DNA from: a virus
Reading direction: 5' to 3' (one strand)
Virus record (IMG/VR): IMGVR_UViG_3300047388_000163
Coordinates: 3,132-67,131 of that record
DNA length: 64,000 bases
In this document: positions 1 to 64,000 of the stretch, in pieces
How positions within the stretch are numbered: the stretch's first letter is position 1
How the letters are laid out: every line of letters begins with the position of its first letter
Translations under genes and position numbers: made by a program
The notes under the pieces: generated by a model
What the model saw: the letters and a program-made list of their open reading frames with translations, nothing else
Databases searched by the model: none
What the model was told of the DNA's origin: nothing

Positions 1-26
1 TTTCAAGAGAAGAGGCTCAGAACAAA

Positions 27-569
27 ATGATGGACATCACGAGGAAGCTTGAACTGATCGCGAATCTTAAGCCGGGAGATCCATGGCCTTCTGCGGATCT
101 CGGCGGCAATGAGTTCAACTATGCTCCTGCCATTAGCGCGATGTGCGCTGAGGCGCGGGCTGAGATCCAGCGGTTGCGACAGGACGAGGAATCGTCATAT
201 TCTGCGTGGTTATCTATCTTCACGCCAAGTCGCATAGGTGAGCCAATGAAGGTATTCGGGAAAACCGCTACTCAGGTCATTGTTGATGATCCGCACGAAC
301 CAATGACCGACCAAGACAGAGCATTCGTGGCCGCACATATGGCCGATACTGCGGAGAACGCAGAATACAAGAATGCTGTTCGTATGCTGAATGATCCAAA
401 AACTGTATCTGATCTTGGGCCGTTCGCCGTCAATCAAGTGAGAGCATCCATTGTTCAATATGAGAAAACCGGAGAATGGAAGAATTGGTGGCAGCAGCAA
501 GCCACGGCTGAGCCGTCGCCCGAGCCATGGGGCAGTCCCTTCGCGATGAACACGGAGAACTGGAAATGA
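27..569 (+). CDS. hypothetical phage protein
   Basis: 180 aa ORF; GAGG upstream; ATGA overlap with next gene. Confidence 0.7.
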   Translation: MMDITRKLELIANLKPGDPWPSADLGGNEFNYAPAISAMCAEARAEIQRLRQDEESSYSAWLSIFTPSRIGEPMKVFGKTATQVIVDDPHEPMTDQDRAFVAAHMADTAENAEYKNAVRMLNDPKTVSDLGPFAVNQVRASIVQYEKTGEWKNWWQQQATAEPSPEPWGSPFAMNTENWK

Positions 570-838
570 CAGACATTGTTGAGAAGCTGAAAGACCGTCG
601 CGCTATTGATGGTTCGGTGACTTTTGTTGAGATGAGCGAACAGGTGCTGGACGACGCGATTTATGAAATCGAGCGCCTTCGCAACACGATCGCCCAACTC
701 CGAGCGGTATCCGGTGCCGTCTCGGTTGAGGGGCACAGCTACGCGGATATCAGGCGTAGCGTGCGGACCAGTGATATTGATGGTTCTGCGATTATGGATG
801 GCATGTCTTTCATTGCTCCAGAAGATAGTAAATCATGA
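566..838 (+). CDS. hypothetical protein (MTDIVEKL...DAIYEIERLR type)
   Basis: GGAG RBS, ATGA coupling, common small phage protein motif. Confidence 0.65.
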   Translation: MTDIVEKLKDRRAIDGSVTFVEMSEQVLDDAIYEIERLRNTIAQLRAVSGAVSVEGHSYADIRRSVRTSDIDGSAIMDGMSFIAPEDSKS

Positions 839-1080
839 AAAATCCCCGAATCATCACAGGCCAAGGTCCTCTGATTGTCCCCAAGACCATGCCAGTGGGC
901 GGTGACGATTGCGTAAAGCTGCTGGAGAGCGCCAAGAATGGCGACATGTCTTGGCTGGTGGTCATTGCCGGAGGTCCGAGCGACTACGGCATGGCGATGG
1001 CCGGCAGCAATGCGGCGCAGATGAATCTGGGCATTGATGTCGCCAAGCAGGAAATTCTGGGGCGAGTGAAGGCGCGATGA
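835..1080 (+). CDS. hypothetical protein
   Basis: ATGA overlaps at both ends. Confidence 0.65.
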   Translation: MKNPRIITGQGPLIVPKTMPVGGDDCVKLLESAKNGDMSWLVVIAGGPSDYGMAMAGSNAAQMNLGIDVAKQEILGRVKAR

Positions 1081-1307
1081 GCGAGATGGAGGCATCCAAC
1101 GAAGTATTTCTGGCCAAAGCCGCCGAGATTTATGACGATGGCTATACGTGGGTACACCAGTTCCTGTATCTCGCCGATGTTTCCGAGAGAACCTTGCGCA
1201 GATGGCAGGATGGCCAGCGAATACCTGGACCTGTGCGGGCGATGATTTTGGCTCATGAGAAATGCCGTAAGAATGGCATTCCCATGACCCGAAATGCGTA
1301 TGCGTAA
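1077..1307 (+). CDS. small HTH DNA-binding protein
   Basis: LADVSERTLRRWQDG.RIPGPV helix-turn-helix signature. Confidence 0.65.
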   Translation: MSEMEASNEVFLAKAAEIYDDGYTWVHQFLYLADVSERTLRRWQDGQRIPGPVRAMILAHEKCRKNGIPMTRNAYA

Positions 1308-1592
1308 CGCCAACACATGCCAATGCGGGCGGCCGATTAAGGTCTTTCGGCGTGGTGGCGCTCGTAATCCCGCATTGGACCATGATTTATGCCAGCAGTG
1401 CTGGCGAGCAGCGCAGAATAGCAACCGGATGAAGCCAGATGCACCGAGGAAGGAAGCGGATGAGCCGGAATTATGGATTGGGCTCGAAACCTGACAAATG
1501 CCGATTATCGCCTCTGTCTCACGTTCCTTTTGCGATTGTGGGCTCTTGTGTAGTAATGCTCGGCCTCTGGTTCCTCCTTGGAGGATGAGACT

Positions 1593-1811
1593 ATGAACAC
1601 AATTATCATTATGTTGACGGGATTTATTTCGATGCCGTCATGTATCGTTGTGGCTGAGGATCATTCTCAGGTTCAATGGGCTTCAATGATTAATTCGTTG
1701 ACTATAACTTCTGGTAATTCAGTACGCGTATTTTGGAAATGCAACGGACAAAATGATGAGGGTAAAATTTTTACTCTTGCTGGCGCTGATAGTATTGAAA
1801 TAGAGCGCTGA
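1593..1811 (+). CDS. AT-rich hypothetical protein (moron-like)
   Basis: GGAGG upstream; visibly AT-richer than flanks. Confidence 0.5.
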   Translation: MNTIIIMLTGFISMPSCIVVAEDHSQVQWASMINSLTITSGNSVRVFWKCNGQNDEGKIFTLAGADSIEIER

Positions 1812-1812
1812 A

Positions 1813-4056
1813 ATGGCCGATCCAGCCCAAGACATTCATGTAGTCATCGAAGATGATCCTGACGACAGCGTTCGAGTCGTTGATGGCAACATCGAAATTG
1901 CCCAGCCGGACGGTGGGGTTGTTATCCAGTTCAATCCAACGCCGGATTCTGATCTTGAAACCGAAAATCCGGCCGACTTTTATAAGAATATCGCCGGTAA
2001 ACTGAGCGAAAGTGAGCGCTTGACGATCGCCAATGAACTCATTGAGGCGATTCAGGCTGATGATTTATCCCGCCAGCCGTCATTAGCCAACCGCACCAAG
2101 GGCATGGACATGCTTGGGCTGCAGATTGCCGATCCACGGTCTGGGGATGGCGCTGCGCTCATGGACGGCATGTCAGTGGTGACCAATCCATTGCTTCTGG
2201 AGGCTATCCTCAAGGATTGGGCGAACGCTCAGGCTGAGTTTCTGCCGGCGGGCGGACCCTGCAAGGTTGAAGACTTCGGCGACGACCCAGAAGAGACCAG
2301 AGACGAACTCGCCGACGCTTTCGAGCGGGATATGAACTACTTTCTGACCTCGATTGATACGAGTTACGCGCCTGAGACCTCGCATATGCTGCTGTGGGGG
2401 CGCGCTTTTGGGGGTGCCGGGTTCAAAAAAGTCTACATGCACCCAATGAAAAAGCGCCCGACGACTGAATCGGTGGATCAGAAAGACCTGATCGTTTCGG
2501 ACGCTACCAAGGATTTCAAATCCTGCGAGCGGATCACCCATCAGATTCCCATGCGCCAATCGGTCATGAAGCGCATGCAGAAAAAGGGGCTATACCTCAA
2601 TACGTCGCTGACGCCTCCGACTCAAACCGCCAATATGGTTGATGAGAAAACTGCGGCCATACAGGGTATTGCTGCGGTGCAATCGAGGCCTGAGGATCAG
2701 CCGTATACGCTTTACGAGACGCAGTGCGAGCTTGAGCTTGACCAATTCGCCCCAAAGGACATGCAAGGCCTCGCGTTACCGTATCTCGTGACGATCGACA
2801 AAGATTCGCAGCAGATGCTTGCGTTGCGTCGGGACTGGAAGCCTGAAGATGAGGAATGCCAGCGGAAGAGGATGTACGTCAAATATCCGTATGTGCCGGG
2901 GCCGGGGTTTTTCGGAACGGGGTTGCTCCATATTCTCGGCAACTCTGCTGACGCGCTGACCGCAGCATGGCGCCTATCCCTGGATGCTGGTTTCCTCGCC
3001 AACTTTCCGGCGTTTTTGATTGCAGCGCTCGGGGGAAGACAGAAAACCTCGGATTTGGTGCTTCAGGCTGGCACCGGAACGCCGATTGAGACAAATGGGC
3101 AGCCAATCTCGGATATCGTCGCCAACCTGCCATACCGTGAGGCTGGTCCCGGCTTGATGGATTTGATCAAACAGATAACCGAACAGGCCAAGAGCGTCGG
3201 TTTGGCTGCGGAAATCCCAGTAGGCGAGGGCATCAAGGATATCCCAGTCGGGACCATGCTCGCGCATATCGAGATGGCGACCAAGTTAATGGCGGCCACC
3301 CATAAGCTTGGCCACGAAGCCCAAGCTGAGGAAATTGGACTTATAGCCGATCTATTTCGCGAGATGCCGCAGTCATTTTGGAAAGGCAACAAGTCTAAAT
3401 TCGCCAAGCAATTCGGGTGGACTGAGGAAAAGCTGCTTCAGGCGCTGGATACCGTTACCTTGGTGCCGAAATCAGATCCGAATATTCCCAGCCATATCCA
3501 CCGTCAGATGCGCGCTGTGGCGCTAGTTGAGCTTAAATCTGGCCCTCTTGGTGGCCGTATGGATGAGGATGAAACCCTTAGACGAGTTCTTGCTGCAATG
3601 AGAGAGGATCCAAAAGGACTGATCAAGCCGCCAGATCCTCAAACTGGGCCGAATCCAGACCAAATAACGGCTCAAGCCAAGATGTTGGATGCCCAGACGA
3701 AGGCCAAAAAGCTTGAGACCGTGGAGGCTCCGAAGGTCCAACAGGATCAGCAGCAAATGGACGCTGATATCAAAGGCAAAACCATTGATATGGCGAAGGA
3801 ATTGGTGATTCATGGTGCCGATCAGGAAAAGATCAAGGCCGATCAAGCCAAGGGTACAGCAGAATTAGGTTTGAAGGCTCACCAGCAAGCCCATGACCAG
3901 ACGATGGCCAAAGCTGAACATGGGTTGAACGTTGGTAAGGCGGCGCATGAAGCTGCGTTAGGAACGCATCAAGCCATTTTGGACACCGCAGAGGCCATGA
4001 AGCCAGAACCTGAGCCAACCGCACCAGCGGCTAAACCGAAGAAGCCGAAGCAATGA
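1813..4056 (+). CDS. portal protein
   Basis: 747 aa, head module start; NPLLLEA, PAGGPCK, GAGFKKVY, YVPGPGFFGTGL motifs typical of P22/HTVC010P-like portals; long helical C-terminal tail. Confidence 0.85.
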   Translation: MADPAQDIHVVIEDDPDDSVRVVDGNIEIAQPDGGVVIQFNPTPDSDLETENPADFYKNIAGKLSESERLTIANELIEAIQADDLSRQPSLANRTKGMDMLGLQIADPRSGDGAALMDGMSVVTNPLLLEAILKDWANAQAEFLPAGGPCKVEDFGDDPEETRDELADAFERDMNYFLTSIDTSYAPETSHMLLWGRAFGGAGFKKVYMHPMKKRPTTESVDQKDLIVSDATKDFKSCERITHQIPMRQSVMKRMQKKGLYLNTSLTPPTQTANMVDEKTAAIQGIAAVQSRPEDQPYTLYETQCELELDQFAPKDMQGLALPYLVTIDKDSQQMLALRRDWKPEDEECQRKRMYVKYPYVPGPGFFGTGLLHILGNSADALTAAWRLSLDAGFLANFPAFLIAALGGRQKTSDLVLQAGTGTPIETNGQPISDIVANLPYREAGPGLMDLIKQITEQAKSVGLAAEIPVGEGIKDIPVGTMLAHIEMATKLMAATHKLGHEAQAEEIGLIADLFREMPQSFWKGNKSKFAKQFGWTEEKLLQALDTVTLVPKSDPNIPSHIHRQMRAVALVELKSGPLGGRMDEDETLRRVLAAMREDPKGLIKPPDPQTGPNPDQITAQAKMLDAQTKAKKLETVEAPKVQQDQQQMDADIKGKTIDMAKELVIHGADQEKIKADQAKGTAELGLKAHQQAHDQTMAKAEHGLNVGKAAHEAALGTHQAILDTAEAMKPEPEPTAPAAKPKKPKQ

Positions 4057-4298
4057 CAGTAAGCCTTAAAAACATTGGCGAAGCGATGTATGGTGATCAG
4101 TGGATTAACCCTATGGCTGATGATTTAGAGGTTTCTCAAAGAACTATGAGGCGGTGGGCAACGGGGACTTCCGAAATACCTGTGGGAGTTTGGGAAGATT
4201 TGCTTACGTTGATGCTGCTTCGCCGGATGGCTCTGGATGATAATATTCTGGCCATAAAGGCGAATTTCTTGCCGAAATCACAAATCGGTGCGATATAA
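4053..4298 (+). CDS. small HTH DNA-binding protein
   Basis: MADDLEVSQRTMRRWATGTSEIP; similar to 1077-1307. Confidence 0.65.
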   Translation: MTVSLKNIGEAMYGDQWINPMADDLEVSQRTMRRWATGTSEIPVGVWEDLLTLMLLRRMALDDNILAIKANFLPKSQIGAI

Positions 4299-4324
4299 GA
4301 CTTGACAGCCGCTAGGAGCGCAAA

Positions 4325-5515
4325 ATGGGCCACCCTTACGCAGAGCACCGGCAAACGAAAAAAGAACACTCAAGGGTGAGCCACATCACCAAGGGCTACA
4401 AGTCAGGCGGTGCTGTACATGGCGCAAAAGCCATCGGTAAGAAAGCCTTGGCGCTCCACCGTGAAGAACACGCCGAACTGCACGCTGAGGGCGGCAAATC
4501 CAAGCATCGTATGGACCGTCCGAAACGAGCCAAGGGTGGCAAGATCCACCGGGATTCCGGTGGAGATGTCAGCCCGGTCAAGATGACGCCTGATTCTCTG
4601 CTGGCGGAAGCTCAGCGCCGTCATGATCAAGCTGTTCAGCAAGGGCGATCGTCTACCTTGACAGGCCAATTATACAAGTTGCAAGGCGAGAAGCCTTCTC
4701 GGGCCAAGGGCGGCAAGGTCAAGGGCAAGCACGACGCCAAGACGATTATCAATGTGGTATCTGGCGGTCATCCTGCAGGCGGCGCTATCCCCGCTGGCCC
4801 GCCAATGGCTCCCCCAGCCCCGCCGATGGGCATTGTGCCGGCAACTATGGCACCGCCTCCGATGGCCGCGAAGCCGCCCATGATGCCTCCTGGCGCTGGC
4901 GCACCGCCTTCAATGCCGATGAGGGAGAGAGGTGGCAAAATTCACCGGGCTTCCGGCGGCAAGATGCCGTCCGCTGAGGATATCGTTGCTTCCAACAAAA
5001 GAATGGTTCCTTCTGGTGGTATGTCCCCAGAAGAGGCAATGAGGAGAATTGAGGAAGCCACCCAAAAGCCCATGCAAAAAGCCCGCGGCGGCAAGGTCAC
5101 CAAGGGAACGAAGGTTTTCGAAGAAGGCCAGCGCAATGGGACGCCTGTCCAGCATATGCGTGGCAAGGGCGACCTTGAGCAGATGGGGCGCGGGAAACAA
5201 GTTACATTCGAATCGGGTGGCCGCGTTCGGTCGTTTTATGCCAAGGGCGGCTCTGTGAAGAACCATACCGATCCCGGCGTGTCCGATCGGTTGCACATGG
5301 GGGAGAGGTTCAAGGCATCGCCCATGGAAATACGCGGACAGGATTCGAACACGACGAATGATCCGACGATTGGTAAGCCAAATCGCGCTCGGGGTGGAAT
5401 GTGCCGGGCCAATGGCGGAATGGCTGACAAGGTGGCGGCCGCAACAAAATTGCCGGGCGGTTCCGGCGGCGGCGAGGCCCGTTTAGCCAAGGCGCATCGT
5501 GAGGCGCGGCGCTGA
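4325..5515 (+). CDS. basic low-complexity putative internal virion protein with 11 xAxGG-type motifs
   Basis: AGGAG RBS; YKSGG, RAKGG, RDSGG, RAKGG, RERGG, RASGG, KARGG, FESGG, YAKGG, RARGG, RANGG; Pro/Met-rich linker. Confidence 0.75.
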   Translation: MGHPYAEHRQTKKEHSRVSHITKGYKSGGAVHGAKAIGKKALALHREEHAELHAEGGKSKHRMDRPKRAKGGKIHRDSGGDVSPVKMTPDSLLAEAQRRHDQAVQQGRSSTLTGQLYKLQGEKPSRAKGGKVKGKHDAKTIINVVSGGHPAGGAIPAGPPMAPPAPPMGIVPATMAPPPMAAKPPMMPPGAGAPPSMPMRERGGKIHRASGGKMPSAEDIVASNKRMVPSGGMSPEEAMRRIEEATQKPMQKARGGKVTKGTKVFEEGQRNGTPVQHMRGKGDLEQMGRGKQVTFESGGRVRSFYAKGGSVKNHTDPGVSDRLHMGERFKASPMEIRGQDSNTTNDPTIGKPNRARGGMCRANGGMADKVAAATKLPGGSGGGEARLAKAHREARR

Positions 5516-5745
5516 TGGCTGTGACCCACCATCCACATGGCTCTGTGGTTACATTTGAGAAGGAAGACCACCCCAATCTCGCCCGCAATCTTGAGCGGGA
5601 GCTGCAGGCAGCCAAGGCGGCTTATATTGAGGGCCTGACTGCCTCGAAAGACTGGGGCGATTTCCAGAAGCGGCGGGGGCAGGTCGAAGGTATTGATCTG
5701 GCCATTTCCCTTTGCCAAGAGGCGCGAAAGAAGCTAGACGCATAA
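5515..5745 (+). CDS. conserved small head-module protein
   Basis: KDWGDFQKRRGQVEGI motif, as in small genes found between portal and GroES in this phage type. Confidence 0.65.
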   Translation: MAVTHHPHGSVVTFEKEDHPNLARNLERELQAAKAAYIEGLTASKDWGDFQKRRGQVEGIDLAISLCQEARKKLDA

Positions 5746-5782
5746 ACCGTGCCAGCATGGCACATAACGGGATGCATCCCAT

Positions 5783-6451
5783 ATGGTTCGAAGACTGATT
5801 AAGAAGCATGCCATACCTGCGCGCAAGTCTAAGCGTGGTGGCAAGGTAAATCCTCCAATTTTTCGCAAACATGTTCCGCAAGTTTTTGGCGAAGAAGAAG
5901 CCAAGATATTCGATATTCCCAAGCCTCCGATCGGTCTGGCTTACCAGTGGGTTCTCGCCGAGCATGTGAGGAAGTATCCGGGCTGGGTTCAGGTGCCGTT
6001 TGGACGCCATGTTCACGAGATGCCGCCAGACACCAATGATGATGGCGCGATCGTCTATCTGGGCAACATCTTGGTACAGCGAGAGCAGAGCTTGGTACAG
6101 GCCGAGCTAGTATTATCTCAACAGCACGCTCTCAAAAATCTGAAGGATCATCCAGCTTATCCGGGGAAAAAAGAGGGTGGTCCGTTTCGGATTCTATCCG
6201 AATCCTTCATGGTTTCTAGCCATTACGAGCGCGTCACTGGCCCATCAATCGTTGTGGATGTGACCATTCCGCTTCGAATGTCTACGCATTTGCAGGATAC
6301 AGCATCGGCGCTCGGTCTGACGGCGCAAGAATATCTGCAACGCAGCATTTCACTCTATGTCCGGGGTGAAACAGGCGGTTTGCTATTGCCCATTGATGGC
6401 GCAATGGAATTGCATCAAATTTACCTTAACGATCAGATGAGGAATAAATAA
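5783..6451 (+). CDS. head-module protein (YQW...GW.PVP..RH family, paralog 1)
   Basis: PPIGLAYQW, GWVQVPFGRH, GAIVYLGNIL. Confidence 0.65.
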   Translation: MVRRLIKKHAIPARKSKRGGKVNPPIFRKHVPQVFGEEEAKIFDIPKPPIGLAYQWVLAEHVRKYPGWVQVPFGRHVHEMPPDTNDDGAIVYLGNILVQREQSLVQAELVLSQQHALKNLKDHPAYPGKKEGGPFRILSESFMVSSHYERVTGPSIVVDVTIPLRMSTHLQDTASALGLTAQEYLQRSISLYVRGETGGLLLPIDGAMELHQIYLNDQMRNK

Positions 6452-6873
6452 TGGCTCGTTCAAACGCCATCGGCAAAATGCGTGAGATTGCCGACGATAC
6501 CGAGACAGATCCGAAAGCGCTGTTGTTTGCGAAGGTCGGGGATATCCCGAGCGAACTCACCGTGCTGCATTCTCAAGTTCTGGTGGCTGGCTATATCCGG
6601 CCAGGCAAAACCAAAGGCGGGATTTTCCTGACCGATAAGTCGGTTGAGGAAGATCGCTGGCAGGGCAACATCGGGCTTGTGCTGGCGCTCGGGAAGGGCG
6701 CCTTCAAGGATGACGGCGTTGCTCATTTCCACGGCGACAAGCTGAAAGTCGGCGATTGGGTCATGTATACCCCGGCCGATGGGGTGAGCATGTTTATCCG
6801 CGAGGTTCCATGCCGGTTGTTTCAGGACACCCGCATTTTGATGAAGGTCAGCAATCCGGAGATCTATTACTGA
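6451..6873 (+). CDS. groES: phage co-chaperonin GroES-like protein
   Basis: KTKGGIFL, GLVLALGKGAF, LKVGDWVMY, RLFQDTRIL. Confidence 0.85.
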   Translation: MARSNAIGKMREIADDTETDPKALLFAKVGDIPSELTVLHSQVLVAGYIRPGKTKGGIFLTDKSVEEDRWQGNIGLVLALGKGAFKDDGVAHFHGDKLKVGDWVMYTPADGVSMFIREVPCRLFQDTRILMKVSNPEIYY

Positions 6874-7211
6874 TGGATGGCCGATCGGGATTTTTGAACG
6901 AACCACATGATGCGGTGCCTTCCGTTTTTATTCAATGGAAGGGTACCGATGTTTGCATGGATTTTTACTGCGATTGTGGAGCGCATGGGCATTTTGATGG
7001 CGATTTCGCCTATGCTGTGAAGTGCCAACATTGCAGCCAAGTTTGGGAAATGCCATGCCAAATATACCCTCGAAAAGCTAGCACTTCTGTGACTGATCCA
7101 TATTGGATTGAAAACGCCAAGCTTCTTGAAGCTGATGAAGATTTTTGCCATCAGATAGAGACTAACGGCGTGATTGAATTCGTTCCTCATCCCGTACCGA
7201 AGGCGGAATAG
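6873..7211 (+). CDS. hypothetical protein, Zn-ribbon-like
   Basis: IQWKGTDVCMDFYCDCG...CQHC; TGATG coupling. Confidence 0.65.
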   Translation: MDGRSGFLNEPHDAVPSVFIQWKGTDVCMDFYCDCGAHGHFDGDFAYAVKCQHCSQVWEMPCQIYPRKASTSVTDPYWIENAKLLEADEDFCHQIETNGVIEFVPHPVPKAE

Positions 7212-7213
7212 TC

Positions 7214-8194
7214 ATGGCTGACCTAGACGACGATGCAATTGTGGTAACGCTGCCAGCGGATGGTGATGGCACAATCACCAAGATCGAAGGCGAGACGACG
7301 AAAACGGTCGTTACTGCGGATCCGTTGGAGGATCTGAAAGACCAGTTCACGAAGGCAACCCAGCGGGCGACAGCAGCCGAGATAGCCAGCCAGCAGACAG
7401 CGCGGCGTCTTGAAGAAGTCACTCAAGAGCTGCAGACCACCAAGACTGCGGTAACCGAAAGCCAGCTTGATACGGTGCTGAGCGGCATCCAGGCGGCAAC
7501 GGCTGAGGCAGATGCTGCTGAGAAGGATTATATTGCGGCCCATGAATCCGGCGATGGACCGGCGATGGCGCGGGCGCAACGCAAGATGGCGACCGCTGAG
7601 GCCCACGTACAGCGCCTTAACGAGGCTAAGGGCGACCTTGAGGAAGCCAAGTCCGCAAAGCCCGTCACTCGCGTAGAACGCCGCCCAGAGCCTCGCCAGC
7701 AGCCTACGGATAAGGTAGAGCAGTTCGCCGCGCAGATGTCCCCGCGTAGCGCGGCATGGATCAGGGCTCACCCTGACTGCATTACGGACGACAAGAAGAA
7801 CAAGCGCATGTTGGCGGCGCACAATGATTGCCTTGCGGATGATATTGCGATCGATAGCGACGAGTATTTTGCGCGGATTGAGGCGCGAATCGCTGGCAGC
7901 GTCGCTAGGGTTGATCTGAAAACCGAACCAAAGCCCGACACATCAGGCAAGCGCCCGATCAGCGCGGCGGCATCAGGGGCGAATACAGGTGGCGGAATGA
8001 ATGGAGGCGGGACCGAGGTTAGGCTCACTCAGCGCGAGGTCACTGCGGCCACAGACGGCACGGTCTGCTGGAATTACGATGATCCGAAAGGTAAATTCAA
8101 GAAGGGGGATGCCGTGGGCGTCCAGGAATTCGCCCGCCGCAAGTCAATTATGAAGCGCGAAGGTCTGTATGACCGTGGAATCATAGATTCATGA
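7214..8194 (+). CDS. capsid scaffolding protein
   Basis: Acidic coiled coil, AAWIRAHP, SDEYFARI, VRLTQRE motifs; position before capsid. Confidence 0.7.
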   Translation: MADLDDDAIVVTLPADGDGTITKIEGETTKTVVTADPLEDLKDQFTKATQRATAAEIASQQTARRLEEVTQELQTTKTAVTESQLDTVLSGIQAATAEADAAEKDYIAAHESGDGPAMARAQRKMATAEAHVQRLNEAKGDLEEAKSAKPVTRVERRPEPRQQPTDKVEQFAAQMSPRSAAWIRAHPDCITDDKKNKRMLAAHNDCLADDIAIDSDEYFARIEARIAGSVARVDLKTEPKPDTSGKRPISAAASGANTGGGMNGGGTEVRLTQREVTAATDGTVCWNYDDPKGKFKKGDAVGVQEFARRKSIMKREGLYDRGIIDS

Positions 8195-8427
8195 GCAAAT
8201 CCACTCATCTATTGCGCGGAACTATACAGCACCCAGGGGATAACAATCTCACTGAGAAATCTCTACTTGAGTTTATGGAAACGATCAGACAGCCGTATAA
8301 GCTAACAACGCCGCATCTTGTGGTCACTCAGGAAGGCATCGATAATGTAAAAGCTCTGTGCGCCGAAGATCCTGAATATCGCAAGCGAGTTTTAGCTGAA
8401 TTTCCCCAACTTGAAGGCATCATATGA
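8191..8427 (+). CDS. hypothetical protein
   Basis: ATGA-coupled ORF. Confidence 0.55.
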   Translation: MSKSTHLLRGTIQHPGDNNLTEKSLLEFMETIRQPYKLTTPHLVVTQEGIDNVKALCAEDPEYRKRVLAEFPQLEGII

Positions 8428-9131
8428 AACCCGTTCGCGAGATAGTATCCCGAGAGATCATTGATGACCTATGGGGCGCTGGCTATACGATCCTGCCGCG
8501 CGCTCGTCATCCAGATCCGTTCCATGTGCCAGCTGAGATGGTGCCGCAGAGCAGATCGTATCAGTGGTTCGATCTGAAGCATGACAAGTTTCATTATGAG
8601 CATAATGGATGGGCACCGGTTTCAGCGTCACGTCACGATGGTTATTTTATGCCAGCGGGTTTCATCGGAGATATCGAGGTTAACGGCCTCGGTCTGTTCG
8701 AAAAGCCAAAGTTCGAGGTTGATGCCGAACGAGCTGAGAATACCGCCAAAGCCAAAAAGATGGTTGAGGACTGGGCGAAGAATACTGGCGCGTTGTTTGA
8801 GGGCGAATTCAAGATCGGCAATGAGCGTACCGCGATCGGTGCCACCAAGACGATTGAGGATACAACCAAGATTCCGCGCGAGTTGACGCCATACATTGCG
8901 CAGATATTTGAGGAACGCGACGCACTCTATAACGATCTGGTTGGACGCTGGAATAGTGGTGGCGAACTCACAAATTGGCAGAATGCCATAAAGGTGGCTT
9001 ATGAGCTTCAATTGTCATTTACGCCAGATGCTCCTCTAGGCCCTACGTTGAATCGCTTCATTCTGCCAACTGCCATCGAAAACATCCGCAAACGCATTGC
9101 CGAGGAGGCTACCAGTGGCCAAGCATCTTAA
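8424..9131 (+). CDS. head-module protein (YQW...GW.PV..RH family, paralog 2)
   Basis: PQSRSYQW, NGWAPVSASRH, GDIEVNGLGLFEKP. Confidence 0.7.
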   Translation: MKPVREIVSREIIDDLWGAGYTILPRARHPDPFHVPAEMVPQSRSYQWFDLKHDKFHYEHNGWAPVSASRHDGYFMPAGFIGDIEVNGLGLFEKPKFEVDAERAENTAKAKKMVEDWAKNTGALFEGEFKIGNERTAIGATKTIEDTTKIPRELTPYIAQIFEERDALYNDLVGRWNSGGELTNWQNAIKVAYELQLSFTPDAPLGPTLNRFILPTAIENIRKRIAEEATSGQAS

Positions 9132-9843
9132 TATAGACGACGGAGACGATATTGCGCCGCAGCCTCTTTCGGCCCAGCCAAATCCGGCTCCGTATGGGTA
9201 TCTCAAAGACGGTAAAACCCCTCGTGGAAGGCCAGGTCGCCCAGCGAAAGAACCGCCCGTTACTGTGCCACCGCATGCCGCTCAGGCTGGACCTCCGCTG
9301 CGCCGGAACAACCCTCGCCCCGTGCCACGGGAGCAGCCCCGCGAGATGGCGCGTGAGCCGAGCCGAGGCAATGCCCGCGTGATGGGCCGCGATGGCGAGG
9401 AGCTTGTGCGTATGAGGCCGGAATCTGGCGGGGATCTTTACGAGAAGGTCAAAGCGCCTCCGGGATGGACTTTTCAGTGGAACAGTGTTGCTGCACTCGG
9501 CAAGGAAATGGACGAGATACAGTTGCAGATGTGGGCCAATGGCTGGCGTCCTGTACCTTCGTCACGGTTCCCCGGCATGTACACTGCGCCGGGGTATGAA
9601 GGTCAGATTGTCGTCAAAGGATTGCGCCTTGAGGAACGTCCTGAGACATTGACGCAGGAAGCCCAGTATGAGGATCACATGCGAGCTCAGAAGCAGACGC
9701 GTGATCAGACGGACGCTCTGCGGCTTACACAGGCCAAACTTCCCGGCGCTGAGGTTGGTGCTCGTGGTAACCGTGTAGCTGTAAAAGTTGACCGCAGCTT
9801 CACTGCTGACATTCCCCGGCCCCAGCACATGATTGAGGAGTAG
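9115..9843 (+). CDS. head-module protein (FQW...GW.PVP..RF family, paralog 3)
   Basis: GAGGAGG RBS before GTG; APPGWTFQW, NGWRPVPSSRF, GQIVVKGLRLEERP. Confidence 0.7.
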   Translation: MAKHLNIDDGDDIAPQPLSAQPNPAPYGYLKDGKTPRGRPGRPAKEPPVTVPPHAAQAGPPLRRNNPRPVPREQPREMAREPSRGNARVMGRDGEELVRMRPESGGDLYEKVKAPPGWTFQWNSVAALGKEMDEIQLQMWANGWRPVPSSRFPGMYTAPGYEGQIVVKGLRLEERPETLTQEAQYEDHMRAQKQTRDQTDALRLTQAKLPGAEVGARGNRVAVKVDRSFTADIPRPQHMIEE

Positions 9844-9847
9844 TACA

Positions 9848-10195
9848 ATGTCAAACCACGATACGATCGGTAACATAAAGTCTGAATTCTCTTCTATGGA
9901 TGAGAAAGTTCATAAGATTCTACGCGAGGTATTGTGGGTTATCTATCCACGTCCTGAAACAACCGGTGAAGGCTCAGAGGACTTTAAGAATTGCTCGGCT
10001 AATGATAAGTTGTCGGACGAATGTGCAGCAATGTTGGTAGATTCCCTTAAGATTAAAGGGATTGACTTTATTGAGCGGCTAGAACCGTACAAAAGCAAAA
10101 ATGCTGATGTTCCGCTTGATCAGTTCTTAGCCGAAACTGAACAAAAGATTTTAGAGGCTCGTGCCAAAATGGGGATTGGCAATAATGACGCCTAA
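9848..10195 (+). CDS. hypothetical protein
   Basis: AT-richer ORF; GAGGAG upstream. Confidence 0.55.
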   Translation: MSNHDTIGNIKSEFSSMDEKVHKILREVLWVIYPRPETTGEGSEDFKNCSANDKLSDECAAMLVDSLKIKGIDFIERLEPYKSKNADVPLDQFLAETEQKILEARAKMGIGNNDA

Positions 10196-10937
10196 CATCC
10201 TCGTGTGCATTCCGGCCTATGGCAACGTTGTCTCCGTTCCGACGCTCAACACCACCCATGCGTTAATCCAGATGTTTTCATCTCGAAACATCCGAGGCGG
10301 CATCGCGGCATTCAGCTATCCTGATGTGAGCGAGGCACGCAATATCATGCTGACAGGCTGGTATGACGGGTGTCCCGACGCTACGCACATGCTGTTCATT
10401 GATTCCGACATGAGCTTTGGGCCTCAGGTCGTGCTTGACATGATCTTGCTCAATGAGCCGATGGTTGGCGCGATATACCCCAAGAAGACGCTGCCGATTC
10501 AGTGGGCGGCATCTGGACTTGCGGAAAAGGACGTGAAGCGCAACGGCAACTTCATGACGGTTGCCGGGCTCGGTATGGGGTGTTTCCTGATCCGCCGTGA
10601 TGCGGTTGATATCATGCTTAAGCAGATGCCCGAGTTGATCGATACTAGGATGACGTATCACGCGGCAAAGGACATGCTCGGCGGTCGAATTTTGCGGCTA
10701 TTCGATACGTTCGACAACCCGGACGACAATCAAGCTGGCAAGTTGTCCGAGGATCTGGCCTTTTGCCAACGCTGGCGGACTTGCGGCGGCGATATCTGGG
10801 CCTCGCTGGAGCATGATATCGAGCATGTCGGGCAGTATTCGTATAAGGGCAATTACATTCAGTTCATCTCTGAGAGAGAGCAGAACGCATCGCCTCTGAC
10901 GCTGGTTGATGCCGTTAAGCAGATGGCAGCAGAATAG
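10185..10937 (+). CDS. glycosyltransferase (GT-A fold)
   Basis: CIPAYG, ARN, THMLFIDSDMSF (DxD), GMGCFLIRR, LSEDLAFCQRW, HVG. Confidence 0.8.
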   Translation: MTPNILVCIPAYGNVVSVPTLNTTHALIQMFSSRNIRGGIAAFSYPDVSEARNIMLTGWYDGCPDATHMLFIDSDMSFGPQVVLDMILLNEPMVGAIYPKKTLPIQWAASGLAEKDVKRNGNFMTVAGLGMGCFLIRRDAVDIMLKQMPELIDTRMTYHAAKDMLGGRILRLFDTFDNPDDNQAGKLSEDLAFCQRWRTCGGDIWASLEHDIEHVGQYSYKGNYIQFISEREQNASPLTLVDAVKQMAAE

Positions 10938-10941
10938 GAGA

Positions 10942-11304
10942 ATGAATATGAATGCGATGGCGCCTTGTCCCAAGGATTCGGCTCTAATGATCACTTGGGA
11001 GACCTACAAGAGGTCCGAGGAATACAAGAACAGTTTTAGCTGGGCTACGCGATACATCCCAGATGATGACGAGCGCGAGATGGAGCGCATTCGGGCCAGT
11101 GGAGCTAATCCGTGGACTAAGGAAATGAAGATAAGCGCCGTGGAGGGATCACTTTGGGCGGCATTCGTACATGGATGGTTGGAGGCTGGGGGGACCGATC
11201 CTCATAAGCCGAGGCCAACTGTGGCTGAACTAAAAAAACTATTGGACAGCGAGGATGATACGCCGATTGAGATCATGCCCAACGGCAGCATTCGGCGGCT
11301 TTAG
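10942..11304 (+). CDS. hypothetical protein
   Basis: AGGAG RBS. Confidence 0.6.
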   Translation: MNMNAMAPCPKDSALMITWETYKRSEEYKNSFSWATRYIPDDDEREMERIRASGANPWTKEMKISAVEGSLWAAFVHGWLEAGGTDPHKPRPTVAELKKLLDSEDDTPIEIMPNGSIRRL

Positions 11305-11306
11305 GA

Positions 11307-12161
11307 ATGAGCCTCAGCATCCTCCTGACAGCCCGCAGCCGCCCCGAACTCCTGAAATGGACGGTTGAGACAACTGTGCCGAATATCCAAGAGCCGGATA
11401 CGAGGCTTGTGATTGCGTTGGATCATGATGACACTCGTGAGACCATTTCAACGGCATGGGATCTTGGAAAATATTCAGGTGTTGATGTTTCGGTATTGGG
11501 GCGAGAAGATTCGCTCGGCGCCAAGGTCAACCGAATTCTCACGATCGCGCCAGCCGATGTCTACTTGCACATGGTGGACTACAGGCCACACCTGACACCT
11601 GGTTTTGATACCAAGATTTTGGAGGCTGCCAGCCTATTCCCCGATGGGATCGGCGTGGTCTACAACCACATGGCCAACCTGTCGTTTCCCGAGATTAACG
11701 CGGTAACGGCTGGGCTCGTCAAGCACATGGGGTATTTCTACCCGCCGTATTTTCCGTATTGGTTTGTGGATCATTGGCTTGACGACATCGCTCGGCTGAT
11801 CGGGCGTATTGCCGTTGCCGATGTTAAAACTGATGGCAGCCGCCGGCCTGGCACGATGGACCGCCGAGACGTGGCATGGTGGGCTACATTTTACGATGCC
11901 GCGGTTATCCATCGCCGGAAGATGGCCCATGCGATCATCAATTCCGATGAATTTCAGGAACCGGAATGGCGTAAAAAGTTGCTCCTCAGCCATCATCCGT
12001 TGATCGAAGAGCGGTCAAAGATGATCAATGACAGCGCCCGGACGACGCGCTGGCAGATGCATCCAGAGCCTGTGGACGATCGCTATCGGAGAGCCAAAGC
12101 CGCCGCACAGGCTGCGCTACGCGAATGGATACCCGAACTTGAAAAGGAACTGGCTGCATGA
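11307..12161 (+). CDS. glycosyltransferase family 2-like protein
   Basis: SILLTARSRPELL, IALDHDD, KVNRI, GYFYPPYFPYWFVDHW. Confidence 0.7.
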   Translation: MSLSILLTARSRPELLKWTVETTVPNIQEPDTRLVIALDHDDTRETISTAWDLGKYSGVDVSVLGREDSLGAKVNRILTIAPADVYLHMVDYRPHLTPGFDTKILEAASLFPDGIGVVYNHMANLSFPEINAVTAGLVKHMGYFYPPYFPYWFVDHWLDDIARLIGRIAVADVKTDGSRRPGTMDRRDVAWWATFYDAAVIHRRKMAHAIINSDEFQEPEWRKKLLLSHHPLIEERSKMINDSARTTRWQMHPEPVDDRYRRAKAAAQAALREWIPELEKELAA

Positions 12162-12445
12162 GTAAGCAAGATGAAGTAATCGAGGCATGCAAGAAGATCG
12201 CTGTTTTGCCAGATGGCTATACGATGAAGATCAACACCAAAACGCGCAACATATTGGTTTGTGGACCAAATCTAGGTTTTTGCATCAGCGAAAGGGCAAT
12301 GGATGAGGGGCATTATCTGGAATCCTTCAAGCCGTGCTTGGAATTTCTGATTGAGAAAGAAGCCGAATATTTGAAAGATCCAGACAATCCGTGTTGGCAC
12401 ATTAAAGTTAGCCATAAACTGGCAACCATTGAGCCGTCTCGGTGA
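12158..12445 (+). CDS. hypothetical protein
   Basis: ATGA-coupled ORF. Confidence 0.55.
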   Translation: MSKQDEVIEACKKIAVLPDGYTMKINTKTRNILVCGPNLGFCISERAMDEGHYLESFKPCLEFLIEKEAEYLKDPDNPCWHIKVSHKLATIEPSR

Positions 12446-12714
12446 CGGTTGAAAACTACACTGGAGCCTCGCTCGCCATCAATCAATATGCGTTGAAATA
12501 TGAAGATTTGCCTTTTAGGGATGGTCTAAAAGTTTATGAACATGGAAAGCTTTATCGATCTCGCTTAGATTCTCAGATGGTATATCTTTACAATCTTGAG
12601 GGAGACAAATTCGATATTTTCCATTGGCGATATGAGTGAAGGCTAAACTCCCGATCGGAACCAATCGCCTATAAGCATGTTCTATAATTCTCACCTTAAA
12701 CCGGAGCCGCCCAA

Positions 12715-13128
12715 ATGACCCTTGACCAGCTAATCGCGGAAGTCGCCAAAGCCCCAACTCAGATTGAGGCGTTTACTGTTCTGATGAAATGCCTTGAAAT
12801 CGAAATGAAGGACGCTTCGGCCGGTGACAGCGCACCGCCCTCGGTGCAGACGAAATACGATGCGGTATTTTCTTCGGCCACCGGAAAAGCCCATGAGATC
12901 CTTGCGGCGATCGAAACCGGCAAGCCAACTCTTGAGCCGGTACCGGTCAAGGAAGTCCCGGCATCTGACCCAAGAGGCCCGGTTACTCCCATCCCCCCGT
13001 CCGCTGTATTCGTGGACAAGCCCGCAACGGAGGTGCCGTCCACCACGGCAATCCCTGAGGACAAGGCACCCAACAACCCCAGCCCAAAGCTGTTCGATCC
13101 AAGTCCAAAACCCGAGCCGGTTGTTTGA
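12715..13128 (+). CDS. hypothetical protein, Pro-rich C-terminus
   Basis: GGAG RBS; followed by terminator. Confidence 0.65.
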   Translation: MTLDQLIAEVAKAPTQIEAFTVLMKCLEIEMKDASAGDSAPPSVQTKYDAVFSSATGKAHEILAAIETGKPTLEPVPVKEVPASDPRGPVTPIPPSAVFVDKPATEVPSTTAIPEDKAPNNPSPKLFDPSPKPEPVV

Positions 13129-13136
13129 ATTTCCCC

Positions 13137-13166
13137 AGCCCCCGCCAAATTGCGGGGGTTTTTCTT
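13137..13166 (+). terminator. Rho-independent terminator
   Basis: AGCCCCCGC-caaatt-GCGGGGGTT followed by TTTCTT. Confidence 0.75.
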
Positions 13167-13167
13167 A

Positions 13168-13197
13168 TTGACAGTAATTATATTTCCGGTGTATTGC
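13168..13197 (+). promoter_or_regulatory. putative sigma70-type promoter for capsid operon
   Basis: TTGACA-N18-TATTGC directly after terminator; about 170 nt leader to next gene. Confidence 0.45.
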
Positions 13198-13365
13198 GGA
13201 ACTAGCACCAAATCGGCCTCAGCATTTCGCCGATAATTCATCTGAAGTTGAGACGCGCAGGGCGCATTTCCTTCCGATCCGCTCCAGCAGAAGCGGCTTT
13301 TCCCCAAGGCACAATACCTGCAGGCATTGCAGTACAGCCTCCATTAACTAGGAGCGGTACCGGCT

Positions 13366-13953
13366 ATGGCGAATATTCAAGCCGCCTTCGGATTCAAACA
13401 TCTTGGATATCTCCCTGGGTACGCGCCCGACTACCAGCAGTTGACCCGGCAGATTCAATCCAGCAATGCCACCAAGATTTTCAACGGCGATCCAGTTGTT
13501 AAAAGCACTAACTGGATTATTCAGGCATCGAATAATACATCTCCTTTGGAGGGTATCTTCGTCGGTTGCAACTACGTTCCGACAGGTGGTCAGCTCACCC
13601 TTCAGCCGAGCCCGTTTTGGGTAGGAAGCGCAGCCTCAGACGCTACTGGCTATCTCATCAGTTCCCCTGGCGCCACTTTCCTTGCTGCAACACTCAACAC
13701 CGCAGCGGTTACGGCTGACATAGGAAAGACGGTAGGTTTCTCAATCGGTACCGGGTCTACCTCTGGAGGAGGTTTCTCTGGCGCTACAATCGATATGAGC
13801 ACAGCCACGACGACTTCTATCATTACATTGCCATTCCAAATCGTGTCTCTCTATCCAGGGGTTGGCAACGGCGCGGATGCTACGACGCCATACGATTGGG
13901 TTGTGGTCACGTTTAATAACCAAAGATACCGCTCTGGCGTGACTGGCGCTTAA
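13366..13953 (+). CDS. capsid decoration/stabilisation protein
   Basis: MANIQAAFGFK, IFNGDPV, GIFVGCNY; family found upstream of HTVC010P-type capsid genes. Confidence 0.65.
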   Translation: MANIQAAFGFKHLGYLPGYAPDYQQLTRQIQSSNATKIFNGDPVVKSTNWIIQASNNTSPLEGIFVGCNYVPTGGQLTLQPSPFWVGSAASDATGYLISSPGATFLAATLNTAAVTADIGKTVGFSIGTGSTSGGGFSGATIDMSTATTTSIITLPFQIVSLYPGVGNGADATTPYDWVVVTFNNQRYRSGVTGA

Positions 13954-14393
13954 TGACAACGATCATTGATCCAACTGGCACTCCAACGATCGTATACAAT
14001 CGATCGGGTACAACAATTGTTAGTTTGTTGGGAGGTCTTACCCCCAACAAAACTGGTGGTTTCTCGCCAATTGGTAATGAAGGCGTAGACATCCCGCGCC
14101 TGTCCGAAACTACGGTTCTTCTCGCCACAACTAACACGGTCTTCGATGGTCCCAATGTCAGTGGACGAAACGAAGTTTTTCGTCTGCCGTCTGGTGCCGA
14201 TGTCGGAGATATCGTTGAGATTTATTTGGTGAGTAACGATTCTGGTTCTGGGCCGATGATCTTTCCGCAGATTGGCGAACAGATACTTCCTAAGCCGGTC
14301 AGCGATGGGACCAATCCAGCAGCGGTCAGTAACGCAAGCTCCGAATGTCGTTTTCGTAAGATATCGTCAACCACTTGGGTCGTTATCTCATAA
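13953..14393 (+). CDS. hypothetical virion protein
   Basis: TAATG coupling; beta-rich. Confidence 0.6.
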   Translation: MTTIIDPTGTPTIVYNRSGTTIVSLLGGLTPNKTGGFSPIGNEGVDIPRLSETTVLLATTNTVFDGPNVSGRNEVFRLPSGADVGDIVEIYLVSNDSGSGPMIFPQIGEQILPKPVSDGTNPAAVSNASSECRFRKISSTTWVVIS

Positions 14394-14407
14394 GGAAAGA
14401 TTGAAGA

Positions 14408-15322
14408 ATGCCCATTGCCTTGGCCAACATTCGATCTGAGCTTCTGCCGGGCCTCTTTGACGTAAGAGGCTCCTATGACATGATTCCGAGACAATGGGAC
14501 AAAGTATTCAAAACCCATAAGTCCGCGATGGCGGTTGAGCGCTCAACGCAGATGGCGTTCGTTGCGCTGCCGTTCCTGAAAGACGAAGGTGCCGCAACTC
14601 AATTCGACAACAATGCCGGTGAGCGCTTTACATGGGCATTCGTGCATATCGAGGTCGCTCTCGGCTACGCGATCACGAGAAAAGCCATCGACGACAATCT
14701 GTACAAGGCGCAGTTCAATCCGACCAATCTCAAGCTTCAGGAAGCGTTTGCGCAGTTCAAGGAAATCCAGGCCGCGAACGTCCTGAACCTCGGCAACGTC
14801 TACAACACGTCGATCATCGGTGACGGCGTTGCTCTGTTCTCCACGGCGCATCCGTTCGACAACGGCACATGGGCCAATACTTCGTCCACGCCGAAGTCGC
14901 TGAACGAAGCCGCCCTCCTTGCCGACATGACCAACGTGCGAACCCAGTTCGTCAATGAACGCGGCCTGCGCATCATGGCCCGAGCTCGCCGACTGATCGT
15001 ACCGCCGAATCTTGAGCAAGTCGCAATTCGTCTGATGAAGACCGAGCTGCGCCCCGGCACCGCAGACAACGATGTCAACGCTATCCTTACGCTATCTGGC
15101 GGCCTCCCCGAGGGTCACCTCGTGATGGACTTCTTCACCAGTAACTTCGCTTGGTTCCTCACGACCAACATCGAGGGACTGATCCATATGCTTCGCATTC
15201 CGTATGAGTCGGACATGTGGATCGATAATATCACGGATAATTTACTTGTGAAAGCGTATGAAAGGTATAGCTTCGGCTATAACGATCCGCGTTGCGCCTG
15301 GGCAGAGTTCGCTACTTCCTGA
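14408..15322 (+). CDS. major capsid protein
   Basis: 304 aa; ELLPGL, ALGYAITRKAIDDNLY, GDGVALFSTAHP, LIVPPNLE, GTADNDVNA, ERYSFGYNDPR; strongly C-ending codons. Confidence 0.9.
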   Translation: MPIALANIRSELLPGLFDVRGSYDMIPRQWDKVFKTHKSAMAVERSTQMAFVALPFLKDEGAATQFDNNAGERFTWAFVHIEVALGYAITRKAIDDNLYKAQFNPTNLKLQEAFAQFKEIQAANVLNLGNVYNTSIIGDGVALFSTAHPFDNGTWANTSSTPKSLNEAALLADMTNVRTQFVNERGLRIMARARRLIVPPNLEQVAIRLMKTELRPGTADNDVNAILTLSGGLPEGHLVMDFFTSNFAWFLTTNIEGLIHMLRIPYESDMWIDNITDNLLVKAYERYSFGYNDPRCAWAEFATS

Positions 15323-15334
15323 TATTCTTTTGAT

Positions 15335-15386
15335 TTGACTTTCCCCGTTTTCCAAAGTATAAGTATATCATTGGAAAACGGGAGAA
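15335..15386 (+). promoter_or_regulatory. HNH promoter embedded in RBS-sequestering inverted repeat
   Basis: TTGACT(15335)-N17-TATAAG(15358); arms TTCCCCGTTTTCCAA (15341-15355) and TTGGAAAACGGGAGAA (15371-15386). Confidence 0.7.
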
Positions 15387-15392
15387 CGAGAG

Positions 15393-16535
15393 ATGAGCCG
15401 AGTGAACAAACTGACCCATGAACGCCTTGTTGAATTGCTGGACTTTGATCCAGCAACTGGCGTTTTCACGTGGCTAAAAACTACATCAAATCGAGTGAAG
15501 GTTGGGAGCCGTGCTGGCGTATTTCACAAGCCATCAGGCGGTCGGTATATCGCCATTGACGGCGAAAAATATATGGCGCACTTGCTGGCATGGTTTTACG
15601 TCCATAGCGTTTTTTCTTCGATGGATGTTCGACCGATTGACGGCAACTTCGATAATTGTGCCATCGTAAACCTGAAAGAGGTTCATCGCTCTGAGTTGCA
15701 ACATGCGCGCGGCATGAACCGTAACAATACCAGCGGGTTTCAGGGAGTTAGCGCGGCTCCGCATGACAAGTGGCAAGCCAAGATCACTTGGAAGACGAAG
15801 CAGGTTTCTCTTGGAATGAACTTCGCTAGGGCCGAAGATGCCGCAGATGTGGTCAAGGATGCATATTCTCGTCTGGGCACTGCTGGAAACGCTTCGGAAG
15901 AGGAATTAGTTTTCGAGGCGCTCAGACTTGAAAAACGCCAGCGCGCAGCTTGGGCTCATCTTCTTCGCAACGATGATCCATTCGTTTGGAAAACTTTTGA
16001 AGATTTTTGTCGCGATGTGACCGATGTTCTTGATCATCGCTACTCCATGGCTCCTATTGACGCCGCTAAGCCTATGTCCAAAGACAATTACAAATGGGCG
16101 TCTGAAGGACATGCCAAAACTGGAACGCCTGAAGGGTTTCTTCAATATCGGAGAGAAAATCAAAAGGCCAATTCGGATCACATGCGAAGCCGACGTTTCA
16201 AGAAGGAGTACGGCATCGATTTTGCGGAATACCAGAGAATGCTTCTTGAACAAAAAGGCGTTTGCGCGATATGCGATAGGCCTGAGACCAAGATTGAAAA
16301 CGGTTCTATTCGCATGCTCTCTGTGGACCATAATCATACGACTGGTGCAGTGCGTGGTCTGCTGTGCGGTAACTGCAATATGGCCATCGGCTATGCATGC
16401 GATGATGTGACAGTGCTTCAGAAGGCCATTGGATATTTGCGCAAGCATGCTGGCGTTGATACGGTGCTTCAGTTCGAACCAACTCGCCCCGATCGTGACT
16501 GGCTTCATGTCGCTACTCTTGGATTTGGAACCTAG
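15393..16535 (+). CDS. homing endonuclease: HNH-AP2 region plus endonuclease VII domain
   Basis: LTHERLVELLDFDPATG, AHLLAWFY, NNTSGFQGV; C-terminal YGI...QKGVCAIC...LSVDHNHTTGAVRGLLCGNCN. Confidence 0.85.
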   Translation: MSRVNKLTHERLVELLDFDPATGVFTWLKTTSNRVKVGSRAGVFHKPSGGRYIAIDGEKYMAHLLAWFYVHSVFSSMDVRPIDGNFDNCAIVNLKEVHRSELQHARGMNRNNTSGFQGVSAAPHDKWQAKITWKTKQVSLGMNFARAEDAADVVKDAYSRLGTAGNASEEELVFEALRLEKRQRAAWAHLLRNDDPFVWKTFEDFCRDVTDVLDHRYSMAPIDAAKPMSKDNYKWASEGHAKTGTPEGFLQYRRENQKANSDHMRSRRFKKEYGIDFAEYQRMLLEQKGVCAICDRPETKIENGSIRMLSVDHNHTTGAVRGLLCGNCNMAIGYACDDVTVLQKAIGYLRKHAGVDTVLQFEPTRPDRDWLHVATLGFGT

Positions 16536-16538
16536 CAT

Positions 16539-17804
16539 ATGACCGATACCAATTTCCGAGGCCCGGCCAACTCCATTGGCGCGATGCTTGACGGCACGGT
16601 GGCACCGACTGATGGGCCGAACTATGCGTATCAGGGGACGGTGTTTCCTGATCTTCGTGGCGGATTTTTCCAGAAGGATGGGACTGGCGCGGCGCGCATT
16701 CCTGGGTTCATTGATAACCCTACGATTGTGACTGTGGATAATATTCCGTCCGCTTCGACCACAGCCAACGTTGCCGCGCTTCAGACGGGTATTGTATCCG
16801 GTACGGTAATGACGTTGGTCACGGTCGCGCCTGGCAATACGACGGCTGGCGTGCCTTCATTGGCGACTGGCGTTCCCTTCATTCCGTTCGGTGGCACTGC
16901 CGTTCAGAACGTAACGGCGTTGGATTTCGGGTTCACGACGGGCACGACCACGGCCGCGAGCTCGGCTGTGGTTGTGGTGGATAACTCGCTGTTCACGGTT
17001 GGCCAATGGCTCTGCATCGGTGGTGCGGGTAACGCTGGCAAGACGCTGAGCCTGCTTACACAGGTTACTGTGGTCAGTGCGACAAATACGACTTCGATCA
17101 ACGTATTTCCGGTTCCGACTGGCTCGCTCTCGAATGCCCCGATCGGGAACGGGAATCAGTTCAACCAGTTCCTGCCGCCGGCAACGCAGTTTGGTCCGAG
17201 CGCGCCTGTGGCTACGGCTCAGTCCATTGCTTGGGCTTCTGGTTTATTCAAGCTGTTCAATCCGATTGCAGCGCTTGCGCGGAATTTGTCGATTACGACT
17301 GTCGCTGCGGCGGTGACTGGCACAATCACGGCTCGTGGATTTGATGTTCACTCTCAGGCGATGAGCGAAACATTCAATATCAATACGACGACAGCTGGGA
17401 CTTTCTACGGAAAGAAGGCGTTCAAATATGTCGCCTCCGTAACTCCGAACTATACTGACTCGACCGGGACCTATTCGGTTGGTGTTGGCGATACGTTCGG
17501 ATTCCCGATGAGGCAGGATAGGTATGAATTTTTGAACTATGCATGGAACGGCATCAACAATATCAATTCTACCGGATTCTTGGCTGCTGTTACGACCAAT
17601 CCGGCCACGGCAACGACAGGTGATGTTCGCGGCACGATCCAACTTTCTTTGGCTGGTGCTGGCAGTACGGCTATTCCAAGTTCGCAGACCAGCAATGGCA
17701 TTGCACGCCTCATGATTATCCAGACAATTCCTCTATTCAACTGCATCGCAGGAACGCCGAACAACACCGCGCCATTTTTTGGGGTTACTCAGTTCACGAA
17801 CTAA
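16539..17804 (+). CDS. Thr/Ser/Gly-rich virion structural protein (putative capsid decoration or fibre)
   Basis: 421 aa beta-rich; GKKAFKYV, VGVGDTFGFP, ATATTGDVRGT. Confidence 0.6.
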   Translation: MTDTNFRGPANSIGAMLDGTVAPTDGPNYAYQGTVFPDLRGGFFQKDGTGAARIPGFIDNPTIVTVDNIPSASTTANVAALQTGIVSGTVMTLVTVAPGNTTAGVPSLATGVPFIPFGGTAVQNVTALDFGFTTGTTTAASSAVVVVDNSLFTVGQWLCIGGAGNAGKTLSLLTQVTVVSATNTTSINVFPVPTGSLSNAPIGNGNQFNQFLPPATQFGPSAPVATAQSIAWASGLFKLFNPIAALARNLSITTVAAAVTGTITARGFDVHSQAMSETFNINTTTAGTFYGKKAFKYVASVTPNYTDSTGTYSVGVGDTFGFPMRQDRYEFLNYAWNGINNINSTGFLAAVTTNPATATTGDVRGTIQLSLAGAGSTAIPSSQTSNGIARLMIIQTIPLFNCIAGTPNNTAPFFGVTQFTN

Positions 17805-17857
17805 TCCTCGGTTAGCCGAGCCGAGCCCACGGATCCGGGCAGAGAAGGAAGAACGAT

Positions 17858-18238
17858 ATGAGCAGAGCTCGCCATAAAGAGCACCACAGGGCCTCCGGTG
17901 GTGGCATCGGCGGCCGCAAGGGCGAATGGGTCTCAGGTGACCCGGATGTCAAAAAGGAAGCCGAAGGCAAGGAGCCCTATGACGAGGGTGACGAGCGCAA
18001 ACGCGGCGGCAAGGTCAAGAAGAAAAAACATGAGATCCATGCAGAGGGCGAGAAGGCCCGTCATCGGATGGACCGACCGAAGCGGGCTCATGGTGGCCGT
18101 GTAGGCTCTGACAGCAATCCGTTCAGCTCAGCGAAGAATCCATCGAAGGCCGAAGAACCTGACGTGGAAGACCGTCGTGGTTACAAAACTAGTCGCATCA
18201 AGGATGAGCGCGACAACAGCAAGGGTAACCAGAATTGA
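17858..18238 (+). CDS. basic protein with three xxxGG motifs; shares a segment with 4325-5515
   Basis: RASGG, RKRGGKV, HAEGEKARHRMDRPKRAHGGRV. Confidence 0.7.
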   Translation: MSRARHKEHHRASGGGIGGRKGEWVSGDPDVKKEAEGKEPYDEGDERKRGGKVKKKKHEIHAEGEKARHRMDRPKRAHGGRVGSDSNPFSSAKNPSKAEEPDVEDRRGYKTSRIKDERDNSKGNQN

Positions 18239-18241
18239 GCC

Positions 18242-18439
18242 ATGGCTAAGCTCACCAGCAAAGAGCGAAACGCATTACCGGATAGTGAATTTTCGGGACC
18301 GCATCGCTCTTTTCCTATCGATACGCCAAACAGAGCTAGGAATGCGTTGGGTAGAGCAAGCCAGTTTCACCCGGAATTGAAGGCCCAGATCAGGGCCAAA
18401 GTACACCGCAAGTTCCCGGATATTAAGCTGGAAGACTAG
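18242..18439 (+). CDS. small conserved phage protein (DUF6582-like)
   Basis: KLTSKERNALPDSEF...RSFPID...ARNALGRASQ. Confidence 0.6.
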   Translation: MAKLTSKERNALPDSEFSGPHRSFPIDTPNRARNALGRASQFHPELKAQIRAKVHRKFPDIKLED

Positions 18440-18459
18440 CGGTCTGAACGAGGATCGCT

Positions 18460-19125
18460 ATGGGACTTCCGATCGTATTCACCCGCACGTTGGCCGCAGC
18501 GTCCGCAAATAATATTTCCGTATCTCAAAGCCCTGGTACGGCGGCCATAACGATCACCGGATCGGCGGCAACGGGTGGTGTTGCCACGTTGGACACTCAG
18601 CGCCGGGTGATCATCACTTCTGGCGGCAACGATAGCGGCATCAACTTCACGATAACCGGGACCAATCAGGCAGGATTTCCGATCTCGGATACCTTTGCTG
18701 GGGCGAACGTCGGGGCTGCGCAGTCCAATCTTGATTTTCTGACGGTCACGAAGATTGTTCAATCCGGGTCTGTCGCTTCGACAATTACGGTTGGAACGAA
18801 CGGCGTAGGCTCTTCGCTCTGGCAGATCATCAACTGGAATGCTGATCCATCAAGCATTGGGTTTGTGGTTGAGCTTCGATCCGGGGCGGCAAACTTTACG
18901 CTTCAATACACGTTTGATGACCCGAACATTCTGCCGATGACTGGGGGGCTTAATGCTGCTGGATTGGCGTTTCCCTTAGCGCTCAATCTGGCGACGGTGA
19001 CAAACTCAACGGCCACGGTTGATTCCGCGTTTTCGACGCCGATCTTGGCATTTCGTCTTCTGACCAATTCTGGGACTGGAACGTTGGTCTTCCGAGGCCT
19101 GCAAGCTGGGTTGGGTTCGCCATGA
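18460..19125 (+). CDS. virion structural protein
   Basis: QRRVIITSGGNDSGINFTITGT, FLTVTKI, FTLQYTFDDP. Confidence 0.65.
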   Translation: MGLPIVFTRTLAAASANNISVSQSPGTAAITITGSAATGGVATLDTQRRVIITSGGNDSGINFTITGTNQAGFPISDTFAGANVGAAQSNLDFLTVTKIVQSGSVASTITVGTNGVGSSLWQIINWNADPSSIGFVVELRSGAANFTLQYTFDDPNILPMTGGLNAAGLAFPLALNLATVTNSTATVDSAFSTPILAFRLLTNSGTGTLVFRGLQAGLGSP

Positions 19126-19929
19126 GAAAACTGTCTGTTCTGCTTGGGTTTTGCTTGGTGCTGCTACTGCCTGCTGTGGCTTTTGCACAAGGCGCAACAC
19201 CGTCTGTTCAGATTATAACTGGGAAAGGAACAACTGGGCCTCTCAATCCATTTCCAACGTCATCAATTGGTCCGAGTGGCTATGTGCAAGGCGTGACGAT
19301 CGCCAATGGCGGTGCGCGTGTTGCCCAAGATCCAACTCAATTGCTTTGGGACGACTTCCGAGGTGGTGGTGGGTCTGTTCCGACTGGCACGCTGGATACG
19401 GTTTTCAACTGGCAAACTCCGACCACAGGCGGAACGGGTACTCCAACGGCGGCTAACAACCAGTTTGGCGCCACGTCACTCGGTTCCGGTACCGGAACTG
19501 GCTTCTCTATTTTGAAAAGCCAAGAGGCGTTCAAAGGCGTCAATCCTGGTTGGCTGTACTGGCAGGAAAACAACAATTTTGAATTTCCGATCATCCTGAA
19601 TGCTGTACGGTTTTTTGGCTTTGCCACTTTTCCAACGACACCAACTACGGCAGCGCCTTATACGGATGCCGAAGGATTTGAGCTCGGAACCGATGGCCAT
19701 CTTCGCGCCGTGACCGCGACCAGTGCGGATGGCGTATCTGCTGGTACGCGGACGGTCATCAATGATTTGTCGGTGGCTTGTCCTTCGACAATGTGGAACA
19801 GCCGCAATTGGAGGTGCCGGAACATTTACCCTTGCGGCTCTTGGTTCATATACGCCCCGCATTCCTGGTCGCCAAGCGGTCACTGTGATTTGCACTGCCG
19901 GCCAACCGATCTATGGGGATGAGAATTGA
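19122..19929 (+). CDS. signal-peptide-bearing virion-region protein, frameshifted or deleted near 19790
   Basis: N-terminus MRKLSVLLGFCLVLLLPAVAFAQ; protein-like sequence continues in the +1 frame to the TGA overlapping the next start. Confidence 0.55.
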
Positions 19930-20372
19930 AAAAGATCGCATCGATTCTATTGCTGCTATGGACTTCGGTAGCCATGGCTGCGGATGTAACAAACCCGCAA
20001 AGCGTTGCAGGCACTCAGCGTGTTATCGGAACGCTTCGCGGCGCGAATTTCAATGCGGCCACCGATCAAGCCATCCCAATAGCGGTGGCCGTCTATCAGA
20101 TTACGGGGATTGTCGTCACAAATTGTTCGGCATCATTAACTCTCGCTGTTGGCGGTTTCTATCCCACAACGGCTAAAGGAGGAACGCCGATCGTTGCCGC
20201 TACGCAGATTTATAGCGCTCTGACTTCAGCAAGTGTTTTGCTCAATGCCACGGTTGCCGCTACTCCGTTGGTTACCCGCTTTGCGGTAACGCCGGTTTAT
20301 TTGTCTCTCACTACGGCACAAGGCAGCGCTGCTACTTGTGACGTTTACGTTATCGGCGTGGATCTGACCTAA
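19926..20372 (+). CDS. signal-peptide-bearing beta-rich protein
   Basis: TTG start; MKKIASILLLLWTSVAMAA; GANFNAATDQAI...CDVYVIG. Confidence 0.65.
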   Translation: MKKIASILLLLWTSVAMAADVTNPQSVAGTQRVIGTLRGANFNAATDQAIPIAVAVYQITGIVVTNCSASLTLAVGGFYPTTAKGGTPIVAATQIYSALTSASVLLNATVAATPLVTRFAVTPVYLSLTTAQGSAATCDVYVIGVDLT

Positions 20373-21068
20373 ATGGCATCCAGCGGAACATACGTCTGGA
20401 CAATGTCCAACGGCGAGACCGTCTTGGAGGCCTATGAGCGCATTCAGGTGCGCGCCCCATCTATTCGTCAGGAGCACATGGTTAGCGCTCGGCGAGCTCT
20501 GAATCTGCTCTTGGTTGAGGCCAGTAATCGCCAGGTTAACCTCTGGAAGGTGCAACAGAACTCGTTTCCGTTAGTGCAGGGGACGGCGCTCTATAATCTG
20601 CCTGCTAATACGGTTCTCGTCCTGGATGCATGGGTTTCGTCAAACACCGGAACACAAAATCAGACGGATATCTACATTACGCCGATTAGCCGCACTGAAT
20701 ATGCGACTTTCTCAAACAAGCAAACGCCTGGACGACCCACTTCATGGTGGATGGATCGCCTGATATCGCCCACCTTGACCGTTTGGCCAGTGCCTGATGC
20801 TAGCGGGCCATATGTCTTCAATTACTTCTCGTGCGTGCAAATGCAGGACGCCAATTTGCCGGGTGGTGAAACTCCTGATCTGCCATATAGATGGTTGGAC
20901 TGGTTCGCGGCTGGTCTCGCGCATCGCCTTTCGAGATACTATGCGCCAACACTTGAGGCTGTTAGAAAGGAAGATGCCAAGGAAGCTTGGACAATCGCCG
21001 CTACACAAGATGTCGAGCCGATGGCCCTCTCGTTAGCGCCTCGGATTTCCACGTATTATCGGAGATAG
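20373..21068 (+). CDS. head-tail adaptor/connector protein
   Basis: MASSGTY...EAYER, SARRALNLLL, NRQVNLWK, ISRTEY, NKQTPGRP, GLAHRLS. Confidence 0.75.
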   Translation: MASSGTYVWTMSNGETVLEAYERIQVRAPSIRQEHMVSARRALNLLLVEASNRQVNLWKVQQNSFPLVQGTALYNLPANTVLVLDAWVSSNTGTQNQTDIYITPISRTEYATFSNKQTPGRPTSWWMDRLISPTLTVWPVPDASGPYVFNYFSCVQMQDANLPGGETPDLPYRWLDWFAAGLAHRLSRYYAPTLEAVRKEDAKEAWTIAATQDVEPMALSLAPRISTYYRR

Positions 21069-21070
21069 CC

Positions 21071-21439
21071 ATGAGGAGACGCCCCAAGCACGCCAGAGTT
21101 GACCCTACTTCGCCGAAGGGATGGGGAACTTGTGAAAAGTCCGGCTTCATCGGACAAGCTCAAGACCTGATTCCCCAGATGGAGTGGAGAGGTCTCAAGC
21201 TGATGCCAACAGGCATTCGAGCGCTTGCTCCATATATCGACAAGCCGCAACGCCAGCTCGGCACGATCATTCTTTCGCCGGATCCGGTTGGTTTGGAAAA
21301 TGCCCGGCCTGAGCAATATCCGATTGATGAGGTCTGGCCTCGATTACTGCAGGGTGGTCAGCCACGGTATCTGCAGCGATCGGAAAATTCGAGGTCACTG
21401 CAAACGAACCTGTATTTCTCAACTTCGGGGCATTTCTAG
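21071..21439 (+). CDS. conserved tail-module protein
   Basis: GGAG RBS; WGTCEKSGF, DKPQRQL, PDPVGLENARP. Confidence 0.65.
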   Translation: MRRRPKHARVDPTSPKGWGTCEKSGFIGQAQDLIPQMEWRGLKLMPTGIRALAPYIDKPQRQLGTIILSPDPVGLENARPEQYPIDEVWPRLLQGGQPRYLQRSENSRSLQTNLYFSTSGHF

Positions 21440-21919
21440 GTGGCTGCTGGCAATCCACAGCTAGGCGTTTTCCAAGGCGGTCAGATGACCGATCTTCCGG
21501 CTTATCCCGGAACCTTGGACGTGACTGCTTTGCTGGAGATTGTCTCGCCGGGTAATGTTGTCAGTGGGATAAACTACAAGATCACGATTGCTCAGTTAGC
21601 ATTGATCGTTGGGAGCGGTAGCAGCGCTGCTCTGACGATCATCACATCCGGCGCGACCTATAATTCCGTACAGACGGATACCCGGATTCTGGTCAACAAG
21701 GCGATCGGCTCCCCGACGACGATAGCTTTGCTGGCTGGTTCTAGCTATTTCCAGCCTGTTCTGGTTAAGGATCTCAAGGGCGATGCCGGAACGAACAATA
21801 TCACGGTGACGTTTCCGGGCACATTTGATGGTATCGCGTCCCCTCTCACGATCAACACAAATTTCGGGTGGATATGGCTCAATCCTCTGCCAACTGGGAA
21901 TTTCTATGATGCGGGTTAA
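21440..21919 (+). CDS. tail-associated structural protein
   Basis: GTG start; VLVKDLKGDAGTNNITV motif common in fibre-associated proteins. Confidence 0.6.
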   Translation: MAAGNPQLGVFQGGQMTDLPAYPGTLDVTALLEIVSPGNVVSGINYKITIAQLALIVGSGSSAALTIITSGATYNSVQTDTRILVNKAIGSPTTIALLAGSSYFQPVLVKDLKGDAGTNNITVTFPGTFDGIASPLTINTNFGWIWLNPLPTGNFYDAG

Positions 21920-24689
21920 AGCGCTTGTTCTTGGATTATTGCTAGCCCTCGGTGCTTCAGGCGCTTGGGCGCAGACGGGCTGCCAAGGCCAGCCGGCGGC
22001 GGGTGGGACGTGCGGCAATCCTGCAGCAACCGCCGGATTGCCCTCATGGGCGACCATGACGGCTCTGTTGGATCGCAATTTCGGCGGTCCATCAACGCAA
22101 GGTACTGTGCTCAACCGCGGCGCCTCGGTATGGTCCGCTACGGCAACTCCGACACTTGGGCTGAATGGCGGTACGGGCGGCTCTCTTACCCTGAATGGTG
22201 CCACGTCCGGTTCGGCATTAATCAGTGTCCAAGCTGCGGCTGGTACTGGAACGCTATTCCAGCTGCCGAATACAAATGGTGTCAATGGTCAGCAGTTGAT
22301 CACGGATGGATCCGGGCACTTGTCTTGGACATCGGCAGGCGCCGGCACGGTTACCAGCGTTGGCCTCGCGTTGCCGGTGGCGATCTTCACGATCTCTGGC
22401 AGTCCGGTGACGAATACCGGAACCTTGACCGGAACTCTGGCCACTCAATCGGCCAACACGGTTTGGGCTGGACCGACGACTGGCGCTGCTTCTGCTCCTA
22501 CCTTCCGGGCCTTGGTTGGCGCTGACCTTCCTAACCCCTCTGCAAGTACCCTAGGAGGCGTCCAATCGTTTGCTGCGGTCGGAAGCCAATGGATCCGGCA
22601 AATCTCAACCAGCGGCGTTCCTACGGCCTCCCAGCCTGCCTTTACAGACATCTCAGGGTCTGTTGCTGCGGCGCAGTTGCCAAATCCGTCAGCTTCAACA
22701 TTGGGAGGTGTTGAGAGCCTTGCGGCGGTAGCCTCGAAATGGATCAATACCATATCAACGTCTGGTGTTCCGAGCGCGACCCAACCGTTATTTTCTGACA
22801 TCTCGGGGAATGCGACACTGGCTCAACTACCGTCGATCGGAAACGGAACCCTCGTTTCCAATATTTCCGGCGGAACCACGACGCCCTTGGCGAATAGCCT
22901 CACGTCTATTATTGACACAATTATCGGTGCCACTCAGGGGCAGGTTTTATACCGGAGTGGCACGGTATGGACGGCACTTAATCCCGGCACCGCTGGACAG
23001 GTGTTAACAACTGGTGGCGCGGCGGCTAATCCGTCGTGGACCTCGGTGGGCGGGACCGGAACGGTGACCAATGTCGCGACCAACAACGGCGTGACAGGAG
23101 GCCCGATAACCACGACCGGAACGATAGGACTTGCATCAATTTCTACTGGTAACGTTCTGGCGAATGTCTCCGGTATTTCTGCGGCTCCGAGTGCCACCAC
23201 GCCTACCTCGGTGCTGGATGTTATCGGGGCCACTCAAGGAGACATTCTTTACCGCGGCGCATCAGTTTGGACTGCTCTTACGCCTGGGACTGCCGGGCAA
23301 TATCTCCAAACTGGAGGCGCTGGTTCCACCCCAGCATGGGCCACATCTATAAGCGCGTTAACAGCACTTCCTACAAGTGGCACTTCAGCCAGGACAATGG
23401 CTGCGCACCTGCAAGATTACCTTAATGTAAGGGACTTTGGCGCGGTTGGTGATGGTTCGACTTCGGACCAAACTGCATTCCAAGCCGCTATTGACGCGTC
23501 TTGTCCCGGTCATCTGTCGGTTACGCCACCGGCAGCGGCAGTCAATCAGATTTTTCCGATCATCGTCCCAGCGAGTTCTGGTGCGTATATCGTAACGCAG
23601 TTGAATGCGACTAACTGCGCTGGATTTACCATGTGGGGTCTGGGTTCCGGCAACCGACCTGTGATAAAATATACGGTCGCTTCTCCTGCCAATAGCATCA
23701 TGGATCTGACCGGATCAGCGGCAGGAATCAGCCTAAAAAATCTGCTATTCCAAGGTCCGCAATCTGATGGCATAAGCGCTACGTATCCAGTCTATGGATT
23801 GATTGTTGCATCTACGACTGCGGGAGGAGCCAACTACAACGAAATTGACAATGTGGGGGTATCTGGAAGATTCCAGCAGGCTGGAATGTATATATATGGG
23901 GTATGTTGTTCTCTTGTAACAATGTCCAGCTTTAACAATTTCAACCAGAATAACACGAACTCATATGCGCTTGTTTTGACCACTTCCAACGTTCTGACGG
24001 CGGGGTCAAGCTTCACGACAATCAACACCAGTTCAGCCGCTGGTATGTCAGATTGGACATTCGATCGCACTGAGGCGCACGCGTTCCTAGGTGGGGGTGG
24101 CGCATCTCCGCAGTCAGTATTTTTTGACAGCGCAATAAACATTAACTGGACTGGAGGCCAGATTGGAGCGTGCCAAACATTTTTGATGCGCACCAATGGT
24201 ACTAACGCCAATATCAATTTCAGGGGAACGACATTTTACTGTGACAATGGGACATCAGCCTCAGTTCTATTCGGTGCAGCTTCTGGTACATTGTCGCATC
24301 TGGTTCTGGAGAACGTGTTCATCAGGCTGACCACGGCAGGAACACTTTTCTCAGGACAATCATTCACATCTGGAATGATGATCGAGAGCAGTTACCAGAT
24401 CAATGCCTCGACCACTCAGATTCATATGGCGGGCTTGGGCACGTCTCCAAGCGCTTCAGTCGGATCCGTGACGGGTACTGATTTGGACGGCACGGTAACT
24501 ACGTCGGGAACCCAGACAGGAACCATCATAACCTTTGCGACGCCATTCAATGGGACTCCCTCATGCAATGCTAATGCACTGGCTGGAAATGTTCTTACTA
24601 TTGTCAGAAGCACCACAAGCTTAGTCATAACCTGGCCATCGGCTAGTGGTGTCGTAGTCGATTGGCATTGTATGGACAAAGTTACATGA
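21906..24689 (+). CDS. tail fibre/tailspike with pectate-lyase-like beta-helix and N-terminal signal peptide
   Basis: LNVRDFGAVGDGSTSDQTAFQAAID beta-helix cap; GTVTSV fibre motifs; internal repeats. Confidence 0.8.
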   Translation: MMRVKALVLGLLLALGASGAWAQTGCQGQPAAGGTCGNPAATAGLPSWATMTALLDRNFGGPSTQGTVLNRGASVWSATATPTLGLNGGTGGSLTLNGATSGSALISVQAAAGTGTLFQLPNTNGVNGQQLITDGSGHLSWTSAGAGTVTSVGLALPVAIFTISGSPVTNTGTLTGTLATQSANTVWAGPTTGAASAPTFRALVGADLPNPSASTLGGVQSFAAVGSQWIRQISTSGVPTASQPAFTDISGSVAAAQLPNPSASTLGGVESLAAVASKWINTISTSGVPSATQPLFSDISGNATLAQLPSIGNGTLVSNISGGTTTPLANSLTSIIDTIIGATQGQVLYRSGTVWTALNPGTAGQVLTTGGAAANPSWTSVGGTGTVTNVATNNGVTGGPITTTGTIGLASISTGNVLANVSGISAAPSATTPTSVLDVIGATQGDILYRGASVWTALTPGTAGQYLQTGGAGSTPAWATSISALTALPTSGTSARTMAAHLQDYLNVRDFGAVGDGSTSDQTAFQAAIDASCPGHLSVTPPAAAVNQIFPIIVPASSGAYIVTQLNATNCAGFTMWGLGSGNRPVIKYTVASPANSIMDLTGSAAGISLKNLLFQGPQSDGISATYPVYGLIVASTTAGGANYNEIDNVGVSGRFQQAGMYIYGVCCSLVTMSSFNNFNQNNTNSYALVLTTSNVLTAGSSFTTINTSSAAGMSDWTFDRTEAHAFLGGGGASPQSVFFDSAININWTGGQIGACQTFLMRTNGTNANINFRGTTFYCDNGTSASVLFGAASGTLSHLVLENVFIRLTTAGTLFSGQSFTSGMMIESSYQINASTTQIHMAGLGTSPSASVGSVTGTDLDGTVTTSGTQTGTIITFATPFNGTPSCNANALAGNVLTIVRSTTSLVITWPSASGVVVDWHCMDKVT
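22527..22832 (+). repeat. tandem 50-aa repeat in tail fibre
   Basis: LPNPSASTLGGV.S.AAV.S.WI..ISTSGVP...QP.F.DISG....AQ twice; a second GATQG..LYR...VWTAL.PGTAGQ.L.TGGA repeat follows at about 22925 and 23225. Confidence 0.8.
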
Positions 24690-25408
24690 GCTTGACTTGG
24701 GCAACATTCACAACTCAGTTAGCCAATTTTCTGGTTGTGCCGGTCAATGACCCGAATTTCATTATAGCGTTGCCATCGATTATTGATGACGCAGAGCAAA
24801 ATTCGTACCGAGATCTTGACTTGCTCAATACGGTATTCCGGGATTCATCGGTTGCTCTTACGGCTGGAAACAGGAATTTTGCTGAGAATTCCTCTGGTCC
24901 TAATGGGCCATTCCTTGTCACCCAGCAGTTGAACGTGATTACGCCAGCCGGAACGACTAATCCAGACCTTGGATCTCGCAACCCCCTCTTGCCAGCGAGC
25001 AAGGAAATGCTGGATGCTCTGTATCCAAGCAATACCGGTGCTGGAATTCCGGTCTACTTCGCGCCGATCAATCAGAACAACTTCATCGTGGCACCATGGC
25101 CTGACCAGAACTACACGGTTGAGGTTGTCGGGACACAGCGGCCAGCGCCGTTGTCTGCATCGAATACGACAACGCTGCTGTCAACATATTTCCCAGACGT
25201 GTTCTTTAACGCATCAATGGTTATCGGCTGCGGATTCCAAAAGAACTTTGGTGCGGCCTCAGACGATCCTCAATCTGCGGTGACTTGGAAATCCAAGTAT
25301 GATGCATCGCTGAAATCGGCTACCATTGAGGAGATGCGCAAGAAATTCCAATCAGAGGCATGGTCTTCGAGTTCGCCAACTCCGCTCGCGACACCCCCGC
25401 GCACGTAA
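24686..25408 (+). CDS. head-tail adaptor protein
   Basis: ATGA coupling; IIDDAEQNSYRDLDL, GIPVYFA, VAPWPDQNY, TTLLSTYFPD. Confidence 0.7.
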   Translation: MSLTWATFTTQLANFLVVPVNDPNFIIALPSIIDDAEQNSYRDLDLLNTVFRDSSVALTAGNRNFAENSSGPNGPFLVTQQLNVITPAGTTNPDLGSRNPLLPASKEMLDALYPSNTGAGIPVYFAPINQNNFIVAPWPDQNYTVEVVGTQRPAPLSASNTTTLLSTYFPDVFFNASMVIGCGFQKNFGAASDDPQSAVTWKSKYDASLKSATIEEMRKKFQSEAWSSSSPTPLATPPRT

Positions 25409-25420
25409 CAGGAGGCTGTT

Positions 25421-26365
25421 ATCGCTGATCCAGTCACAGTCAATCGAGCGCTTGCGCAACCGATCCGAGGTTCAGATGTCGGAACATGGGATACGCCAAC
25501 TAATGCAAATTGGGGTTTGGTTGATACGATTGTCGGCGGCATTGCGTTCATTGCCACGACAGGAGGAGCCACAACACTAAGCCCCGCTCAATTGGCATGT
25601 GGCACCATTAGTATTAGCGGCAATCTTTCGTCTCTCGCGAACATCGTATTTCCTGCAGTGCAAGGTTGGTGGTCGATCGAGAATTTGACGACGGGCGCCT
25701 TTCCTGTCTTCATCCAATCTGGATCGGTAACACAGCAGATTTGTATGCCACCTGGAGAGATTACTGACATTCAGGTCAATGGTAACGTAGTTAAATTTCG
25801 TAATCTAGGACGTATCGGATCTTTCGTAGACTATATCGGAACTTCGGTTCCTAATTGGGTGTCCAACTGCACTATTCCACCATATTTGAATTGCGATGGT
25901 TCTGCATTTAGCAGTGGGACCTATCCATATCTGGCCGGACTCATTGGGACGAATCTTCCTGATCTACGTGGAAGATCTCGTGCATATCTCAATCAAGGAA
26001 CGGGCAGGATTACTTCGTCAGGTTCAGGCATAGATGGCAATACTAATTTGTCAGGCGGGGGTCAGCAAAACATTCAATTGCAGCAGCAGCATCTTCCCAA
26101 CCTTACATTTCCGGTAACTATCGTTGATCCTGGTCATTTCCATGTTCTTAACGGTGGCGCGGGATTTACAGTAGGCACATCCAGCGTCGGCAACGGCCCT
26201 TCTGCGCCAGGCGCTGCTGGCCCAGCTGCTTCGATATCTCCACAAACTGATACCAAACCAACCGGAATTACCGCTAGTGTGGTCCTCAATGGAGGTGCGG
26301 TCAGTACATTTACAAACATGGGGCCGACTGTGATAACCGGAATCACCATGATCAGAGCTGGGTAA
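25421..26365 (+). CDS. tail fibre protein with tail-collar domain (ATC start)
   Basis: AGGAGG (25410-25415) then in-frame ATC; GTWDTPTNAN N-terminus; YLNCDGSAFSSGTYPYL...LPDLRGR collar motif. Confidence 0.75.
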   Translation: MADPVTVNRALAQPIRGSDVGTWDTPTNANWGLVDTIVGGIAFIATTGGATTLSPAQLACGTISISGNLSSLANIVFPAVQGWWSIENLTTGAFPVFIQSGSVTQQICMPPGEITDIQVNGNVVKFRNLGRIGSFVDYIGTSVPNWVSNCTIPPYLNCDGSAFSSGTYPYLAGLIGTNLPDLRGRSRAYLNQGTGRITSSGSGIDGNTNLSGGGQQNIQLQQQHLPNLTFPVTIVDPGHFHVLNGGAGFTVGTSSVGNGPSAPGAAGPAASISPQTDTKPTGITASVVLNGGAVSTFTNMGPTVITGITMIRAG

Positions 26366-26369
26366 CGAA

Positions 26370-26879
26370 GTGGCAGCAAAGACAAAACTAACGGCCCCAG
26401 ACGTTACGCTGGAAAGATTGAGATCGGTCCTGGATTATGATCCAGAGACCGGGATTTTCCGGTGGGGGTCAGGTGTCAATAAATTCGTTAAATGGAAGAT
26501 CGGCAGTTTGGCTGGAACCGATAGCAATGGGTATCTTTCTATCGTTATAGACTATCGAATGTATATGGCCCATCGTCTTGCCTGGTTTTATGTCCATGGT
26601 GTTTGACCGGATCAGATTGATCACCGTGACATGAATAGGAGAAACAATGCGATTGCCAATTTGAGACTGGCAACATTTTCTCAAAATAATGCTAATAGAT
26701 GTGTACGAGGAGATTGTTCTTCGGGTTACAAAGGTGTGCGTTTTCATAAACCATCAAAGCGATGGCAGGCACGGTTAGCTCAGCGCCACTTGGGTCTATT
26801 TAGCTCACCTGAAGAAGCCCATTCGGCTTATATTGCTGCGGCTATAGAAAAGTATGGCCAATATGCGAATGCGGGGTAG
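26370..26879 (+). pseudogene. HNH-AP2 homing endonuclease interrupted by in-frame TGA
   Basis: AHRLAWFYVHGV*PDQIDHRDMNRRNNAIANLR; TGA at 26604-26606 replaces the expected Trp. Confidence 0.85.
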
Positions 26880-26884
26880 GTATC

Positions 26885-28939
26885 TTGGCTTTTGGCTCAG
26901 TAACGCTCAGGCCTGGAATAAACGTTGAAAGAACGCCAACTCTGCTTGAGGCGGGTTATTCGCAATCTCAATTGATCAGATTTCGTGATTCTCTCGCTCA
27001 GAAGCTAGGCGGCTGGACTCAGTTCTTTGCATCGGCGCTGTCGGGAGTGCCGCGCGATCTCCACGCATGGGCTGATCTGAACGCCACGAATCATTTGCTG
27101 GTAGGAACCACGACTAGTTTGGATGTCATAACCGGAAGCAATCTTCAGGACATCACACCCCAGACATTAAAATCCGATTTTTCTCCGAATTTCACGACGG
27201 TAAACAATACTCCAACCGTTACGATCATTGATCCAAACATTTCAAACGTGACAATCAATGATTCGGTTTTGTTCAATACACCGATTTCAATCGGTGGGTT
27301 GGTTCTGTCTGGGATCTATTCGATTACGTCGGTAGTAGGTGTCCATTCATACACAATCACCGCCAAGAAGAATGCTACTTCCAGCGTCAATAACTCTGGT
27401 ATGGTGCCACTGTTTACGACCGCAAATGGAAGTTCCATCGTCACGGTGGCACTTACCGCTCATGGGATAGCAGCGGCTGGCGTGACGGTCGTGTTTCCGA
27501 TCGCAACGAGTGGAAACAATGTAACCATCTTGGGTGCCTATACCGTCAGCTCGGTAATCGATGTAAATCAATTCACGATCACGGCATCCACCAGGGCGAA
27601 TGCTCCGGGCTCGTTTTCTATGAACGGTGGCAATGCCGAGTTGCTGTATTACATCGCGATAGGACCGCCTCCGATCGGAGTTGGCTACGGTCTCGGCGGC
27701 TATGGTTTAGGTGGATATGGAACAGGCGTTGTCCCACCCAATCAAACTGGCACGGAGATCACCGCGACCGACTATACCTCGGATAACTGGGGACAGATTG
27801 CTCTGGCGTGCCCTGAGAATGGTGGGATCTATTATTGGGATCCGTCTGGCGGGTTCACCAACGCATCGTTAGTAGCTACGGGACCGATATTCAATCGCGG
27901 GGCCTTCGTCTCAACATCCCAACAGATCCTGATTGCGTTTGGATCAACCATTGATGAGACAATCGGCGGCGGCATCGGCATTCAGCAAGATCCCATGCTG
28001 GTGGCATGGTGCGATGTAGGCAACTTCTTCCAATGGCAAGCTTTGACCACGACACAAGCCGGTAACTTCCGCATTCCGATCGGATCCATGTGTGTGGGTG
28101 GAATGGCCGTTTCCAATCAAAACCTGATCTGGACCGACCTTGATCTGTGGGCGATGAACTACATCGGATATCCAAATACGTATGGATTTAACAAAATTGG
28201 GGCCGGTGCTGGACTTGCCTCAAGTCATGCCGCCCAGCAGCTTCGCGGTGGCGTCTATTGGATGGGGAAATCAAACTTCTATTCATATACCGGTGGTGGG
28301 GTTCAGGTGATCCCATGTCCGGTCTGGGATTTTGTGTTTCAGAACCTCAATAATGCATTCATCCACAACGTTCGCGCGATGCCAAATACGCCGTTCAACG
28401 AGGTTGGATGGGCATTCCCGAGCAATGCCAGCGCAAACGGCGAGAACGATTCGTATGTCAAGATGAACATCACCGAGCCGGGGGCACCTTGGGATTACGG
28501 CTTGCTGCCGCGCTCAGCATGGATTGATCAGACGGTGTTGGGACCTCCGATCGGGGCTATCTCAACCGGAATTGTGTATCAACACGAGACGAGCCCAGAT
28601 GCTGCGGGGCAGCCGTTGGTTTGGTCCTACACGACAGGTTATTTCCGCATTGCAGAGGGCGAGAGCTATGCGTTCGTTGATCGGATACAGCCAGATTTCA
28701 AATTTGGTACAAGCGGGGGCGCTCAAACGGCAACTATCCAGATGTCGTTCAATGTGACGAACTACTCGGGTGATCCGCCTACCGTTTACGGGCCATACAC
28801 CGTTACCCAATCAACGGAATTCATCACCACGAGATTTCGCGGCGGCTTGATGAGCATAACCGTTAGCGGATCGGATCTTGGTAGTTTCTCTCGATTGGGC
28901 TATGTTCGCTATCGTTGGCGAGAGGATGGACGGCGATAA
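26885..28939 (+). CDS. tail nozzle / DNA stabilisation protein (P22 gp10-like)
   Basis: 684 aa; LRPGINVERT, IRFRD..AQKLGGW, DPMLVAWCD, IWTD, VYWMG, IPCPVWDFVF, RSAWID, terminal DGRR. Confidence 0.8.
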   Translation: MAFGSVTLRPGINVERTPTLLEAGYSQSQLIRFRDSLAQKLGGWTQFFASALSGVPRDLHAWADLNATNHLLVGTTTSLDVITGSNLQDITPQTLKSDFSPNFTTVNNTPTVTIIDPNISNVTINDSVLFNTPISIGGLVLSGIYSITSVVGVHSYTITAKKNATSSVNNSGMVPLFTTANGSSIVTVALTAHGIAAAGVTVVFPIATSGNNVTILGAYTVSSVIDVNQFTITASTRANAPGSFSMNGGNAELLYYIAIGPPPIGVGYGLGGYGLGGYGTGVVPPNQTGTEITATDYTSDNWGQIALACPENGGIYYWDPSGGFTNASLVATGPIFNRGAFVSTSQQILIAFGSTIDETIGGGIGIQQDPMLVAWCDVGNFFQWQALTTTQAGNFRIPIGSMCVGGMAVSNQNLIWTDLDLWAMNYIGYPNTYGFNKIGAGAGLASSHAAQQLRGGVYWMGKSNFYSYTGGGVQVIPCPVWDFVFQNLNNAFIHNVRAMPNTPFNEVGWAFPSNASANGENDSYVKMNITEPGAPWDYGLLPRSAWIDQTVLGPPIGAISTGIVYQHETSPDAAGQPLVWSYTTGYFRIAEGESYAFVDRIQPDFKFGTSGGAQTATIQMSFNVTNYSGDPPTVYGPYTVTQSTEFITTRFRGGLMSITVSGSDLGSFSRLGYVRYRWREDGRR

Positions 28940-29190
28940 TGGCTGACGAAGACCTCGGTGGAAGTGCAGCCTCGCAAGGGCTAAAGGATCTCAACACCAC
29001 TCAACAATCAGGTGTGCGATACCTTGGCCTGATTATCCAAGCGCTGCAAAAGGCATTCATTCAGTTCGGCGGCAAGACGACTTCGGCTACTTCTGGCGCA
29101 GCGAGTGCACTTCCTGCTACCCCTGCGGGCTATGTTGGCATAACCCTTCCTGACGGCACAATTGGGAAGGTGCCATTTTACAACAATTGA
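28939..29190 (+). CDS. small tail-module protein
   Basis: TAATG coupling; LPATPAGY...KVPFYN. Confidence 0.6.
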   Translation: MADEDLGGSAASQGLKDLNTTQQSGVRYLGLIIQALQKAFIQFGGKTTSATSGAASALPATPAGYVGITLPDGTIGKVPFYNN

Positions 29191-29197
29191 GCATCCC

Positions 29198-29707
29198 ATG
29201 CCCCTGATCAAATCAGCCTCTAAGGCCGCGATTGGTAAAAACATTGAGGAGATGCAGGCTTCAGGACATCCACATGATCAGGCTGTGGCCGCTGCGCTTG
29301 AGACTGCGCGCCGCGCCAAGCGGGCCAAGGGTGGAAAGGTGCATGTTGGGCCTGTTATCGGAGATACAGGTGGAAGGGCTGATAAGGTTGATGCTTCAGT
29401 GCCTGACGGAACCTACGTCATACCAAGTCAGGCTGTTAGCCATTTAGGTGAAAACAACACAATGGCTGGCATGAAAGTTCTACAGAAGATGTTTCCTCTC
29501 AGCGCACCCAAAAAAGCTAGAATGGCAAGCGGCGGCGTTCCGGTTGCAATAGCTGACGGTGAATTTTGCGTGGCCCCTTCCGATGTGAAAAGAATAGGAG
29601 GCGGTGATATAGACTATGGCCACAAGATTCTAGACGAATGGGTCATGCAACTCAAAGCGGATCACATCAAAACACTTCAGGGTCTAGAACCGCCAGCACG
29701 AGATTGA
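29198..29707 (+). CDS. xAxGG-motif protein with duplicated DG(E/T)(F/Y)V module
   Basis: MPLIKSASKAAIGKNI...QAVAAAL leader, RAKGG, GPVIGDTGGRADKV...DGTYVIP, MASGG, ADGEFCV. Confidence 0.7.
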   Translation: MPLIKSASKAAIGKNIEEMQASGHPHDQAVAAALETARRAKRAKGGKVHVGPVIGDTGGRADKVDASVPDGTYVIPSQAVSHLGENNTMAGMKVLQKMFPLSAPKKARMASGGVPVAIADGEFCVAPSDVKRIGGGDIDYGHKILDEWVMQLKADHIKTLQGLEPPARD

Positions 29708-29717
29708 TATAAAAGCA

Positions 29718-29778
29718 AAGCCCGTCAAGCGTCTCACCGCCAAACGGGCTTCTAACCAAACCGATCGGGAAAGGATCG
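29718..29778 (+). promoter_or_regulatory. two hairpins upstream of HNH gene
   Basis: AAGCCCGT...ACGGGCTT and CGATC-gggaaag-GATCG covering the AAGGA RBS. Confidence 0.45.
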
Positions 29779-29781
29779 AAA

Positions 29782-30498
29782 ATGGCTGAAGAAGAACCTA
29801 CGCACGAAATCATTTCTCGTAAAGATGCAAAGGCAAAAGGTCTTAAACATTATTTTACGGGGAAACCTTGTAAAAATGGCCATATTGGACTTAGAAGAGT
29901 ATCCGAGACTGGATGTTCCACCTGTTCTTATCTAAACGTCAAGAAGTGGCGGAAAGAAAATAGAGAAAAATCCAGGGCGATCGATGCTTCTTGGAGAGCA
30001 AAAAACAAGGACAGAGTGAATGAGTAGGAGAGAGCACGTTATGCAAAAGATCCTGCTAAATATGTTGCAAAAACTAGGAGATCATATTGGAAGAAACCGG
30101 AAGAATATCGCGCTAAAGCAAATAAGTTCTATTATGAGAGCTACAAAAATCCAGAAGTGAGAAAAAAGGCCCAAGAGAGATCCCGTCAGTGGGCTTTAGA
30201 GAATCCTGAGCGGGCTAAAGTTAGCCGCCGAAACGCTAAAGTTAAGCGGAGAAATCTAGGAACTGAAGGCTTTCACACAGCGGATGACATTGCCGAAATT
30301 CTCAAGATGCAGCGCGGCAAGTGCGCTTACTGTCGGATCAAGATGGGCGACAAATATACAGTTGATCACATCATCCCTGTGGCTAAGGGCGGAACCAATG
30401 ATCGCCGTAATATCCAGTTAACTTGTATGCCGTGCAACAGAGAAAAATGGGCTAGAGACCCATTGTTCCATGCTCAAATGCTCGGTAGGCTCATATAA
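29782..30498 (+). pseudogene. HNH endonuclease interrupted by in-frame TAG
   Basis: YFTGKPCKNGH N-terminus and CAYC...DHIIPVAKGGTN..NIQLTCMPCN in one frame; TAG at 30025-30027. Confidence 0.8.
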
Positions 30499-30515
30499 AC
30501 CCAAAGGACCAATCC

Positions 30516-30758
30516 ATGGCAGAAACACCAATTACGTTCGTCAATACAGTTTCTGTTTCAGGTTTTTTGAACGGCGTGCTCAACCTAGGATTCAGTACCG
30601 CCCAGTTCCTGCCGACTGAAGACGGCAAGGTTAAGCTTGCGGAGATAATTACCGCTAATCTCCGCATGGACTTACTGTGTGCTCAATAGCTTCATGATTC
30701 ACTGGCGAAGATCATTGCGCAGCAAACGAGCAAACCTGATGCCAAGGACGTGAATTAA
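30516..30758 (+). pseudogene. small hypothetical gene with in-frame TAG
   Basis: AAGGA RBS; MAETPITFVN...LLCAQ*LHDSLAKII...DVN; TAG at 30687; distal TAA overlaps next ATG. Confidence 0.6.
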
Positions 30759-31375
30759 TGCTGACCACCGTACCTGCGCCGATCGTCCGTCTTGCCTCCA
30801 AATCCGAGGAGGCTGAAATCATGGAGATGTGCCGGGAGATCCATGCCGAGAATGGCTTGGTCTCAATGTCAGAGCCGAAGGTGAAGGCGATGCTGAATCG
30901 CGCATTCAACCGGGAGGGTGGAATCATTGGGTTAATTGGCCAGCCTGGTTCGCTTGAGGCCATCATCATGATTGTGATGACGAGCTTTTGGTCGAGTGAA
31001 GAGACGCATCTGGAGGAGCTTTTCTCTTACGTGCGAAGACCATTTCGGAGAAAGTTCAACGGGCCGGATATGCCTCACGCCGAGGCCTTGGTGAATTTCG
31101 CCAAGAAATGCTCCGATGATATCGGGGTGCCGCTGGTCATAGGCATCATCACAAATAACCGGATGGCTGGGAAGGTCCGACTTTACCGCAAGATACTGGG
31201 ATATCCAGCAGGGGCATATTTTGTGGTCAACCCGAAATGGATCAACGGTAATGATCTGACCAATGAAGACTTCTGGAAAACACCCTTTCCAAAAGATATT
31301 CAAGATGATAAACGACAAAAGAGAGAGCGCCATCAGGCATATTTGGCCAAATCATCAGCACGGCACCGGGGATAG
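30758..31375 (+). CDS. GNAT-like acetyltransferase-fold protein
   Basis: IVRLA, FWSSEETHLEELFSYVRRPFRR, ALVNFAK, KVRLY; position before ejection genes. Confidence 0.6.
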   Translation: MLTTVPAPIVRLASKSEEAEIMEMCREIHAENGLVSMSEPKVKAMLNRAFNREGGIIGLIGQPGSLEAIIMIVMTSFWSSEETHLEELFSYVRRPFRRKFNGPDMPHAEALVNFAKKCSDDIGVPLVIGIITNNRMAGKVRLYRKILGYPAGAYFVVNPKWINGNDLTNEDFWKTPFPKDIQDDKRQKRERHQAYLAKSSARHRG

Positions 31376-31407
31376 CATTTCCCTACCTGCTATAAGGACG
31401 GTTCCTT

Positions 31408-34400
31408 ATGTGTGGGAAGGGAAGCAATACCACAACCAGTGCTAGCACAACCTCAGCCGCTCCTCAGGCAACCTCAGCCTATCAAGCCCTTCTTGATCGC
31501 GCTCAGGGCGTAGCAGCTACCCCTTACCAAGCCTACACAGGCGAACTAACCGCTCCGATCAATTCCCAGCAGCAGGCCGGTATATCGGGCATCAACGCGG
31601 CTTCTGGACAGGCTCAGCCAGCAATCAATCAGGCGCTTGGCTTGGCGGCGGGCGCTGCTAATCCGCTCACAGCCGCACAGATCCAGCAGTACCAGAACCC
31701 CTATACGCAGAACGTCATTGATGCGACGCAGGCGCAATTCAACAATCAGAATGCGCAACAGCAGCAGCAATTGACAGGGAACGCCATTTCCCAAGGCGCG
31801 CTGGGTGGCAATCGTGTTGGGGTGGCACAGGCCAACCTTGCGGGACAGGAATCGCTTGCTCAGGCTCCAGTTATCGCGGGGCTATACAGCAATTCATATC
31901 AGCAGGGATTGGCGGCGGCTGGGCAGCAATTCCAGCAGAATCCCCTGGCTGCGGCTGGATCGATCGCCAACTTCGGACTCGCGGGGCAAAATGCGGCTTT
32001 GACAGGCGCTGGAGCTCAGCTCGGGGCGGGCACTGTACAGCAGCAGACACAACAGCAGATCGATGCCGCGAATCAGGCGCAATACAATCAGCAGCAGGCC
32101 TATCCGTATCAGCAGACCCAATGGCTGGCTGGGCTTGATACCGGGGTGGGGCCTGGTTTGGGCTCCAGTTCAACCGGTCAGACGACCGCGCCTGCTCCGA
32201 ACCAGTTTTCCCAATATGCTGGGCTTGGGTTAGCGGCGGCTTCGTTCCTAGCCCGCGGTGGTCGGGTCAGCCTTGGAGATGTCCAGCATTTTGACGGCGG
32301 TGGTGTAGCCAAGTCACCTTGGGGCAATGCGCCGTCATGGATACCCCAGATCACCCTTGGGAATGCCGCACCTCATACCGGCAGCGCTCCGGGGGCGCCG
32401 AGCAATACGGCTCCGACGTTCGATTACAGCAAGATCATTGCGGCCAATAATAAGGATTCCAACGGGCTGTTGAGCGGCCCGTCATATGGCGGCGGTAACG
32501 TCTTCACCGATGCATATGGTGGTTCCAGCTCTAGTCCATTGGAAGGATTGAGCGCTGCGGATTATGGCGAGGGATTCGCCCGTGGAGGTGTGGCTGGATA
32601 CGCCGATGGCGGTGCCACTTTCAACGAACGTTTTTCTGGTAACCCTAATCCAAGTTCATGGGACTATTTCAAAGCAGGGGCCAAGGATTTCGCCTCGGAT
32701 GTTGGAAAGGTATTCAGTGGAGATACGAGCGGAACCACGTTCGATAATAGACGAGCCCTAATCAAGGGACGTAACGGCTACGCCGATGGTGGCGCACCCG
32801 ACGATCCATTTGGGGACCAAAACAGGGCAATTGCGTATGATATGCTGCGTAAGGGTCAAGGCATTCAAACTCCGGTTGCGGAAACGCCAAACCAAGGCGT
32901 TGCTGCGGCGCCGGTATGGAACCCGGATCAGCCGTATCGGATGCCGGACCAAGCCGCAGTGGACGACTGGCGCGCAGGCAACCCATTGCCGGGCTCTGGG
33001 GTGGCTCCTGCTGCGTCTAGCGATGATGACGAGCCTTTGCCGCCTGAGATCACGGGCAAGCCCAGCGGGGCTCCTGCTGGCGTTGGTGGGGCTGATAGTG
33101 CGGCCATGTCTTTTGCGCCGGGTGTTGGATCTGCGGCACCGACAACCAATCCGATGGGGGCGACTTGGCAGCCAACTAGCCAACAGGCCCCTGATAACGG
33201 CGGCGGTCTGGGATTGTTCAATATGTCGCACAATGCTCGTTCTGGATTGCTGGCCGCAGGGCTTGGCATGCTGGCGTCTCGATCGCCGAATCTAGGAAAT
33301 GCGATCGGCGAAGGTGGTCTAGCGGGGATGTCCGCCTATGGCGCTGGCGAGGAACGCGACCGGAAGGTGGCTGAGGAAGCCGCAAAGCTATCCCGCGAGG
33401 CTCAGCAGCATGCGGAGGAAATGAAATATAAATATGATACTCTTGGAGAAAATATCCGAAGCCACAAGGCCAATGAAGAAAAGGAATACAAACCATCTTG
33501 GAGCGTCATCAGTGAGGCTGTTGATCCAGATACTGGTTTGGCAAAAAAGACCTATGGATGGGTGGATCCGAACAAAAAGGTAATCACGGATTCGTCTGGG
33601 AAGCCGATCGCGGCCAGCACATCACCGACACCACCTTCTACTGCGCCGAAAGATGCCAATCCTGATGCGACAGGCGATGAATTTCTAAAGAGCGTGCCAC
33701 CGGCCAGGGCCGCAAGGGCAAAGATGATCGGCGATTATGAGGAAAGCCCAGCCGATCTGCCTACACGTGGTGGCGTGAGAGCGGCTGCGGTTGCTGATGC
33801 CAAACGGTACAACAAGGACTTCAACGAACAGAACTATGCGGCATCACAGCGCGCGTACACTAATTTCGTGGCGGGACCTGAGGCTAGAACGGTTCGCTCA
33901 TTGAATGTGGCCACAGATCACCTCGATACGCTAAGGCAGGCCGCAGCCGCCCTGAAGAATGGTCAAATTCCTGTACTGAATTCCATAGTGAATAAATATC
34001 GGGAAGCCACTGGTTCGCCGCTGACCACAGATTTCGATTCCATCAAGCAGGCGGTGAGCTCTGAAATAGCCAAGACCATCGTGGGCGGCCAAACTGCGCT
34101 TCAAGATCGTGATGAAATGTCCAACAGAGCGCGCAATGCAGATTCTTCAGAGCAGCTTTTTGGCATTTTCGATCAATTCACCAAACTGATGGGCGGCCAG
34201 ATGAAGGGCCTCCGTCAGCAATATGAGGCTGGGACCTATAGGAAGGATTTCGATCGGTATCTGTTGCCATCCACAAAAGCGGCAATTGACGCTGTTTCAA
34301 AGGATGTGCAGCCAACTTATGAGAAACCGAAGGCACCGGATGCAGCGGTTGCAAAGCTGAAAGCTAACCCTGAATTGGCTCCGGCATTCGATCAGAAATA

Positions 34401-34437
34401 CGGTGTAGGCGCATCACGTCAATATTTAGGCCAGTAA
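31408..34437 (+). CDS. DNA ejection / internal virion protein with xAxGG motifs
   Basis: MCGKGS.TTT N-terminus, Q/A-rich pilot-protein region (YQNPYTQNV, GALGGNR); LARGG, FDGGG, FARGG, YADGG twice. Confidence 0.75.
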   Translation: MCGKGSNTTTSASTTSAAPQATSAYQALLDRAQGVAATPYQAYTGELTAPINSQQQAGISGINAASGQAQPAINQALGLAAGAANPLTAAQIQQYQNPYTQNVIDATQAQFNNQNAQQQQQLTGNAISQGALGGNRVGVAQANLAGQESLAQAPVIAGLYSNSYQQGLAAAGQQFQQNPLAAAGSIANFGLAGQNAALTGAGAQLGAGTVQQQTQQQIDAANQAQYNQQQAYPYQQTQWLAGLDTGVGPGLGSSSTGQTTAPAPNQFSQYAGLGLAAASFLARGGRVSLGDVQHFDGGGVAKSPWGNAPSWIPQITLGNAAPHTGSAPGAPSNTAPTFDYSKIIAANNKDSNGLLSGPSYGGGNVFTDAYGGSSSSPLEGLSAADYGEGFARGGVAGYADGGATFNERFSGNPNPSSWDYFKAGAKDFASDVGKVFSGDTSGTTFDNRRALIKGRNGYADGGAPDDPFGDQNRAIAYDMLRKGQGIQTPVAETPNQGVAAAPVWNPDQPYRMPDQAAVDDWRAGNPLPGSGVAPAASSDDDEPLPPEITGKPSGAPAGVGGADSAAMSFAPGVGSAAPTTNPMGATWQPTSQQAPDNGGGLGLFNMSHNARSGLLAAGLGMLASRSPNLGNAIGEGGLAGMSAYGAGEERDRKVAEEAAKLSREAQQHAEEMKYKYDTLGENIRSHKANEEKEYKPSWSVISEAVDPDTGLAKKTYGWVDPNKKVITDSSGKPIAASTSPTPPSTAPKDANPDATGDEFLKSVPPARAARAKMIGDYEESPADLPTRGGVRAAAVADAKRYNKDFNEQNYAASQRAYTNFVAGPEARTVRSLNVATDHLDTLRQAAAALKNGQIPVLNSIVNKYREATGSPLTTDFDSIKQAVSSEIAKTIVGGQTALQDRDEMSNRARNADSSEQLFGIFDQFTKLMGGQMKGLRQQYEAGTYRKDFDRYLLPSTKAAIDAVSKDVQPTYEKPKAPDAAVAKLKANPELAPAFDQKYGVGASRQYLGQ

Positions 34438-37400
34438 TGAAGCATCATCCACAGAGCACGGCAGCAGAACGGTTCAAGCGGTTGATCGCTTACGATCCTA
34501 TGTCTGGTCTCCATCGTGGAAAACGTGCTGATGGTGGCCGCGTAAACATGGGAGAAGTGAATACCAATCCGACCGAAGGCCAGAAGCTAGCAGGTAACTA
34601 TCGCAAGGGTCATACTAGAATCCATGGTTTGGATATTTCAATCGAAAATCCAAGAGGTTCAATTCGCACTGCAAAAGATGGAAGTTGGAAAGTGCGGATG
34701 CCCTGTGCATATGGGTACATCAGAGGAACAGAAGGCTCAGACGGTGATCATGTTGACTGCTACCTTGGGCCTCATTTGAAATCACCGCATGTGTTTGTAA
34801 TTGACCAGAATGATTTGCGCACTGGCAAGCACGATGAACACAAGTGCATGATTGGATTTGGCAGCAAGACACAAGCCAAGGAGGCCTATCATCAGGCATT
34901 TTCGGATGGCAAAGGCAAAGATAGGATTGGGCATATTGAGACGCTAAGCGTTCCGATGTTCAAGCTTTGGCTCTCTCATGGCAACACCAAGAAGCCCATC
35001 AAGCGCGCTTCTGGCGGTAGTGTTCGCAAACCGGGATCAACCTATAATACTGAGCTAAGCCCATTGGATGAAATGGCTTACCGCCAATGGGTAAAGGACA
35101 ACAATGTCCCGACAAATCCTGATGCTACAGCGGTGCAGGATTATGACATGCGTGGATTTTACCAAGGTCTGCAGCAACAGAACCCGCGCGCTCAATCGGC
35201 AATAGATCCAAACGATAGTCAGATGCATTACCCTGATTATTGGAAAACACCGATTCATCAGACATTTTCCAATGAAAGCCAGTGGGCACCGGCTAACGCA
35301 CCGTCATGGACCGATGACGATAAGTTGGTTCAGCCCAACGGAAGGGTGGTGTTTGATGACAGAAATAAGCCATCTGATGCCGCGCAATTACTAACAGTTC
35401 CAAGGGCCGGCGGCGGCAATGTTCGAAAGCCTCGGTTTGCTGATTTCCGCCGATCGGAAAACATTGAGGATCGGCGCAATGATAATTCTCCTGTCGAAAA
35501 TAAACCTTGGGGCTTTGATGCAGAACCATGGGCAAGTGAACAAATTGCCGCTACTAGCGATTATAACCCATTGTCGGAAGGATTAGGAATCGGAGACATA
35601 TATTACACTCGCAATCAAAGAGCTGATGGCGGTCGGGTCCATATGGCAGATGGTGGCACTCCGAATCCGTTCGATGATTTCGATAACCAGCATGCCAGCA
35701 CTCATGCGTCTAATCCATTTGATGATTTCGACACGCCGGCGAAAACAGCACCATCCGGCGGAATTGCCTCATATCTGCCAAAGGCAATAACGGATGTCCC
35801 GCATGAAATGTATCAGGCTGGTGCCGAGCAGATTGGGAATATCAAAAACGCGTGGAATGAACGGCATGCAAGACACGAGGCTCAGGCAATCAAGGATAGC
35901 GGTCCTAATGCATCGTTCTTTGATCCGGGAGCAATGGTTAATTCCCTGAAGGATGTGGCCGACACCGGAAAGATGGTTCTAGGCGCAGCTTCAATCATTC
36001 CTTCAACCTTGATTGCAGGTCCTGCAAGATCATTGATAGGCCATCCCTTGGCCGATGCTGAGCATTTGGTTGGATCAATCATCAATCCCCAACAGGCTGC
36101 TAAGGATAACCCTGAGCAGATGTATCAGACTGCGAAGGGTGACGTAGATACGGCGCTATCTGCCGTCCGACCGCGTGGCCCTATGGTCAAAGCTCCGTCT
36201 GTGCCTGGCACTATAGCGGGGCCGCATGAGATCCCGGCCGATGCACCGTCATATCAGCATCCGAGCCAAATTCCCGCGCCTCCCCCGCCGGAATCCGTAG
36301 CCAATACTCAGGCAGCAGATGAGTTCGGCATCAAGCTGTCGCGAGGGCAGGCAACTGGGGATCTGGATACGATCCGCTATGAAGACATGGCTGCGCGCGG
36401 TGCCTATGGAAAGGATCTCCAAGACAAAGCGGTGCCATTCTTTGAGAAGCAATTCCAAGACACCCAAGCTGCTGGTCATGCAGTAGGCCAGCAGACGGCC
36501 AGAACGGCACCTGTAGCTGATACGCCTTCTGACGCAGCCTCCGCTGTTGGATCTGAGGTAGCCGATCGTGCGGCCCGCGCTAGGGCACTACAGGCCCAGA
36601 CAGAACAACAGGCGGCGACCGAAGCGGAGTCACAACGCGGCATTCTGTCAGATCAGAACCGAGCTCTGAGCGATGCCCTGCGAGGCAGTTCACTCCCGAT
36701 TGCCAATCCAACCGAGGCGGGGGAAGTAGTTGGCGCTAATGTGCGCCAAGCTGCGGCAGCAAATCGCGCGGAGTTTCAGGCTCGATACCGAGAATTTGGG
36801 GAGTTGCCCGGCGAATTTCGTGTGGATGCTGTGCGCGGTTTGGGAACGCGTGTCCGTAATGAAATTGGCGGGGGCGATAATCCGATTATCATTGATGACC
36901 AGCTTACGCCGGCAGCATCGCGGGCTATCCAGGCGTTGGATGAAATGTCTGTGCCGCGCATTCAGAATCGTGCCAGTCCCAATGCGGCACCAAATCCTGA
37001 TGAAATTGCGGGCGTAAATCTCCGCGGCATTGATCAGATGCGCAAGAAACTGGTGGCCTATTATCAGGCAGCCAGGACCAATCCGACCGATGCACGAGCC
37101 GTTCAGGGAATCATTCATGGTTTCGATGGCCAGATTGAGCGCGCCATTACGGAAGGGCTGTTCTCTGGCGATCCAAGGGCGCTGGAGGCTCTGCAGGAAG
37201 CACGGGCGTCCTATGCCAGGTATCGGCGGACATTCAGCCCTCAAGGCGCTGGCGACGACGTAGGCACCGCCATGCGCCGAATTGTGGAGCGCAATGCCAC
37301 GCCGGAAGAAACCGCCAACATGATCATTGGATCTGGGAAAATAGGTAACTCAGGTTTGCCGGTTCGGATAGCCGATCGGCTTGAACAGGTACTAGGGGCT

Positions 37401-38438
37401 GATTCGGATAGTTGGAGCGCGCTGAGACAAGCCATGTGGCAGAAGGCGTCACAGGTTCGTAATTCCGCAGGGGTTGTGGATCCGGCCAAGTCTGCGCAGA
37501 GCATCAACGATTTTACTGGAACGACACTCGCGCAGCGCATGTTTACCGCTCAGGAACGCGCGGCCATGCGGGCTCATGCCCAAGGCATCCAGGATCTGGA
37601 CAGGAACATTGAGCAGCTACCGGCCACCCGGACCGCGGAGCGCACACGACAAGCCTATCAGGATACGTTTGGCGGGGCTGATCTTGGCGGCACGCCGAAG
37701 GCTGTATTTCAGAAAATGGTGCAGGGAACTGCCACACCAGAAGAAATAGCCAACGGTGTTTTCAAGGTAATCGGTGCCGGAAATCCTGGCCATGTTACAC
37801 GGGCTTTGCAGGCTATTGAACGAATTGTTGGGCCGAATAGCGACGCCATGGGCGCGATTCGCCAAGGGGTGTGGCAAAAGCTCACTCAGGCAGCCGCTGG
37901 CAAGGATCAGCCAGGAGCTCAAAAGGCCATGCAGGCAATCAATGAATTCCTAAATGGATCTGGAAAGACGATTGCCGAACAACTTTATTCGCCCTCTGAA
38001 TTGGCTCTTATGGATCGATACCAGAAAGCCTTGAAGCTTACTATCATCCCGAAATATGCTAGAACAAATTCCGATACGGCTCCGGCTTTGTTGGCTGCGG
38101 TGCGTAAATACGCAGGAATGGTCGGATCTGCTCTTGGGGTTGTCGGGCTTGGAGGAGCAGAGGGCGGATTGTCGGGGTATGCGGTTTCCAAGCTGTTGGA
38201 CAAAGGCGGGGAGAAGTTTCTAGCGGCTCGTCAATCCAAGAAGTTGGAAAATTCGCTCAACAATGTTGTACCGCCGCCGGTTAAGCCCGTCACTCCACCG
38301 TCACCGAAATCAGCGCGTATTCTTCCGTTGAGTGTTCAGCCGGGATATAGAGGTCCTGGACTTGGTAGTCTGCAAGGCCCCGTGCCAGCAGATGCCGATG
38401 AGAAAAAGAAACGCCCCGGTGGGATAGGGCACGCATAA
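34437..38438 (+). CDS. large ejection protein with inorganic pyrophosphatase-like domain
   Basis: 1333 aa; PTEGQKLAGNYRKGH, ISIENPRGS, YGYIRGTEGSDGDHVD, VIDQ, DEHKCMIGF match the polyvalent-protein InPase domain; NPFDDFD twice; long helical C-terminus. Confidence 0.8.
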   Translation: MKHHPQSTAAERFKRLIAYDPMSGLHRGKRADGGRVNMGEVNTNPTEGQKLAGNYRKGHTRIHGLDISIENPRGSIRTAKDGSWKVRMPCAYGYIRGTEGSDGDHVDCYLGPHLKSPHVFVIDQNDLRTGKHDEHKCMIGFGSKTQAKEAYHQAFSDGKGKDRIGHIETLSVPMFKLWLSHGNTKKPIKRASGGSVRKPGSTYNTELSPLDEMAYRQWVKDNNVPTNPDATAVQDYDMRGFYQGLQQQNPRAQSAIDPNDSQMHYPDYWKTPIHQTFSNESQWAPANAPSWTDDDKLVQPNGRVVFDDRNKPSDAAQLLTVPRAGGGNVRKPRFADFRRSENIEDRRNDNSPVENKPWGFDAEPWASEQIAATSDYNPLSEGLGIGDIYYTRNQRADGGRVHMADGGTPNPFDDFDNQHASTHASNPFDDFDTPAKTAPSGGIASYLPKAITDVPHEMYQAGAEQIGNIKNAWNERHARHEAQAIKDSGPNASFFDPGAMVNSLKDVADTGKMVLGAASIIPSTLIAGPARSLIGHPLADAEHLVGSIINPQQAAKDNPEQMYQTAKGDVDTALSAVRPRGPMVKAPSVPGTIAGPHEIPADAPSYQHPSQIPAPPPPESVANTQAADEFGIKLSRGQATGDLDTIRYEDMAARGAYGKDLQDKAVPFFEKQFQDTQAAGHAVGQQTARTAPVADTPSDAASAVGSEVADRAARARALQAQTEQQAATEAESQRGILSDQNRALSDALRGSSLPIANPTEAGEVVGANVRQAAAANRAEFQARYREFGELPGEFRVDAVRGLGTRVRNEIGGGDNPIIIDDQLTPAASRAIQALDEMSVPRIQNRASPNAAPNPDEIAGVNLRGIDQMRKKLVAYYQAARTNPTDARAVQGIIHGFDGQIERAITEGLFSGDPRALEALQEARASYARYRRTFSPQGAGDDVGTAMRRIVERNATPEETANMIIGSGKIGNSGLPVRIADRLEQVLGADSDSWSALRQAMWQKASQVRNSAGVVDPAKSAQSINDFTGTTLAQRMFTAQERAAMRAHAQGIQDLDRNIEQLPATRTAERTRQAYQDTFGGADLGGTPKAVFQKMVQGTATPEEIANGVFKVIGAGNPGHVTRALQAIERIVGPNSDAMGAIRQGVWQKLTQAAAGKDQPGAQKAMQAINEFLNGSGKTIAEQLYSPSELALMDRYQKALKLTIIPKYARTNSDTAPALLAAVRKYAGMVGSALGVVGLGGAEGGLSGYAVSKLLDKGGEKFLAARQSKKLENSLNNVVPPPVKPVTPPSPKSARILPLSVQPGYRGPGLGSLQGPVPADADEKKKRPGGIGHA

Positions 38439-38463
38439 CCAAACAATTACAAGGTAAATTAAT

Positions 38464-39042
38464 ATGATGCCAACCAGCCATGATCGAAGCTTCATTCCGT
38501 ATCCTTTGGGTTCAGATCCGCAGTTTGAAAAATGCTTGCCTGACACTTTGAAGCAGGAGGGCGGTTATTCGAATGATGCCCATGATCCTGGTGGAATGAC
38601 CATGGAGGGCATCATCCAGCGCGAGTACGACAGCAAGCGCAAACAATGGGGTCTCCCGACACAATGGGTGAAAAAGATCAGCGCTGACGAAATGAGGACG
38701 ATCTACTACACGGATTATTGGCTGCCATACTGCCCTTCCTTGGATGCCGGATTGGATCTGGAGTTTTTCGATCTCTGCGTCAATGGTGGACAACACCGGG
38801 CTATCGTGACCTTACAGAGAGCGCTGGGCATCTCTGATGATGGAATGTGGGGGCAGCAGACCTCTGCCGCTGTCGGTAAATTGGCAGCCTCTGGAGACAT
38901 TCTATCAGCTATTGAAAGACTTAAGGTTGAGCGAGAGAAGTTTTATCGTTCGCTGACGACATTCCGGTATTTCGGCAAAGATTGGATCCGGCGCAGCGAG
39001 GAAATTGCTGAGCAAGGCACTGAAATGGAAAAAACGGCATGA
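38464..39042 (+). CDS. endolysin, glycosyl hydrolase family 108
   Basis: EGGYSNDAHDPGGMTMEGI, IYYTDYW, FDLCVNGG, LQRALGISDDG.WG, FGKDWIRR. Confidence 0.9.
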   Translation: MMPTSHDRSFIPYPLGSDPQFEKCLPDTLKQEGGYSNDAHDPGGMTMEGIIQREYDSKRKQWGLPTQWVKKISADEMRTIYYTDYWLPYCPSLDAGLDLEFFDLCVNGGQHRAIVTLQRALGISDDGMWGQQTSAAVGKLAASGDILSAIERLKVEREKFYRSLTTFRYFGKDWIRRSEEIAEQGTEMEKTA

Positions 39043-39242
39043 AACGCCAACTAGCCTTGTCAGCGATCGATGCCGCTTTCTGCGATGGCCTCAAGCTGAT
39101 TTACGAGCGATTGGTCAGCAACATGAGCGAGCAATCTCATGAGGTGGCTAACGCTGAGTTCACGCGAGGTCTGGATATTAGGCATACCGCATATTCCAAA
39201 GCCCGCGCAGTGGTTGAAGCGTTTTTCCCGGAGGGACAATGA
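39039..39242 (+). CDS. hypothetical protein
   Basis: ATGA-coupled ORF. Confidence 0.6.
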   Translation: MKRQLALSAIDAAFCDGLKLIYERLVSNMSEQSHEVANAEFTRGLDIRHTAYSKARAVVEAFFPEGQ

Positions 39243-39520
39243 TCAGGATCGTTGCATTTCTGCTTCTCACCACTTCGGCATTTGCTGGCGATCGGGTCTA
39301 TGCTGATCCGCGCTGCGATGGACCCGGCCGATATGATGCCATGCGCGATGGCGCGAATTGCTCGAATCCAGCATCAATGCCGATATGCCCGCCAGATCAT
39401 CCGAATCTGATACAAGATGCTCAGGGGCCATATTGTGTTGATTTCAGCCGGGCTGCCAGCGTCCCGGCACAGCCGGCCGCTACGACAGGTGCCAGTCCAT
39501 ATTCGGGGCATGGTCATTGA
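39239..39520 (+). CDS. small secreted Cys-rich protein
   Basis: MIRIVAFLLLTTSAFAG signal peptide; 4 Cys. Confidence 0.6.
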   Translation: MIRIVAFLLLTTSAFAGDRVYADPRCDGPGRYDAMRDGANCSNPASMPICPPDHPNLIQDAQGPYCVDFSRAASVPAQPAATTGASPYSGHGH

Positions 39521-39645
39521 TGCCAAATCGCCATGATGTTAATCCAAGGAGCGTCGCAGATAGTCAGGATCTGATAGGACTCGCTACTTTTGTCGTGGCA
39601 GTAGTGATCCTAGTCATACTTATTATTTGTGTTTTTACACACTGA
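39520..39645 (+). CDS. 41-aa single-TM protein (not in ORF track)
   Basis: TGATG coupling; MPNRHDVN...LIGLATFVVAVVILVILIICVFTH. Confidence 0.45.
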   Translation: MPNRHDVNPRSVADSQDLIGLATFVVAVVILVILIICVFTH

Positions 39646-39656
39646 GGAGAAAAGGC

Positions 39657-40637
39657 ATGGATATCAATAAAGCTATTGAATCGATGTGGTCAATCGTAAA
39701 GCCACAGATTTCCAGTCTGATAAGGGGCGGCTTCAAGGTCGTCGCCGGAATGATCGGCGGTTGGGGCGCGCTGAAGAATCCGGGTAGTCAAGAGCAGTTC
39801 ATTGACCTCGGAACCGCCGTTGTCCTATACCTGATTGGGCAGGGATGGTCGTGGTGGCAGGCTAGCGGACAGGATTTTGTCAAGGCTCAGTTTGAGGTAA
39901 TCCAGGCCAAGACGCTTGCTCAGGCGCAGAAATTGAGGACGGCTGGGATCCCTCAGGTGACCGTCAAGGAGATCGCGCAGCAAAGCCCGACGATGACGCT
40001 AGCTGAGACTGCCAAAGTGATACCGACATTGCCGGCTGAGATCCAGGCAAATATCTCGCCAACGGCGGCAGCCAAGATCGTTGCCGTGCTTGCCATCATG
40101 ATCATCGCCATGTTTTTTTCTGGACTTGATCCGGCGAGCGCTCAGGTCCGGCAAAAGGCAACCGCTACAGCTCCGGCAGCCGTTGATACACCAGCACCGG
40201 ATCAGAAATGCTTGATCCCATGGGATCCTCTGAAGCTATGCGGAGTGCTCACCGGAAATGCGGCGGATGACTTCAAACGCGTAGTGAAGCGGATTCAATT
40301 GGTAGGCAAGACAGATCTGCAGTATGCCGCACTCAAGGCTATCAATGCCAATACGCCAGCTTCTAAGGTGCGCCTTCAATGCTTGAATGGTGTCTTGGAC
40401 ATGAAGGCAAAGTTCGAAGATGACCTCAAGGATTCCACCGGAACGGTAGTTCCGAGGCCGGACCCAGACGCCATCACGGTGATTGAAGAAACGGCCGAAC
40501 TCGTTGATGCATTGGCACCGCAAGGGGCTCTATTCACATCCTGCGCTGGCGCGGCTCAGTTGTTCAAGACGAGCACCTTGGCGGCTATCAACGGCCTTGT
40601 TACGGGTGCTGTCGGCCTCGTGGCGATGGGTGGATGA
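39657..40637 (+). CDS. holin-like membrane protein with internal signal-like segment
   Basis: GAGGAG RBS; two N-terminal hydrophobic segments ending WSWWQ; KIVAVLAIMIIAMFFSGLDPASAQ; C-terminal hydrophobic tail. Confidence 0.55.
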   Translation: MDINKAIESMWSIVKPQISSLIRGGFKVVAGMIGGWGALKNPGSQEQFIDLGTAVVLYLIGQGWSWWQASGQDFVKAQFEVIQAKTLAQAQKLRTAGIPQVTVKEIAQQSPTMTLAETAKVIPTLPAEIQANISPTAAAKIVAVLAIMIIAMFFSGLDPASAQVRQKATATAPAAVDTPAPDQKCLIPWDPLKLCGVLTGNAADDFKRVVKRIQLVGKTDLQYAALKAINANTPASKVRLQCLNGVLDMKAKFEDDLKDSTGTVVPRPDPDAITVIEETAELVDALAPQGALFTSCAGAAQLFKTSTLAAINGLVTGAVGLVAMGG

Positions 40638-40638
40638 G

Positions 40639-41163
40639 ATGATAATTCTCAGATTCGTCTGCCATGATGATGGCATATCCAGAGCCATCATTGCCGTGAC
40701 CGGTGGCCAAGTTGCACACGCTGAGGCAATTATGCGTGGCGGTACGATCATCGGTGCATTCGCAGAGGGCGGTGTGCAGGAGCGTCGCCTGGACTACGAC
40801 GGTGGAAAGTTCAAATTCGAACAACTCATCGCGCTGCCAGCCGACGACGACATGACCGCGAGGTTTGAGCACTATCTGCGCTCGCCCAACGTTCTAGGCG
40901 AGAAATACGATTATTTCGGGCTGCTGGATTTCGTTGAGCATTTCGACCTTCATACACAGCACAAGGTATTCTGCTCTGCGACGATGCAGGATGATCTCAG
41001 GTGGATTGGATATTTCCCAAATCCATTGCCTATTCCTGCACACAAAGTCAGCCCGATCATGCTTCAGCAAATGGTGCTGTCGCGTCCCGATGTTCGAGTG
41101 ATTACGCGTGACGATCCTATTTTCAAGGCGCACATCTCCAAGGTGGAGAAGATCGGGGCATGA
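40639..41163 (+). CDS. permuted papain-like peptidase/amidase (YiiX/YaeF, C92-like)
   Basis: His before Cys: VAHAE...LGEKYDY...VFCSA...KVSP. Confidence 0.7.
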   Translation: MIILRFVCHDDGISRAIIAVTGGQVAHAEAIMRGGTIIGAFAEGGVQERRLDYDGGKFKFEQLIALPADDDMTARFEHYLRSPNVLGEKYDYFGLLDFVEHFDLHTQHKVFCSATMQDDLRWIGYFPNPLPIPAHKVSPIMLQQMVLSRPDVRVITRDDPIFKAHISKVEKIGA

Positions 41164-41164
41164 G

Positions 41165-41482
41165 ATGTCAGGCGATTTCCTGTTCATTAACCTACGGGAT
41201 TTCGCGATCGGAATGCAGGGCGGTTTTGCTGGAGTTTTCCTGCTAAAAAAACCGAAGGCGAGAGATCTGCTTGCCCACGGAATAGTGGGAGGATTGGTTG
41301 GGAACGTTGGCGGACCATGGCTGGAGGCGGTGCTTGAGAAATTTGCATATGAATTATGCATCTTTGTCTCGCCTGAGATATCCTCGGATTTATCGTGCTT
41401 CATTGTTGGAGCATGCGGGATGGCTATTCTGCATTTGGCCATTAAATTTGTTGAATCCATAGAGAAAAGGCTGAGAGGATGA
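41165..41482 (+). CDS. holin-like membrane protein
   Basis: Three hydrophobic Gly-rich segments; lysis region. Confidence 0.55.
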   Translation: MSGDFLFINLRDFAIGMQGGFAGVFLLKKPKARDLLAHGIVGGLVGNVGGPWLEAVLEKFAYELCIFVSPEISSDLSCFIVGACGMAILHLAIKFVESIEKRLRG

Positions 41483-41967
41483 ATAGCATGGTCTTGATGT
41501 ATTTTCTGGAAGCCATCGTATGCGCTTCTCTCCTCATGTATGTCATGATCAAGTACGAGGAGCGGGAACGAGCCAATAAAATTGATCCTGATCCTCCATG
41601 GCTTCGCTTGGCACGGAAAAGCTCGTTCTTTGTCGCCGCTTCCCTAATGATTTTTTCTGCGGCGGCTTATCGAGTGTGGGTAATTTCAATCCCGGTACTA
41701 TTACTTGTGGCTGCGATCATACTGATTCTCGCATTCAATGCGATTTCTCAATATCGACGGACACCTCCTGACGATCGGGAAGGCGTTCAGGAGGCAATAC
41801 AGCATGGCTATCCAGCCTTTGGTCATTACATTTCGAAGTCGGATGTGACGCGCCTCGATGCTGGTCAAAAGCACATCATAGACTTGGTTGAAGAAGTTCT
41901 CAGAAACCAAGAACTGCGGCCAGATAAGGCGATCGTTTATCCCGTGCAATTCCATTCCAAGCAATGA
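41479..41967 (+). CDS. membrane protein
   Basis: Three hydrophobic segments. Confidence 0.6.
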   Translation: MNSMVLMYFLEAIVCASLLMYVMIKYEERERANKIDPDPPWLRLARKSSFFVAASLMIFSAAAYRVWVISIPVLLLVAAIILILAFNAISQYRRTPPDDREGVQEAIQHGYPAFGHYISKSDVTRLDAGQKHIIDLVEEVLRNQELRPDKAIVYPVQFHSKQ

Positions 41968-41981
41968 CTATGAGACCATGA

Positions 41982-42422
41982 ATGGCACTGAAGGTAAACG
42001 AGGGCTTCGTCCCCATCCCTGACCCGACGACGCTAACGAATGAGGCGGTGGCGCAACTCAGGATGCAGGTGCTTGAGATATTGGACATCAGGCTCAGTGC
42101 ATTTCGAGAGCTAGTGGATGAAAAGTTTAAGGGAGTTTCCACCGAATTTACTATGCGGGATATCGCGCTCGCCGCAGCGTTTAAAGCTGCTGAAGCGGCG
42201 GTGACGCAACAGAACCAGTCTAATCAGTTGGCATCGGATAAATCGGCGACCGCGTTCACCAAACAGATCGACAACCTTGATGAGAAGATCAACAACATAA
42301 AAGAGGACGTGGGGCAGCTACGAACCCGAAATTATGCCGCAGTTGGCGGGTACATCGTCGGTGCCTTGGGAGTGGTTTTGACGGTTATTTCGGTTATTCT
42401 CCATTTACCACGTACCATTTGA
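41982..42422 (+). CDS. coiled-coil protein with C-terminal TM
   Basis: PDPTTLT, ALAAAFKAAEAAV, C-terminal hydrophobic helix. Confidence 0.6.
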   Translation: MALKVNEGFVPIPDPTTLTNEAVAQLRMQVLEILDIRLSAFRELVDEKFKGVSTEFTMRDIALAAAFKAAEAAVTQQNQSNQLASDKSATAFTKQIDNLDEKINNIKEDVGQLRTRNYAAVGGYIVGALGVVLTVISVILHLPRTI

Positions 42423-42699
42423 TGCAGTTCCTGGCCAAATGCGCTGCGTCAATCTCCAAGAACCTGCATTCGCGATGGGTGCTGATCAAATTCGAAGCCG
42501 AGCAAGGGCATTTCACCGGAGAAATTGCCAAGGCGTTAGGTGAATTGCAGCCTGACAAGACGTATCGGATAACGATTGAGGAAGTCTCATGATGCAAACC
42601 GAGCTTGATCAACGCCGCCGCTTGGTGTGGGCGCGAGCGGTTATCGGTTTATGGATGGCATGTATTGTTTGGATTCTGATGGTCTCTGGCTTTCGAGTT

Positions 42700-42906
42700 T
42701 CATAAATCTTCCGTTTCGAACTTGCATCCTTCGCAGCGAAGTGGAGCATCAGTGCATGAACTGCATGGCGCGTTGACGTGGCACGAGCAATTCTTGGAAA
42801 AGAAAGCCAGCACTCCATTGCGGCACTCAGGGCACGGCGAGCCCTCGTCAAGAATATCCATTTCAAGAGTATATTTTGGTTCTCGATAATCCCAAACTAT
42901 ACTCAT
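42700..42906 (-). CDS. small Cys-rich hypothetical protein
   Basis: CPEC...NCSCHVNAPCSSC...CEGC. Confidence 0.55.
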   Translation of the reverse strand: MSIVWDYREPKYTLEMDILDEGSPCPECRNGVLAFFSKNCSCHVNAPCSSCTDAPLRCEGCKFETEDL

Positions 42907-43493
42907 GTTATTTCCTCTGGCCGCTCTGGCGTGGGGGCTGATGACGTCGGGGTGGCGGTGAGAGCAATGAAGCGCTTGAGGAATCGGGACTTGGCTTGCC
43001 CAGGCGACCAAGACGGAATCTGAAAATCAAGCGGAGTGCGGCCCCTGCAATATTCCCAATCGTCTCGGTTTTTCATGAGTTGATGCTGCTCTGTCACAAG
43101 CATGATGACATCAGCTTCCTTGATCGTGGGCGGCAGCGGCGACACCACATTGAACCGCTCGAATACTGCGGCCTCGACGCGCTTCTCTATGATGCTAAAC
43201 TCAGGCAGCATCACCTTCATTGGCTTTGCCATGTCGCCTACGAATGCCTCCGCTGCATCGTGCATCAGACCCTGGTAGGCATGCTCTGGTGGAACAATCT
43301 CGCTGAGATGAACGCAATGTTGAGCCACCGAGTAAAATCGGCTGCACTGCCCGGTAAACCGGCAAGTCATCGATAGGCCATGAGCGATATCCTCGATCGT
43401 GAATTCGCTCGTGTGAGGGGCTTCAAAATCGAAGTACGATCCGCCAAAAAGCAGAATGGTAGGGCCAATGATGCGACGGACAGTTTCGTTCAT
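42903..43493 (-). CDS. HD-domain phosphohydrolase (YfbR/YfdR-like)
   Basis: IEDIAHGLS..CRFTG, YSVAQH, GLMHDAAEAFVGD..KP.K, KEAD. Confidence 0.85.
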   Translation of the reverse strand: MNETVRRIIGPTILLFGGSYFDFEAPHTSEFTIEDIAHGLSMTCRFTGQCSRFYSVAQHCVHLSEIVPPEHAYQGLMHDAAEAFVGDMAKPMKVMLPEFSIIEKRVEAAVFERFNVVSPLPPTIKEADVIMLVTEQHQLMKNRDDWEYCRGRTPLDFQIPSWSPGQAKSRFLKRFIALTATPTSSAPTPERPEEIT

Positions 43494-44347
43494 CTCGTTT
43501 TCCCATCCCCCTTGGCATCGGCGAGGCATCTGATTTTCTCGGCTATCGTAACGCAAGCGCGATCCCATGGGGTACCGTGCTCGCAACGTTGCTCTAGGGC
43601 CACTTTCACTGCCGCCTCGATCACCGCCGCTCTGTCCACGGAGGGAGGGGCGAGCGCGAGTGCAGCAACGATATTTCGGGATATCCAGCCTTCCCAGTGC
43701 TCTTCTGGGTTTGGTGGGATATTGAGGTCGTCGTCGCACAGCATCTTGTAGACGATCTGCACGCGCGCATCTTCAAATTCCGGTAGTTCATCCCGCAGCG
43801 GCTCTGCCTTAGCGTCGGCAGCCTGTGGCAATGGCGAATGCTTCGGTTTTGACGCCTGTTTCTCCCGGATCTGATCAATCTTGGTCCAGACGCGCGCCAA
43901 TTCGGTTTCGCCGCCCTGGTGCATGTCGAGATCGTTCGCCAAGCACAGCGCAGCCAATGTCACCATGACGCCGCCGACCTCTTGATTGACATCTCCTTGG
44001 CCGCGGCCGTAGACGTAATCGACAAGCTGATGCGCCTCACTGGCGGTGCATCCTAGAGCCTGCACAAGCTCAAGCGCCTCTTCAAGAAAGCGGTGATTGC
44101 GTTCGATGGTGTCGCGGCAGACTTCCATGGAAAACGTAGCTATCATCCAATCCTGAACGCGACGCTGAAATGTTGGCGTCTCCGCCGCCTTCGCCGCATA
44201 GCTCAGCGCGTGCATGGCCCTGTGCACCTCATTTGGGATGACAAAGTTCATATCCCTCGAATTGGCTTGCGCCACCTTCAACCTATCAATCCCGGCCTTG
44301 AGATTGGCCGCTGCGTCGCGGATGTAGTCGGCGAGGGTGTCGGTCAT
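43490..44347 (-). CDS. MazG-like nucleotide pyrophosphohydrolase domain protein
   Basis: ERNHRFLEEALELVQA...QEVGGVMVTLAALC. Confidence 0.65.
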   Translation of the reverse strand: MTDTLADYIRDAAANLKAGIDRLKVAQANSRDMNFVIPNEVHRAMHALSYAAKAAETPTFQRRVQDWMIATFSMEVCRDTIERNHRFLEEALELVQALGCTASEAHQLVDYVYGRGQGDVNQEVGGVMVTLAALCLANDLDMHQGGETELARVWTKIDQIREKQASKPKHSPLPQAADAKAEPLRDELPEFEDARVQIVYKMLCDDDLNIPPNPEEHWEGWISRNIVAALALAPPSVDRAAVIEAAVKVALEQRCEHGTPWDRACVTIAEKIRCLADAKGDGKTR

Positions 44348-44613
44348 TGTGTGAGCCTTCCTATCGCGGCCTTGCCAGCCTTGAGAATTTGGTACCTGTG
44401 TGTGACCCTGAGATATGGCGCATTGCCATTCCAGTCTCGGGGATCGGCTAGTTTGCGGCGTCCGACCATCTTGCGTTTGAGCAGATCAGTTAAACTTGGC
44501 CTATCGATGTGAACGTAGTCTCCCTGGTAGACTTCTGGATCAGGACCAACAAGCGGGCGAATGCAGAGGAGATGCAAAAATTGCCGCTGCATTTCGCTCA
44601 GCTCGCTCATCAC
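44344..44613 (-). CDS. hypothetical protein
   Basis: Coupled ORF in early operon. Confidence 0.5.
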   Translation of the reverse strand: MMSELSEMQRQFLHLLCIRPLVGPDPEVYQGDYVHIDRPSLTDLLKRKMVGRRKLADPRDWNGNAPYLRVTHRYQILKAGKAAIGRLTQ

Positions 44614-44945
44614 CTCTGCTCCGATCGCCGCAGCCCGTCCGTTAGTTCTGAGATCGGTGTCATGTCTCGCACGCCTCTGTTATAGCCGTCTTCTTCCGCG
44701 CGAATTAGGGCCTGTCTGTGATCAGCCTCCAGCGCATAGATTGATCGCATCACATGGCTGTCTTCCGCGCGACATCCGTCAAGTTGGATTTCTAAATCTC
44801 GAATATAATCCACCAAGTGCCTCTCGTGACTCTTGAGTTGGCAGGCCGCTGTTTTTAGTCCATCGATTCCGAAATGCGTGGCGGCGCACTTCACGCTGGT
44901 GAAAACCTCGTCACAGTGAAAGCAGCGCCATTGTTTGCGGGCCAT
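44610..44945 (-). CDS. C2H2-like Zn-finger hypothetical protein
   Basis: WRCFHCDEVFT....A..HFG. Confidence 0.6.
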   Translation of the reverse strand: MARKQWRCFHCDEVFTSVKCAATHFGIDGLKTAACQLKSHERHLVDYIRDLEIQLDGCRAEDSHVMRSIYALEADHRQALIRAEEDGYNRGVRDMTPISELTDGLRRSEQR

Positions 44946-45764
44946 CACCTTCCCATCCCCTGATACGGCGATGCCCCATGGTCGCGCTGCTGGCAGGCCT
45001 GCTCGTGGCCGGGGGCGCAGGTGGACGGGGACGCTTCGTGAACTGGCCTCAAAACCCATCTGTCGCTGCGAACCTCGCGCTCATAATGCTCGCAAGACAG
45101 CACATTCCCGGTTTGCGTGCACAGCATTGGATTGCGCCATGCCGGTGGCACCAACTCGGCCGCATGCACCTCGGTCTGCATCACGATCGCAAACAGCGCG
45201 CGGACGGCTAGGCGGGTGGTGAGGTGGCGGGACATGTCAATACCCTCCCGTTTTGGCATGCTGGCTGCAGAACAGGCCGCCGAGACCGTGGCCATCCTTG
45301 CGCTTGCAGCGAAATAGGTGCTGGGCGAGCGATCCACTGCCGGCGAATCCGGCGCATCGACCCGGGGTCCATGGCTTTGGCTCGTGATCTTCCATAAAGC
45401 ATTCGTATTTGCGTGCCTTGATTGATTCTATAGTCTCAATTCGTTCGCTCACAGCCAAACCCTCCCGACGATAGCCGCCACCACGATCAGCGCCACGATC
45501 GCGCGGGCACCACGATGCCATTTCACGGCTGAGGCGGTCATGATTCGCGCGTTTGGACCATAGGTCCCATCAGCAAATTTCCTCGATCATCATGATATTT
45601 CCACCAAAGTTGCTCCAAGCGATCAAGGTCATTATATGACCAGCCGATTTTGAGGCAGTAACCGAGCCAATTAGCACAAGCCAACAGCGCTTTTTGTGAA
45701 GGCATCATACGCTCCGTTTACGAATCAATATGGCCACAGGTCCTGGTTTATGTCAACGGGCGGT

Positions 45765-46298
45765 TTACGAATTAATCGGGCCATTGCCAAATCGAGCTGG
45801 CGGCAGAAGGCTGGCCGAACCGCCAAAGCCAGCGCCATAGTTCCGGCCGATCTTCTCCATCAGGGCAATGCCGTCAGCATCGGTATCATCCCTCATGGCA
45901 TCATCGATATAGGCGCTGTCTTGCCCAGATAGCGGTTTCTCGGGCTGCGGAGCGGCCGCTGTTGCGACTTTGACCTTCCCCGGTACTTCGGCGAAGGCTG
46001 CGGCTTTGATCTCCTCCTGGAGGTCCCCAAGCTGCCTCATCATCATCGCGGTGGCGCCTTCCATCTTGGCGCTGACCCGGATGGCCACCCGCTCATATTG
46101 TTCCCGGCTTGCGGTAACGCGATCTACCTCAAGTTTTAGGAAATCGACCTTGTAGGCGAGTGCCTGGTTCTCGGCATTGGCGGTTCGGAGCTGATCGGTC
46201 AGAAGCATGACCTTCAACTGAGATTCGGCTAGGTCAATTTTCAGCTTGTCGTATTCGTCGAAAAACCTCGCCTCGGTCGATTCGCGGTCGTGGATCAT
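45765..46298 (-). CDS. coiled-coil hypothetical protein
   Basis: GAGG RBS; heptad pattern. Confidence 0.6.
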   Translation of the reverse strand: MIHDRESTEARFFDEYDKLKIDLAESQLKVMLLTDQLRTANAENQALAYKVDFLKLEVDRVTASREQYERVAIRVSAKMEGATAMMMRQLGDLQEEIKAAAFAEVPGKVKVATAAAPQPEKPLSGQDSAYIDDAMRDDTDADGIALMEKIGRNYGAGFGGSASLLPPARFGNGPINS

Positions 46299-46482
46299 GT
46301 GATGTCCTCTGCAACAAGTTTATACCGCTCTCCATCAATCCAAATGATCTCTGGATTGCGCTTCTCTCTTTCGCTGACCAGCACATAGCCAACATTTTCT
46401 GCAACTATGGTGGCTAGCCAGAATTGATCTTCGCATGAGAGCTTGAATAATTGCTCTCTGATGTCGTCTCGTGAACCTGCGA

Positions 46483-46746
46483 TCATGTCTTTACCCTTGG
46501 ATAAACCATCCTGTTTTGCGGCCCCGGCGTTGTTGATAAAGCCACGTGAAATTTTCCGCGACGCAAAGCTGCTCCGAGACTAACGAAACAACCCGGCGGA
46601 CCACCCGAGCTTGGACACCGCCACGATCGTTTGTCAGGAAATAGCATCTCAGCAAGCCCAGCAAACGACATCGGCTGACCTGCCAAGGCGATATCAATTC
46701 TATGCACGAGGCTGGCCTTCATCTCTGCTGGAAACAGATTCTGCAA
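46483..46746 (-). CDS. hypothetical protein
   Basis: ORF in coupled series. Confidence 0.5.
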   Translation of the reverse strand: MQNLFPAEMKASLVHRIDIALAGQPMSFAGLAEMLFPDKRSWRCPSSGGPPGCFVSLGAALRRGKFHVALSTTPGPQNRMVYPRVKT

Positions 46747-47105
46747 TGGGAAGCACAGTAAGGGAAACCCTGCAATTGCTTCCGGCCGCAGAATAGATAA
46801 TCCGAAGCCCCTACAGGATATCGACAGTTATTTGGCTTCAAATCTGCAAACGGTATCAAGTCGGCAAGATCGGCAACTTCCTCCGCAACCGGCTCGCATT
46901 GCATGTACGGAGGTTTGGCCACGGGTTTTCTCGGCTCTCTCGGTTTTGCGACGCCATGAAGCGGAATCTTGTTTCTGAAAGCGACCCCAATCACGGCGCA
47001 CCGAGTCATACCACCGATTTGCGCGGCAATCTGCGATGCCGATAGCCCATTTTCCGAAAATCTGGCGATCGAGGCAATGGTTTCCTTGGAATGAACCGCG
47101 CTCAT
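46719..47105 (-). CDS. gcrA: GcrA-like cell-cycle transcription regulator
   Basis: GLSASQIAAQIGGMTRCAVIG..FR; L...NCRYPVG...FCG......PYCASH. Confidence 0.85.
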   Translation of the reverse strand: MSAVHSKETIASIARFSENGLSASQIAAQIGGMTRCAVIGVAFRNKIPLHGVAKPREPRKPVAKPPYMQCEPVAEEVADLADLIPFADLKPNNCRYPVGASDYLFCGRKQLQGFPYCASHCRICFQQR

Positions 47106-47323
47106 GATGGCGGATTCCCATCGACAGTAAGAGATCCGGCTATGCCATAACTGCTGCCGAAACCTCCGGTGGCATATGTGTCCATATATTCTGGATGATC
47201 ACTGGACATTTTCGGTCGGAAACCGGCAGATCTCTCCGCTCGGATCCATTCTGATTTGGTTACCTGAACCCATTTCGATCCTGGAATTCCTTCAGACTTC
47301 AACCAATGTGTGTATTCTGTCAT
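47102..47323 (-). CDS. hypothetical protein
   Basis: AAGGA RBS; ATGA coupling. Confidence 0.55.
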   Translation of the reverse strand: MTEYTHWLKSEGIPGSKWVQVTKSEWIRAERSAGFRPKMSSDHPEYMDTYATGGFGSSYGIAGSLTVDGNPPS

Positions 47324-47835
47324 GTCGTTTCCTTTGCGTTCTTGGTCAGTTCTTCCAAAGAAATTCCGCACATAGAGGCGATGCGCTCCAAGACCTTCTG
47401 CTTTGAGGCTTCGAAATCTTTGTGTCCCATGCTGGCGTGGTCTTGCGATTGCGGAACCCAAATATGTAGAAGCAAACCTTCCTGCTTCATGACTGCATAT
47501 GGCTCCATCTTGCGGACCATCAGAATCATGGCAGCCATTGCTTCTTCATTCGCGCATAAATGCTCGGTGTGATCCGCATAGCCTTCCCAAACCAAGCATC
47601 TCTTTCGCAGGTGCTCAGGCGACAATATTTTCTCGCCGTATTGCTCAGGAAGGTTGTCGAATCCCTTCCGCACGCAAGCATGAAAGTGGCGGTGGCTCTC
47701 TTCTGATCGCCCCTTGTGATCAACCAGAACGTATTCCGTGCCGGCGCGGTACTGCCGTTCTGCAAGCTTGCGGAAACGGTCGAGAGGGACCATCTCGCGA
47801 CCGGACCAGACAAACGCTACCGCTTCTATTTTCAT
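47320..47835 (-). CDS. DUF1367/NinB-like recombination-associated protein
   Basis: RSEESHRHFHA, EHLRK.CL...GY, PQSQ...SMGHKDF. Confidence 0.55.
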   Translation of the reverse strand: MKIEAVAFVWSGREMVPLDRFRKLAERQYRAGTEYVLVDHKGRSEESHRHFHACVRKGFDNLPEQYGEKILSPEHLRKRCLVWEGYADHTEHLCANEEAMAAMILMVRKMEPYAVMKQEGLLLHIWVPQSQDHASMGHKDFEASKQKVLERIASMCGISLEELTKNAKETT

Positions 47836-48305
47836 GTGATATATTCCCAACCAAATCCTCGGTGAGTTGATTGCTTACCGTTGCAAACATCCCAAATACA
47901 TTTTCTATGGGCACCCGCAGTATTTTCTGCAGCCTCAAGCAGGCTAGGAAATATTTTCCCATCGGATCGACGGACTGGGCGTGTAGATTTTCTATTCAAA
48001 CTTTGCTGGTGCCGAGTCGCCCAACGGCAGTTTCCCGGCTCATAGTTTCCATCCTTATTCGGATGTCGGTCTATCGAATAATCAAGACTTGGCCTTTCCC
48101 CCATATCCGCAAGAAAGTTTTCAAACGAATTCCATCGATCACAGACCTTGATGCCAATAGCACCATACCGCGCATAAAAAGTAAAATTTGGGTTATTGCA
48201 ACGAGTACGCATTGTGCACCAAGATACGTATGTTATCGAACCGCTGTAACCATGTGTTCTCGTTCTTTCTCCGATTGTTTCTCGACTTGGACGAATTTTA
48301 GTCAT
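47832..48305 (-). CDS. HNH homing endonuclease with NUMOD1-like tail
   Basis: SWCTMRTRC, YGAIGIKVCDRW.SFENFLADMG, SIDR...GNYEPGNCRWAT; FPSLLEAA...GFGWEY. Confidence 0.85.
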   Translation of the reverse strand: MTKIRPSRETIGERTRTHGYSGSITYVSWCTMRTRCNNPNFTFYARYGAIGIKVCDRWNSFENFLADMGERPSLDYSIDRHPNKDGNYEPGNCRWATRHQQSLNRKSTRPVRRSDGKIFPSLLEAAENTAGAHRKCIWDVCNGKQSTHRGFGWEYIT

Positions 48306-48318
48306 ACCGGCTCAATCT

Positions 48319-48744
48319 TCATTTCAGGACTAAGATTGTTAAGCCACTTCGCTTGCCGAGCGTGACATTCTGTAAGGATGACATGTCTGGGAATTCGACG
48401 GCTTCGCAACGTTCAATGAACGCCTCGTGCTCATCTTCATCCTCTGGAAGGCCTCCACGTGGAATGTAACGATCTGGCCTGCCGGAGGCCTCCCACACCT
48501 TCCCATCGAAGAACCAATAGGAGCAATCTGTAATGCTGCTATCATTCCATGGCCAAGGCCAACCCTGTGCTGGCAATGTTGCATCGTCTCGTAATGCGAG
48601 AAATTTACTGACAGCAGTGCGATATTCCTGTTCTGTTTTTGCAGCCTCTATTTCTTCGGAAATCTCGTATCCATCCCATGCGATGGATCCAAGCCATTCA
48701 GCGCTCTTGTTCTTGCCGATATAAAAATCTGCACGCGTTCCCAT
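48319..48744 (-). CDS. hypothetical protein
   Basis: MGTRADFYIG...WLGSIAWDGY; GGAG RBS. Confidence 0.65.
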   Translation of the reverse strand: MGTRADFYIGKNKSAEWLGSIAWDGYEISEEIEAAKTEQEYRTAVSKFLALRDDATLPAQGWPWPWNDSSITDCSYWFFDGKVWEASGRPDRYIPRGGLPEDEDEHEAFIERCEAVEFPDMSSLQNVTLGKRSGLTILVLK

Positions 48745-48787
48745 TATTTATCTCCGTTTGTTTTGATTATGTCTCAATCTTCATGGC

Positions 48788-49369
48788 TCAGCACGAACAG
48801 GAGAAGATGCCAGGATTGTGCTCTTTTCCAGATTCGCCTTTCCATGTATTTGGCTTCTTGCCGGTGATATTCTGGAAATGAATCCAGAACTCATCCGGTG
48901 TTCTTTGGCCTTCCCATTTGCCGCCTTCGCACAGATATTCGCCCCAAGTGCTCTTTGAACCTTCGCAATGGGTTGAGGCCACATGCATCATTTCGTGGTA
49001 GTCTGCGCCGACATCAGAGGCAAAATCACGAAGCCACTTTTCAGAAGATGATCCGACGCCAAGGCCTTCCTTGGAAACTGCAGGATGTGACCAGACGTGG
49101 CGCAATCCGGTGATCGTGTTTGGGTAAAGCAGCATGAAGAAGCGCTGGCCTACCGTGACATCCTCCGTAAGGAATGGATCAACGATGCCGATCAGCTTGT
49201 AGGGCTCAGGAGGCGATGCAGTGACCCGCCAACCGCCTTCCTCAAAGCCAATATGCTGGCCCGGCTTCAATGTTTCGCCTGCGGTAACTGGCATCGTGGC
49301 CACATGGATGGCATCTGGCTCGCCAGAGCCATCAATCAACTTGCCAATCAAGAATTGCGAATCAGACAT
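48788..49369 (-). CDS. hypothetical phage protein
   Basis: DAIHVA, GIVDPFL, LYPNTITGLRHVWSHP, terminal FSCSC. Confidence 0.7.
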   Translation of the reverse strand: MSDSQFLIGKLIDGSGEPDAIHVATMPVTAGETLKPGQHIGFEEGGWRVTASPPEPYKLIGIVDPFLTEDVTVGQRFFMLLYPNTITGLRHVWSHPAVSKEGLGVGSSSEKWLRDFASDVGADYHEMMHVASTHCEGSKSTWGEYLCEGGKWEGQRTPDEFWIHFQNITGKKPNTWKGESGKEHNPGIFSCSC

Positions 49370-49381
49370 GTGTTTCTCCTG

Positions 49382-50251
49382 TTATGGTTCAAGTTCCGTC
49401 TCGCGTGTCTTCCGGGCCGATAGCAATGCATCGCGATCCAACGGCATGAGATCCGACCAGAATGCATCAAATGATTCGAACAGCGCATCCATTTCATCGT
49501 CGGCATCGGTTTCGGCGATTTTGCCTAGAGCCCATGTCATCCATTCAGCACAGTTATCGATGCTCGGAATTGGATCTTTTGTCCGATAGATCCGATTTTC
49601 AATAGGGTTGCCGGTGCTGATCGGGTCTTCCTTTTTCGGCTCACTGGGCTTGTGCTCAATGGCTTCCGTTGGGCTTGGAACGCGCTGGCGCGGCGGTGTG
49701 ATATCGGTTGCCTCGGCGATGATGCGGCCCTCATCTTCGTCATAGATCCCAGCAAATCCGAAGGCATATCGCGCCGCTTGGATCATGGACTTGTGGCGCA
49801 GCATCCGGTGTTTCATCTTCCATGGCTCGGTGGCCCGTTTGCATTCCTCGTAATATTCCGTGACACATACTGGATGCGATCGATCTTTCCGGTACATGGT
49901 ACAAGTGCACGAGATCAACTCGCCGTCTGGCGCATGCTCCATCTCAAATTCAAAACCATCGCATTGCGGGTTTGAATTGACGAGATTGACCCAGCCATCG
50001 ATAGACACGATGGGGACGATACCGCCGCCTTTGGCGGGAAACGCATAGATTTCCTTCGTCAGCGGGTTGAGATCGTATTCCTTGGCGACGATCAGGAAGG
50101 CTGCGAATTGTTCTGCTGTAGCCGTTGCTAGCCCGCAGGTAGCCCGAACGGTCTTGCTGAACTCATCAGCCTTGAGCGAATACTTATCCGCCATATAGTC
50201 CAGCAGCATGAGCTTCTGGCTCGGCTCTTTCCGTATGGAAACTTGGTTCAT
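49382..50251 (-). CDS. bet: single-strand annealing recombinase (lambda Bet/RecT)
   Basis: YDLNPLTKEIYAFP, GIVPIVSIDGW, YRKDRSHP, EYYEEC, RMLRHK..IQAARYAFGF.GIYDEDE. Confidence 0.9.
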   Translation of the reverse strand: MNQVSIRKEPSQKLMLLDYMADKYSLKADEFSKTVRATCGLATATAEQFAAFLIVAKEYDLNPLTKEIYAFPAKGGGIVPIVSIDGWVNLVNSNPQCDGFEFEMEHAPDGELISCTCTMYRKDRSHPVCVTEYYEECKRATEPWKMKHRMLRHKSMIQAARYAFGFAGIYDEDEGRIIAEATDITPPRQRVPSPTEAIEHKPSEPKKEDPISTGNPIENRIYRTKDPIPSIDNCAEWMTWALGKIAETDADDEMDALFESFDAFWSDLMPLDRDALLSARKTRETELEP

Positions 50252-51309
50252 CAGATTAAGCCTTCCCTTTTGGTAACACCTGGCACATTCTCTCCAGCTC
50301 GGACAGCATCGGTGCACAACTTCTCAAGCCGGGACATAAGATCGGGGTCGGATTGAAAGCGTCGAAACGCCGCAACCGGATCGTTGATGATGGCGAACTT
50401 TTTAACCTGTTCCTTGACAGTGCGTGTCCCATAGGTCGGGACAATCGGCGCCGCCGCTACCGGCATAGCCACTTCCTCAACCTCAGGCATTGGCTCCGGT
50501 TCGCCCCGCGTAATCGCCCGATCGGCTGCACGAACATTGGCCTCGTCAATCTCGCGATGCTTGCGTTCGGCTTCTGCCTGTTCTGCGGCGATCCGTTTGC
50601 GTTCTGATTCGCGGAACGACAGTATCGCCGTGTTGAGCTCCTTTTCCTTCGCCGTGGCGCGGGCAATGATCGGTGACCATTTCTTCTGTTCAGCCGTATA
50701 TTTGCGGAACATTGGCTCATAAAGGCTCTTGCCAACTTTGTCGGCGGCCAAGCGGAGTTCAGCAATCCGGTTCTTGCTGCCGAGCGCTACAGCAGCGTCT
50801 GCATCGCTCTTGACGGCAACAGGAGCGGCACCGATCGCAGCATCAATCGCGGTAGCATGCGCCTTGTCCGGTTCAATTTCCTCAGGCGCATTGTCGGACT
50901 TGGCGACATCGCGATTCGCAGCGGGGATTACAGCAACTTCATCCGCCGCATCGCTCCAATTCATGCCTTCTTCGGCAACCTGCCTATACTCGCTTTCGCT
51001 GATCGGATGGCCAGCAACGTAGCTCCACAATTCGTTCAGTTCATCGCCCGTTGCATCATAGATCGTGTTACCTGACGCAATATGCATTTTGCTGGTGACA
51101 CGCGCGGTCATCACGCCGTCTTGCATGTAAATGGCCACGGCAGACCAGCCAATGCGCTTGTTGTTGCCCTTGTCGTTGCGCTCTTTGATGGGCTTTCGAT
51201 AAAAACCCAACTGCGGATCATCAACGAACATTTTTGGCTTCTCGCCAGCCAATGAACGCTTCCAGAAATCATAGCTCGGCTCAGAGGGCTTTTCGGCGGT
51301 TTTGGTCAT
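50251..51309 (-). CDS. recombination-module protein (Gp157/Gam-like C-terminus)
   Basis: Coiled coil and terminal AGENVPGV; upstream of bet. Confidence 0.5.
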   Translation of the reverse strand: MTKTAEKPSEPSYDFWKRSLAGEKPKMFVDDPQLGFYRKPIKERNDKGNNKRIGWSAVAIYMQDGVMTARVTSKMHIASGNTIYDATGDELNELWSYVAGHPISESEYRQVAEEGMNWSDAADEVAVIPAANRDVAKSDNAPEEIEPDKAHATAIDAAIGAAPVAVKSDADAAVALGSKNRIAELRLAADKVGKSLYEPMFRKYTAEQKKWSPIIARATAKEKELNTAILSFRESERKRIAAEQAEAERKHREIDEANVRAADRAITRGEPEPMPEVEEVAMPVAAAPIVPTYGTRTVKEQVKKFAIINDPVAAFRRFQSDPDLMSRLEKLCTDAVRAGENVPGVTKREGLI

Positions 51310-51485
51310 CAGATGAATCCTTTGTCTTGGGCAAGCCATTCTGGCATTGTGAAGGTGCCATCGGAGTTTTTCTCCACCATGGATTTTGGCACCCATTCAG
51401 TCGTTTTGCCGTCGTAAATGCGGAATGCTTTATCGGTCTCACCGCGCAATTCGCCTGCGATATCGATTAATTCTCGCTTGCTCAT
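51309..51485 (-). CDS. small conserved phage protein (not in ORF track)
   Basis: MSKRELIDIAGELRGETDKAFRIYDG...WVPKS...TMPEWLAQDKGFI. Confidence 0.65.
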   Translation of the reverse strand: MSKRELIDIAGELRGETDKAFRIYDGKTTEWVPKSMVEKNSDGTFTMPEWLAQDKGFI

Positions 51486-51667
51486 GCGTCATCCTCTCTC
51501 ACTTCACCGTCGCGCTCACAGATGCGGAATCCTTCGCGCAATTCCTCAACCGCATTGCCGAGATATTTCCCAGTAACACCATGACCATTGGCATAGGCTT
51601 GGCCATCGTAATGGCTGATAACCACAGCAGAACCTGCCGGAATATGCTCGCCAGCGACATACAGCAT
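51482..51667 (-). CDS. hypothetical protein
   Basis: Coupled ORF. Confidence 0.5.
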   Translation of the reverse strand: MLYVAGEHIPAGSAVVISHYDGQAYANGHGVTGKYLGNAVEELREGFRICERDGEVREDDA

Positions 51668-51930
51668 CAGACATGCTCCAACGCTTCCCGGTAAACCGCC
51701 AGCGCCTTGGTGAGGCCATCGGCTTCCGTCTGATCAGCATTGAAAGCCGTGGCGAGATAGGTCTTTGACCCGAGGCCGCTCAATGCAATGGATGCTGCCT
51801 TTGTTCGGATGCAGTCGCCTCGGATGCGATGCACTGACGCCAAGAATTCCTGTTCGTGCTTTACGATATCGCGCGGTTCATCGTAGAGCGCTTGGGCGAT
51901 AATGATTGCGGGGTGCGTGGTGGTGGTCAT
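51667..51930 (-). CDS. hypothetical protein
   Basis: GGAG RBS; coupled ORF. Confidence 0.55.
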   Translation of the reverse strand: MTTTTHPAIIIAQALYDEPRDIVKHEQEFLASVHRIRGDCIRTKAASIALSGLGSKTYLATAFNADQTEADGLTKALAVYREALEHV

Positions 51931-52181
51931 GCTGATTTCTCCAGCGTATGGAACACGCGTGTTTCTGGAATATCGGCAATCTCGCGGGTGCGCGACTTAG
52001 CCGAATATTTGCTATCGAACTTGGTGGCCGCGTTCGGATCGCCGATCCACGCAACAATTGTGTGGCCCTCGCTATCCACGCCGAACGTTGCAAATCGGTT
52101 GGCATTCGGTGCCCATTGAATGACGACCTGAGGATGCGATGGAAGCTTGGGCTTGCGGTGTTTTCCGCCGATGGTGGTCAT
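51927..52181 (-). CDS. hypothetical protein
   Basis: GGGGAG RBS. Confidence 0.55.
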   Translation of the reverse strand: MTTIGGKHRKPKLPSHPQVVIQWAPNANRFATFGVDSEGHTIVAWIGDPNAATKFDSKYSAKSRTREIADIPETRVFHTLEKSA

Positions 52182-52260
52182 TTCGTTCTCCCCTAGTATG
52201 AGCCCCAATGGCTCCGTGGGACCTATCAACCACGGATCAGGGATCAAGTCAACTGGTGGT

Positions 52261-53022
52261 TTACGAATTAATCGGGAATTGTCTGACCATCAGATCGGGC
52301 GGAATCTGCTTTTTGCCGGCAGTTTGCTTGAAAAAGAAGGGAATACCAAGCCGCGCGCACTGATCTCGCAGGTCTCTAGCCCATTGCAAGGGCATATCGC
52401 GATAACCGTGACCGCTCTCCCCGCCGCAGATAATCCATGACGGATAAAGCCCAGTAACCTTGAGGGGACCAATTGCCGGTTCGTAGCTGATGAAATGCAC
52501 GACAGCCGGAACCCGTTGCAGATGCTTCATGCGACGATCGTAGTTCGGTTGATCCTCTGCTGTTGTTCCCATCCAAATATTGCGAGGTAAACCGCTATCC
52601 CATTTTGGCGGGATCATCTCAAGAATATTTTCAGGTCGCTTAGTTAACAGAAGCCAATCGAGTTCTGGGGTATCCTCAATGAGGCCCCATAGATCCGATC
52701 GTGCACCTTCAGGCGCTTGATTATCAAATACATCTGCCAAAGATGCACAAAATACGCGAGGTCGTGAAGGTCGCATTGTCAGCATTCCAATATCGAAATC
52801 CTCCAACGCTTCCCGAGCCTTCTTCGCCCATCGGAGCGGAAGTTTCCAATTAGCCACCGATGTTCGGATACGCTGACCGTGAGGCCCCCATTGGACGCGA
52901 TGATATCGCGTGTCCATTAAAGTTTCCGCATAGCAGTTATCGCAGCCAGCGCTAACTTTCTGGCAGCCGATCCAGGGATTGAAAGTCGAATCTGTCCAGC
53001 TTATTTCTGTTTTTTCGGCCAT
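52261..53022 (-). CDS. DUF5131 (phage Gp37/Gp68) family protein
   Basis: TEISWTDSTFNPWIGCQKVSAGCDNCYAE, RVFCASLAD, LLTKRP, ISYEP, ICGGESG, FFFKQ. Confidence 0.9.
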   Translation of the reverse strand: MAEKTEISWTDSTFNPWIGCQKVSAGCDNCYAETLMDTRYHRVQWGPHGQRIRTSVANWKLPLRWAKKAREALEDFDIGMLTMRPSRPRVFCASLADVFDNQAPEGARSDLWGLIEDTPELDWLLLTKRPENILEMIPPKWDSGLPRNIWMGTTAEDQPNYDRRMKHLQRVPAVVHFISYEPAIGPLKVTGLYPSWIICGGESGHGYRDMPLQWARDLRDQCARLGIPFFFKQTAGKKQIPPDLMVRQFPINS

Positions 53023-53426
53023 GGATTTTTCCTTTGCGGTATCTTGGCTTTGCGCTTTGGCTTGCGGGCCAACGCCTGCTTTCGTTCTTTGCGATCACAT
53101 GTCAGATCAGCATGCCTAGCGTATTCCTCGAAATACATTAGCGACAGGATGAATGGATCAATACCGTGGGCGTGCCACCATCCCAGTTCATCTCCGTAAT
53201 CGTGCTGGGCCATATGGTGATCATGTCGGAGCGGCAATGCCCAACAGTCGCTCGGCTTTTCAGCCATTCCTGTGTAAGATTTGCCATGCACGACTGAGCC
53301 AGAACGGATATGGGCGGCATCCGAGGGTGCCGGAGATCCGCATCCACAGCAACATGGCTGCCGACGAAGCCAAGCCAGGTAACTTGGACATCGCACGCGC
53401 GGCTGCCTTTGGCGAAGCTCGGTCAT
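53001..53426 (-). CDS. DUF968-like HNH-fold protein
   Basis: YLAWLRRQPC..CG, DAAHIR, GMAEKPSDCWALPL..HH..QH. Confidence 0.7.
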   Translation of the reverse strand: MTELRQRQPRVRCPSYLAWLRRQPCCCGCGSPAPSDAAHIRSGSVVHGKSYTGMAEKPSDCWALPLRHDHHMAQHDYGDELGWWHAHGIDPFILSLMYFEEYARHADLTCDRKERKQALARKPKRKAKIPQRKNPWPKKQK

Positions 53427-53436
53427 CTCGGCTCCT

Positions 53437-53893
53437 CTAGAATGGGATCTGATCGATATATTTCTCGGCAACGGCCATTGCTGATCCCATTTGCGAGATC
53501 GCCTCGCGCAATTGGTCGGATATCTTCCCGTGAGTTGCCAATCTCACCTTGCCAGCCGCCTTGTATAGATCGGAGAGCGGCCCTTCCGCTTCTATCGCTT
53601 CCTTCTGTAGCTTCTGGCGCCATTCTGTTTCGCGAGCGAGTGCCGTATCACGATACTGCAAACTCTGCTTAGCCGTTGCCAGATCCTTGGTGGCTTGCTC
53701 TAGCGCCAACTTGAATGGTCGCGTCGCCGCCGGAGACCTGAGAAAGATTGCTCTCTTTCTCAATCCAGCCACCGAGATCTCCAGCGGCCACGCCGATTGC
53801 AGCAATTGCAACCAACGCGCGGATGCGATGCAATTTGATGCCGAATTCGATCTTGGTTTCTGCGGTTAGTTCGTATTTCTTGGTTTCGGCCAT
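53437..53893 (-). pseudogene. chimera of a truncated KKYELT...GDLGGWIEKESNL gene and a headless coiled-coil gene
   Basis: First ORF loses its expected repeat tail after SQVSG; second frame (ending DQIPF) has no start or RBS. Confidence 0.55.
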
Positions 53894-54112
53894 TCTGATC
53901 TCCTGCTGTGGTGAGCCACTTTGGGCTGGTTAACGTTTGATTAGTCGTCCGTCAGCATCGGTGATTCGCCAACTATCAATCGTTCGAACCAGTTCTTGAA
54001 TGCGATCGTCCGTAAGATCGTCAATCCAAGTATTGCGAATGATCTCGATGAGAGGCCAGAGGCGATCACCTTCTTGGATTGTGTATTGATCCCGATTCAT
54101 TGGGCACTCCCG

Positions 54113-54448
54113 TCAAATGCTGTAAAGTGGGGTTCTGAGAACAAGGCGGAAATGCGAGGCATTGAAGCCATGACGATCAATGCACTTTGGCCCCTTGTGC
54201 GCGATAATACCGCGCTCGCGAAGAGTGGCGGCATCATAGCGCCATTTCTTGCCGTAGTAGTTCATGCTGGTTGCAGCTTTGGCCAAGCAATCGGAACCGA
54301 ACACGCCACCGAAACCAGCGAGTTTCACGCCAATCTTGAGCGGGCGGCCACAGTGCGAGCATTCACATTCCTGCTCGCAACCGATGATTTCCACTGGTTC
54401 TGCGGCGAAGAATGCGATCTGTTTCGATTCGGTCTTGGCCATTTGCAT
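54113..54448 (-). CDS. Zn-binding hypothetical protein
   Basis: CECSHCGRPLK...FGSDC; GGGAG RBS. Confidence 0.6.
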   Translation of the reverse strand: MQMAKTESKQIAFFAAEPVEIIGCEQECECSHCGRPLKIGVKLAGFGGVFGSDCLAKAATSMNYYGKKWRYDAATLRERGIIAHKGPKCIDRHGFNASHFRLVLRTPLYSI

Positions 54449-54454
54449 TGCTCC

Positions 54455-54526
54455 CTGATGATGACCCTTCTGTAAACCCCATGTATGCACTTGTCAACTG
54501 ATAGTTTGCGTGATAAAGACCGATTT
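54455..54526. promoter_or_regulatory. divergent promoter region (transcription switch point)
   Basis: Strand switch; TTGACA on - strand at 54497-54492. Confidence 0.55.
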
Positions 54527-54754
54527 ATGAGCAAACCATCCAAAAAACCCGATTACGTCATTCCCCGAACCAATGCTGAGGGCCTGGCTCTCGTCTGGAC
54601 CAAGATTCGCAAGGCCGAATTAGCCCGACAGCTTGGCGTTTCGCGAATGTCGCCATCAAAGTGGAAGAAATCTGTTCCGGTGGAAAGGGTTAATGATGTA
54701 GCTCGGATCATCGAAATTCCACGAGAGCATATTCTTCCAGAAATTTTCGGGTAA
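54527..54754 (+). CDS. Cro/YdaS-like HTH regulator
   Basis: AELARQLGVSRMSPSKW..VPVERV...IPREHILPEIF. Confidence 0.8.
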   Translation: MSKPSKKPDYVIPRTNAEGLALVWTKIRKAELARQLGVSRMSPSKWKKSVPVERVNDVARIIEIPREHILPEIFG

Positions 54755-54781
54755 CCCACCGAATCACCAACCTGAGGAGCC

Positions 54782-55624
54782 ATGATGGCCAGACCAAAGA
54801 TGACGGACGATCAGAAGGCGGCAGCGAAGGCCGCGCGTGAGGCAGCGAAGGCCAATGCACCAGCAGCGGCGGATCGGGCTGAGGCAAGGGCGGCATCGAA
54901 AAAGCCGCCCACGGACGCTCCCAAGGCCACTGTGGCACCTCGTGGCGTCAATCCTGAGTTCGACCGTGAGGAGAAGGCGCTTTTTCTCCAGCATTTGCCC
55001 GAGATTGAAAGATTGCGTGGGCTGTTGGGCACTGCCAACTCAAATTTGCGCAATGCCTATAAGAAAGCCAAGGCCGAAGGCGCATTCACGAAGGCAGACT
55101 TTGATGTCGCGATAGCGGTAAAGACTGCGGAAAACGAGGCCAAGGAACGGGCCAAGATTGCGCGGGCGCTCAAGATCGCCAAGATGTGCGGTTCTTCGCT
55201 GGGAAACCAGTTGGATATGTTCCTGGAACCTGACCGGACGCCGCTATCCGATCGCGCATTTGAGGAAGGCGAATCGGACGCGATGCAGAACATTCCGGCG
55301 CGACCGCAGTATGATCCCTCCACCGAAGCTTATCGCCGGTATTTGGACGGTTTCCATTCCGTTTCCGAGCGCCGGATCAAGGAAGGCATGGGCACCCTGC
55401 ATCCTGAGGTCGAAGCTGATGAAATCGAGAAGGTTAAGCATCAGGCCGAGATGGATGCGCTAAAGGCACGCGATGCCAAGGCATTTGAGGGATACGACCA
55501 AGAGGCTGCAAATGGTGGCGCCATCCAGGAAGTTGCCGCAACTCCCTCCTCTGGCGTACCGATGACGCGAGCCCAGTTTAAGGCCCAGCAGGAAGCGGCG
55601 AAGGCTGCGAATACGAAACATTGA
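54782..55624 (+). CDS. GapR/DUF2312-like protein with RMF-like C-terminal motif
   Basis: EIERL....LRNAYKKAKAEG.F; RAFEEG......RPQY......YLDGF. Confidence 0.55.
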   Translation: MMARPKMTDDQKAAAKAAREAAKANAPAAADRAEARAASKKPPTDAPKATVAPRGVNPEFDREEKALFLQHLPEIERLRGLLGTANSNLRNAYKKAKAEGAFTKADFDVAIAVKTAENEAKERAKIARALKIAKMCGSSLGNQLDMFLEPDRTPLSDRAFEEGESDAMQNIPARPQYDPSTEAYRRYLDGFHSVSERRIKEGMGTLHPEVEADEIEKVKHQAEMDALKARDAKAFEGYDQEAANGGAIQEVAATPSSGVPMTRAQFKAQQEAAKAANTKH

Positions 55625-55929
55625 AAGGAATAATGCTCCAAGGCACCTCGAATAGTGAGCAAGTCCGATGGCAACAGAATGCCTTGTGTCCTGTCGGAAC
55701 CATAGCCTCCGTGGATATGCCGCGGTGAACGCCGACCAACTAGGTTGGAGGAGTAACAGACGGATTATGTCGGAGGCGGTTGAAAGGCCGCACTGAAATC
55801 CGCCGATAGCGTGACAGCTCGGAGAGACGGCATTTGATATGAATTGCGCAAGGGTTCTCCTGCCCCCAATGCGCGGTAGGGAATGGCCTCGGTGGTTTCC
55901 CCAGCACCGGGGCAATTTGCTGAGAGGAT
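55625..55929 (+). ncRNA. candidate structured non-coding RNA
   Basis: About 300 nt without a credible ORF, with at least five stems (see findings). Confidence 0.35.
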
Positions 55930-56451
55930 GTGATGGACGAATACCTTGCAGGCATCATGGAGCGCGCGCCAGTTGAGGCTGCTGCGCCTGAGCCATTCGT
56001 TTTCATCGTGCTGCCTGGCGATCCCCGAGGGAAGGGCAGGCCACGCACGCGGGTAATCAAGGATTTTGCGACGATCTACACCGACCCAGAAACCCGTAAA
56101 TACGAGAATTCCCTCAAAGCCGCCGGCATCAAGGCCATGGTAGGGAAAAAGCCTCTAGATGAGGCTGTGTCAGTGGTAATCCATGCTCATATGCCGGTGC
56201 CAGCGAGCTGGAGCGCCAAAAAATGGACGGCAGCAATAGCTGGCGACATCATGCCGATAACTGGGATTGATTTGGACAATATTTGCAAGATGATCGATGG
56301 CCTAAATTACCATCCGCCGCGCTTCAAAGGCGATCGTGAAAAGCGGCCAATCATTTGGCAGAACGATGCCCAGATCGTCAGCATGCAGGCCATGAAGCTT
56401 TACTCGGCCAATCCGAAGCTGGAAATCACTGTTTGGAAATGGGAGGGATGA
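55930..56451 (+). CDS. rusA: RusA-family Holliday junction resolvase
   Basis: GDPRGKGRPR, YTDPETRKYE, DLDNICK.IDGLN, WQNDAQIV. Confidence 0.85.
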   Translation: MMDEYLAGIMERAPVEAAAPEPFVFIVLPGDPRGKGRPRTRVIKDFATIYTDPETRKYENSLKAAGIKAMVGKKPLDEAVSVVIHAHMPVPASWSAKKWTAAIAGDIMPITGIDLDNICKMIDGLNYHPPRFKGDREKRPIIWQNDAQIVSMQAMKLYSANPKLEITVWKWEG

Positions 56452-57513
56452 ATGTCCGTTCTGCATAGCTCTAACATCATCAATCCTTTTCAAGACGCAA
56501 ATCCTTTCCGAAACGAAGCTTTGACGGTTTCTCCCATTGAATGGAAAACCGGAAAACTTTCATATGAGGATTTTCAAGCTTACGAGGCCATTCTGGAGAA
56601 ATATCCGCATGTCAAATCGATGGATAGGGACGCTCGGTATAAGTTATTCATCGATAAGAAAGACGAACTTATCCGAGAAATGGCCGATGTGAACCGGCAA
56701 GCCCATGCTAAAAAGCTGGAACTCAAGGATATTGAAACGAAAAAAGCGGTTATTGAAAAGCTGCTGGACTGGGGCGCGGATCTCAAAATTCAGCGACCCA
56801 ATGGCATCTCATTTCGCAAAATGCGTAAGGCTTTCGCCGAAGATCGCACAATCTATCTGGACAAAAGCCTGCACGGAGTGATGCCAAAGCTTGATTTCGA
56901 GAAGGAAATCTTCCGTTTCGCCGAAGTTCTGTTGATTGAGCACGATTGGGCCGCAGCCTTCAAGAATGCGGATCTGGCCGATTCGGTTGTGAAATTGCCC
57001 TACGATGTTTGCGCTTTCGAGTTCCGGTTCTCGGATCGGCCTGTGATTGCTCTGGCGACGCAGTTCGGAACCGATATCGCTTTTACCGCTGTCGTCTTGA
57101 TTGATGAGTGGTGGGTGGTCACTGATTTTGCCGGGCGCATTGGAGCGGATTACGAAGACAACAATTCGAAGTATGAAGCTCTTGTACGTCTATTCCACGA
57201 AGTCAGCCGCCAGATCCGAGCCGCCTGTATCTCACTTGACGCAGAGGTTGCCAAGGCTGAGGTGGTCCGTGAGCCTCATTCCGGCCAGCACGGCAGAAAT
57301 GCCCACCAGATGCTGAAACCCTACCACGTGGTCTCTCTGGCCCGGCGCGGGCCTAGGCCGTTGGTATCGGTGGGGACTGAAACTGGCCGGCGCGTTCGGC
57401 TGCACTTCCGGCGCGGTCATTGGCGCCATTTCGAGGATCACAAAACTTGGATCAAATGGTGCCTTTGTGGAGATCCTGATCTTGGCTTCATCGATAAGCA
57501 TTACAAACTGTAG
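56452..57513 (+). CDS. hypothetical protein with HFRRGHWR C-terminal motif
   Basis: RLHFRRGHWRH...TWIKWCLCGDPDLGFIDKHY. Confidence 0.7.
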   Translation: MSVLHSSNIINPFQDANPFRNEALTVSPIEWKTGKLSYEDFQAYEAILEKYPHVKSMDRDARYKLFIDKKDELIREMADVNRQAHAKKLELKDIETKKAVIEKLLDWGADLKIQRPNGISFRKMRKAFAEDRTIYLDKSLHGVMPKLDFEKEIFRFAEVLLIEHDWAAAFKNADLADSVVKLPYDVCAFEFRFSDRPVIALATQFGTDIAFTAVVLIDEWWVVTDFAGRIGADYEDNNSKYEALVRLFHEVSRQIRAACISLDAEVAKAEVVREPHSGQHGRNAHQMLKPYHVVSLARRGPRPLVSVGTETGRRVRLHFRRGHWRHFEDHKTWIKWCLCGDPDLGFIDKHYKL

Positions 57514-57545
57514 AAACGAATCAGGTTTTTCTCTAGCGCTAGTTA

Positions 57546-57575
57546 TTGACTGCGGGCTGAGAATCGCCCTACAAA
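57546..57575 (+). promoter_or_regulatory. putative promoter
   Basis: TTGACT-N18-TACAAA. Confidence 0.4.
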
Positions 57576-57580
57576 AGCAA

Positions 57581-58035
57581 ACGACGCCGGAGGGCTTTTG
57601 CCGGCGCCGTTAAACTAAGTCCGATGATGCTTGCAGGCTGTTCGGACGGGTAACAACGATGATTTAGGCAATATCTCGCCTTTCGTCAACCCCCGTCTAA
57701 ACCCCGCAAAGCAGCATCGGTTCCAAGCCCGCTAAGTAGCGGCCGATGAACGATTTACGCTGTTGAGGTCTGCCCGGTGGTTCCCGCTCATAGAGGCAAA
57801 ATCCAGATTCGAGTAATTCCGGCATTTGAAGGAGCGCGGGACTAAGCCCCCGGTCCGAGCAAACGCCGCCATAGGCTATGCTCGCATCTACGACATGAAC
57901 GGCAAAATACCTTCCTACAGGTTGTAGGGCTGGGCGGTTGGTCCCCGAAATCGGACATCGTAGGTATACGCGCTAGTATGGCTCCCCAGTGCTCTGGCTG
58001 TCCCTCTGGGTAGCCGGGAAGAGCGGGGAGCGGGC
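57581..58035 (+). ncRNA. candidate long structured RNA or replication-control region
   Basis: About 450 nt without a credible ORF, dense in stem-loops. Confidence 0.4.
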
Positions 58036-58076
58036 TATAAAGGATACGGAACTGGAAATGAACAAAGGAGAAAAAT

Positions 58077-58514
58077 ATGAGCAAAATCAGATACAAAATT
58101 GTTCCAGGTGCGGGGAATATTTGTCCGAGGTGCAAATTGGCGACACAAATTCGTGAACACAAGTTCATTACTCAAAAGCGTCTCAATCAGCCCTTCTACT
58201 ATTCAAGATGGTTCAATTGTATCAATCCGAATTGCCAGACGACGGCGATTATGCCGGAAAAATTCAGGGTCATGCGCAATCAGAAGCAAATGACCTTGAA
58301 GACCGAGCCGGATATTTCTTCGGCGCGCATTTCAGAACAAGAACGTCACTTTCTTTCTTTGATCAATTCTGAAGATGCTACCATCGGGGTAGGGACATCT
58401 ATTGGCGCTCGGCTACATCGGCGAGGCCTTGTACAAATCGCAAAATCTGGTCGTTACGGCATCACCGAAGCAGGAAAGAAGGTTTGCGGCGAACAGGAGG
58501 AAACAGCATGCTGA
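58077..58514 (+). CDS. Zn-ribbon plus winged-helix-like hypothetical protein
   Basis: AAGGAG RBS; CPRC...C..PNC; LHRRGLV....YGITEAG. Confidence 0.6.
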   Translation: MSKIRYKIVPGAGNICPRCKLATQIREHKFITQKRLNQPFYYSRWFNCINPNCQTTAIMPEKFRVMRNQKQMTLKTEPDISSARISEQERHFLSLINSEDATIGVGTSIGARLHRRGLVQIAKSGRYGITEAGKKVCGEQEETAC

Positions 58515-58936
58515 CCTCTCAAACGCTGGCGCGAATCACTGAATTACGCTTGGACCTGATCACCGAGACGGCTGTGATAGAGATCCTGGAGGCTGAAATA
58601 GCCGCAGCGGTATCTACGGGATCCTCGGTCGCATTGCAGTTACCTGCAGATTGGCCCCACGATTACCGAGAACAGTTCTGGCGCAGATATCCCAACAAGA
58701 CAGCCAAGCCCAGAGCTATGAAATCGTTGGATAAAATAGCGTACGCAGGTAAGATGCGCTGGGCCGGTTTGATGGATGGTCTTGAACGGTATAATAGATC
58801 ACCCAAGGTAATGGGCGGGTTTGTAAAAAATCCTGCGACATGGCTGAATGACGAAGGCTGGAACGACGGCCCACAGCCAAATGGACCGAAAAAGAAGCTG
58901 AGTTTCTTCGAAATCGCAGCTGGGCACGGTGATTGA
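58508..58936 (+). CDS. replication-initiator-like protein (C-terminal domain only)
   Basis: FWRRYPNK.AK..A, FVKNPATWLNDEGWND. Confidence 0.65.
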   Translation: MLTSQTLARITELRLDLITETAVIEILEAEIAAAVSTGSSVALQLPADWPHDYREQFWRRYPNKTAKPRAMKSLDKIAYAGKMRWAGLMDGLERYNRSPKVMGGFVKNPATWLNDEGWNDGPQPNGPKKKLSFFEIAAGHGD

Positions 58937-59156
58937 AATGAAACCTGATCGTTTTGGAAATAGGGCCATGCTTGATAAAATGGATGAATCTGAGCCATTT
59001 TTCATTTTACGCGGCCAAGATGCTTTCTCGGCTCATCTGGTTAAGTTGTGGGCGGATCTAGCAGAGAGCGCTGGAACCAACGGTGCCAAAGTCCTGAATG
59101 CTCGCCAATGTGCCAGAGCAATGCGGAATTGGACCAAAAAGAAGATACCAGACTGA
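58929..59156 (+). CDS. hypothetical protein (EPFFILRGQD type)
   Basis: Recurrent phage motif EP.F.LR.QD. Confidence 0.65.
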   Translation: MIEMKPDRFGNRAMLDKMDESEPFFILRGQDAFSAHLVKLWADLAESAGTNGAKVLNARQCARAMRNWTKKKIPD

Positions 59157-59932
59157 TGGCAAATGACCTTACGACAGCCGAGGGCAAGGAATTCTCAACC
59201 GATACGGTGACCCTCCAAGGCCTGCAGACGACCGTGCAGAGGCTTTACGGTGCGCTGGGCAAGGATGGCACCCGAGACACATTGCCCGCTCTGCCGCCTC
59301 CCCAGCTCCGTGGTCGCATGCGGGCGCGTCAACTGGACCTGAACACGCAGCTGCGGCCAATTTCGATGGCATCTGCTGAGCGCGATCGGGCATTCAAGGC
59401 GATCTCCGCGCTGTTGGGGGGGTATCTCAACATCAAATCGGACAATCCTCAGGCGGTTGCCGCCGGCTACACGGCCCATCTGATTGAACAGCCGCTATTC
59501 GCCATCCTCCAAGCCTGCGATGATTTCAAAAACCGCCGTGTTTACGATCTAAATGCTGACGGCGAGCGCGTTCCATTCACAATCGACCATGCCCCATCAG
59601 CCTTCCGATTGCTTGATCAGGTCAAGAAATGCGCCGCAGACATGCGCGAGGAGCATTACCAGATCGGCCGGGTATTGGCGGTAAAGCAGATCGCCACAAC
59701 GCCGATGATATCCCCCGACGAGCAAGCCCGTGTCGCTGCGGCAATGCGGTTGAGATCAATGGAGCTCGGTTCCGTGGCAGATGCTGGGCACCAGGCCGAC
59801 ATGACCAAAACCCAACGAGAGGCACAGGAAGCCCGCGATCGGGCGGCCAAGATCACCGAGGACGGTATCCGCCGACGCGCCGCATTCAGCGCTGAGCAGG
59901 AAGCTCAATCGTATGAGGATCTGGTGAGATGA
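59156..59932 (+). CDS. putative helicase loader / replication protein
   Basis: Downstream of initiator; PLFAILQAC...HAPS motif. Confidence 0.45.
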   Translation: MANDLTTAEGKEFSTDTVTLQGLQTTVQRLYGALGKDGTRDTLPALPPPQLRGRMRARQLDLNTQLRPISMASAERDRAFKAISALLGGYLNIKSDNPQAVAAGYTAHLIEQPLFAILQACDDFKNRRVYDLNADGERVPFTIDHAPSAFRLLDQVKKCAADMREEHYQIGRVLAVKQIATTPMISPDEQARVAAAMRLRSMELGSVADAGHQADMTKTQREAQEARDRAAKITEDGIRRRAAFSAEQEAQSYEDLVR

Positions 59933-60122
59933 TTCCATTGAGCGAGCGCACGACAGAATTTGACGAAATGCTGGCGCGATTGGATGAAATCTCCAGAAGG
60001 TCGCGTCACCTTGGAATATCGCTGGCCGCTTATCCAGTGGCCGATATAGAGCGAGTTGTGGCAATTTTGGCTGCTGGCCAGTTTTTCCGACCGAAAATAG
60101 TTTCAAATACGGAAAATTCCCA

Positions 60123-60302
60123 ATGAAACCATGTCTATGCATGGACTGCGCCCAGCCAATGACGGTGGAAGAAATCCACTATTACGAATCACGGTGCGAG
60201 AATTGTGAACGGGCTTGGAGCGATCGAATCGGGGCATGGATGCGCCGTGAAACCGAGGAGCCGGAGATGGAAGCGATGTTCGGGGCGCCCAAACCAAAAT
60301 AA
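60123..60302 (+). CDS. small Zn-finger protein (not in ORF track)
   Basis: MKPCLCMDC...RCENCERAW; ATGA coupling. Confidence 0.5.
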   Translation: MKPCLCMDCAQPMTVEEIHYYESRCENCERAWSDRIGAWMRRETEEPEMEAMFGAPKPK

Positions 60303-60389
60303 TTCGTAAACCAACCGTTGACATCAATGTAAACCTGTGCTTTATGGGGTTGAGACAACGAGGCTCGGCAGAAACGGAGATCAGATCGC

Positions 60390-60596
60390 ATGAAAATCCT
60401 GACAGCCTCCATTCTCATCGGCCAAGGCCCAGATCGAGTTTTTCTGAACACTGACATGCCGAGCTCTTTCGCCATGTACAGCGAGCCTTTGATGATTCAG
60501 TTCGAGGCTGAGAGAGGGACCGGCGCGGAATACGTGAGGAATAATTTCGGCCTTGAGCCAACGATTATTCACCGTTCTGCCAGATCGCAGGCCTGA
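60390..60596 (+). CDS. hypothetical protein with possible own promoter
   Basis: TTGACA at 60318; GGAG RBS. Confidence 0.55.
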   Translation: MKILTASILIGQGPDRVFLNTDMPSSFAMYSEPLMIQFEAERGTGAEYVRNNFGLEPTIIHRSARSQA

Positions 60597-60667
60597 CCCG
60601 ATATCCCTCATCCCCTCCCAAGGCGAGCTAGACAGGCTCGCCATCACCTGAAAGGACCACCGATGCC

Positions 60668-61060
60668 ATGAAGATTTCCTGTGATTGCTCTAATTGCAAA
60701 GGATGCTGCATTGAGGTGCCGGGGTGGTTTACTCCTGCGGAAGCGTTGCTTGCGATCGAGGCAGGTTTTGCAAATCGTCTTTCTGCTGTGAAGGAAGACG
60801 GTGTCATTGCAATCGCTCCTTCACCGGTGGGATATGAGGGCCAAGAAAAGCGTCATGGACCGGGGATCTGCAACTTCTTCACCAAGGATGGTCTCTGCGA
60901 GATTCATGATTCTGGTTTCAAGCCAATTGAATGCCGCACTGGTTTTGGGTGCTCGCCTGGATCTGACTATCCAGAACTCGAAACAATGCATGAAATGTGG
61001 GTCAGTGAAGAGGGCCAGAACGCCGTAAAAATATGGAGAAAAGCCAATGCCACTTCCTGA
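60668..61060 (+). CDS. YkgJ-family Cys-cluster protein
   Basis: CSNCKGCC...CNFF...LCEIH...KPIECR. Confidence 0.75.
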   Translation: MKISCDCSNCKGCCIEVPGWFTPAEALLAIEAGFANRLSAVKEDGVIAIAPSPVGYEGQEKRHGPGICNFFTKDGLCEIHDSGFKPIECRTGFGCSPGSDYPELETMHEMWVSEEGQNAVKIWRKANATS

Positions 61061-61478
61061 AGGCTACCTTCCCCGCAAGGGCGATGAGGTTCTTGTCCGC
61101 GCACGAGCAAAGCGCGATACGAATATTGATGTTGATTCCGAAGGATATTTAGAGCTTGTTGGCCAAGAGCACCATAAGTTTTTCATGAATGTTTCCGAAA
61201 TCCATTCGCTCTATAGGCGCCAATGGAACGAGGGCGATCGGGTCAAGAGCATCGAATTCTATGGCCCCGGCCTTGTAATCGGCATTTCTGATGAATGGGT
61301 ATGGGTTCTGTGTGAGACTGGCGAGGATGAGGGCGGCCGATATACGCTGACTGCCAACGAGCTGGAGCCATGGGTTGAGCCTGCCGAAATCATGACGCAA
61401 GAGGATATCAAGCGAGCTTTTGCTCCTTCGCCCGTCTCACAGTCCATTGTCGGAGACGACGAACCGATCGAAGGCTGA
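61047..61478 (+). CDS. hypothetical protein
   Basis: GGAG RBS. Confidence 0.6.
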   Translation: MPLPEGYLPRKGDEVLVRARAKRDTNIDVDSEGYLELVGQEHHKFFMNVSEIHSLYRRQWNEGDRVKSIEFYGPGLVIGISDEWVWVLCETGEDEGGRYTLTANELEPWVEPAEIMTQEDIKRAFAPSPVSQSIVGDDEPIEG

Positions 61479-61484
61479 TCAAAA

Positions 61485-61739
61485 ATGGCCGATCAAAGCG
61501 ATGAAGACCTATGCGGTAGCGAACGCGAATTGATTCGCAAGACGCGGCCACCGAATTATAAGTGGCAGCCAATTGAGACTGCACCTCGCACTAAGGATTT
61601 CATCGCTCATCTCGGCAATGGCTATATCACGCGAGCGCGCTTTATAAGCGGCAAGTTCTTTGCGGCAGATTCGATGGGTGAAGGTAAAGGCAATACAGAA
61701 CCCACCCATTGGATGCCACTACCGGATCCGCCGAAATGA
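61485..61739 (+). CDS. DUF551-like protein
   Basis: WQPIETAP...PTHWMPLPDPP. Confidence 0.75.
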   Translation: MADQSDEDLCGSERELIRKTRPPNYKWQPIETAPRTKDFIAHLGNGYITRARFISGKFFAADSMGEGKGNTEPTHWMPLPDPPK

Positions 61740-61829
61740 ATTCCCAGCAACTAGCCGATTACCTCCTACGAATCTGGCAAGAAAACCGACATCTGCCGCC
61801 GGAACAGAGATTGCCGAAGGAATAATTGC

Positions 61830-62123
61830 GTGAAATGCCCATGCTGCAACGGATCTGGCGTTATATTCGAGGAAGAACCTCCGGTCAGGTTGACGCGTAA
61901 ACAAAAGCAAATCTGGAATGCAGTTCGGCGCAGTCCCCATGGATTGGCTATAAACGATTTGGTTTCACTGATCTATTCGGATGATCCTGATGGCGGACCT
62001 CTTTATGCGGATGAAGTAATAAGAACAACGGTTTGTCACCTCAACAAGAGACTTGCCGTTGTTGGGCAATGCATTAGCGGCCGTAGAAATGGCTACGGCG
62101 GATATCGATTATACCAGGATTGA
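61830..62123 (+). CDS. winged-helix (OmpR C-terminal-like) regulator
   Basis: LTRKQ, LIYSD, VCHLNKRL, GGYRL. Confidence 0.6.
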   Translation: MKCPCCNGSGVIFEEEPPVRLTRKQKQIWNAVRRSPHGLAINDLVSLIYSDDPDGGPLYADEVIRTTVCHLNKRLAVVGQCISGRRNGYGGYRLYQD

Positions 62124-62127
62124 TTGA

Positions 62128-62346
62128 ATGAAAGAAAAATGCCGCAACGGCCATCGGCTCAATGAGAAGCTAGTTTATTATTTCACCCACAAGAACGGGA
62201 AGGTATACAATATCTGCCGGAGATGCCGAAGCGAGGCCAGCAAACGCAGATATCAAGCCGATGAGATCTTCCGAGAGCGCGTGAAGGGTGTATCCTTGGC
62301 TAGGTATCACCGTCTTGCAAACAGGACAGAAATAAATGCCGGTTGA
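62128..62346 (+). CDS. hypothetical protein (CxNGH...CRRC)
   Basis: Zn-binding motif common in HNH-associated ORFs. Confidence 0.5.
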   Translation: MKEKCRNGHRLNEKLVYYFTHKNGKVYNICRRCRSEASKRRYQADEIFRERVKGVSLARYHRLANRTEINAG

Positions 62347-62611
62347 CGCACCTATTTCGGACACTAGCCGAGCCAAAATGCATGATCCATCAATGTCATG
62401 GCCGGAATCTGTGGCTCTTACATTGACTTGGATCAAGGAAAACGGCCGCAAAGCCACCAGAACCCAGATCATCTCGGCCGATCAGTTTTATGGACGTGGC
62501 TCATTCGGAGCCCCTGTGGAAGGCCAAGCCTTGATTGCAGCAATAGACCGGATGCGTCGTTTAGGTCCACCCAAGCCCATTCGTAAAGGTCAGAGGCAGC
62601 AAGGTGATTAA
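62336..62611 (+). CDS. hypothetical protein
   Basis: Coupled ORF. Confidence 0.55.
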   Translation: MPVDAPISDTSRAKMHDPSMSWPESVALTLTWIKENGRKATRTQIISADQFYGRGSFGAPVEGQALIAAIDRMRRLGPPKPIRKGQRQQGD

Positions 62612-63228
62612 TGGGATGGTCCATAGAACCAGCCATGATCAAGGAAAAAGACAACGCTCCAGTCGGCTCAAAACCGATAAAACGTGAGCGTTATGAGCTA
62701 TTTGCTCAAGCTATGGCTCAAGGCCAAAGCGTAGAAAAGGCATACACTGCCGCCGGTTACCGACCATCTCGCGCTGCTGGTCATGTGTTACGGAAAAAAA
62801 TTGAAATTCAACAGCGTGTTGCATTTCTTTTCAGCGAGCGGTCGCGGGTTATCAACCAATCCACCGTTGAGGCGATTGAGCAGACGGCTCTCACCAAAAA
62901 GTGGGTGATTGAGAATCTTCGCGAGAATGCATTGAAATGTTTGGGGAAGTTGCCGATAAAGGTCACTCAGACTGAGGGCATGCCGGCTATTGAGGAGTTT
63001 GATTGGCAGCCTGGCCCGGCCAATCGAGCTCTGGAGCTTCTAGGGCGTGAGCTCAACATGTTCATAGAGCGCCATGAGGTTGGAGAACCTGGAGAATTTG
63101 CCCGGATGAGCGATGCGGAGCTGAGCCAGGCGCTGCTGGAGCAAGCTGAGAAGCTTGAGATTGAGTTGCCGCAGCATTTGCTAACGTATCAGCCAGCGAA
63201 TCCCGAGGATGATGGTGAGGCGGAATAA
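62611..63228 (+). CDS. terS: terminase small subunit
   Basis: ELFAQ...AYTAAGY...IQQRV..L, LTKKWVI..L, ANRALELLGRELNMF.ER. Confidence 0.8.
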   Translation: MGWSIEPAMIKEKDNAPVGSKPIKRERYELFAQAMAQGQSVEKAYTAAGYRPSRAAGHVLRKKIEIQQRVAFLFSERSRVINQSTVEAIEQTALTKKWVIENLRENALKCLGKLPIKVTQTEGMPAIEEFDWQPGPANRALELLGRELNMFIERHEVGEPGEFARMSDAELSQALLEQAEKLEIELPQHLLTYQPANPEDDGEAE

Positions 63229-63329
63229 TTGTGCCATGGCACTGAAAATATTTGTTGTGCCGCGCTTGTTTCTGTGCCAATAAATGTGCCATCGGCGCCT
63301 CGCGATTCCTCAGGGGCATGGAGCAAAAG

Positions 63330-64000
<671 letters not shown>

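Follow-up and report, generated by a model that had tools for sequence, protein, structure and literature searches.

Genomic context

This locus raises the question of why several proteins encoded between the portal gene and the end of the ejection genes share a short motif ending in two glycines, and whether that motif marks a protease site or an element by which proteins are loaded and held in the virion. The window (the whole 64,000-nucleotide stretch that was analysed) is from a P22/SU10-like podophage, the host of which is probably alphaproteobacterial. It gave 99 ORF calls, comprising six proteins named as motif carriers in the initial annotation (3,267 aa) and 93 others (16,529 aa). The relevant features are as follows:

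1813..4056, + strand, portal gene (phrog_1216; context)
4325..5515, + strand, post-portal multi-motif protein P0001 (396 aa, pI 10.6, 11 motif copies)
5783..6451, + strand, P0002 (one loose copy, SKRGGKV, near the N-terminus)
7214-8194, putative scaffold
14408..15322, + strand, major capsid protein (motif-free; context)
17858..18238, + strand, P0003, small basic protein (126 aa, three motif copies)
26885..28939, + strand, nozzle, P22 gp10-like 'stabilization' protein (motif-free; context)
29198..29707, + strand, P0004, directly after the nozzle gene (N-terminal phrog_2423 domain, then two motif copies)
31408..34437, + strand, ejection protein E1 (1,009 aa; N-terminal domain phrog_4287)
34437..38438, + strand, polyvalent ejection protein E2 (1,333 aa; InPase PF18823, E=5.3e-45)

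Pfam analysis identified PF23899 SU10_portal in one member of a 42-ORF set containing the portal ORF and PF10124 Mu-like_gpT in one member of the ORF set containing the capsid ORF, and homologues of the capsid protein showed PF25209 and PF10124. Residues 3-286 of E1 matched phrog_4287 'DNA ejection protein' in PHROGs (E=2.3e-8), and the position of its gene after the nozzle gene fits a P22-type ejection protein, such that ejection-family homology and synteny were both found. The E2 gene is placed after the nozzle and ejection genes, and E2 resembles a polyvalent protein in having several unrelated effector domains and a gene among virion genes. The start of P0004 at 29198 was borne out by homologue alignments, which begin at residue 13 of the ORF called from 29162. 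PDB sequence searches with E1, P0004 and the P0001 family returned nothing meaningful, and E2 matched only via its InPase domain, to the Pa193 portal (9b41).

Definition and enrichment of the motif

The signature is [R/K/Y/F/M]-A-x-G-G-x-[V/I]. Matches were counted with a loose regular expression, [RKFYML][ADEKRSNH].GG, and with a tight one that adds the +1/+2 positions. The loose pattern gave 30 matches in the six named proteins versus 10 in the 93 other ORFs, and the tight pattern gave 15 versus 0. All four doublets quoted in the initial annotation (RAKGGKIHRDSGG, RERGGKIHRASGG, FARGGVAGYADGG and RADGGRVHMADGG) were present in the translations; copies within doublets are 8 residues apart, and some copies sit 3-4 residues before the C-terminus, in proteins ending in HARGGVAK and KRPGGIGHA.

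Shuffling of residues within each protein (2,000 shuffles each, loose pattern) showed that the motif is more frequent than composition predicts in five of the six named proteins individually. ORF 4325-5515 contained 11 matches against a shuffle mean of 1.18 (0/2,000 shuffles reached 11), ORF 17858-18238 contained 3 against 0.45 (13/2,000 reached 3), ORF 29162/29198-29707 contained 3, two of them good, against 0.27 (4/2,000 reached 3), ORF 31408-34437 contained 5 against 1.32 (22/2,000 reached 5), and ORF 34437-38438 contained 7, five of them within the N-terminal 410 aa, against 1.40 (1/2,000 reached 7). The exception was ORF 5783-6451, with one match against 0.16 (296/2,000 shuffles reached 1). 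P0002 was therefore rejected as a member of the motif system, and the claim of six motif proteins stands for the other five.

No tight match was found in the capsid protein, the adaptor/tail proteins or the nozzle, in agreement with the earlier observation. By the tight pattern, only internal-cargo candidates carry the motif while shell and tail proteins lack it, and the same carriers were found in five relatives. These data support the conclusion that the carriers are proteins expected inside the virion: ejection, polyvalent and small basic proteins. The signature is a true short linear motif, and in the head-carried, ejected proteins it occupies disordered leaders, linkers and tails. No published description of it was found in the literature searched, supplementary files excepted.

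The post-portal protein family

P0001 contains a Pro/Met-rich spacer and has the C-terminal end KLPGGSGGGEARLAKAHR. It is basic (18% K+R) and predicted to be disordered, its ESM Atlas model having a pLDDT of 0.39 and a pTM of 0.13. Family alignments of 24 and 121 sequences revealed invariant Gly-Gly pairs separated by variable linkers, with 3-12 motif copies per member. Across 604 distinct windows from the family, the first residue (R/K/Y/F/M), Ala at -2 and Val at +2 were conserved by position, Val occupying +2 in 425. Comparison of P0001 with its counterpart in the related genome G005 showed 96 synonymous and 24 amino-acid differences. A multi-motif ORF lies directly downstream of the portal gene in 12 of 14 related loci, and none was present in the remaining two (L005 and L015). 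A tblastn search of 50,697 phage records with P0001 gave no match, and no longer, fused forms occurred among 7,984 candidates, which is weak evidence.

P0003 (26% K+R) is a paralogue of the P0001 segment HAEGxKxxHRMDRPKRAxGGRV (E=7.8e-6 to P0001) and has homologues in the related genomes G001, G002, G003 and G004. In P0004, a DG(E/T)(F/Y)V(I/V)P-type element comes after each of the two motif copies.

Distribution in related phages

The motif was found on the same syntenic carriers in five related genomes and two more distant phages. To compare proteomes, we counted PhiAxGGx[VIAM] and set each count against the mean of 100 shuffles. The observed counts were 15 vs 1.1 for G000, 11 vs 1.3 for G001, 6 vs 0.6 for G003, 10 vs 0.9 for G004, 10 vs 0.9 for G005, 8 vs 0.9 for MW202675.1 and 8 vs 1.1 for DSL-LC04. 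The motif was absent from the CRP-902 proteome by this pattern (0 vs 0.7), and the count for Pag-Yong1 was not significant (4 vs 2.5). CRP-902 and Pag-Yong1 share portal, capsid and GroES-like homologues without motif enrichment, so a receptor in those parts is not obvious.

These comparisons bear on two explanations. The first is that the motif binds or condenses DNA, basic copies gripping the packaged genome as do the VII/mu peptides of adenovirus or the basic portion of T7 gp7.3. The high pI and K+R content of P0001 and the still higher K+R content of P0003 are consistent with this, as are the frequent K/R residues at -3, -1 and +1 in this clade and the contact of T7 gp7.3 K84/K85 with DNA right after its RAGG. 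However, the motif is neutral or acidic in distant carriers (FAEGGEV, MADGGLV, YADGGFL, YAVGGVI) and E1 is acidic overall (pI 5.2), and we consider DNA binding very unlikely. The second explanation is that the motif copies the GroES mobile loop and recruits the host chaperonin GroEL. A GroES-like protein is encoded beside P0001, and its loop, KTKGGIFL, slightly resembles RAKGGKV; however, the Ala register differs, the hydrophobic triplet after Gly-Gly is missing, and CRP-902 has a GroES-like gene without the motif. This mimicry was set aside on the register mismatch and the CRP-902 gene, and has hardly any probability.

Location of the motif at module joints

E2 begins with a leader (1-34) and a motif, followed by the InPase domain (48-179), a motif at 190, module B, a motif at 323, module C, a doublet at 395/403 and a large C-terminal body. 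The conserved 34-aa leader and its motif are retained at the N-terminus although the next module differs between relatives. E2 of G004 lacks aa 36-322, including the InPase cassette, and the deletion junction lies exactly at Gly-Gly, between two motif copies. In L062, KKRGGSV separates module B from an InPase domain that follows it, and KRAEGGRVGYAGGG comes after; six other contigs encode module B as a free-standing unit. In a 739-aa protein of MW202675.1, motifs at 48, 214, 288, 409, 552 and 732 flank GNAT (64-121), M15 (294-386) and ART (569-721) domains, and none falls inside a domain. The boundary positions of the copies in these three cases show unrelated modules strung together by the motif, which partly supports the initial annotation.

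In E1, motifs at 281, 295, 390/398 and 458 all lie between modules, and in the alignment the Gly-Gly columns were invariant in 9/16 cases, compared with 35/289 for other columns. In G004, E1 appears as two ORFs, but a modular split was rejected, as an in-frame stop replaces Trp there. Within E2, three of seven loose matches lie no more than 12 aa from the end of a homology block, and because 658 of 20,000 random placements did as well, the boundary association within E2 alone is modest. Together, the comparisons show that the motif marks the joints at which cargo modules that fold independently, such as InPase and module B, meet and that joints with the motif are sites of module insertion, deletion and reordering between relatives.

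Such a pattern could arise if the motif had no specific partner and were a preferred flexible hinge and a scar of in-frame recombination, easing shuffling, unfolding and threading. The indel and reorder junctions exactly at Gly-Gly point in this direction, as does the disorder of the regions that hold the motif, which is indicated by their composition and by the low confidence of the Atlas model. However, motif copies differ in their codons, as was noted from the outset: mean identity was 10.1/21 nt over 435 pairs, with Arg encoded by CGA, CGG, CGC, AGG or AGA. Conservation is thus at the protein level, also in homologues, and the stretches of matching DNA are too short to bring about recombination. 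In addition, the positional conservation of the first residue, Ala at -2 and Val at +2 exceeds what a hinge needs, and an entire protein family consists mostly of these motifs. A purely passive role is accordingly judged quite unlikely.

Cleavage or binding

The motif had also been read as a protease site. A host enzyme, or a phage one that has gone unrecognised, would then cleave the polyproteins after Gly-Gly or close to it, which would free modules and break the post-portal protein down into short basic peptides, much as adenain cleaves adenovirus core proteins and T4 gp21 cuts the scaffold core. The location of motifs at module joints is compatible with this, the E2 leader and motif recall the T4 capsid-targeting sequence plus cleavage site, and R-A-[K/R]-G-G resembles the ubiquitin tail, RLRGG. 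Furthermore, a self-cleaving Peptidase_S74 module occupies the first E1 junction in G002 and MW202675.1, so that physical separation at these joints is selected in some lineages, a point in favour of cleavage. Cleavage by a host enzyme may also be necessary for P22 gp20 (PMC8954989).

However, no peptidase family was detected by Pfam, which is blind to a novel or host protease, in any of the 99 ORF calls, or by PHROGs in the 24 of the 99 ORFs scanned; these scans covered the window, and the 3.1 kb outside it hold only a 576-aa ORF and smaller ones. Cutting doublets would yield octapeptides, cuts next to the C-termini would free nothing useful, and conservation on the primed side is equally strong. 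E1 of G002 also keeps the motif directly downstream of the S74 module, where cutting already occurs. The doublets, the near-C-terminal copies and the conserved Val at +2 are easier to reconcile with a binding element than with a scissile site, and since no protease was found, docking or joining is likelier than cleavage. The protease-site half of the earlier reading was therefore not upheld, and we regard it as unlikely.

A putative docking element

We tentatively favour, at somewhat less than even chances, the reading that the motif is a putative multivalent docking and joint element of capsid-internal cargo proteins. The capsid-loading half of the earlier reading is accordingly plausible. 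Inside the virion, each copy would bind to a site that is itself repeated and may be on the portal, core or nozzle, on the inner capsid wall, or on other copies of the motif, and any motif-flanked module would thereby be loaded and held. The many-copy protein P0001 could act as a high-valency adaptor or glue, resembling in its action the disordered loops of T7 gp6.7/gp7.3 or P1 DarA-Hdf, while the Gly-Gly pair may provide a flexible hinge that lets cargo strung like beads pass through the tail channel. Cleavage would be unnecessary for docking of this kind. A complex prediction with the capsid protein, the putative scaffold and P0001 aa 1-160 gave a score of 0.00 and a mark of 0.32, favouring neither side.

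A broader and more doubtful extension is that, in a very abundant group of environmental podophages, cargo is loaded by a general system that needs no protease and for which the motif serves as address label. A P0001-family adaptor and a procapsid site would capture flanked domains, hold them as a multivalent network and let them be ejected. If this were true, the motif would be a transferable tag with which any protein could be packaged into a phage head. Cargo selection and loading in P22-like and other protease-free podophages are poorly understood, both for ejection proteins and for anti-defence cargo. A signature common to the cargo of a clade would allow sequence-level prediction of packaged, injected phage proteins, would give a handle on the receptor inside the procapsid, and might serve to load foreign proteins. 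The group of carriers is large: the P0001 family comprises 1,005 or more cluster representatives, and the capsid protein has at least 8,000 candidate homologues, the best 120 of which are 86-93% identical to the query.

Comparison with known systems

Adenain sites have the form (M/L/I)XGG-X and those of ASFV pS273R the form GG-X, both enzymes being clan CE cysteine proteases of eukaryotic viruses. These systems resemble the present one in that Gly-Gly sites are common to several core proteins, some small and basic, but no clan CE cysteine protease domain was detected here. The T4 capsid-targeting sequence with gp21 cleavage and the prohead-protease sites of phiKZ and SPN3US are likewise common to many internal proteins, and short N-terminal signals load unrelated cargo into proheads. 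Those phages rely on a dedicated prohead protease, and their sites end in Glu. In the present phage no protease was found, and motif copies occur at internal, tandem and C-terminal positions in addition to N-terminal ones.

Encapsulin cargo-loading peptides are short and secure their cargo on the inside of an HK97-fold shell. In phage P1, 55 DarA-Hdf pairs are described on the inner capsid wall (PMC12810830). In both cases, adaptors or short Gly-containing peptides hold cargo against the inner surface of an HK97-fold shell, but they have no sequence similarity to the motif, and shell binding in the present phage is putative.

The InPase domain (PF18823) has been assigned to packaged phage polyvalent proteins (Iyer et al. 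2017, PMC5512222), for which a MuF or portal fusion was proposed for packaging and a zincin-like MPTase for processing (PMC5512222). The InPase domain of E2, the ART-PolyVal, M15 and GNAT domains carried by MW202675.1 relatives, and the module shuffling all match this class. Pfam, however, revealed neither a MuF/portal fusion nor an MPTase processing domain in E2 or the rest of the 99 ORFs. The terms glycine, linker and 'GG motif' have 0 occurrences in the main text of PMC5512222.

T7 gp7.3 contains RKKARAGGKKSLSV, and T7 gp6.7 ends in SAFGGKK. T7 was nevertheless rejected as a member of the motif system: its proteome showed no enrichment (PhiAxGG, 1 observed vs 1.8 expected), its register is A-G-G rather than A-x-G-G, its large core proteins lack the motif, and no homology was found between gp6.7/gp7.3 and the motif proteins. 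The likeness lies in kind. Both gp6.7 and gp7.3 are basic virion proteins of small size that are mostly disordered and are ejected, and short loops attach them to the DNA end and to subunits of the portal, core or nozzle (Zheng et al. 2024, PMC11784390): those of gp6.7 bridge the portal, gp14 and gp15, and the C-terminal loop of gp7.3 (84-98) anchors to two nozzle subunits while its basic remainder wraps DNA (PMC11784390).

Structural module of the window

The window covers bases 3132–67131 of a 67,131-bp record (CheckV completeness 100%), and greedy ORF picking gave 99 calls. The genes that matter here lie in one plus-strand block:

1.8 to 43 kb, plus strand: podophage structural module, containing the genes below
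1813–4056, plus strand: portal (phrog_1216)
6451–6873, plus strand: GroES-like protein (PF00166)
7214–8194, plus strand: acidic coiled-coil protein, a putative scaffold judging from its sequence
14408–15322, plus strand: major capsid protein, 304 aa (PF25209 and PF10124 on homologues)
26885–28939, plus strand: nozzle, P22 gp10-like
31408–34437, plus strand: E1, large protein whose N-terminal domain matches phrog_4287 'DNA ejection protein'
34437–38438, plus strand: E2, large protein with an InPase domain (PF18823, E=5.3e-45)

Pfam also returned SU10-type adaptor matches in this module, and PF23899 (SU10_portal) for one member of a 42-ORF set that includes the portal ORF. Iyer et al. 2017 (PMC5512222) regard the InPase domain as characteristic of phage polyvalent proteins that are packaged. 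The minus strand at 43000–54000 carries an early or lysogeny-like block with GcrA, RusA, DUF5131, P22_Cro-like and YdaS-like matches; the GcrA-family ORF hints at an alphaproteobacterial host.

Several further features of the module were observed. The ORFs at 5783–6451, 8424–9131 and 9097–9843, between portal and capsid, share by eye a C-terminal block (GW.PV...R..G......G.I.V.GL.L.E.P) and look like a paralogous family of unassigned function. A free-standing ORF with HNH and endonuclease VII matches (15393–16535; phrog_99, phrog_2914), directly after the complete capsid gene and ahead of a 421-aa Gly-rich ORF, is probably a homing endonuclease insertion. The capsid family is extremely abundant, all of at least 8,000 scored candidates having E<=1e-10; the best 120 listed were 86–93% identical, many on 60–73 kb contigs, and the capsid is ~91% identical between genomes whose portals reach only 53–70%. 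The GroES-like co-chaperonin has the mobile loop KTKGGIFL and homologues in all five distant isolates tested (DSL-LC04, CRP-902, HTVC027P, Caulobacter RW and Pag-Yong1).

Enrichment of the double-glycine motif

The initial annotation had named six proteins as carriers of a double-glycine (GG) motif, and the four doublets it quoted were all present in the translations. The loose pattern [RKFYML][ADEKRSNH]xGG occurred 30 times in the 3,267 aa of these proteins versus 10 times in the 16,529 aa of the other 93 ORF calls, and a tighter pattern adding two residues after GG occurred 15 times versus 0. Codons differ among copies (mean identity 10.1/21 nt, 435 pairs). When each protein's own residues were shuffled 2,000 times, five of the six stood above expectation.

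Motif copies compared with within-protein shuffles (observed; shuffle mean; shuffles reaching observed)
P0001, post-portal protein (4325): 11; 1.18; 0
P0003 (17858): 3; 0.45; 13
P0004 (ORF call from 29162): 3; 0.27; 4
E1: 5; 1.32; 22
E2: 7; 1.40; 1

The sixth, at 5783, should be dropped from the set because its single loose copy (0.16 expected) was equalled in 296 of the 2,000 shuffles.

The post-portal protein family

One search returned 262 homologues of P0001 (4325–5515), none of which carried a Pfam domain or a name. With sequences clustered at 50% identity, a profile of the family matched at least 1,005 cluster representatives at E<=1e-3, falling to 408 with a cutoff of 1e-10 and to 163 with 1e-30. 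P0001 is a real, constrained, disordered gene product: compared with its orthologue in the related genome G005, 96 codons differ only synonymously and 24 amino acids differ, and its ESM Atlas model has a pLDDT of 0.39 and a pTM of 0.13. Alignments of 24 and 121 members revealed that the GG of four motif copies is invariant, as is the Arg before two of them, whereas the spacers, including a Pro/Met-rich stretch, are variable and contain extra inserted doublets. Members carry 3–12 copies, with the logo R/Y/F/K, A (356/604), x, G, G, R/A/K, V (425/604) over 604 distinct windows. Of 14 related loci, 12 have a multi-motif ORF directly after the portal, the exceptions being L005 and L015.

Distribution among related and distant phages

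In five related IMG/VR genomes (metagenomic contigs; portal identity 53–97%), the ORFs rich in the motif were again those for the post-portal protein, for a small protein encoded beyond the capsid region, for the homologue of P0004 and for both large ejection proteins. Proteome-wide counts of [RKFYMLH]AxGGx[VIAM] were compared with the mean of 100 within-protein shuffles.

Proteome-wide motif counts (observed; shuffle mean; G001–G005 are the related genomes, with G000 listed alongside)
G000: 15; 1.1
G001: 11; 1.3
G004: 10; 0.9
G005: 10; 0.9
G003: 6; 0.6
G002: 5; 1.5
MW202675.1, first 50 kb: 8; 0.9
DSL-LC04: 8; 1.1
HTVC027P: 3; 0.4
Caulobacter RW: 4; 1.3
Pag-Yong1: 4; 2.5 (not significant)
CRP-902: 0; 0.7
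T7: 1; 1.8 (not enriched)

CRP-902 lacks the motif yet shares portal, capsid and GroES-like homologues with the window. Given these counts, with CRP-902 and T7 showing no enrichment, the motif is a trait of particular clades and not of podophages in general.

The motif at module joints

The motif marks the joints between modules. E2 of G004 aligns to the window protein only over aa 1–35 and 323–1333, and at the DNA level its junction joins the left motif (KRADGG) to the sequence after the right motif (KARKPRFADF), which places the InPase-plus-module-B cassette precisely between two motif copies. The InPase block ends at a motif in G000, G001 and G002. Module B (E2 aa ~195–320) is a free-standing ORF of about 140–240 aa in six other contigs; in L062 it precedes InPase, the two being separated by KKRGGSV and followed by KRAEGGRVGYAGGG. 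E2 alone gave a weaker signal, with 3/7 loose matches no more than 12 aa from the end of a homology block, which 658 of 20,000 random placements equalled.

The 739-aa post-portal protein of MW202675.1 has motifs at 48, 214, 288, 409, 552 and 732, flanking GNAT (64–121), Peptidase_M15 (294–386) and ART-PolyVal (569–721), with none inside a domain; the last of them lies 3 residues from the stop. In E1 aligned across four genomes (aa 270–480), 9/16 GG columns were invariant versus 35/289 other columns.

Two further observations concern these proteins. The E2 InPase (aa 60–188, window 34437–35000) shares homology (E=1.5e-36) with the C-terminal domain of the Pseudomonas phage Pa193 portal (gp19, PDB 9b41), a solved portal–InPase fusion. 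The G004 E1 homologue (L025, about 18.7–19.8 kb), otherwise 93–97% identical, has an in-frame stop in place of Trp (GGVAKSP-stop-GNAPSW), which could be a nonsense mutation, a sequencing error or readthrough.

Cleavage or docking

The initial annotation had also read the motif as a possible protease site. This part was not supported: Pfam found no peptidase family in any of the 99 ORF calls, nor did a PHROGs scan (24/99 ORFs) find a peptidase. All of these ORFs lie within the window, outside which the record has 3.1 kb with a 576-aa ORF and smaller ones. Cleavage at GG is also hard to reconcile with tandem copies 8 residues apart, with copies 3–4 residues from C-termini (KRPGGIGHA-stop in E2, HARGGVAK-stop in MW202675.1), and with conservation as strong after GG as before it. 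However, E1 of G002 (PF13884, E=1.8e-8, aa 280–328) and of MW202675.1 (aa 277–327) has a self-cleaving Peptidase_S74 placed precisely at its first junction, so separation there is selected in some lineages, although the motif is kept directly downstream. According to a review, P22 gp20 may have to be cut by an enzyme of the host (PMC8954989). These two observations leave cleavage some standing. On balance, we consider a cleavage site unlikely. The S74-bearing E1 loci are L021:6906–9854 (G002, minus strand) and L036:9188–12745; Peptidase_S74 is a self-cleaving chaperone module, and the same junction in the window E1 holds the motif only.

The most likely mechanism, which we put forward tentatively, is that cargo inside the capsid carries the motif as a short linear element for docking and joining. 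It is specific and conserved, occurs in a disordered protein and at joints, and is accompanied by no recognisable protease; we infer that it binds a partner and takes part in loading. The many-copy, disordered P0001 family would act as a high-valency adaptor, with ejection or polyvalent proteins as lower-valency clients. In P0004 and in DSL-LC04, HTVC027P and Caulobacter RW proteins (at C-termini in the latter three), some copies are followed by a longer element, GG...D[SD]IPAxLSDGE[FY]V, which suggests that a larger binding unit includes at least some of the copies. Its extended form, ...D[SD]IPAxLSDGE[FY]V[FI].A..V..., follows the GG motif in distant podophages, including at MW202675.1 C-termini, and occurs twice in P0004 (29198–29707).

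Comparison with known systems

No description of the motif was found in the literature searched, including the text, as distinct from the supplements, of the polyvalent-protein paper and the ejection-protein review. That internal virion proteins can share signals is already known, but the motif itself, its placement at joints and a protein family devoted to multiple copies of it appear undescribed. The nearest worked examples are T7 gp6.7 and gp7.3, which are anchored through short loops to subunits of the portal, core and nozzle and to the end of the DNA (PMC11784390, sections 6–7), and P1 DarA-Hdf, which is reported to sit on the inner capsid wall (PMC12810830).

Follow-up and report, generated by a model that had tools for sequence, protein, structure and literature searches.

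A conserved Gly-Gly joint between exchangeable modules of a probable ejection protein from an uncultured soil phage

T7 gp16 is an ejection protein with an enzymatic add-on. Head proteins are processed in T4 (capsid-targeting sequence, gp21) and by a protease in phiKZ and SPN3US; the T4 and phiKZ sites have Glu as their last residue and require a known prohead protease. In the cores of adenoviruses and asfarviruses, Gly-Gly-X polyprotein sites occur together with a known, encoded cysteine protease. In polymorphic toxins, the motifs VENN in CdiA and PxxxxDPxGL in Rhs mark a single C-terminal toxin, partly by way of DNA homology. The domains of polyvalent proteins have been suggested to enter together with the DNA and to be separated by processing, a step assigned to an MPTase domain in cis; the available text of that study describes no conserved inter-domain joint, and 'linker' and 'glycine' have zero occurrences in the text searched (Iyer et al. 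2017, PMC5512222). The P22 ejection protein gp7, the mature end of which begins KGGKGG, loses 20 N-terminal residues to a host protease (P22 record; Wu et al. 2016). Here, a 1333-aa open reading frame (ORF) is described in which modules alternate with a short Gly-Gly joint, in a modular grammar that matches domain and recombination boundaries and extends to six or more structural-block ORFs.

The 1333-aa protein and its relatives

The window (the whole stretch of DNA analysed, 64,000 nt) comes from an uncultured soil phage of ~67 kb whose portal is SU10-like and whose capsid protein is Mu gpT-like. The lineage is abundant, its capsid protein alone being represented by at least 8000 database clusters. 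The genes run in the order 181-aa protein, putative acetyltransferase (a label borrowed from the annotation of MW202675.1), 1009-aa protein, 1333-aa protein and GH108 endolysin; MW202675.1 has a matching gene order, and its second large protein is annotated as 'internal virion protein D'. The 1333-aa ORF (34437..38438, + strand), whose ATG start and the TAA stop of the ORF before it overlap (TAATG), adjoins a 1009-aa ejection-type protein (31408..34437, + strand), the N-terminal 286 aa of which match phrog_4287 'DNA ejection protein', and has the endolysin gene downstream. On the basis of gene order and cassette types, the 1333-aa protein is the putative largest internal (ejection-type) virion protein of the phage and may be injected. 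Megablast for close relatives among cultured phages returned nothing, as did blastn with the gene of the 181-aa protein; tblastn of the whole 1333-aa protein against 50,697 phage records matched through the InPase part only (472 records), and the neighbouring proteins gave 3 records each. The lone relative from the genome collection is a 2.5-kb contig in a MAG titled uncultured Terracidiphilus sp., which is too weak for naming a host. Of two soil runs compared, one is probably the source of the window and the other contains four identical 151-base pieces; neither joints nor indels appeared.

From N- to C-terminus, all on the + strand, the protein consists of a 29-aa basic leader of pI 10.4 (34437..34523), in which MK..(ERF/QF).(R/K)LIAYDP..GL is kept in many relatives and missing from others; joint 1, RADGGRV, from R30 (34524..34544); an inorganic pyrophosphatase (InPase) domain at aa 48-179 (34578..34973); joint 2, RASGGSV, from R190 (35004..35024); an unnamed ~110-aa domain (YNTELSP...DYDMRGF...HYPDYWKTP.H.TFSNESQW; 35025..35402); joint 3, RAGGGNV, from R323 (35403..35423); a 65-aa acidic module (RKPRFADFRRSENIEDRR...; 35424..35618); and a double joint, RADGGRVH-MADGGTP (35619..35663; R395 at 35619, M403 at 35643), which opens the ~930-aa conserved core (35643..38438). 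Directly behind the double joint lie two NPFDDFD repeats (35664..35731; copies at 35664-35683 and 35712-35731, a 20-nt DNA repeat of 90% identity). The core is 44-97% identical across the listed relatives, and two of its stretches (aa 507-535 and 1215-1250) are moderately hydrophobic; searches against the PDB returned no relative for the core or for the upstream 1009-aa protein. Every element of the order given in the original prediction lay at its claimed position, except that the third module, predicted at 70 aa, measures 65 aa from joint to joint. A [RK]-A-x-G-G-x-V joint closes each module (leader, InPase, unnamed domain and 65-aa module).

The InPase-like domain of the original prediction was recovered as PF18823 (Pfam) with E 5.3e-45 and 153 bits, relative to a gathering cut-off of 26.8, over profile positions 2-134 of 135. 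Of 36 aligned sequences, at least 90% retain each of the acidic residues E70, D102, D107, D123, D133 and E134, and DGDxVD (D102, D104, D107) aligns with DGDPVD of E. coli PPase chains; the predicted InPase has the conserved acidic metal-binding residues of type I pyrophosphatases. The domain had been said to occur in polyvalent proteins of both phages and plasmids; it is listed as phage-type only in the available text of Iyer et al. 2017 (PMC5512222).

The 'compact domain' proposed to follow InPase proved to be a genuine independent domain: a search with aa 197-322 alone found 884 cluster representatives at E<=1e-3 (494 at E<=1e-10), with matches always within the segment, and the domain is widespread both as a stand-alone protein and within large multidomain proteins. 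The 65-aa module, which may resemble the N-terminus of YpfJ-type peptidases (the Pfam scan of the protein was negative), lies directly behind the leader in relatives L002 and L004 and is also found in P0004, P0052 and P0133.

A family of 120 proteins of 819-2074 aa was examined, comprising the query and 119 relatives. The core is constant across all 120, and the extension ranges from none to about 780 aa and is N-terminal or, in distant members, C-terminal; the occurrence of different cassettes between the motifs in relatives, or of none, had been anticipated and is what was seen. PF18823 is present in 51 of the 120 listed proteins (table count). Clustering of 92 segments gave 25 clusters, of which about 20 are true cassette types, most of them without a name; the named ones include ART-PolyVal, LPD23, a cell-wall hydrolase (Hydrolase_2, in relative P0110) and DUF7178, and some relatives have HExxH metallopeptidase-like cassettes. 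Leader-less, InPase-first forms begin MNLA.HI, the M of which aligns to V at +2 of the leader joint. Relative L004, with a core 92% identical, is without a block of ~870 nt (window ~34539-35410) that begins just past one GG and finishes with another, so that GG codons lie at both sides of the indel. No domain was found to span the motifs, as the Pfam limits of InPase, the unnamed-domain search and the homology breakpoints all respect them. The 1333-aa ORF is very probably a modular carrier with exchangeable cargo.

Statistics of the joint and its occurrence in other ORFs

The strict joint occurs 97 times in the 35,208 aa of variable region of the 120 proteins, relative to a mean of 3.5 and a maximum of 9 in 200 shuffles, and its logo has basic residues at -8 to -5 followed by R-A-[EDSA]-G-G-R-V. 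Where position +2 was left free, V or I was found in 93 of 126 copies. A joint lies within 30 aa downstream of 38 of 47 InPase domains, and seven of the remaining nine domains are 12-57 aa from the C-terminus. For 50 homology breakpoints, defined independently of the motif, the median distance to the nearest joint was 8 aa vs 53.5 aa for random positions, with 34/50 breakpoints and 4/50 random positions no more than 15 aa from a joint.

The edges of the L004 indel, exactly at GG codons, and a 12-nt repeat (GCTGATGGTGGC, three copies) would be expected if the joints were flexible Gly-Gly hinges plus a recombination scar, recognised by nothing specific, with cassettes spreading through short GGN-GGN microhomology and the flanking residues hitch-hiking. 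The repeat is the only one at the joints, however, and 12 nt at 83-92% identity is weak homology. In a set of 73 distinct 21-mers, Arg is encoded by all six of its codons and Ala by all four, and since codons diverge between copies while R, A, G, G and V are kept, selection acts at the protein level. The motif is also maintained in low-complexity proteins with freely varying spacers, and we consider the hinge-and-scar explanation quite improbable. A DNA repeat or recombination site as the nature of the joints was rejected on the 12-nt length of the repeat and the divergent codons.

The original prediction took MADGG to be the ancestral start of the protein, which is doubtful: MADGG is the second half of the double joint, its M is variable (F, Y, L, V or K at the position of M403 in other members), and it is missing, with all other joints, from distant relatives that have no cassettes. 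The conserved form of the double joint is RAxGGRVH-[MFYLV]A[DE]GGxP. A functional MADGG start would mean that the core is also made alone from M403 (35643), as a bare form alongside the one with cassettes. Among 71 aligned relatives, two do begin at [ML]ADGG, both as gene-caller starts. Against this stand the replaceable M, the absence of a clear ribosome-binding site in the bases ahead of 35643 (GGCGGTCGGGTCCAT) and a double joint of the same kind inside the upstream 1009-aa protein, and such an internal start is very unlikely. The GG codons as a ribosome-binding site (GGAGG) before M403 were dismissed, as the codons are GGT/GGC.

A six-frame scan of the whole window for [RK]A.GG.V found eight copies, all within four long + strand ORFs, four of them in the 1333-aa ORF. 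In the 1009-aa protein, joints follow the phrog_4287 unit: LARGGRV (32248), HFDGGGV, FARGGVAGYADGG (about 32581-32613), which is the double joint, and YADGG (32779). These joints stand at a fusion point that is occupied in some relatives by a self-cleaving module: two of four scanned homologues of the 1009-aa protein have a Peptidase_S74 domain exactly at this junction, with KASGG or KADGG behind it, and the unit preceding the junction is elsewhere a stand-alone family of ~392 aa. P22 gp7 was rejected as a relative of the 1009-aa protein (best BLASTP E 0.097; gp7 belongs to phrog_598, not phrog_4287). The 181-aa protein (29162..29707, + strand) has RAKGGKV (29321), and its family is a second cassette carrier, with longer members in L006 (634 aa) and L005 (1050 aa). 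Right behind the portal gene, a 396-aa low-complexity basic protein of pI 10.6 (4325..5515, + strand) has five loose-pattern joints plus more GG copies, and its homologues keep the joints while the spacers vary. A 126-aa basic protein of pI 9.8 (17858..18238, + strand) has three joints, RASGGGI, RKRGGKV and RAHGGRV, and a 222-aa ORF (5783..6451, + strand) has an N-terminal basic leader closing in KRGGKV. Pseudomonas phage 8P was considered as a user of the joint and set aside, as the giant protein there is without the joint as separator.

Possible roles of the joint

In the explanation we propose, the ~930-aa core would carry a string of independently folding modules (leader, InPase, ~110-aa domain and 65-aa module), and the joint [RK]-A-x-G-G-[RS]-V, with basic residues before it, would be a code shared across the clade: it occurs at both N-terminal and C-terminal cassettes, in the second carrier family, in the two basic head-block proteins and at the fusion points of the neighbouring ejection protein. 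The joint-bearing proteins would be packed inside the head and leave together with the DNA, and the joint would be the recognition site for cutting of the precursors, either by a protease of the host or by one of the phage that its sequence does not reveal. Once cut, the precursors would yield the cassettes as separate early effectors, and the basic proteins would fall into small peptides; the cytoplasmic target of the freed InPase would be pyrophosphate or a signal that resembles a nucleotide. Taken as a whole, from modular carrier through packaging and exit with the DNA to cleavage at the joints, this statement is put forward tentatively, at slightly under an even chance.

A hint of processing comes from the S74 module at the junction of the 1009-aa homologues, from the stand-alone occurrence of the unit ahead of it and from the HExxH cassettes of some relatives, with the trimming of P22 gp7 by a host protease as a precedent, and since cassette-free distant relatives are also joint-free, a junction function fits better than a packaging signal. 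Several observations count against cleavage. No maturation protease was found by Pfam or PHROGs in the scanned structural-block ORFs of the window, and for the 222-aa ORF, included in the protease hunt, the Atlas look-alikes all scored 0.83 or less. The capsid protein is only 304 aa and lies near a separate scaffold-like protein of 326 aa, which may indicate a protease-less assembly type. A cut right behind GG would leave Arg at the N-terminus in 46 of 126 copies, Arg being destabilising under the bacterial N-end rule, and in the 181-aa family the joint continues into a conserved GGKVHVGP..., which is possibly folded. The conserved residues flanking GG and the double joint of two copies 8 residues apart are likewise odd for a simple cleavage site.

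The same flanking residues and tandem double joints would suit a joint that stays uncut and serves as a short docking or packaging peptide, by which internal proteins would attach to the inner face of the capsid shell or to scaffold, portal or packaged DNA, perhaps as an analogue of encapsulin cargo-loading peptides or of disordered cargo-loading-domain repeats, with one copy per cassette. The head and ejection block has the joint in six or more of its ORFs, the strict pattern is found nowhere else in the window, the two very basic proteins have multiple copies, and the protease search among the ORFs scanned was negative, all of which fits such a peptide. In the 1333-aa family, however, the motif sits at nearly all module boundaries rather than being scattered along the chain, a covalently attached cassette requires no packaging signal of its own, and the joint-free, cassette-free relatives are presumably packaged, so that docking without cleavage is considered unlikely.

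A broader version of the cleavage proposal takes [RK]AxGG[RS]V as the cleavage code by which an abundant lineage of soil phages processes polyproteins, in a system not recognised before. Here, one protease (of the host, or a cryptic phage gene) would cut six or more precursors inside the head, at about 25 sites in all. The InPase, ADP-ribosyltransferase, ParB-like and peptidase cassettes would be released as injected effectors, and the two basic proteins would be chopped to DNA-associated peptides. We regard this version as possible, although on balance doubtful.

Proteins that enter with the phage DNA are the first tools against host defences and are hard to recognise, and the carrier-joint-cassette-joint grammar is a simple, statistically sharp candidate marker of such proteins. 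Should the joint serve as a code for processing or docking, it would provide a rule for finding early effectors in metagenomes and a natural plug-in site at which foreign proteins could be loaded into phage heads, and the handling of fused ejection proteins by protease-less podoviruses would become testable.

Comparison with known systems

As in phage polyvalent proteins, several unrelated effector-type domains share one apparently virion-associated polypeptide, here InPase plus two modules, and the signature domains InPase, ART-PolyVal and LPD23 occur in the 1333-aa family. Unlike polyvalent proteins, the 1333-aa protein is without an MPTase domain, no peptidase family was matched at E<=1 (Pfam), and HExxH is present only in some relatives; the cassettes also hang on a constant ~930-aa carrier core, which differs from the proteins in the available text of Iyer et al. 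2017. The same InPase subfamily is placed within the head in PB1-like and other phages as a portal or minor head protein fusion (PDB 9b41 chain L 'gp19 Portal'; phrog_4660; E 3.7e-35, aa 637-762 of 765), with the portal and not an ejection-type protein as carrier. The portal-InPase ORF of Pantoea phage PA1 has no GG joint.

The P22 gp16 family (PF26808) resembles this locus in being a large third ejection gene just ahead of the lysis/late genes and in having cell-wall hydrolase add-ons (P0110 here, P0333 there). One Atlas row, with a score of 0.90, led to a cluster with PF26808 in 63% of its members; homology of the core to P22 gp16 is not supported, with no Pfam match and an hhalign probability of 0.14 (E 0.42), and the core showed no significant similarity to any known ejection protein. 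P22 gp7 (host OpdA) likewise has a short N-terminal leader on an internal protein, although the site there precedes KGGKGG rather than following RAxGG. The available part of the phi24B preprint describes different processing.

In the literature on InPase and polyvalent proteins, Gly-Gly ejection proteins, prohead protease motifs and the motif strings themselves, the joint was not described; the joint code is apparently new within polyvalent and polymorphic virion proteins, and the supplementary alignments of Iyer et al. 2017 may already list the architecture. A short conserved motif at the border of a constant carrier and swappable modules is shared with polymorphic toxins, from which the present system differs in having several joints per protein, at either end and with divergent codons, and in a cargo that gives no clear sign of being a toxin paired with an immunity gene. 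With T4 and phiKZ processing it shares a short repeated site common to many head-internal proteins, whereas the protease search in the window was negative here. The likeness to adenovirus and asfarvirus cores would lie in GG sites shared by several precursors inside the core, some of them very basic and DNA-associated, and the difference in the protease gene, none of this kind having been found here. If the cleavage code is true, the joint would be the bacterial-virus counterpart of the Gly-Gly-X core processing of adenoviruses and asfarviruses.

Modules of the 1333-aa protein

The window spans bases 3132-67131 of a 67,131-bp virus record, with the large terminase gene lying directly upstream and outside it, and contains genes for an SU10-like portal (1813-4056; PF23899 and phrog_1216), a 304-aa Mu gpT-like capsid protein (14408-15322) and a GH108 endolysin (38464-39042), as well as tail-fibre-like genes. 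The 1333-aa protein is encoded at 34437-38438, its ATG overlapping the stop codon of the ORF for a 1009-aa protein (TAATG). No cultured relative of this phage was found in the phage collection. The species-genome collection yielded a single relative, L048, a contig of 2.5 kb from a MAG with the title uncultured Terracidiphilus sp., which together with soil metagenome runs hints at an acidobacterial host.

The original prediction described cassettes delimited by GG motifs, and all five motifs and two NPFDDFD repeats were found exactly where it had placed them. Its InPase-like domain is matched by Pfam PF18823 at aa 48-179 (E 5.3e-45) with the acidic active-site residues conserved, and ten PHROG families, together with a single PDB chain (9b41_L, a portal that bears InPase at its C-terminus), match the InPase part and nothing else. 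The compact domain proposed between joints 2 and 3 (a joint being the seven-residue motif [RK]-A-x-G-G-[RS]-V that follows each module) proved to be a real separate domain, with stand-alone search matches confined to the segment. Searched by itself against 1.84 billion representatives, this 126-residue segment matched 884 proteins at E<=1e-3 over approximately residues 2-118; the matched proteins are 97 to 4492 aa long and either consist of the domain alone or have it anywhere in the chain. A strict joint was present within 90 aa upstream in 2/143 and within 130 aa downstream in 2/143, so the domain is widespread and the joints are peculiar to this phage clade. In two related contigs the 65-aa third module comes straight after the leader.

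For the conserved core (the part from MADGG onwards) the searches supported no relative of known function, one Atlas row pointing weakly to P22 gp16. The core contains two Gly-rich stretches of moderate hydrophobicity, at 38100-38190 (aa ~1215-1250) and 35955-36040 (aa 507-535), with Kyte-Doolittle 19-residue maxima of 1.35 and 1.27, which might be membrane-active. At the start of the core (35664-35731) a short acidic-aromatic repeat is present twice; its sequence varies among relatives (NPFDDFD, PAFDPSKPF, MSDADMGI, VTDPxxLxQLN, DDISWDAP), making it a second variable element.

Cassettes and joints across the family

A family search using the core (aa 400-1333) as query found 130 proteins at E<=1e-3 out of 8000 candidates, of which the best 120 (the query and 119 relatives, the latter 44-97% identical) are 819-2074 aa long. 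As predicted, relatives carry differing cassettes: the region before the core ranges from none to about 780 aa, with varied contents. Minimal members comprise leader, joint, MADGG and core and no more, and InPase is the very first module in many members. Other cassettes include ART-PolyVal, LPD23 with an HExxH region, a ParB-like DGNHR region, a cell-wall hydrolase, small Cys-rich modules and large unnamed blocks; more distant members bear their cassettes, among them InPase, at the C-terminus, again behind joints. Clustering of 92 inter-joint segments (>=40 aa) gave 25 clusters, about 20 of them true cassette types, with InPase accounting for 56 of the 92. The capsid protein, matched by at least 8000 database clusters at E<=1e-5, belongs to a very abundant and conservative lineage (best 120 matches all 86-93% identical and 295-306 aa long), in contrast to the 1333-aa family with its hypervariable ends.

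There are 97 copies of the strict joint, counted as [RKFY][AKR]xGGx[VIA], in the 35,208 aa that precede the conserved core, where 200 shuffles gave a mean of 3.5 and a maximum of 9; the other 89,744 aa hold 22 copies, all past residue 790 in C-terminal extensions. The joint's logo is basic at -8 to -5, followed by R, A, [E/D/S/A], G, G, R, V, and with position +2 left free V or I is found in 93/126 copies. The 73 distinct 21-nt copies use all six Arg and all four Ala codons, and the only DNA repeat at joints within the gene is a 12-mer of 83-92% identity. The joint is neither chance nor a DNA repeat, and that it is a plain hinge or recombination scar is improbable. A literature search found no description of it.

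Joints coincide with module borders. A strict joint lies within 30 aa downstream of 38/47 InPase domains; seven of the nine others are the last module of their protein, and the last two belong to P0046, whose joint is a variant, and P0105. In a motif-independent test, BLAST matches among the variable regions of different members had 50 internal ends, which lay a median of 8 aa from the nearest joint (34/50 within 15 aa), versus 53.5 aa for random positions (4/50). In L004, a contig whose core is 92% identical, DNA homology continues through the leader up to CGT GCT GAY GGT GGC and restarts at window position 35411, directly after GGC GGC GGC; the window therefore carries an extra block of ~870 nt with GG at both edges, consisting of InPase, joint 2, the second domain and joint 3.

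Joints in other head and ejection genes

Beyond what the original prediction saw, the same joint recurs elsewhere in the head and ejection block. In a six-frame scan, all eight strict and 14/20 loose matches fell inside five long plus-strand ORFs, encoding the 1333-aa protein, a very basic, low-complexity 396-aa protein just after the portal, a 126-aa basic protein, a 181-aa protein and the neighbouring 1009-aa protein. A 222-aa ORF (5783-6451) has an N-terminal basic leader ending in KRGGKV. The 396-aa protein was matched in 5/5 related records searched, and the four homologues with a readable ORF retain the joints while their spacers vary and gain inserts. The distant phage MW202675.1 has an equal gene order and [FRK]KxGGx[VI] copies. 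Cassettes are also carried by the 181-aa family: its L006 member (634 aa) has an LPD23/metallopeptidase-like cassette between joints, and the block in its L005 member (1050 aa) is that of P0101 from the 1333-aa family.

ORFs 5783-6451, 8424-9131 and 9097-9843 share a C-terminal region of ~60 aa (YQW...GW.PVP..RH/F.G...G.I...GL) for which Pfam and PHROGs gave no family, and the last also has an AT-hook-like PRGRPGRP stretch. A GroES-like co-chaperonin gene in the head block (6451-6873; PF00166 Cpn10, E 5e-9; phrog_3188) keeps its place in MW202675.1. A 380-aa HNH/endonuclease VII gene (15393-16535; PF02945, E 3.7e-22) lies between the capsid gene and the following structural ORF (16539-17804). 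Two small ORFs at 29782-30498, the second an HNH endonuclease (PF01844, E 1.6e-12), separate the 181-aa protein from a putative acetyltransferase; contigs L002 and L004-L006 lack this insert, and in L003 and L004 an HNH_3/AP2-like ORF instead separates the acetyltransferase from the 1009-aa homologue. Homing endonucleases thus appear to move about within the ejection block.

Residues 1-286 of the 1009-aa protein match phrog_4287 'DNA ejection protein', a family whose profile has 392 positions. In the L002 homologue (6390-9581) the match extends as far as position 383 of the profile and takes in a self-cleaving chaperone module of the Peptidase_S74 type (aa 282-330), which is also present in the MW202675.1 homologue (9188-12745; aa 277-327); KASGG or KADGG follows directly in both. 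The Peptidase_S74 family is known for self-cleavage. No S74 match was obtained in L005 and L006, the other two of the four homologues scanned. The window's protein has no S74 module at the junction, where LARGGRV...HFDGGGV stands instead, so joints also mark the junction at which relatives insert this module. An SLT lytic transglycosylase domain at aa 601-694 of the MW202675.1 homologue is likewise absent from the window's protein.

Possible function of the joint

The joint may be a processing site, the reading we tentatively favour because almost every junction carries it and relatives without cassettes do not, because leaderless members start one or two residues past GG, because S74 is substituted at the fusion point, and because the basic proteins are multi-site. 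Host-protease trimming of the podovirus ejection protein P22 gp7 provides a precedent. However, no protease was detected in Pfam and PHROGs scans of structural-block ORFs, the capsid protein is short with a separate scaffold-like gene present, residues are conserved on both sides of GG, double joints exist and Arg is frequent at +1. The main rival, less probable than cleavage, is that the joint stays uncut and serves as a docking or packaging peptide.

The GG-delimited cassettes of the original prediction are thus confirmed and extended, and its interpretation of ejection with possible cleavage is partly supported. Within the ejection apparatus, the 1333-aa protein would serve to carry cargo, because of its gene order and because its cassette repertoire is typical of phage polyvalent proteins, as presented by Iyer et al. 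(2017, PMC5512222). It would represent a variant form of the polyvalent or polymorphic virion proteins, marked by a sharp joint code that apparently has no earlier description.
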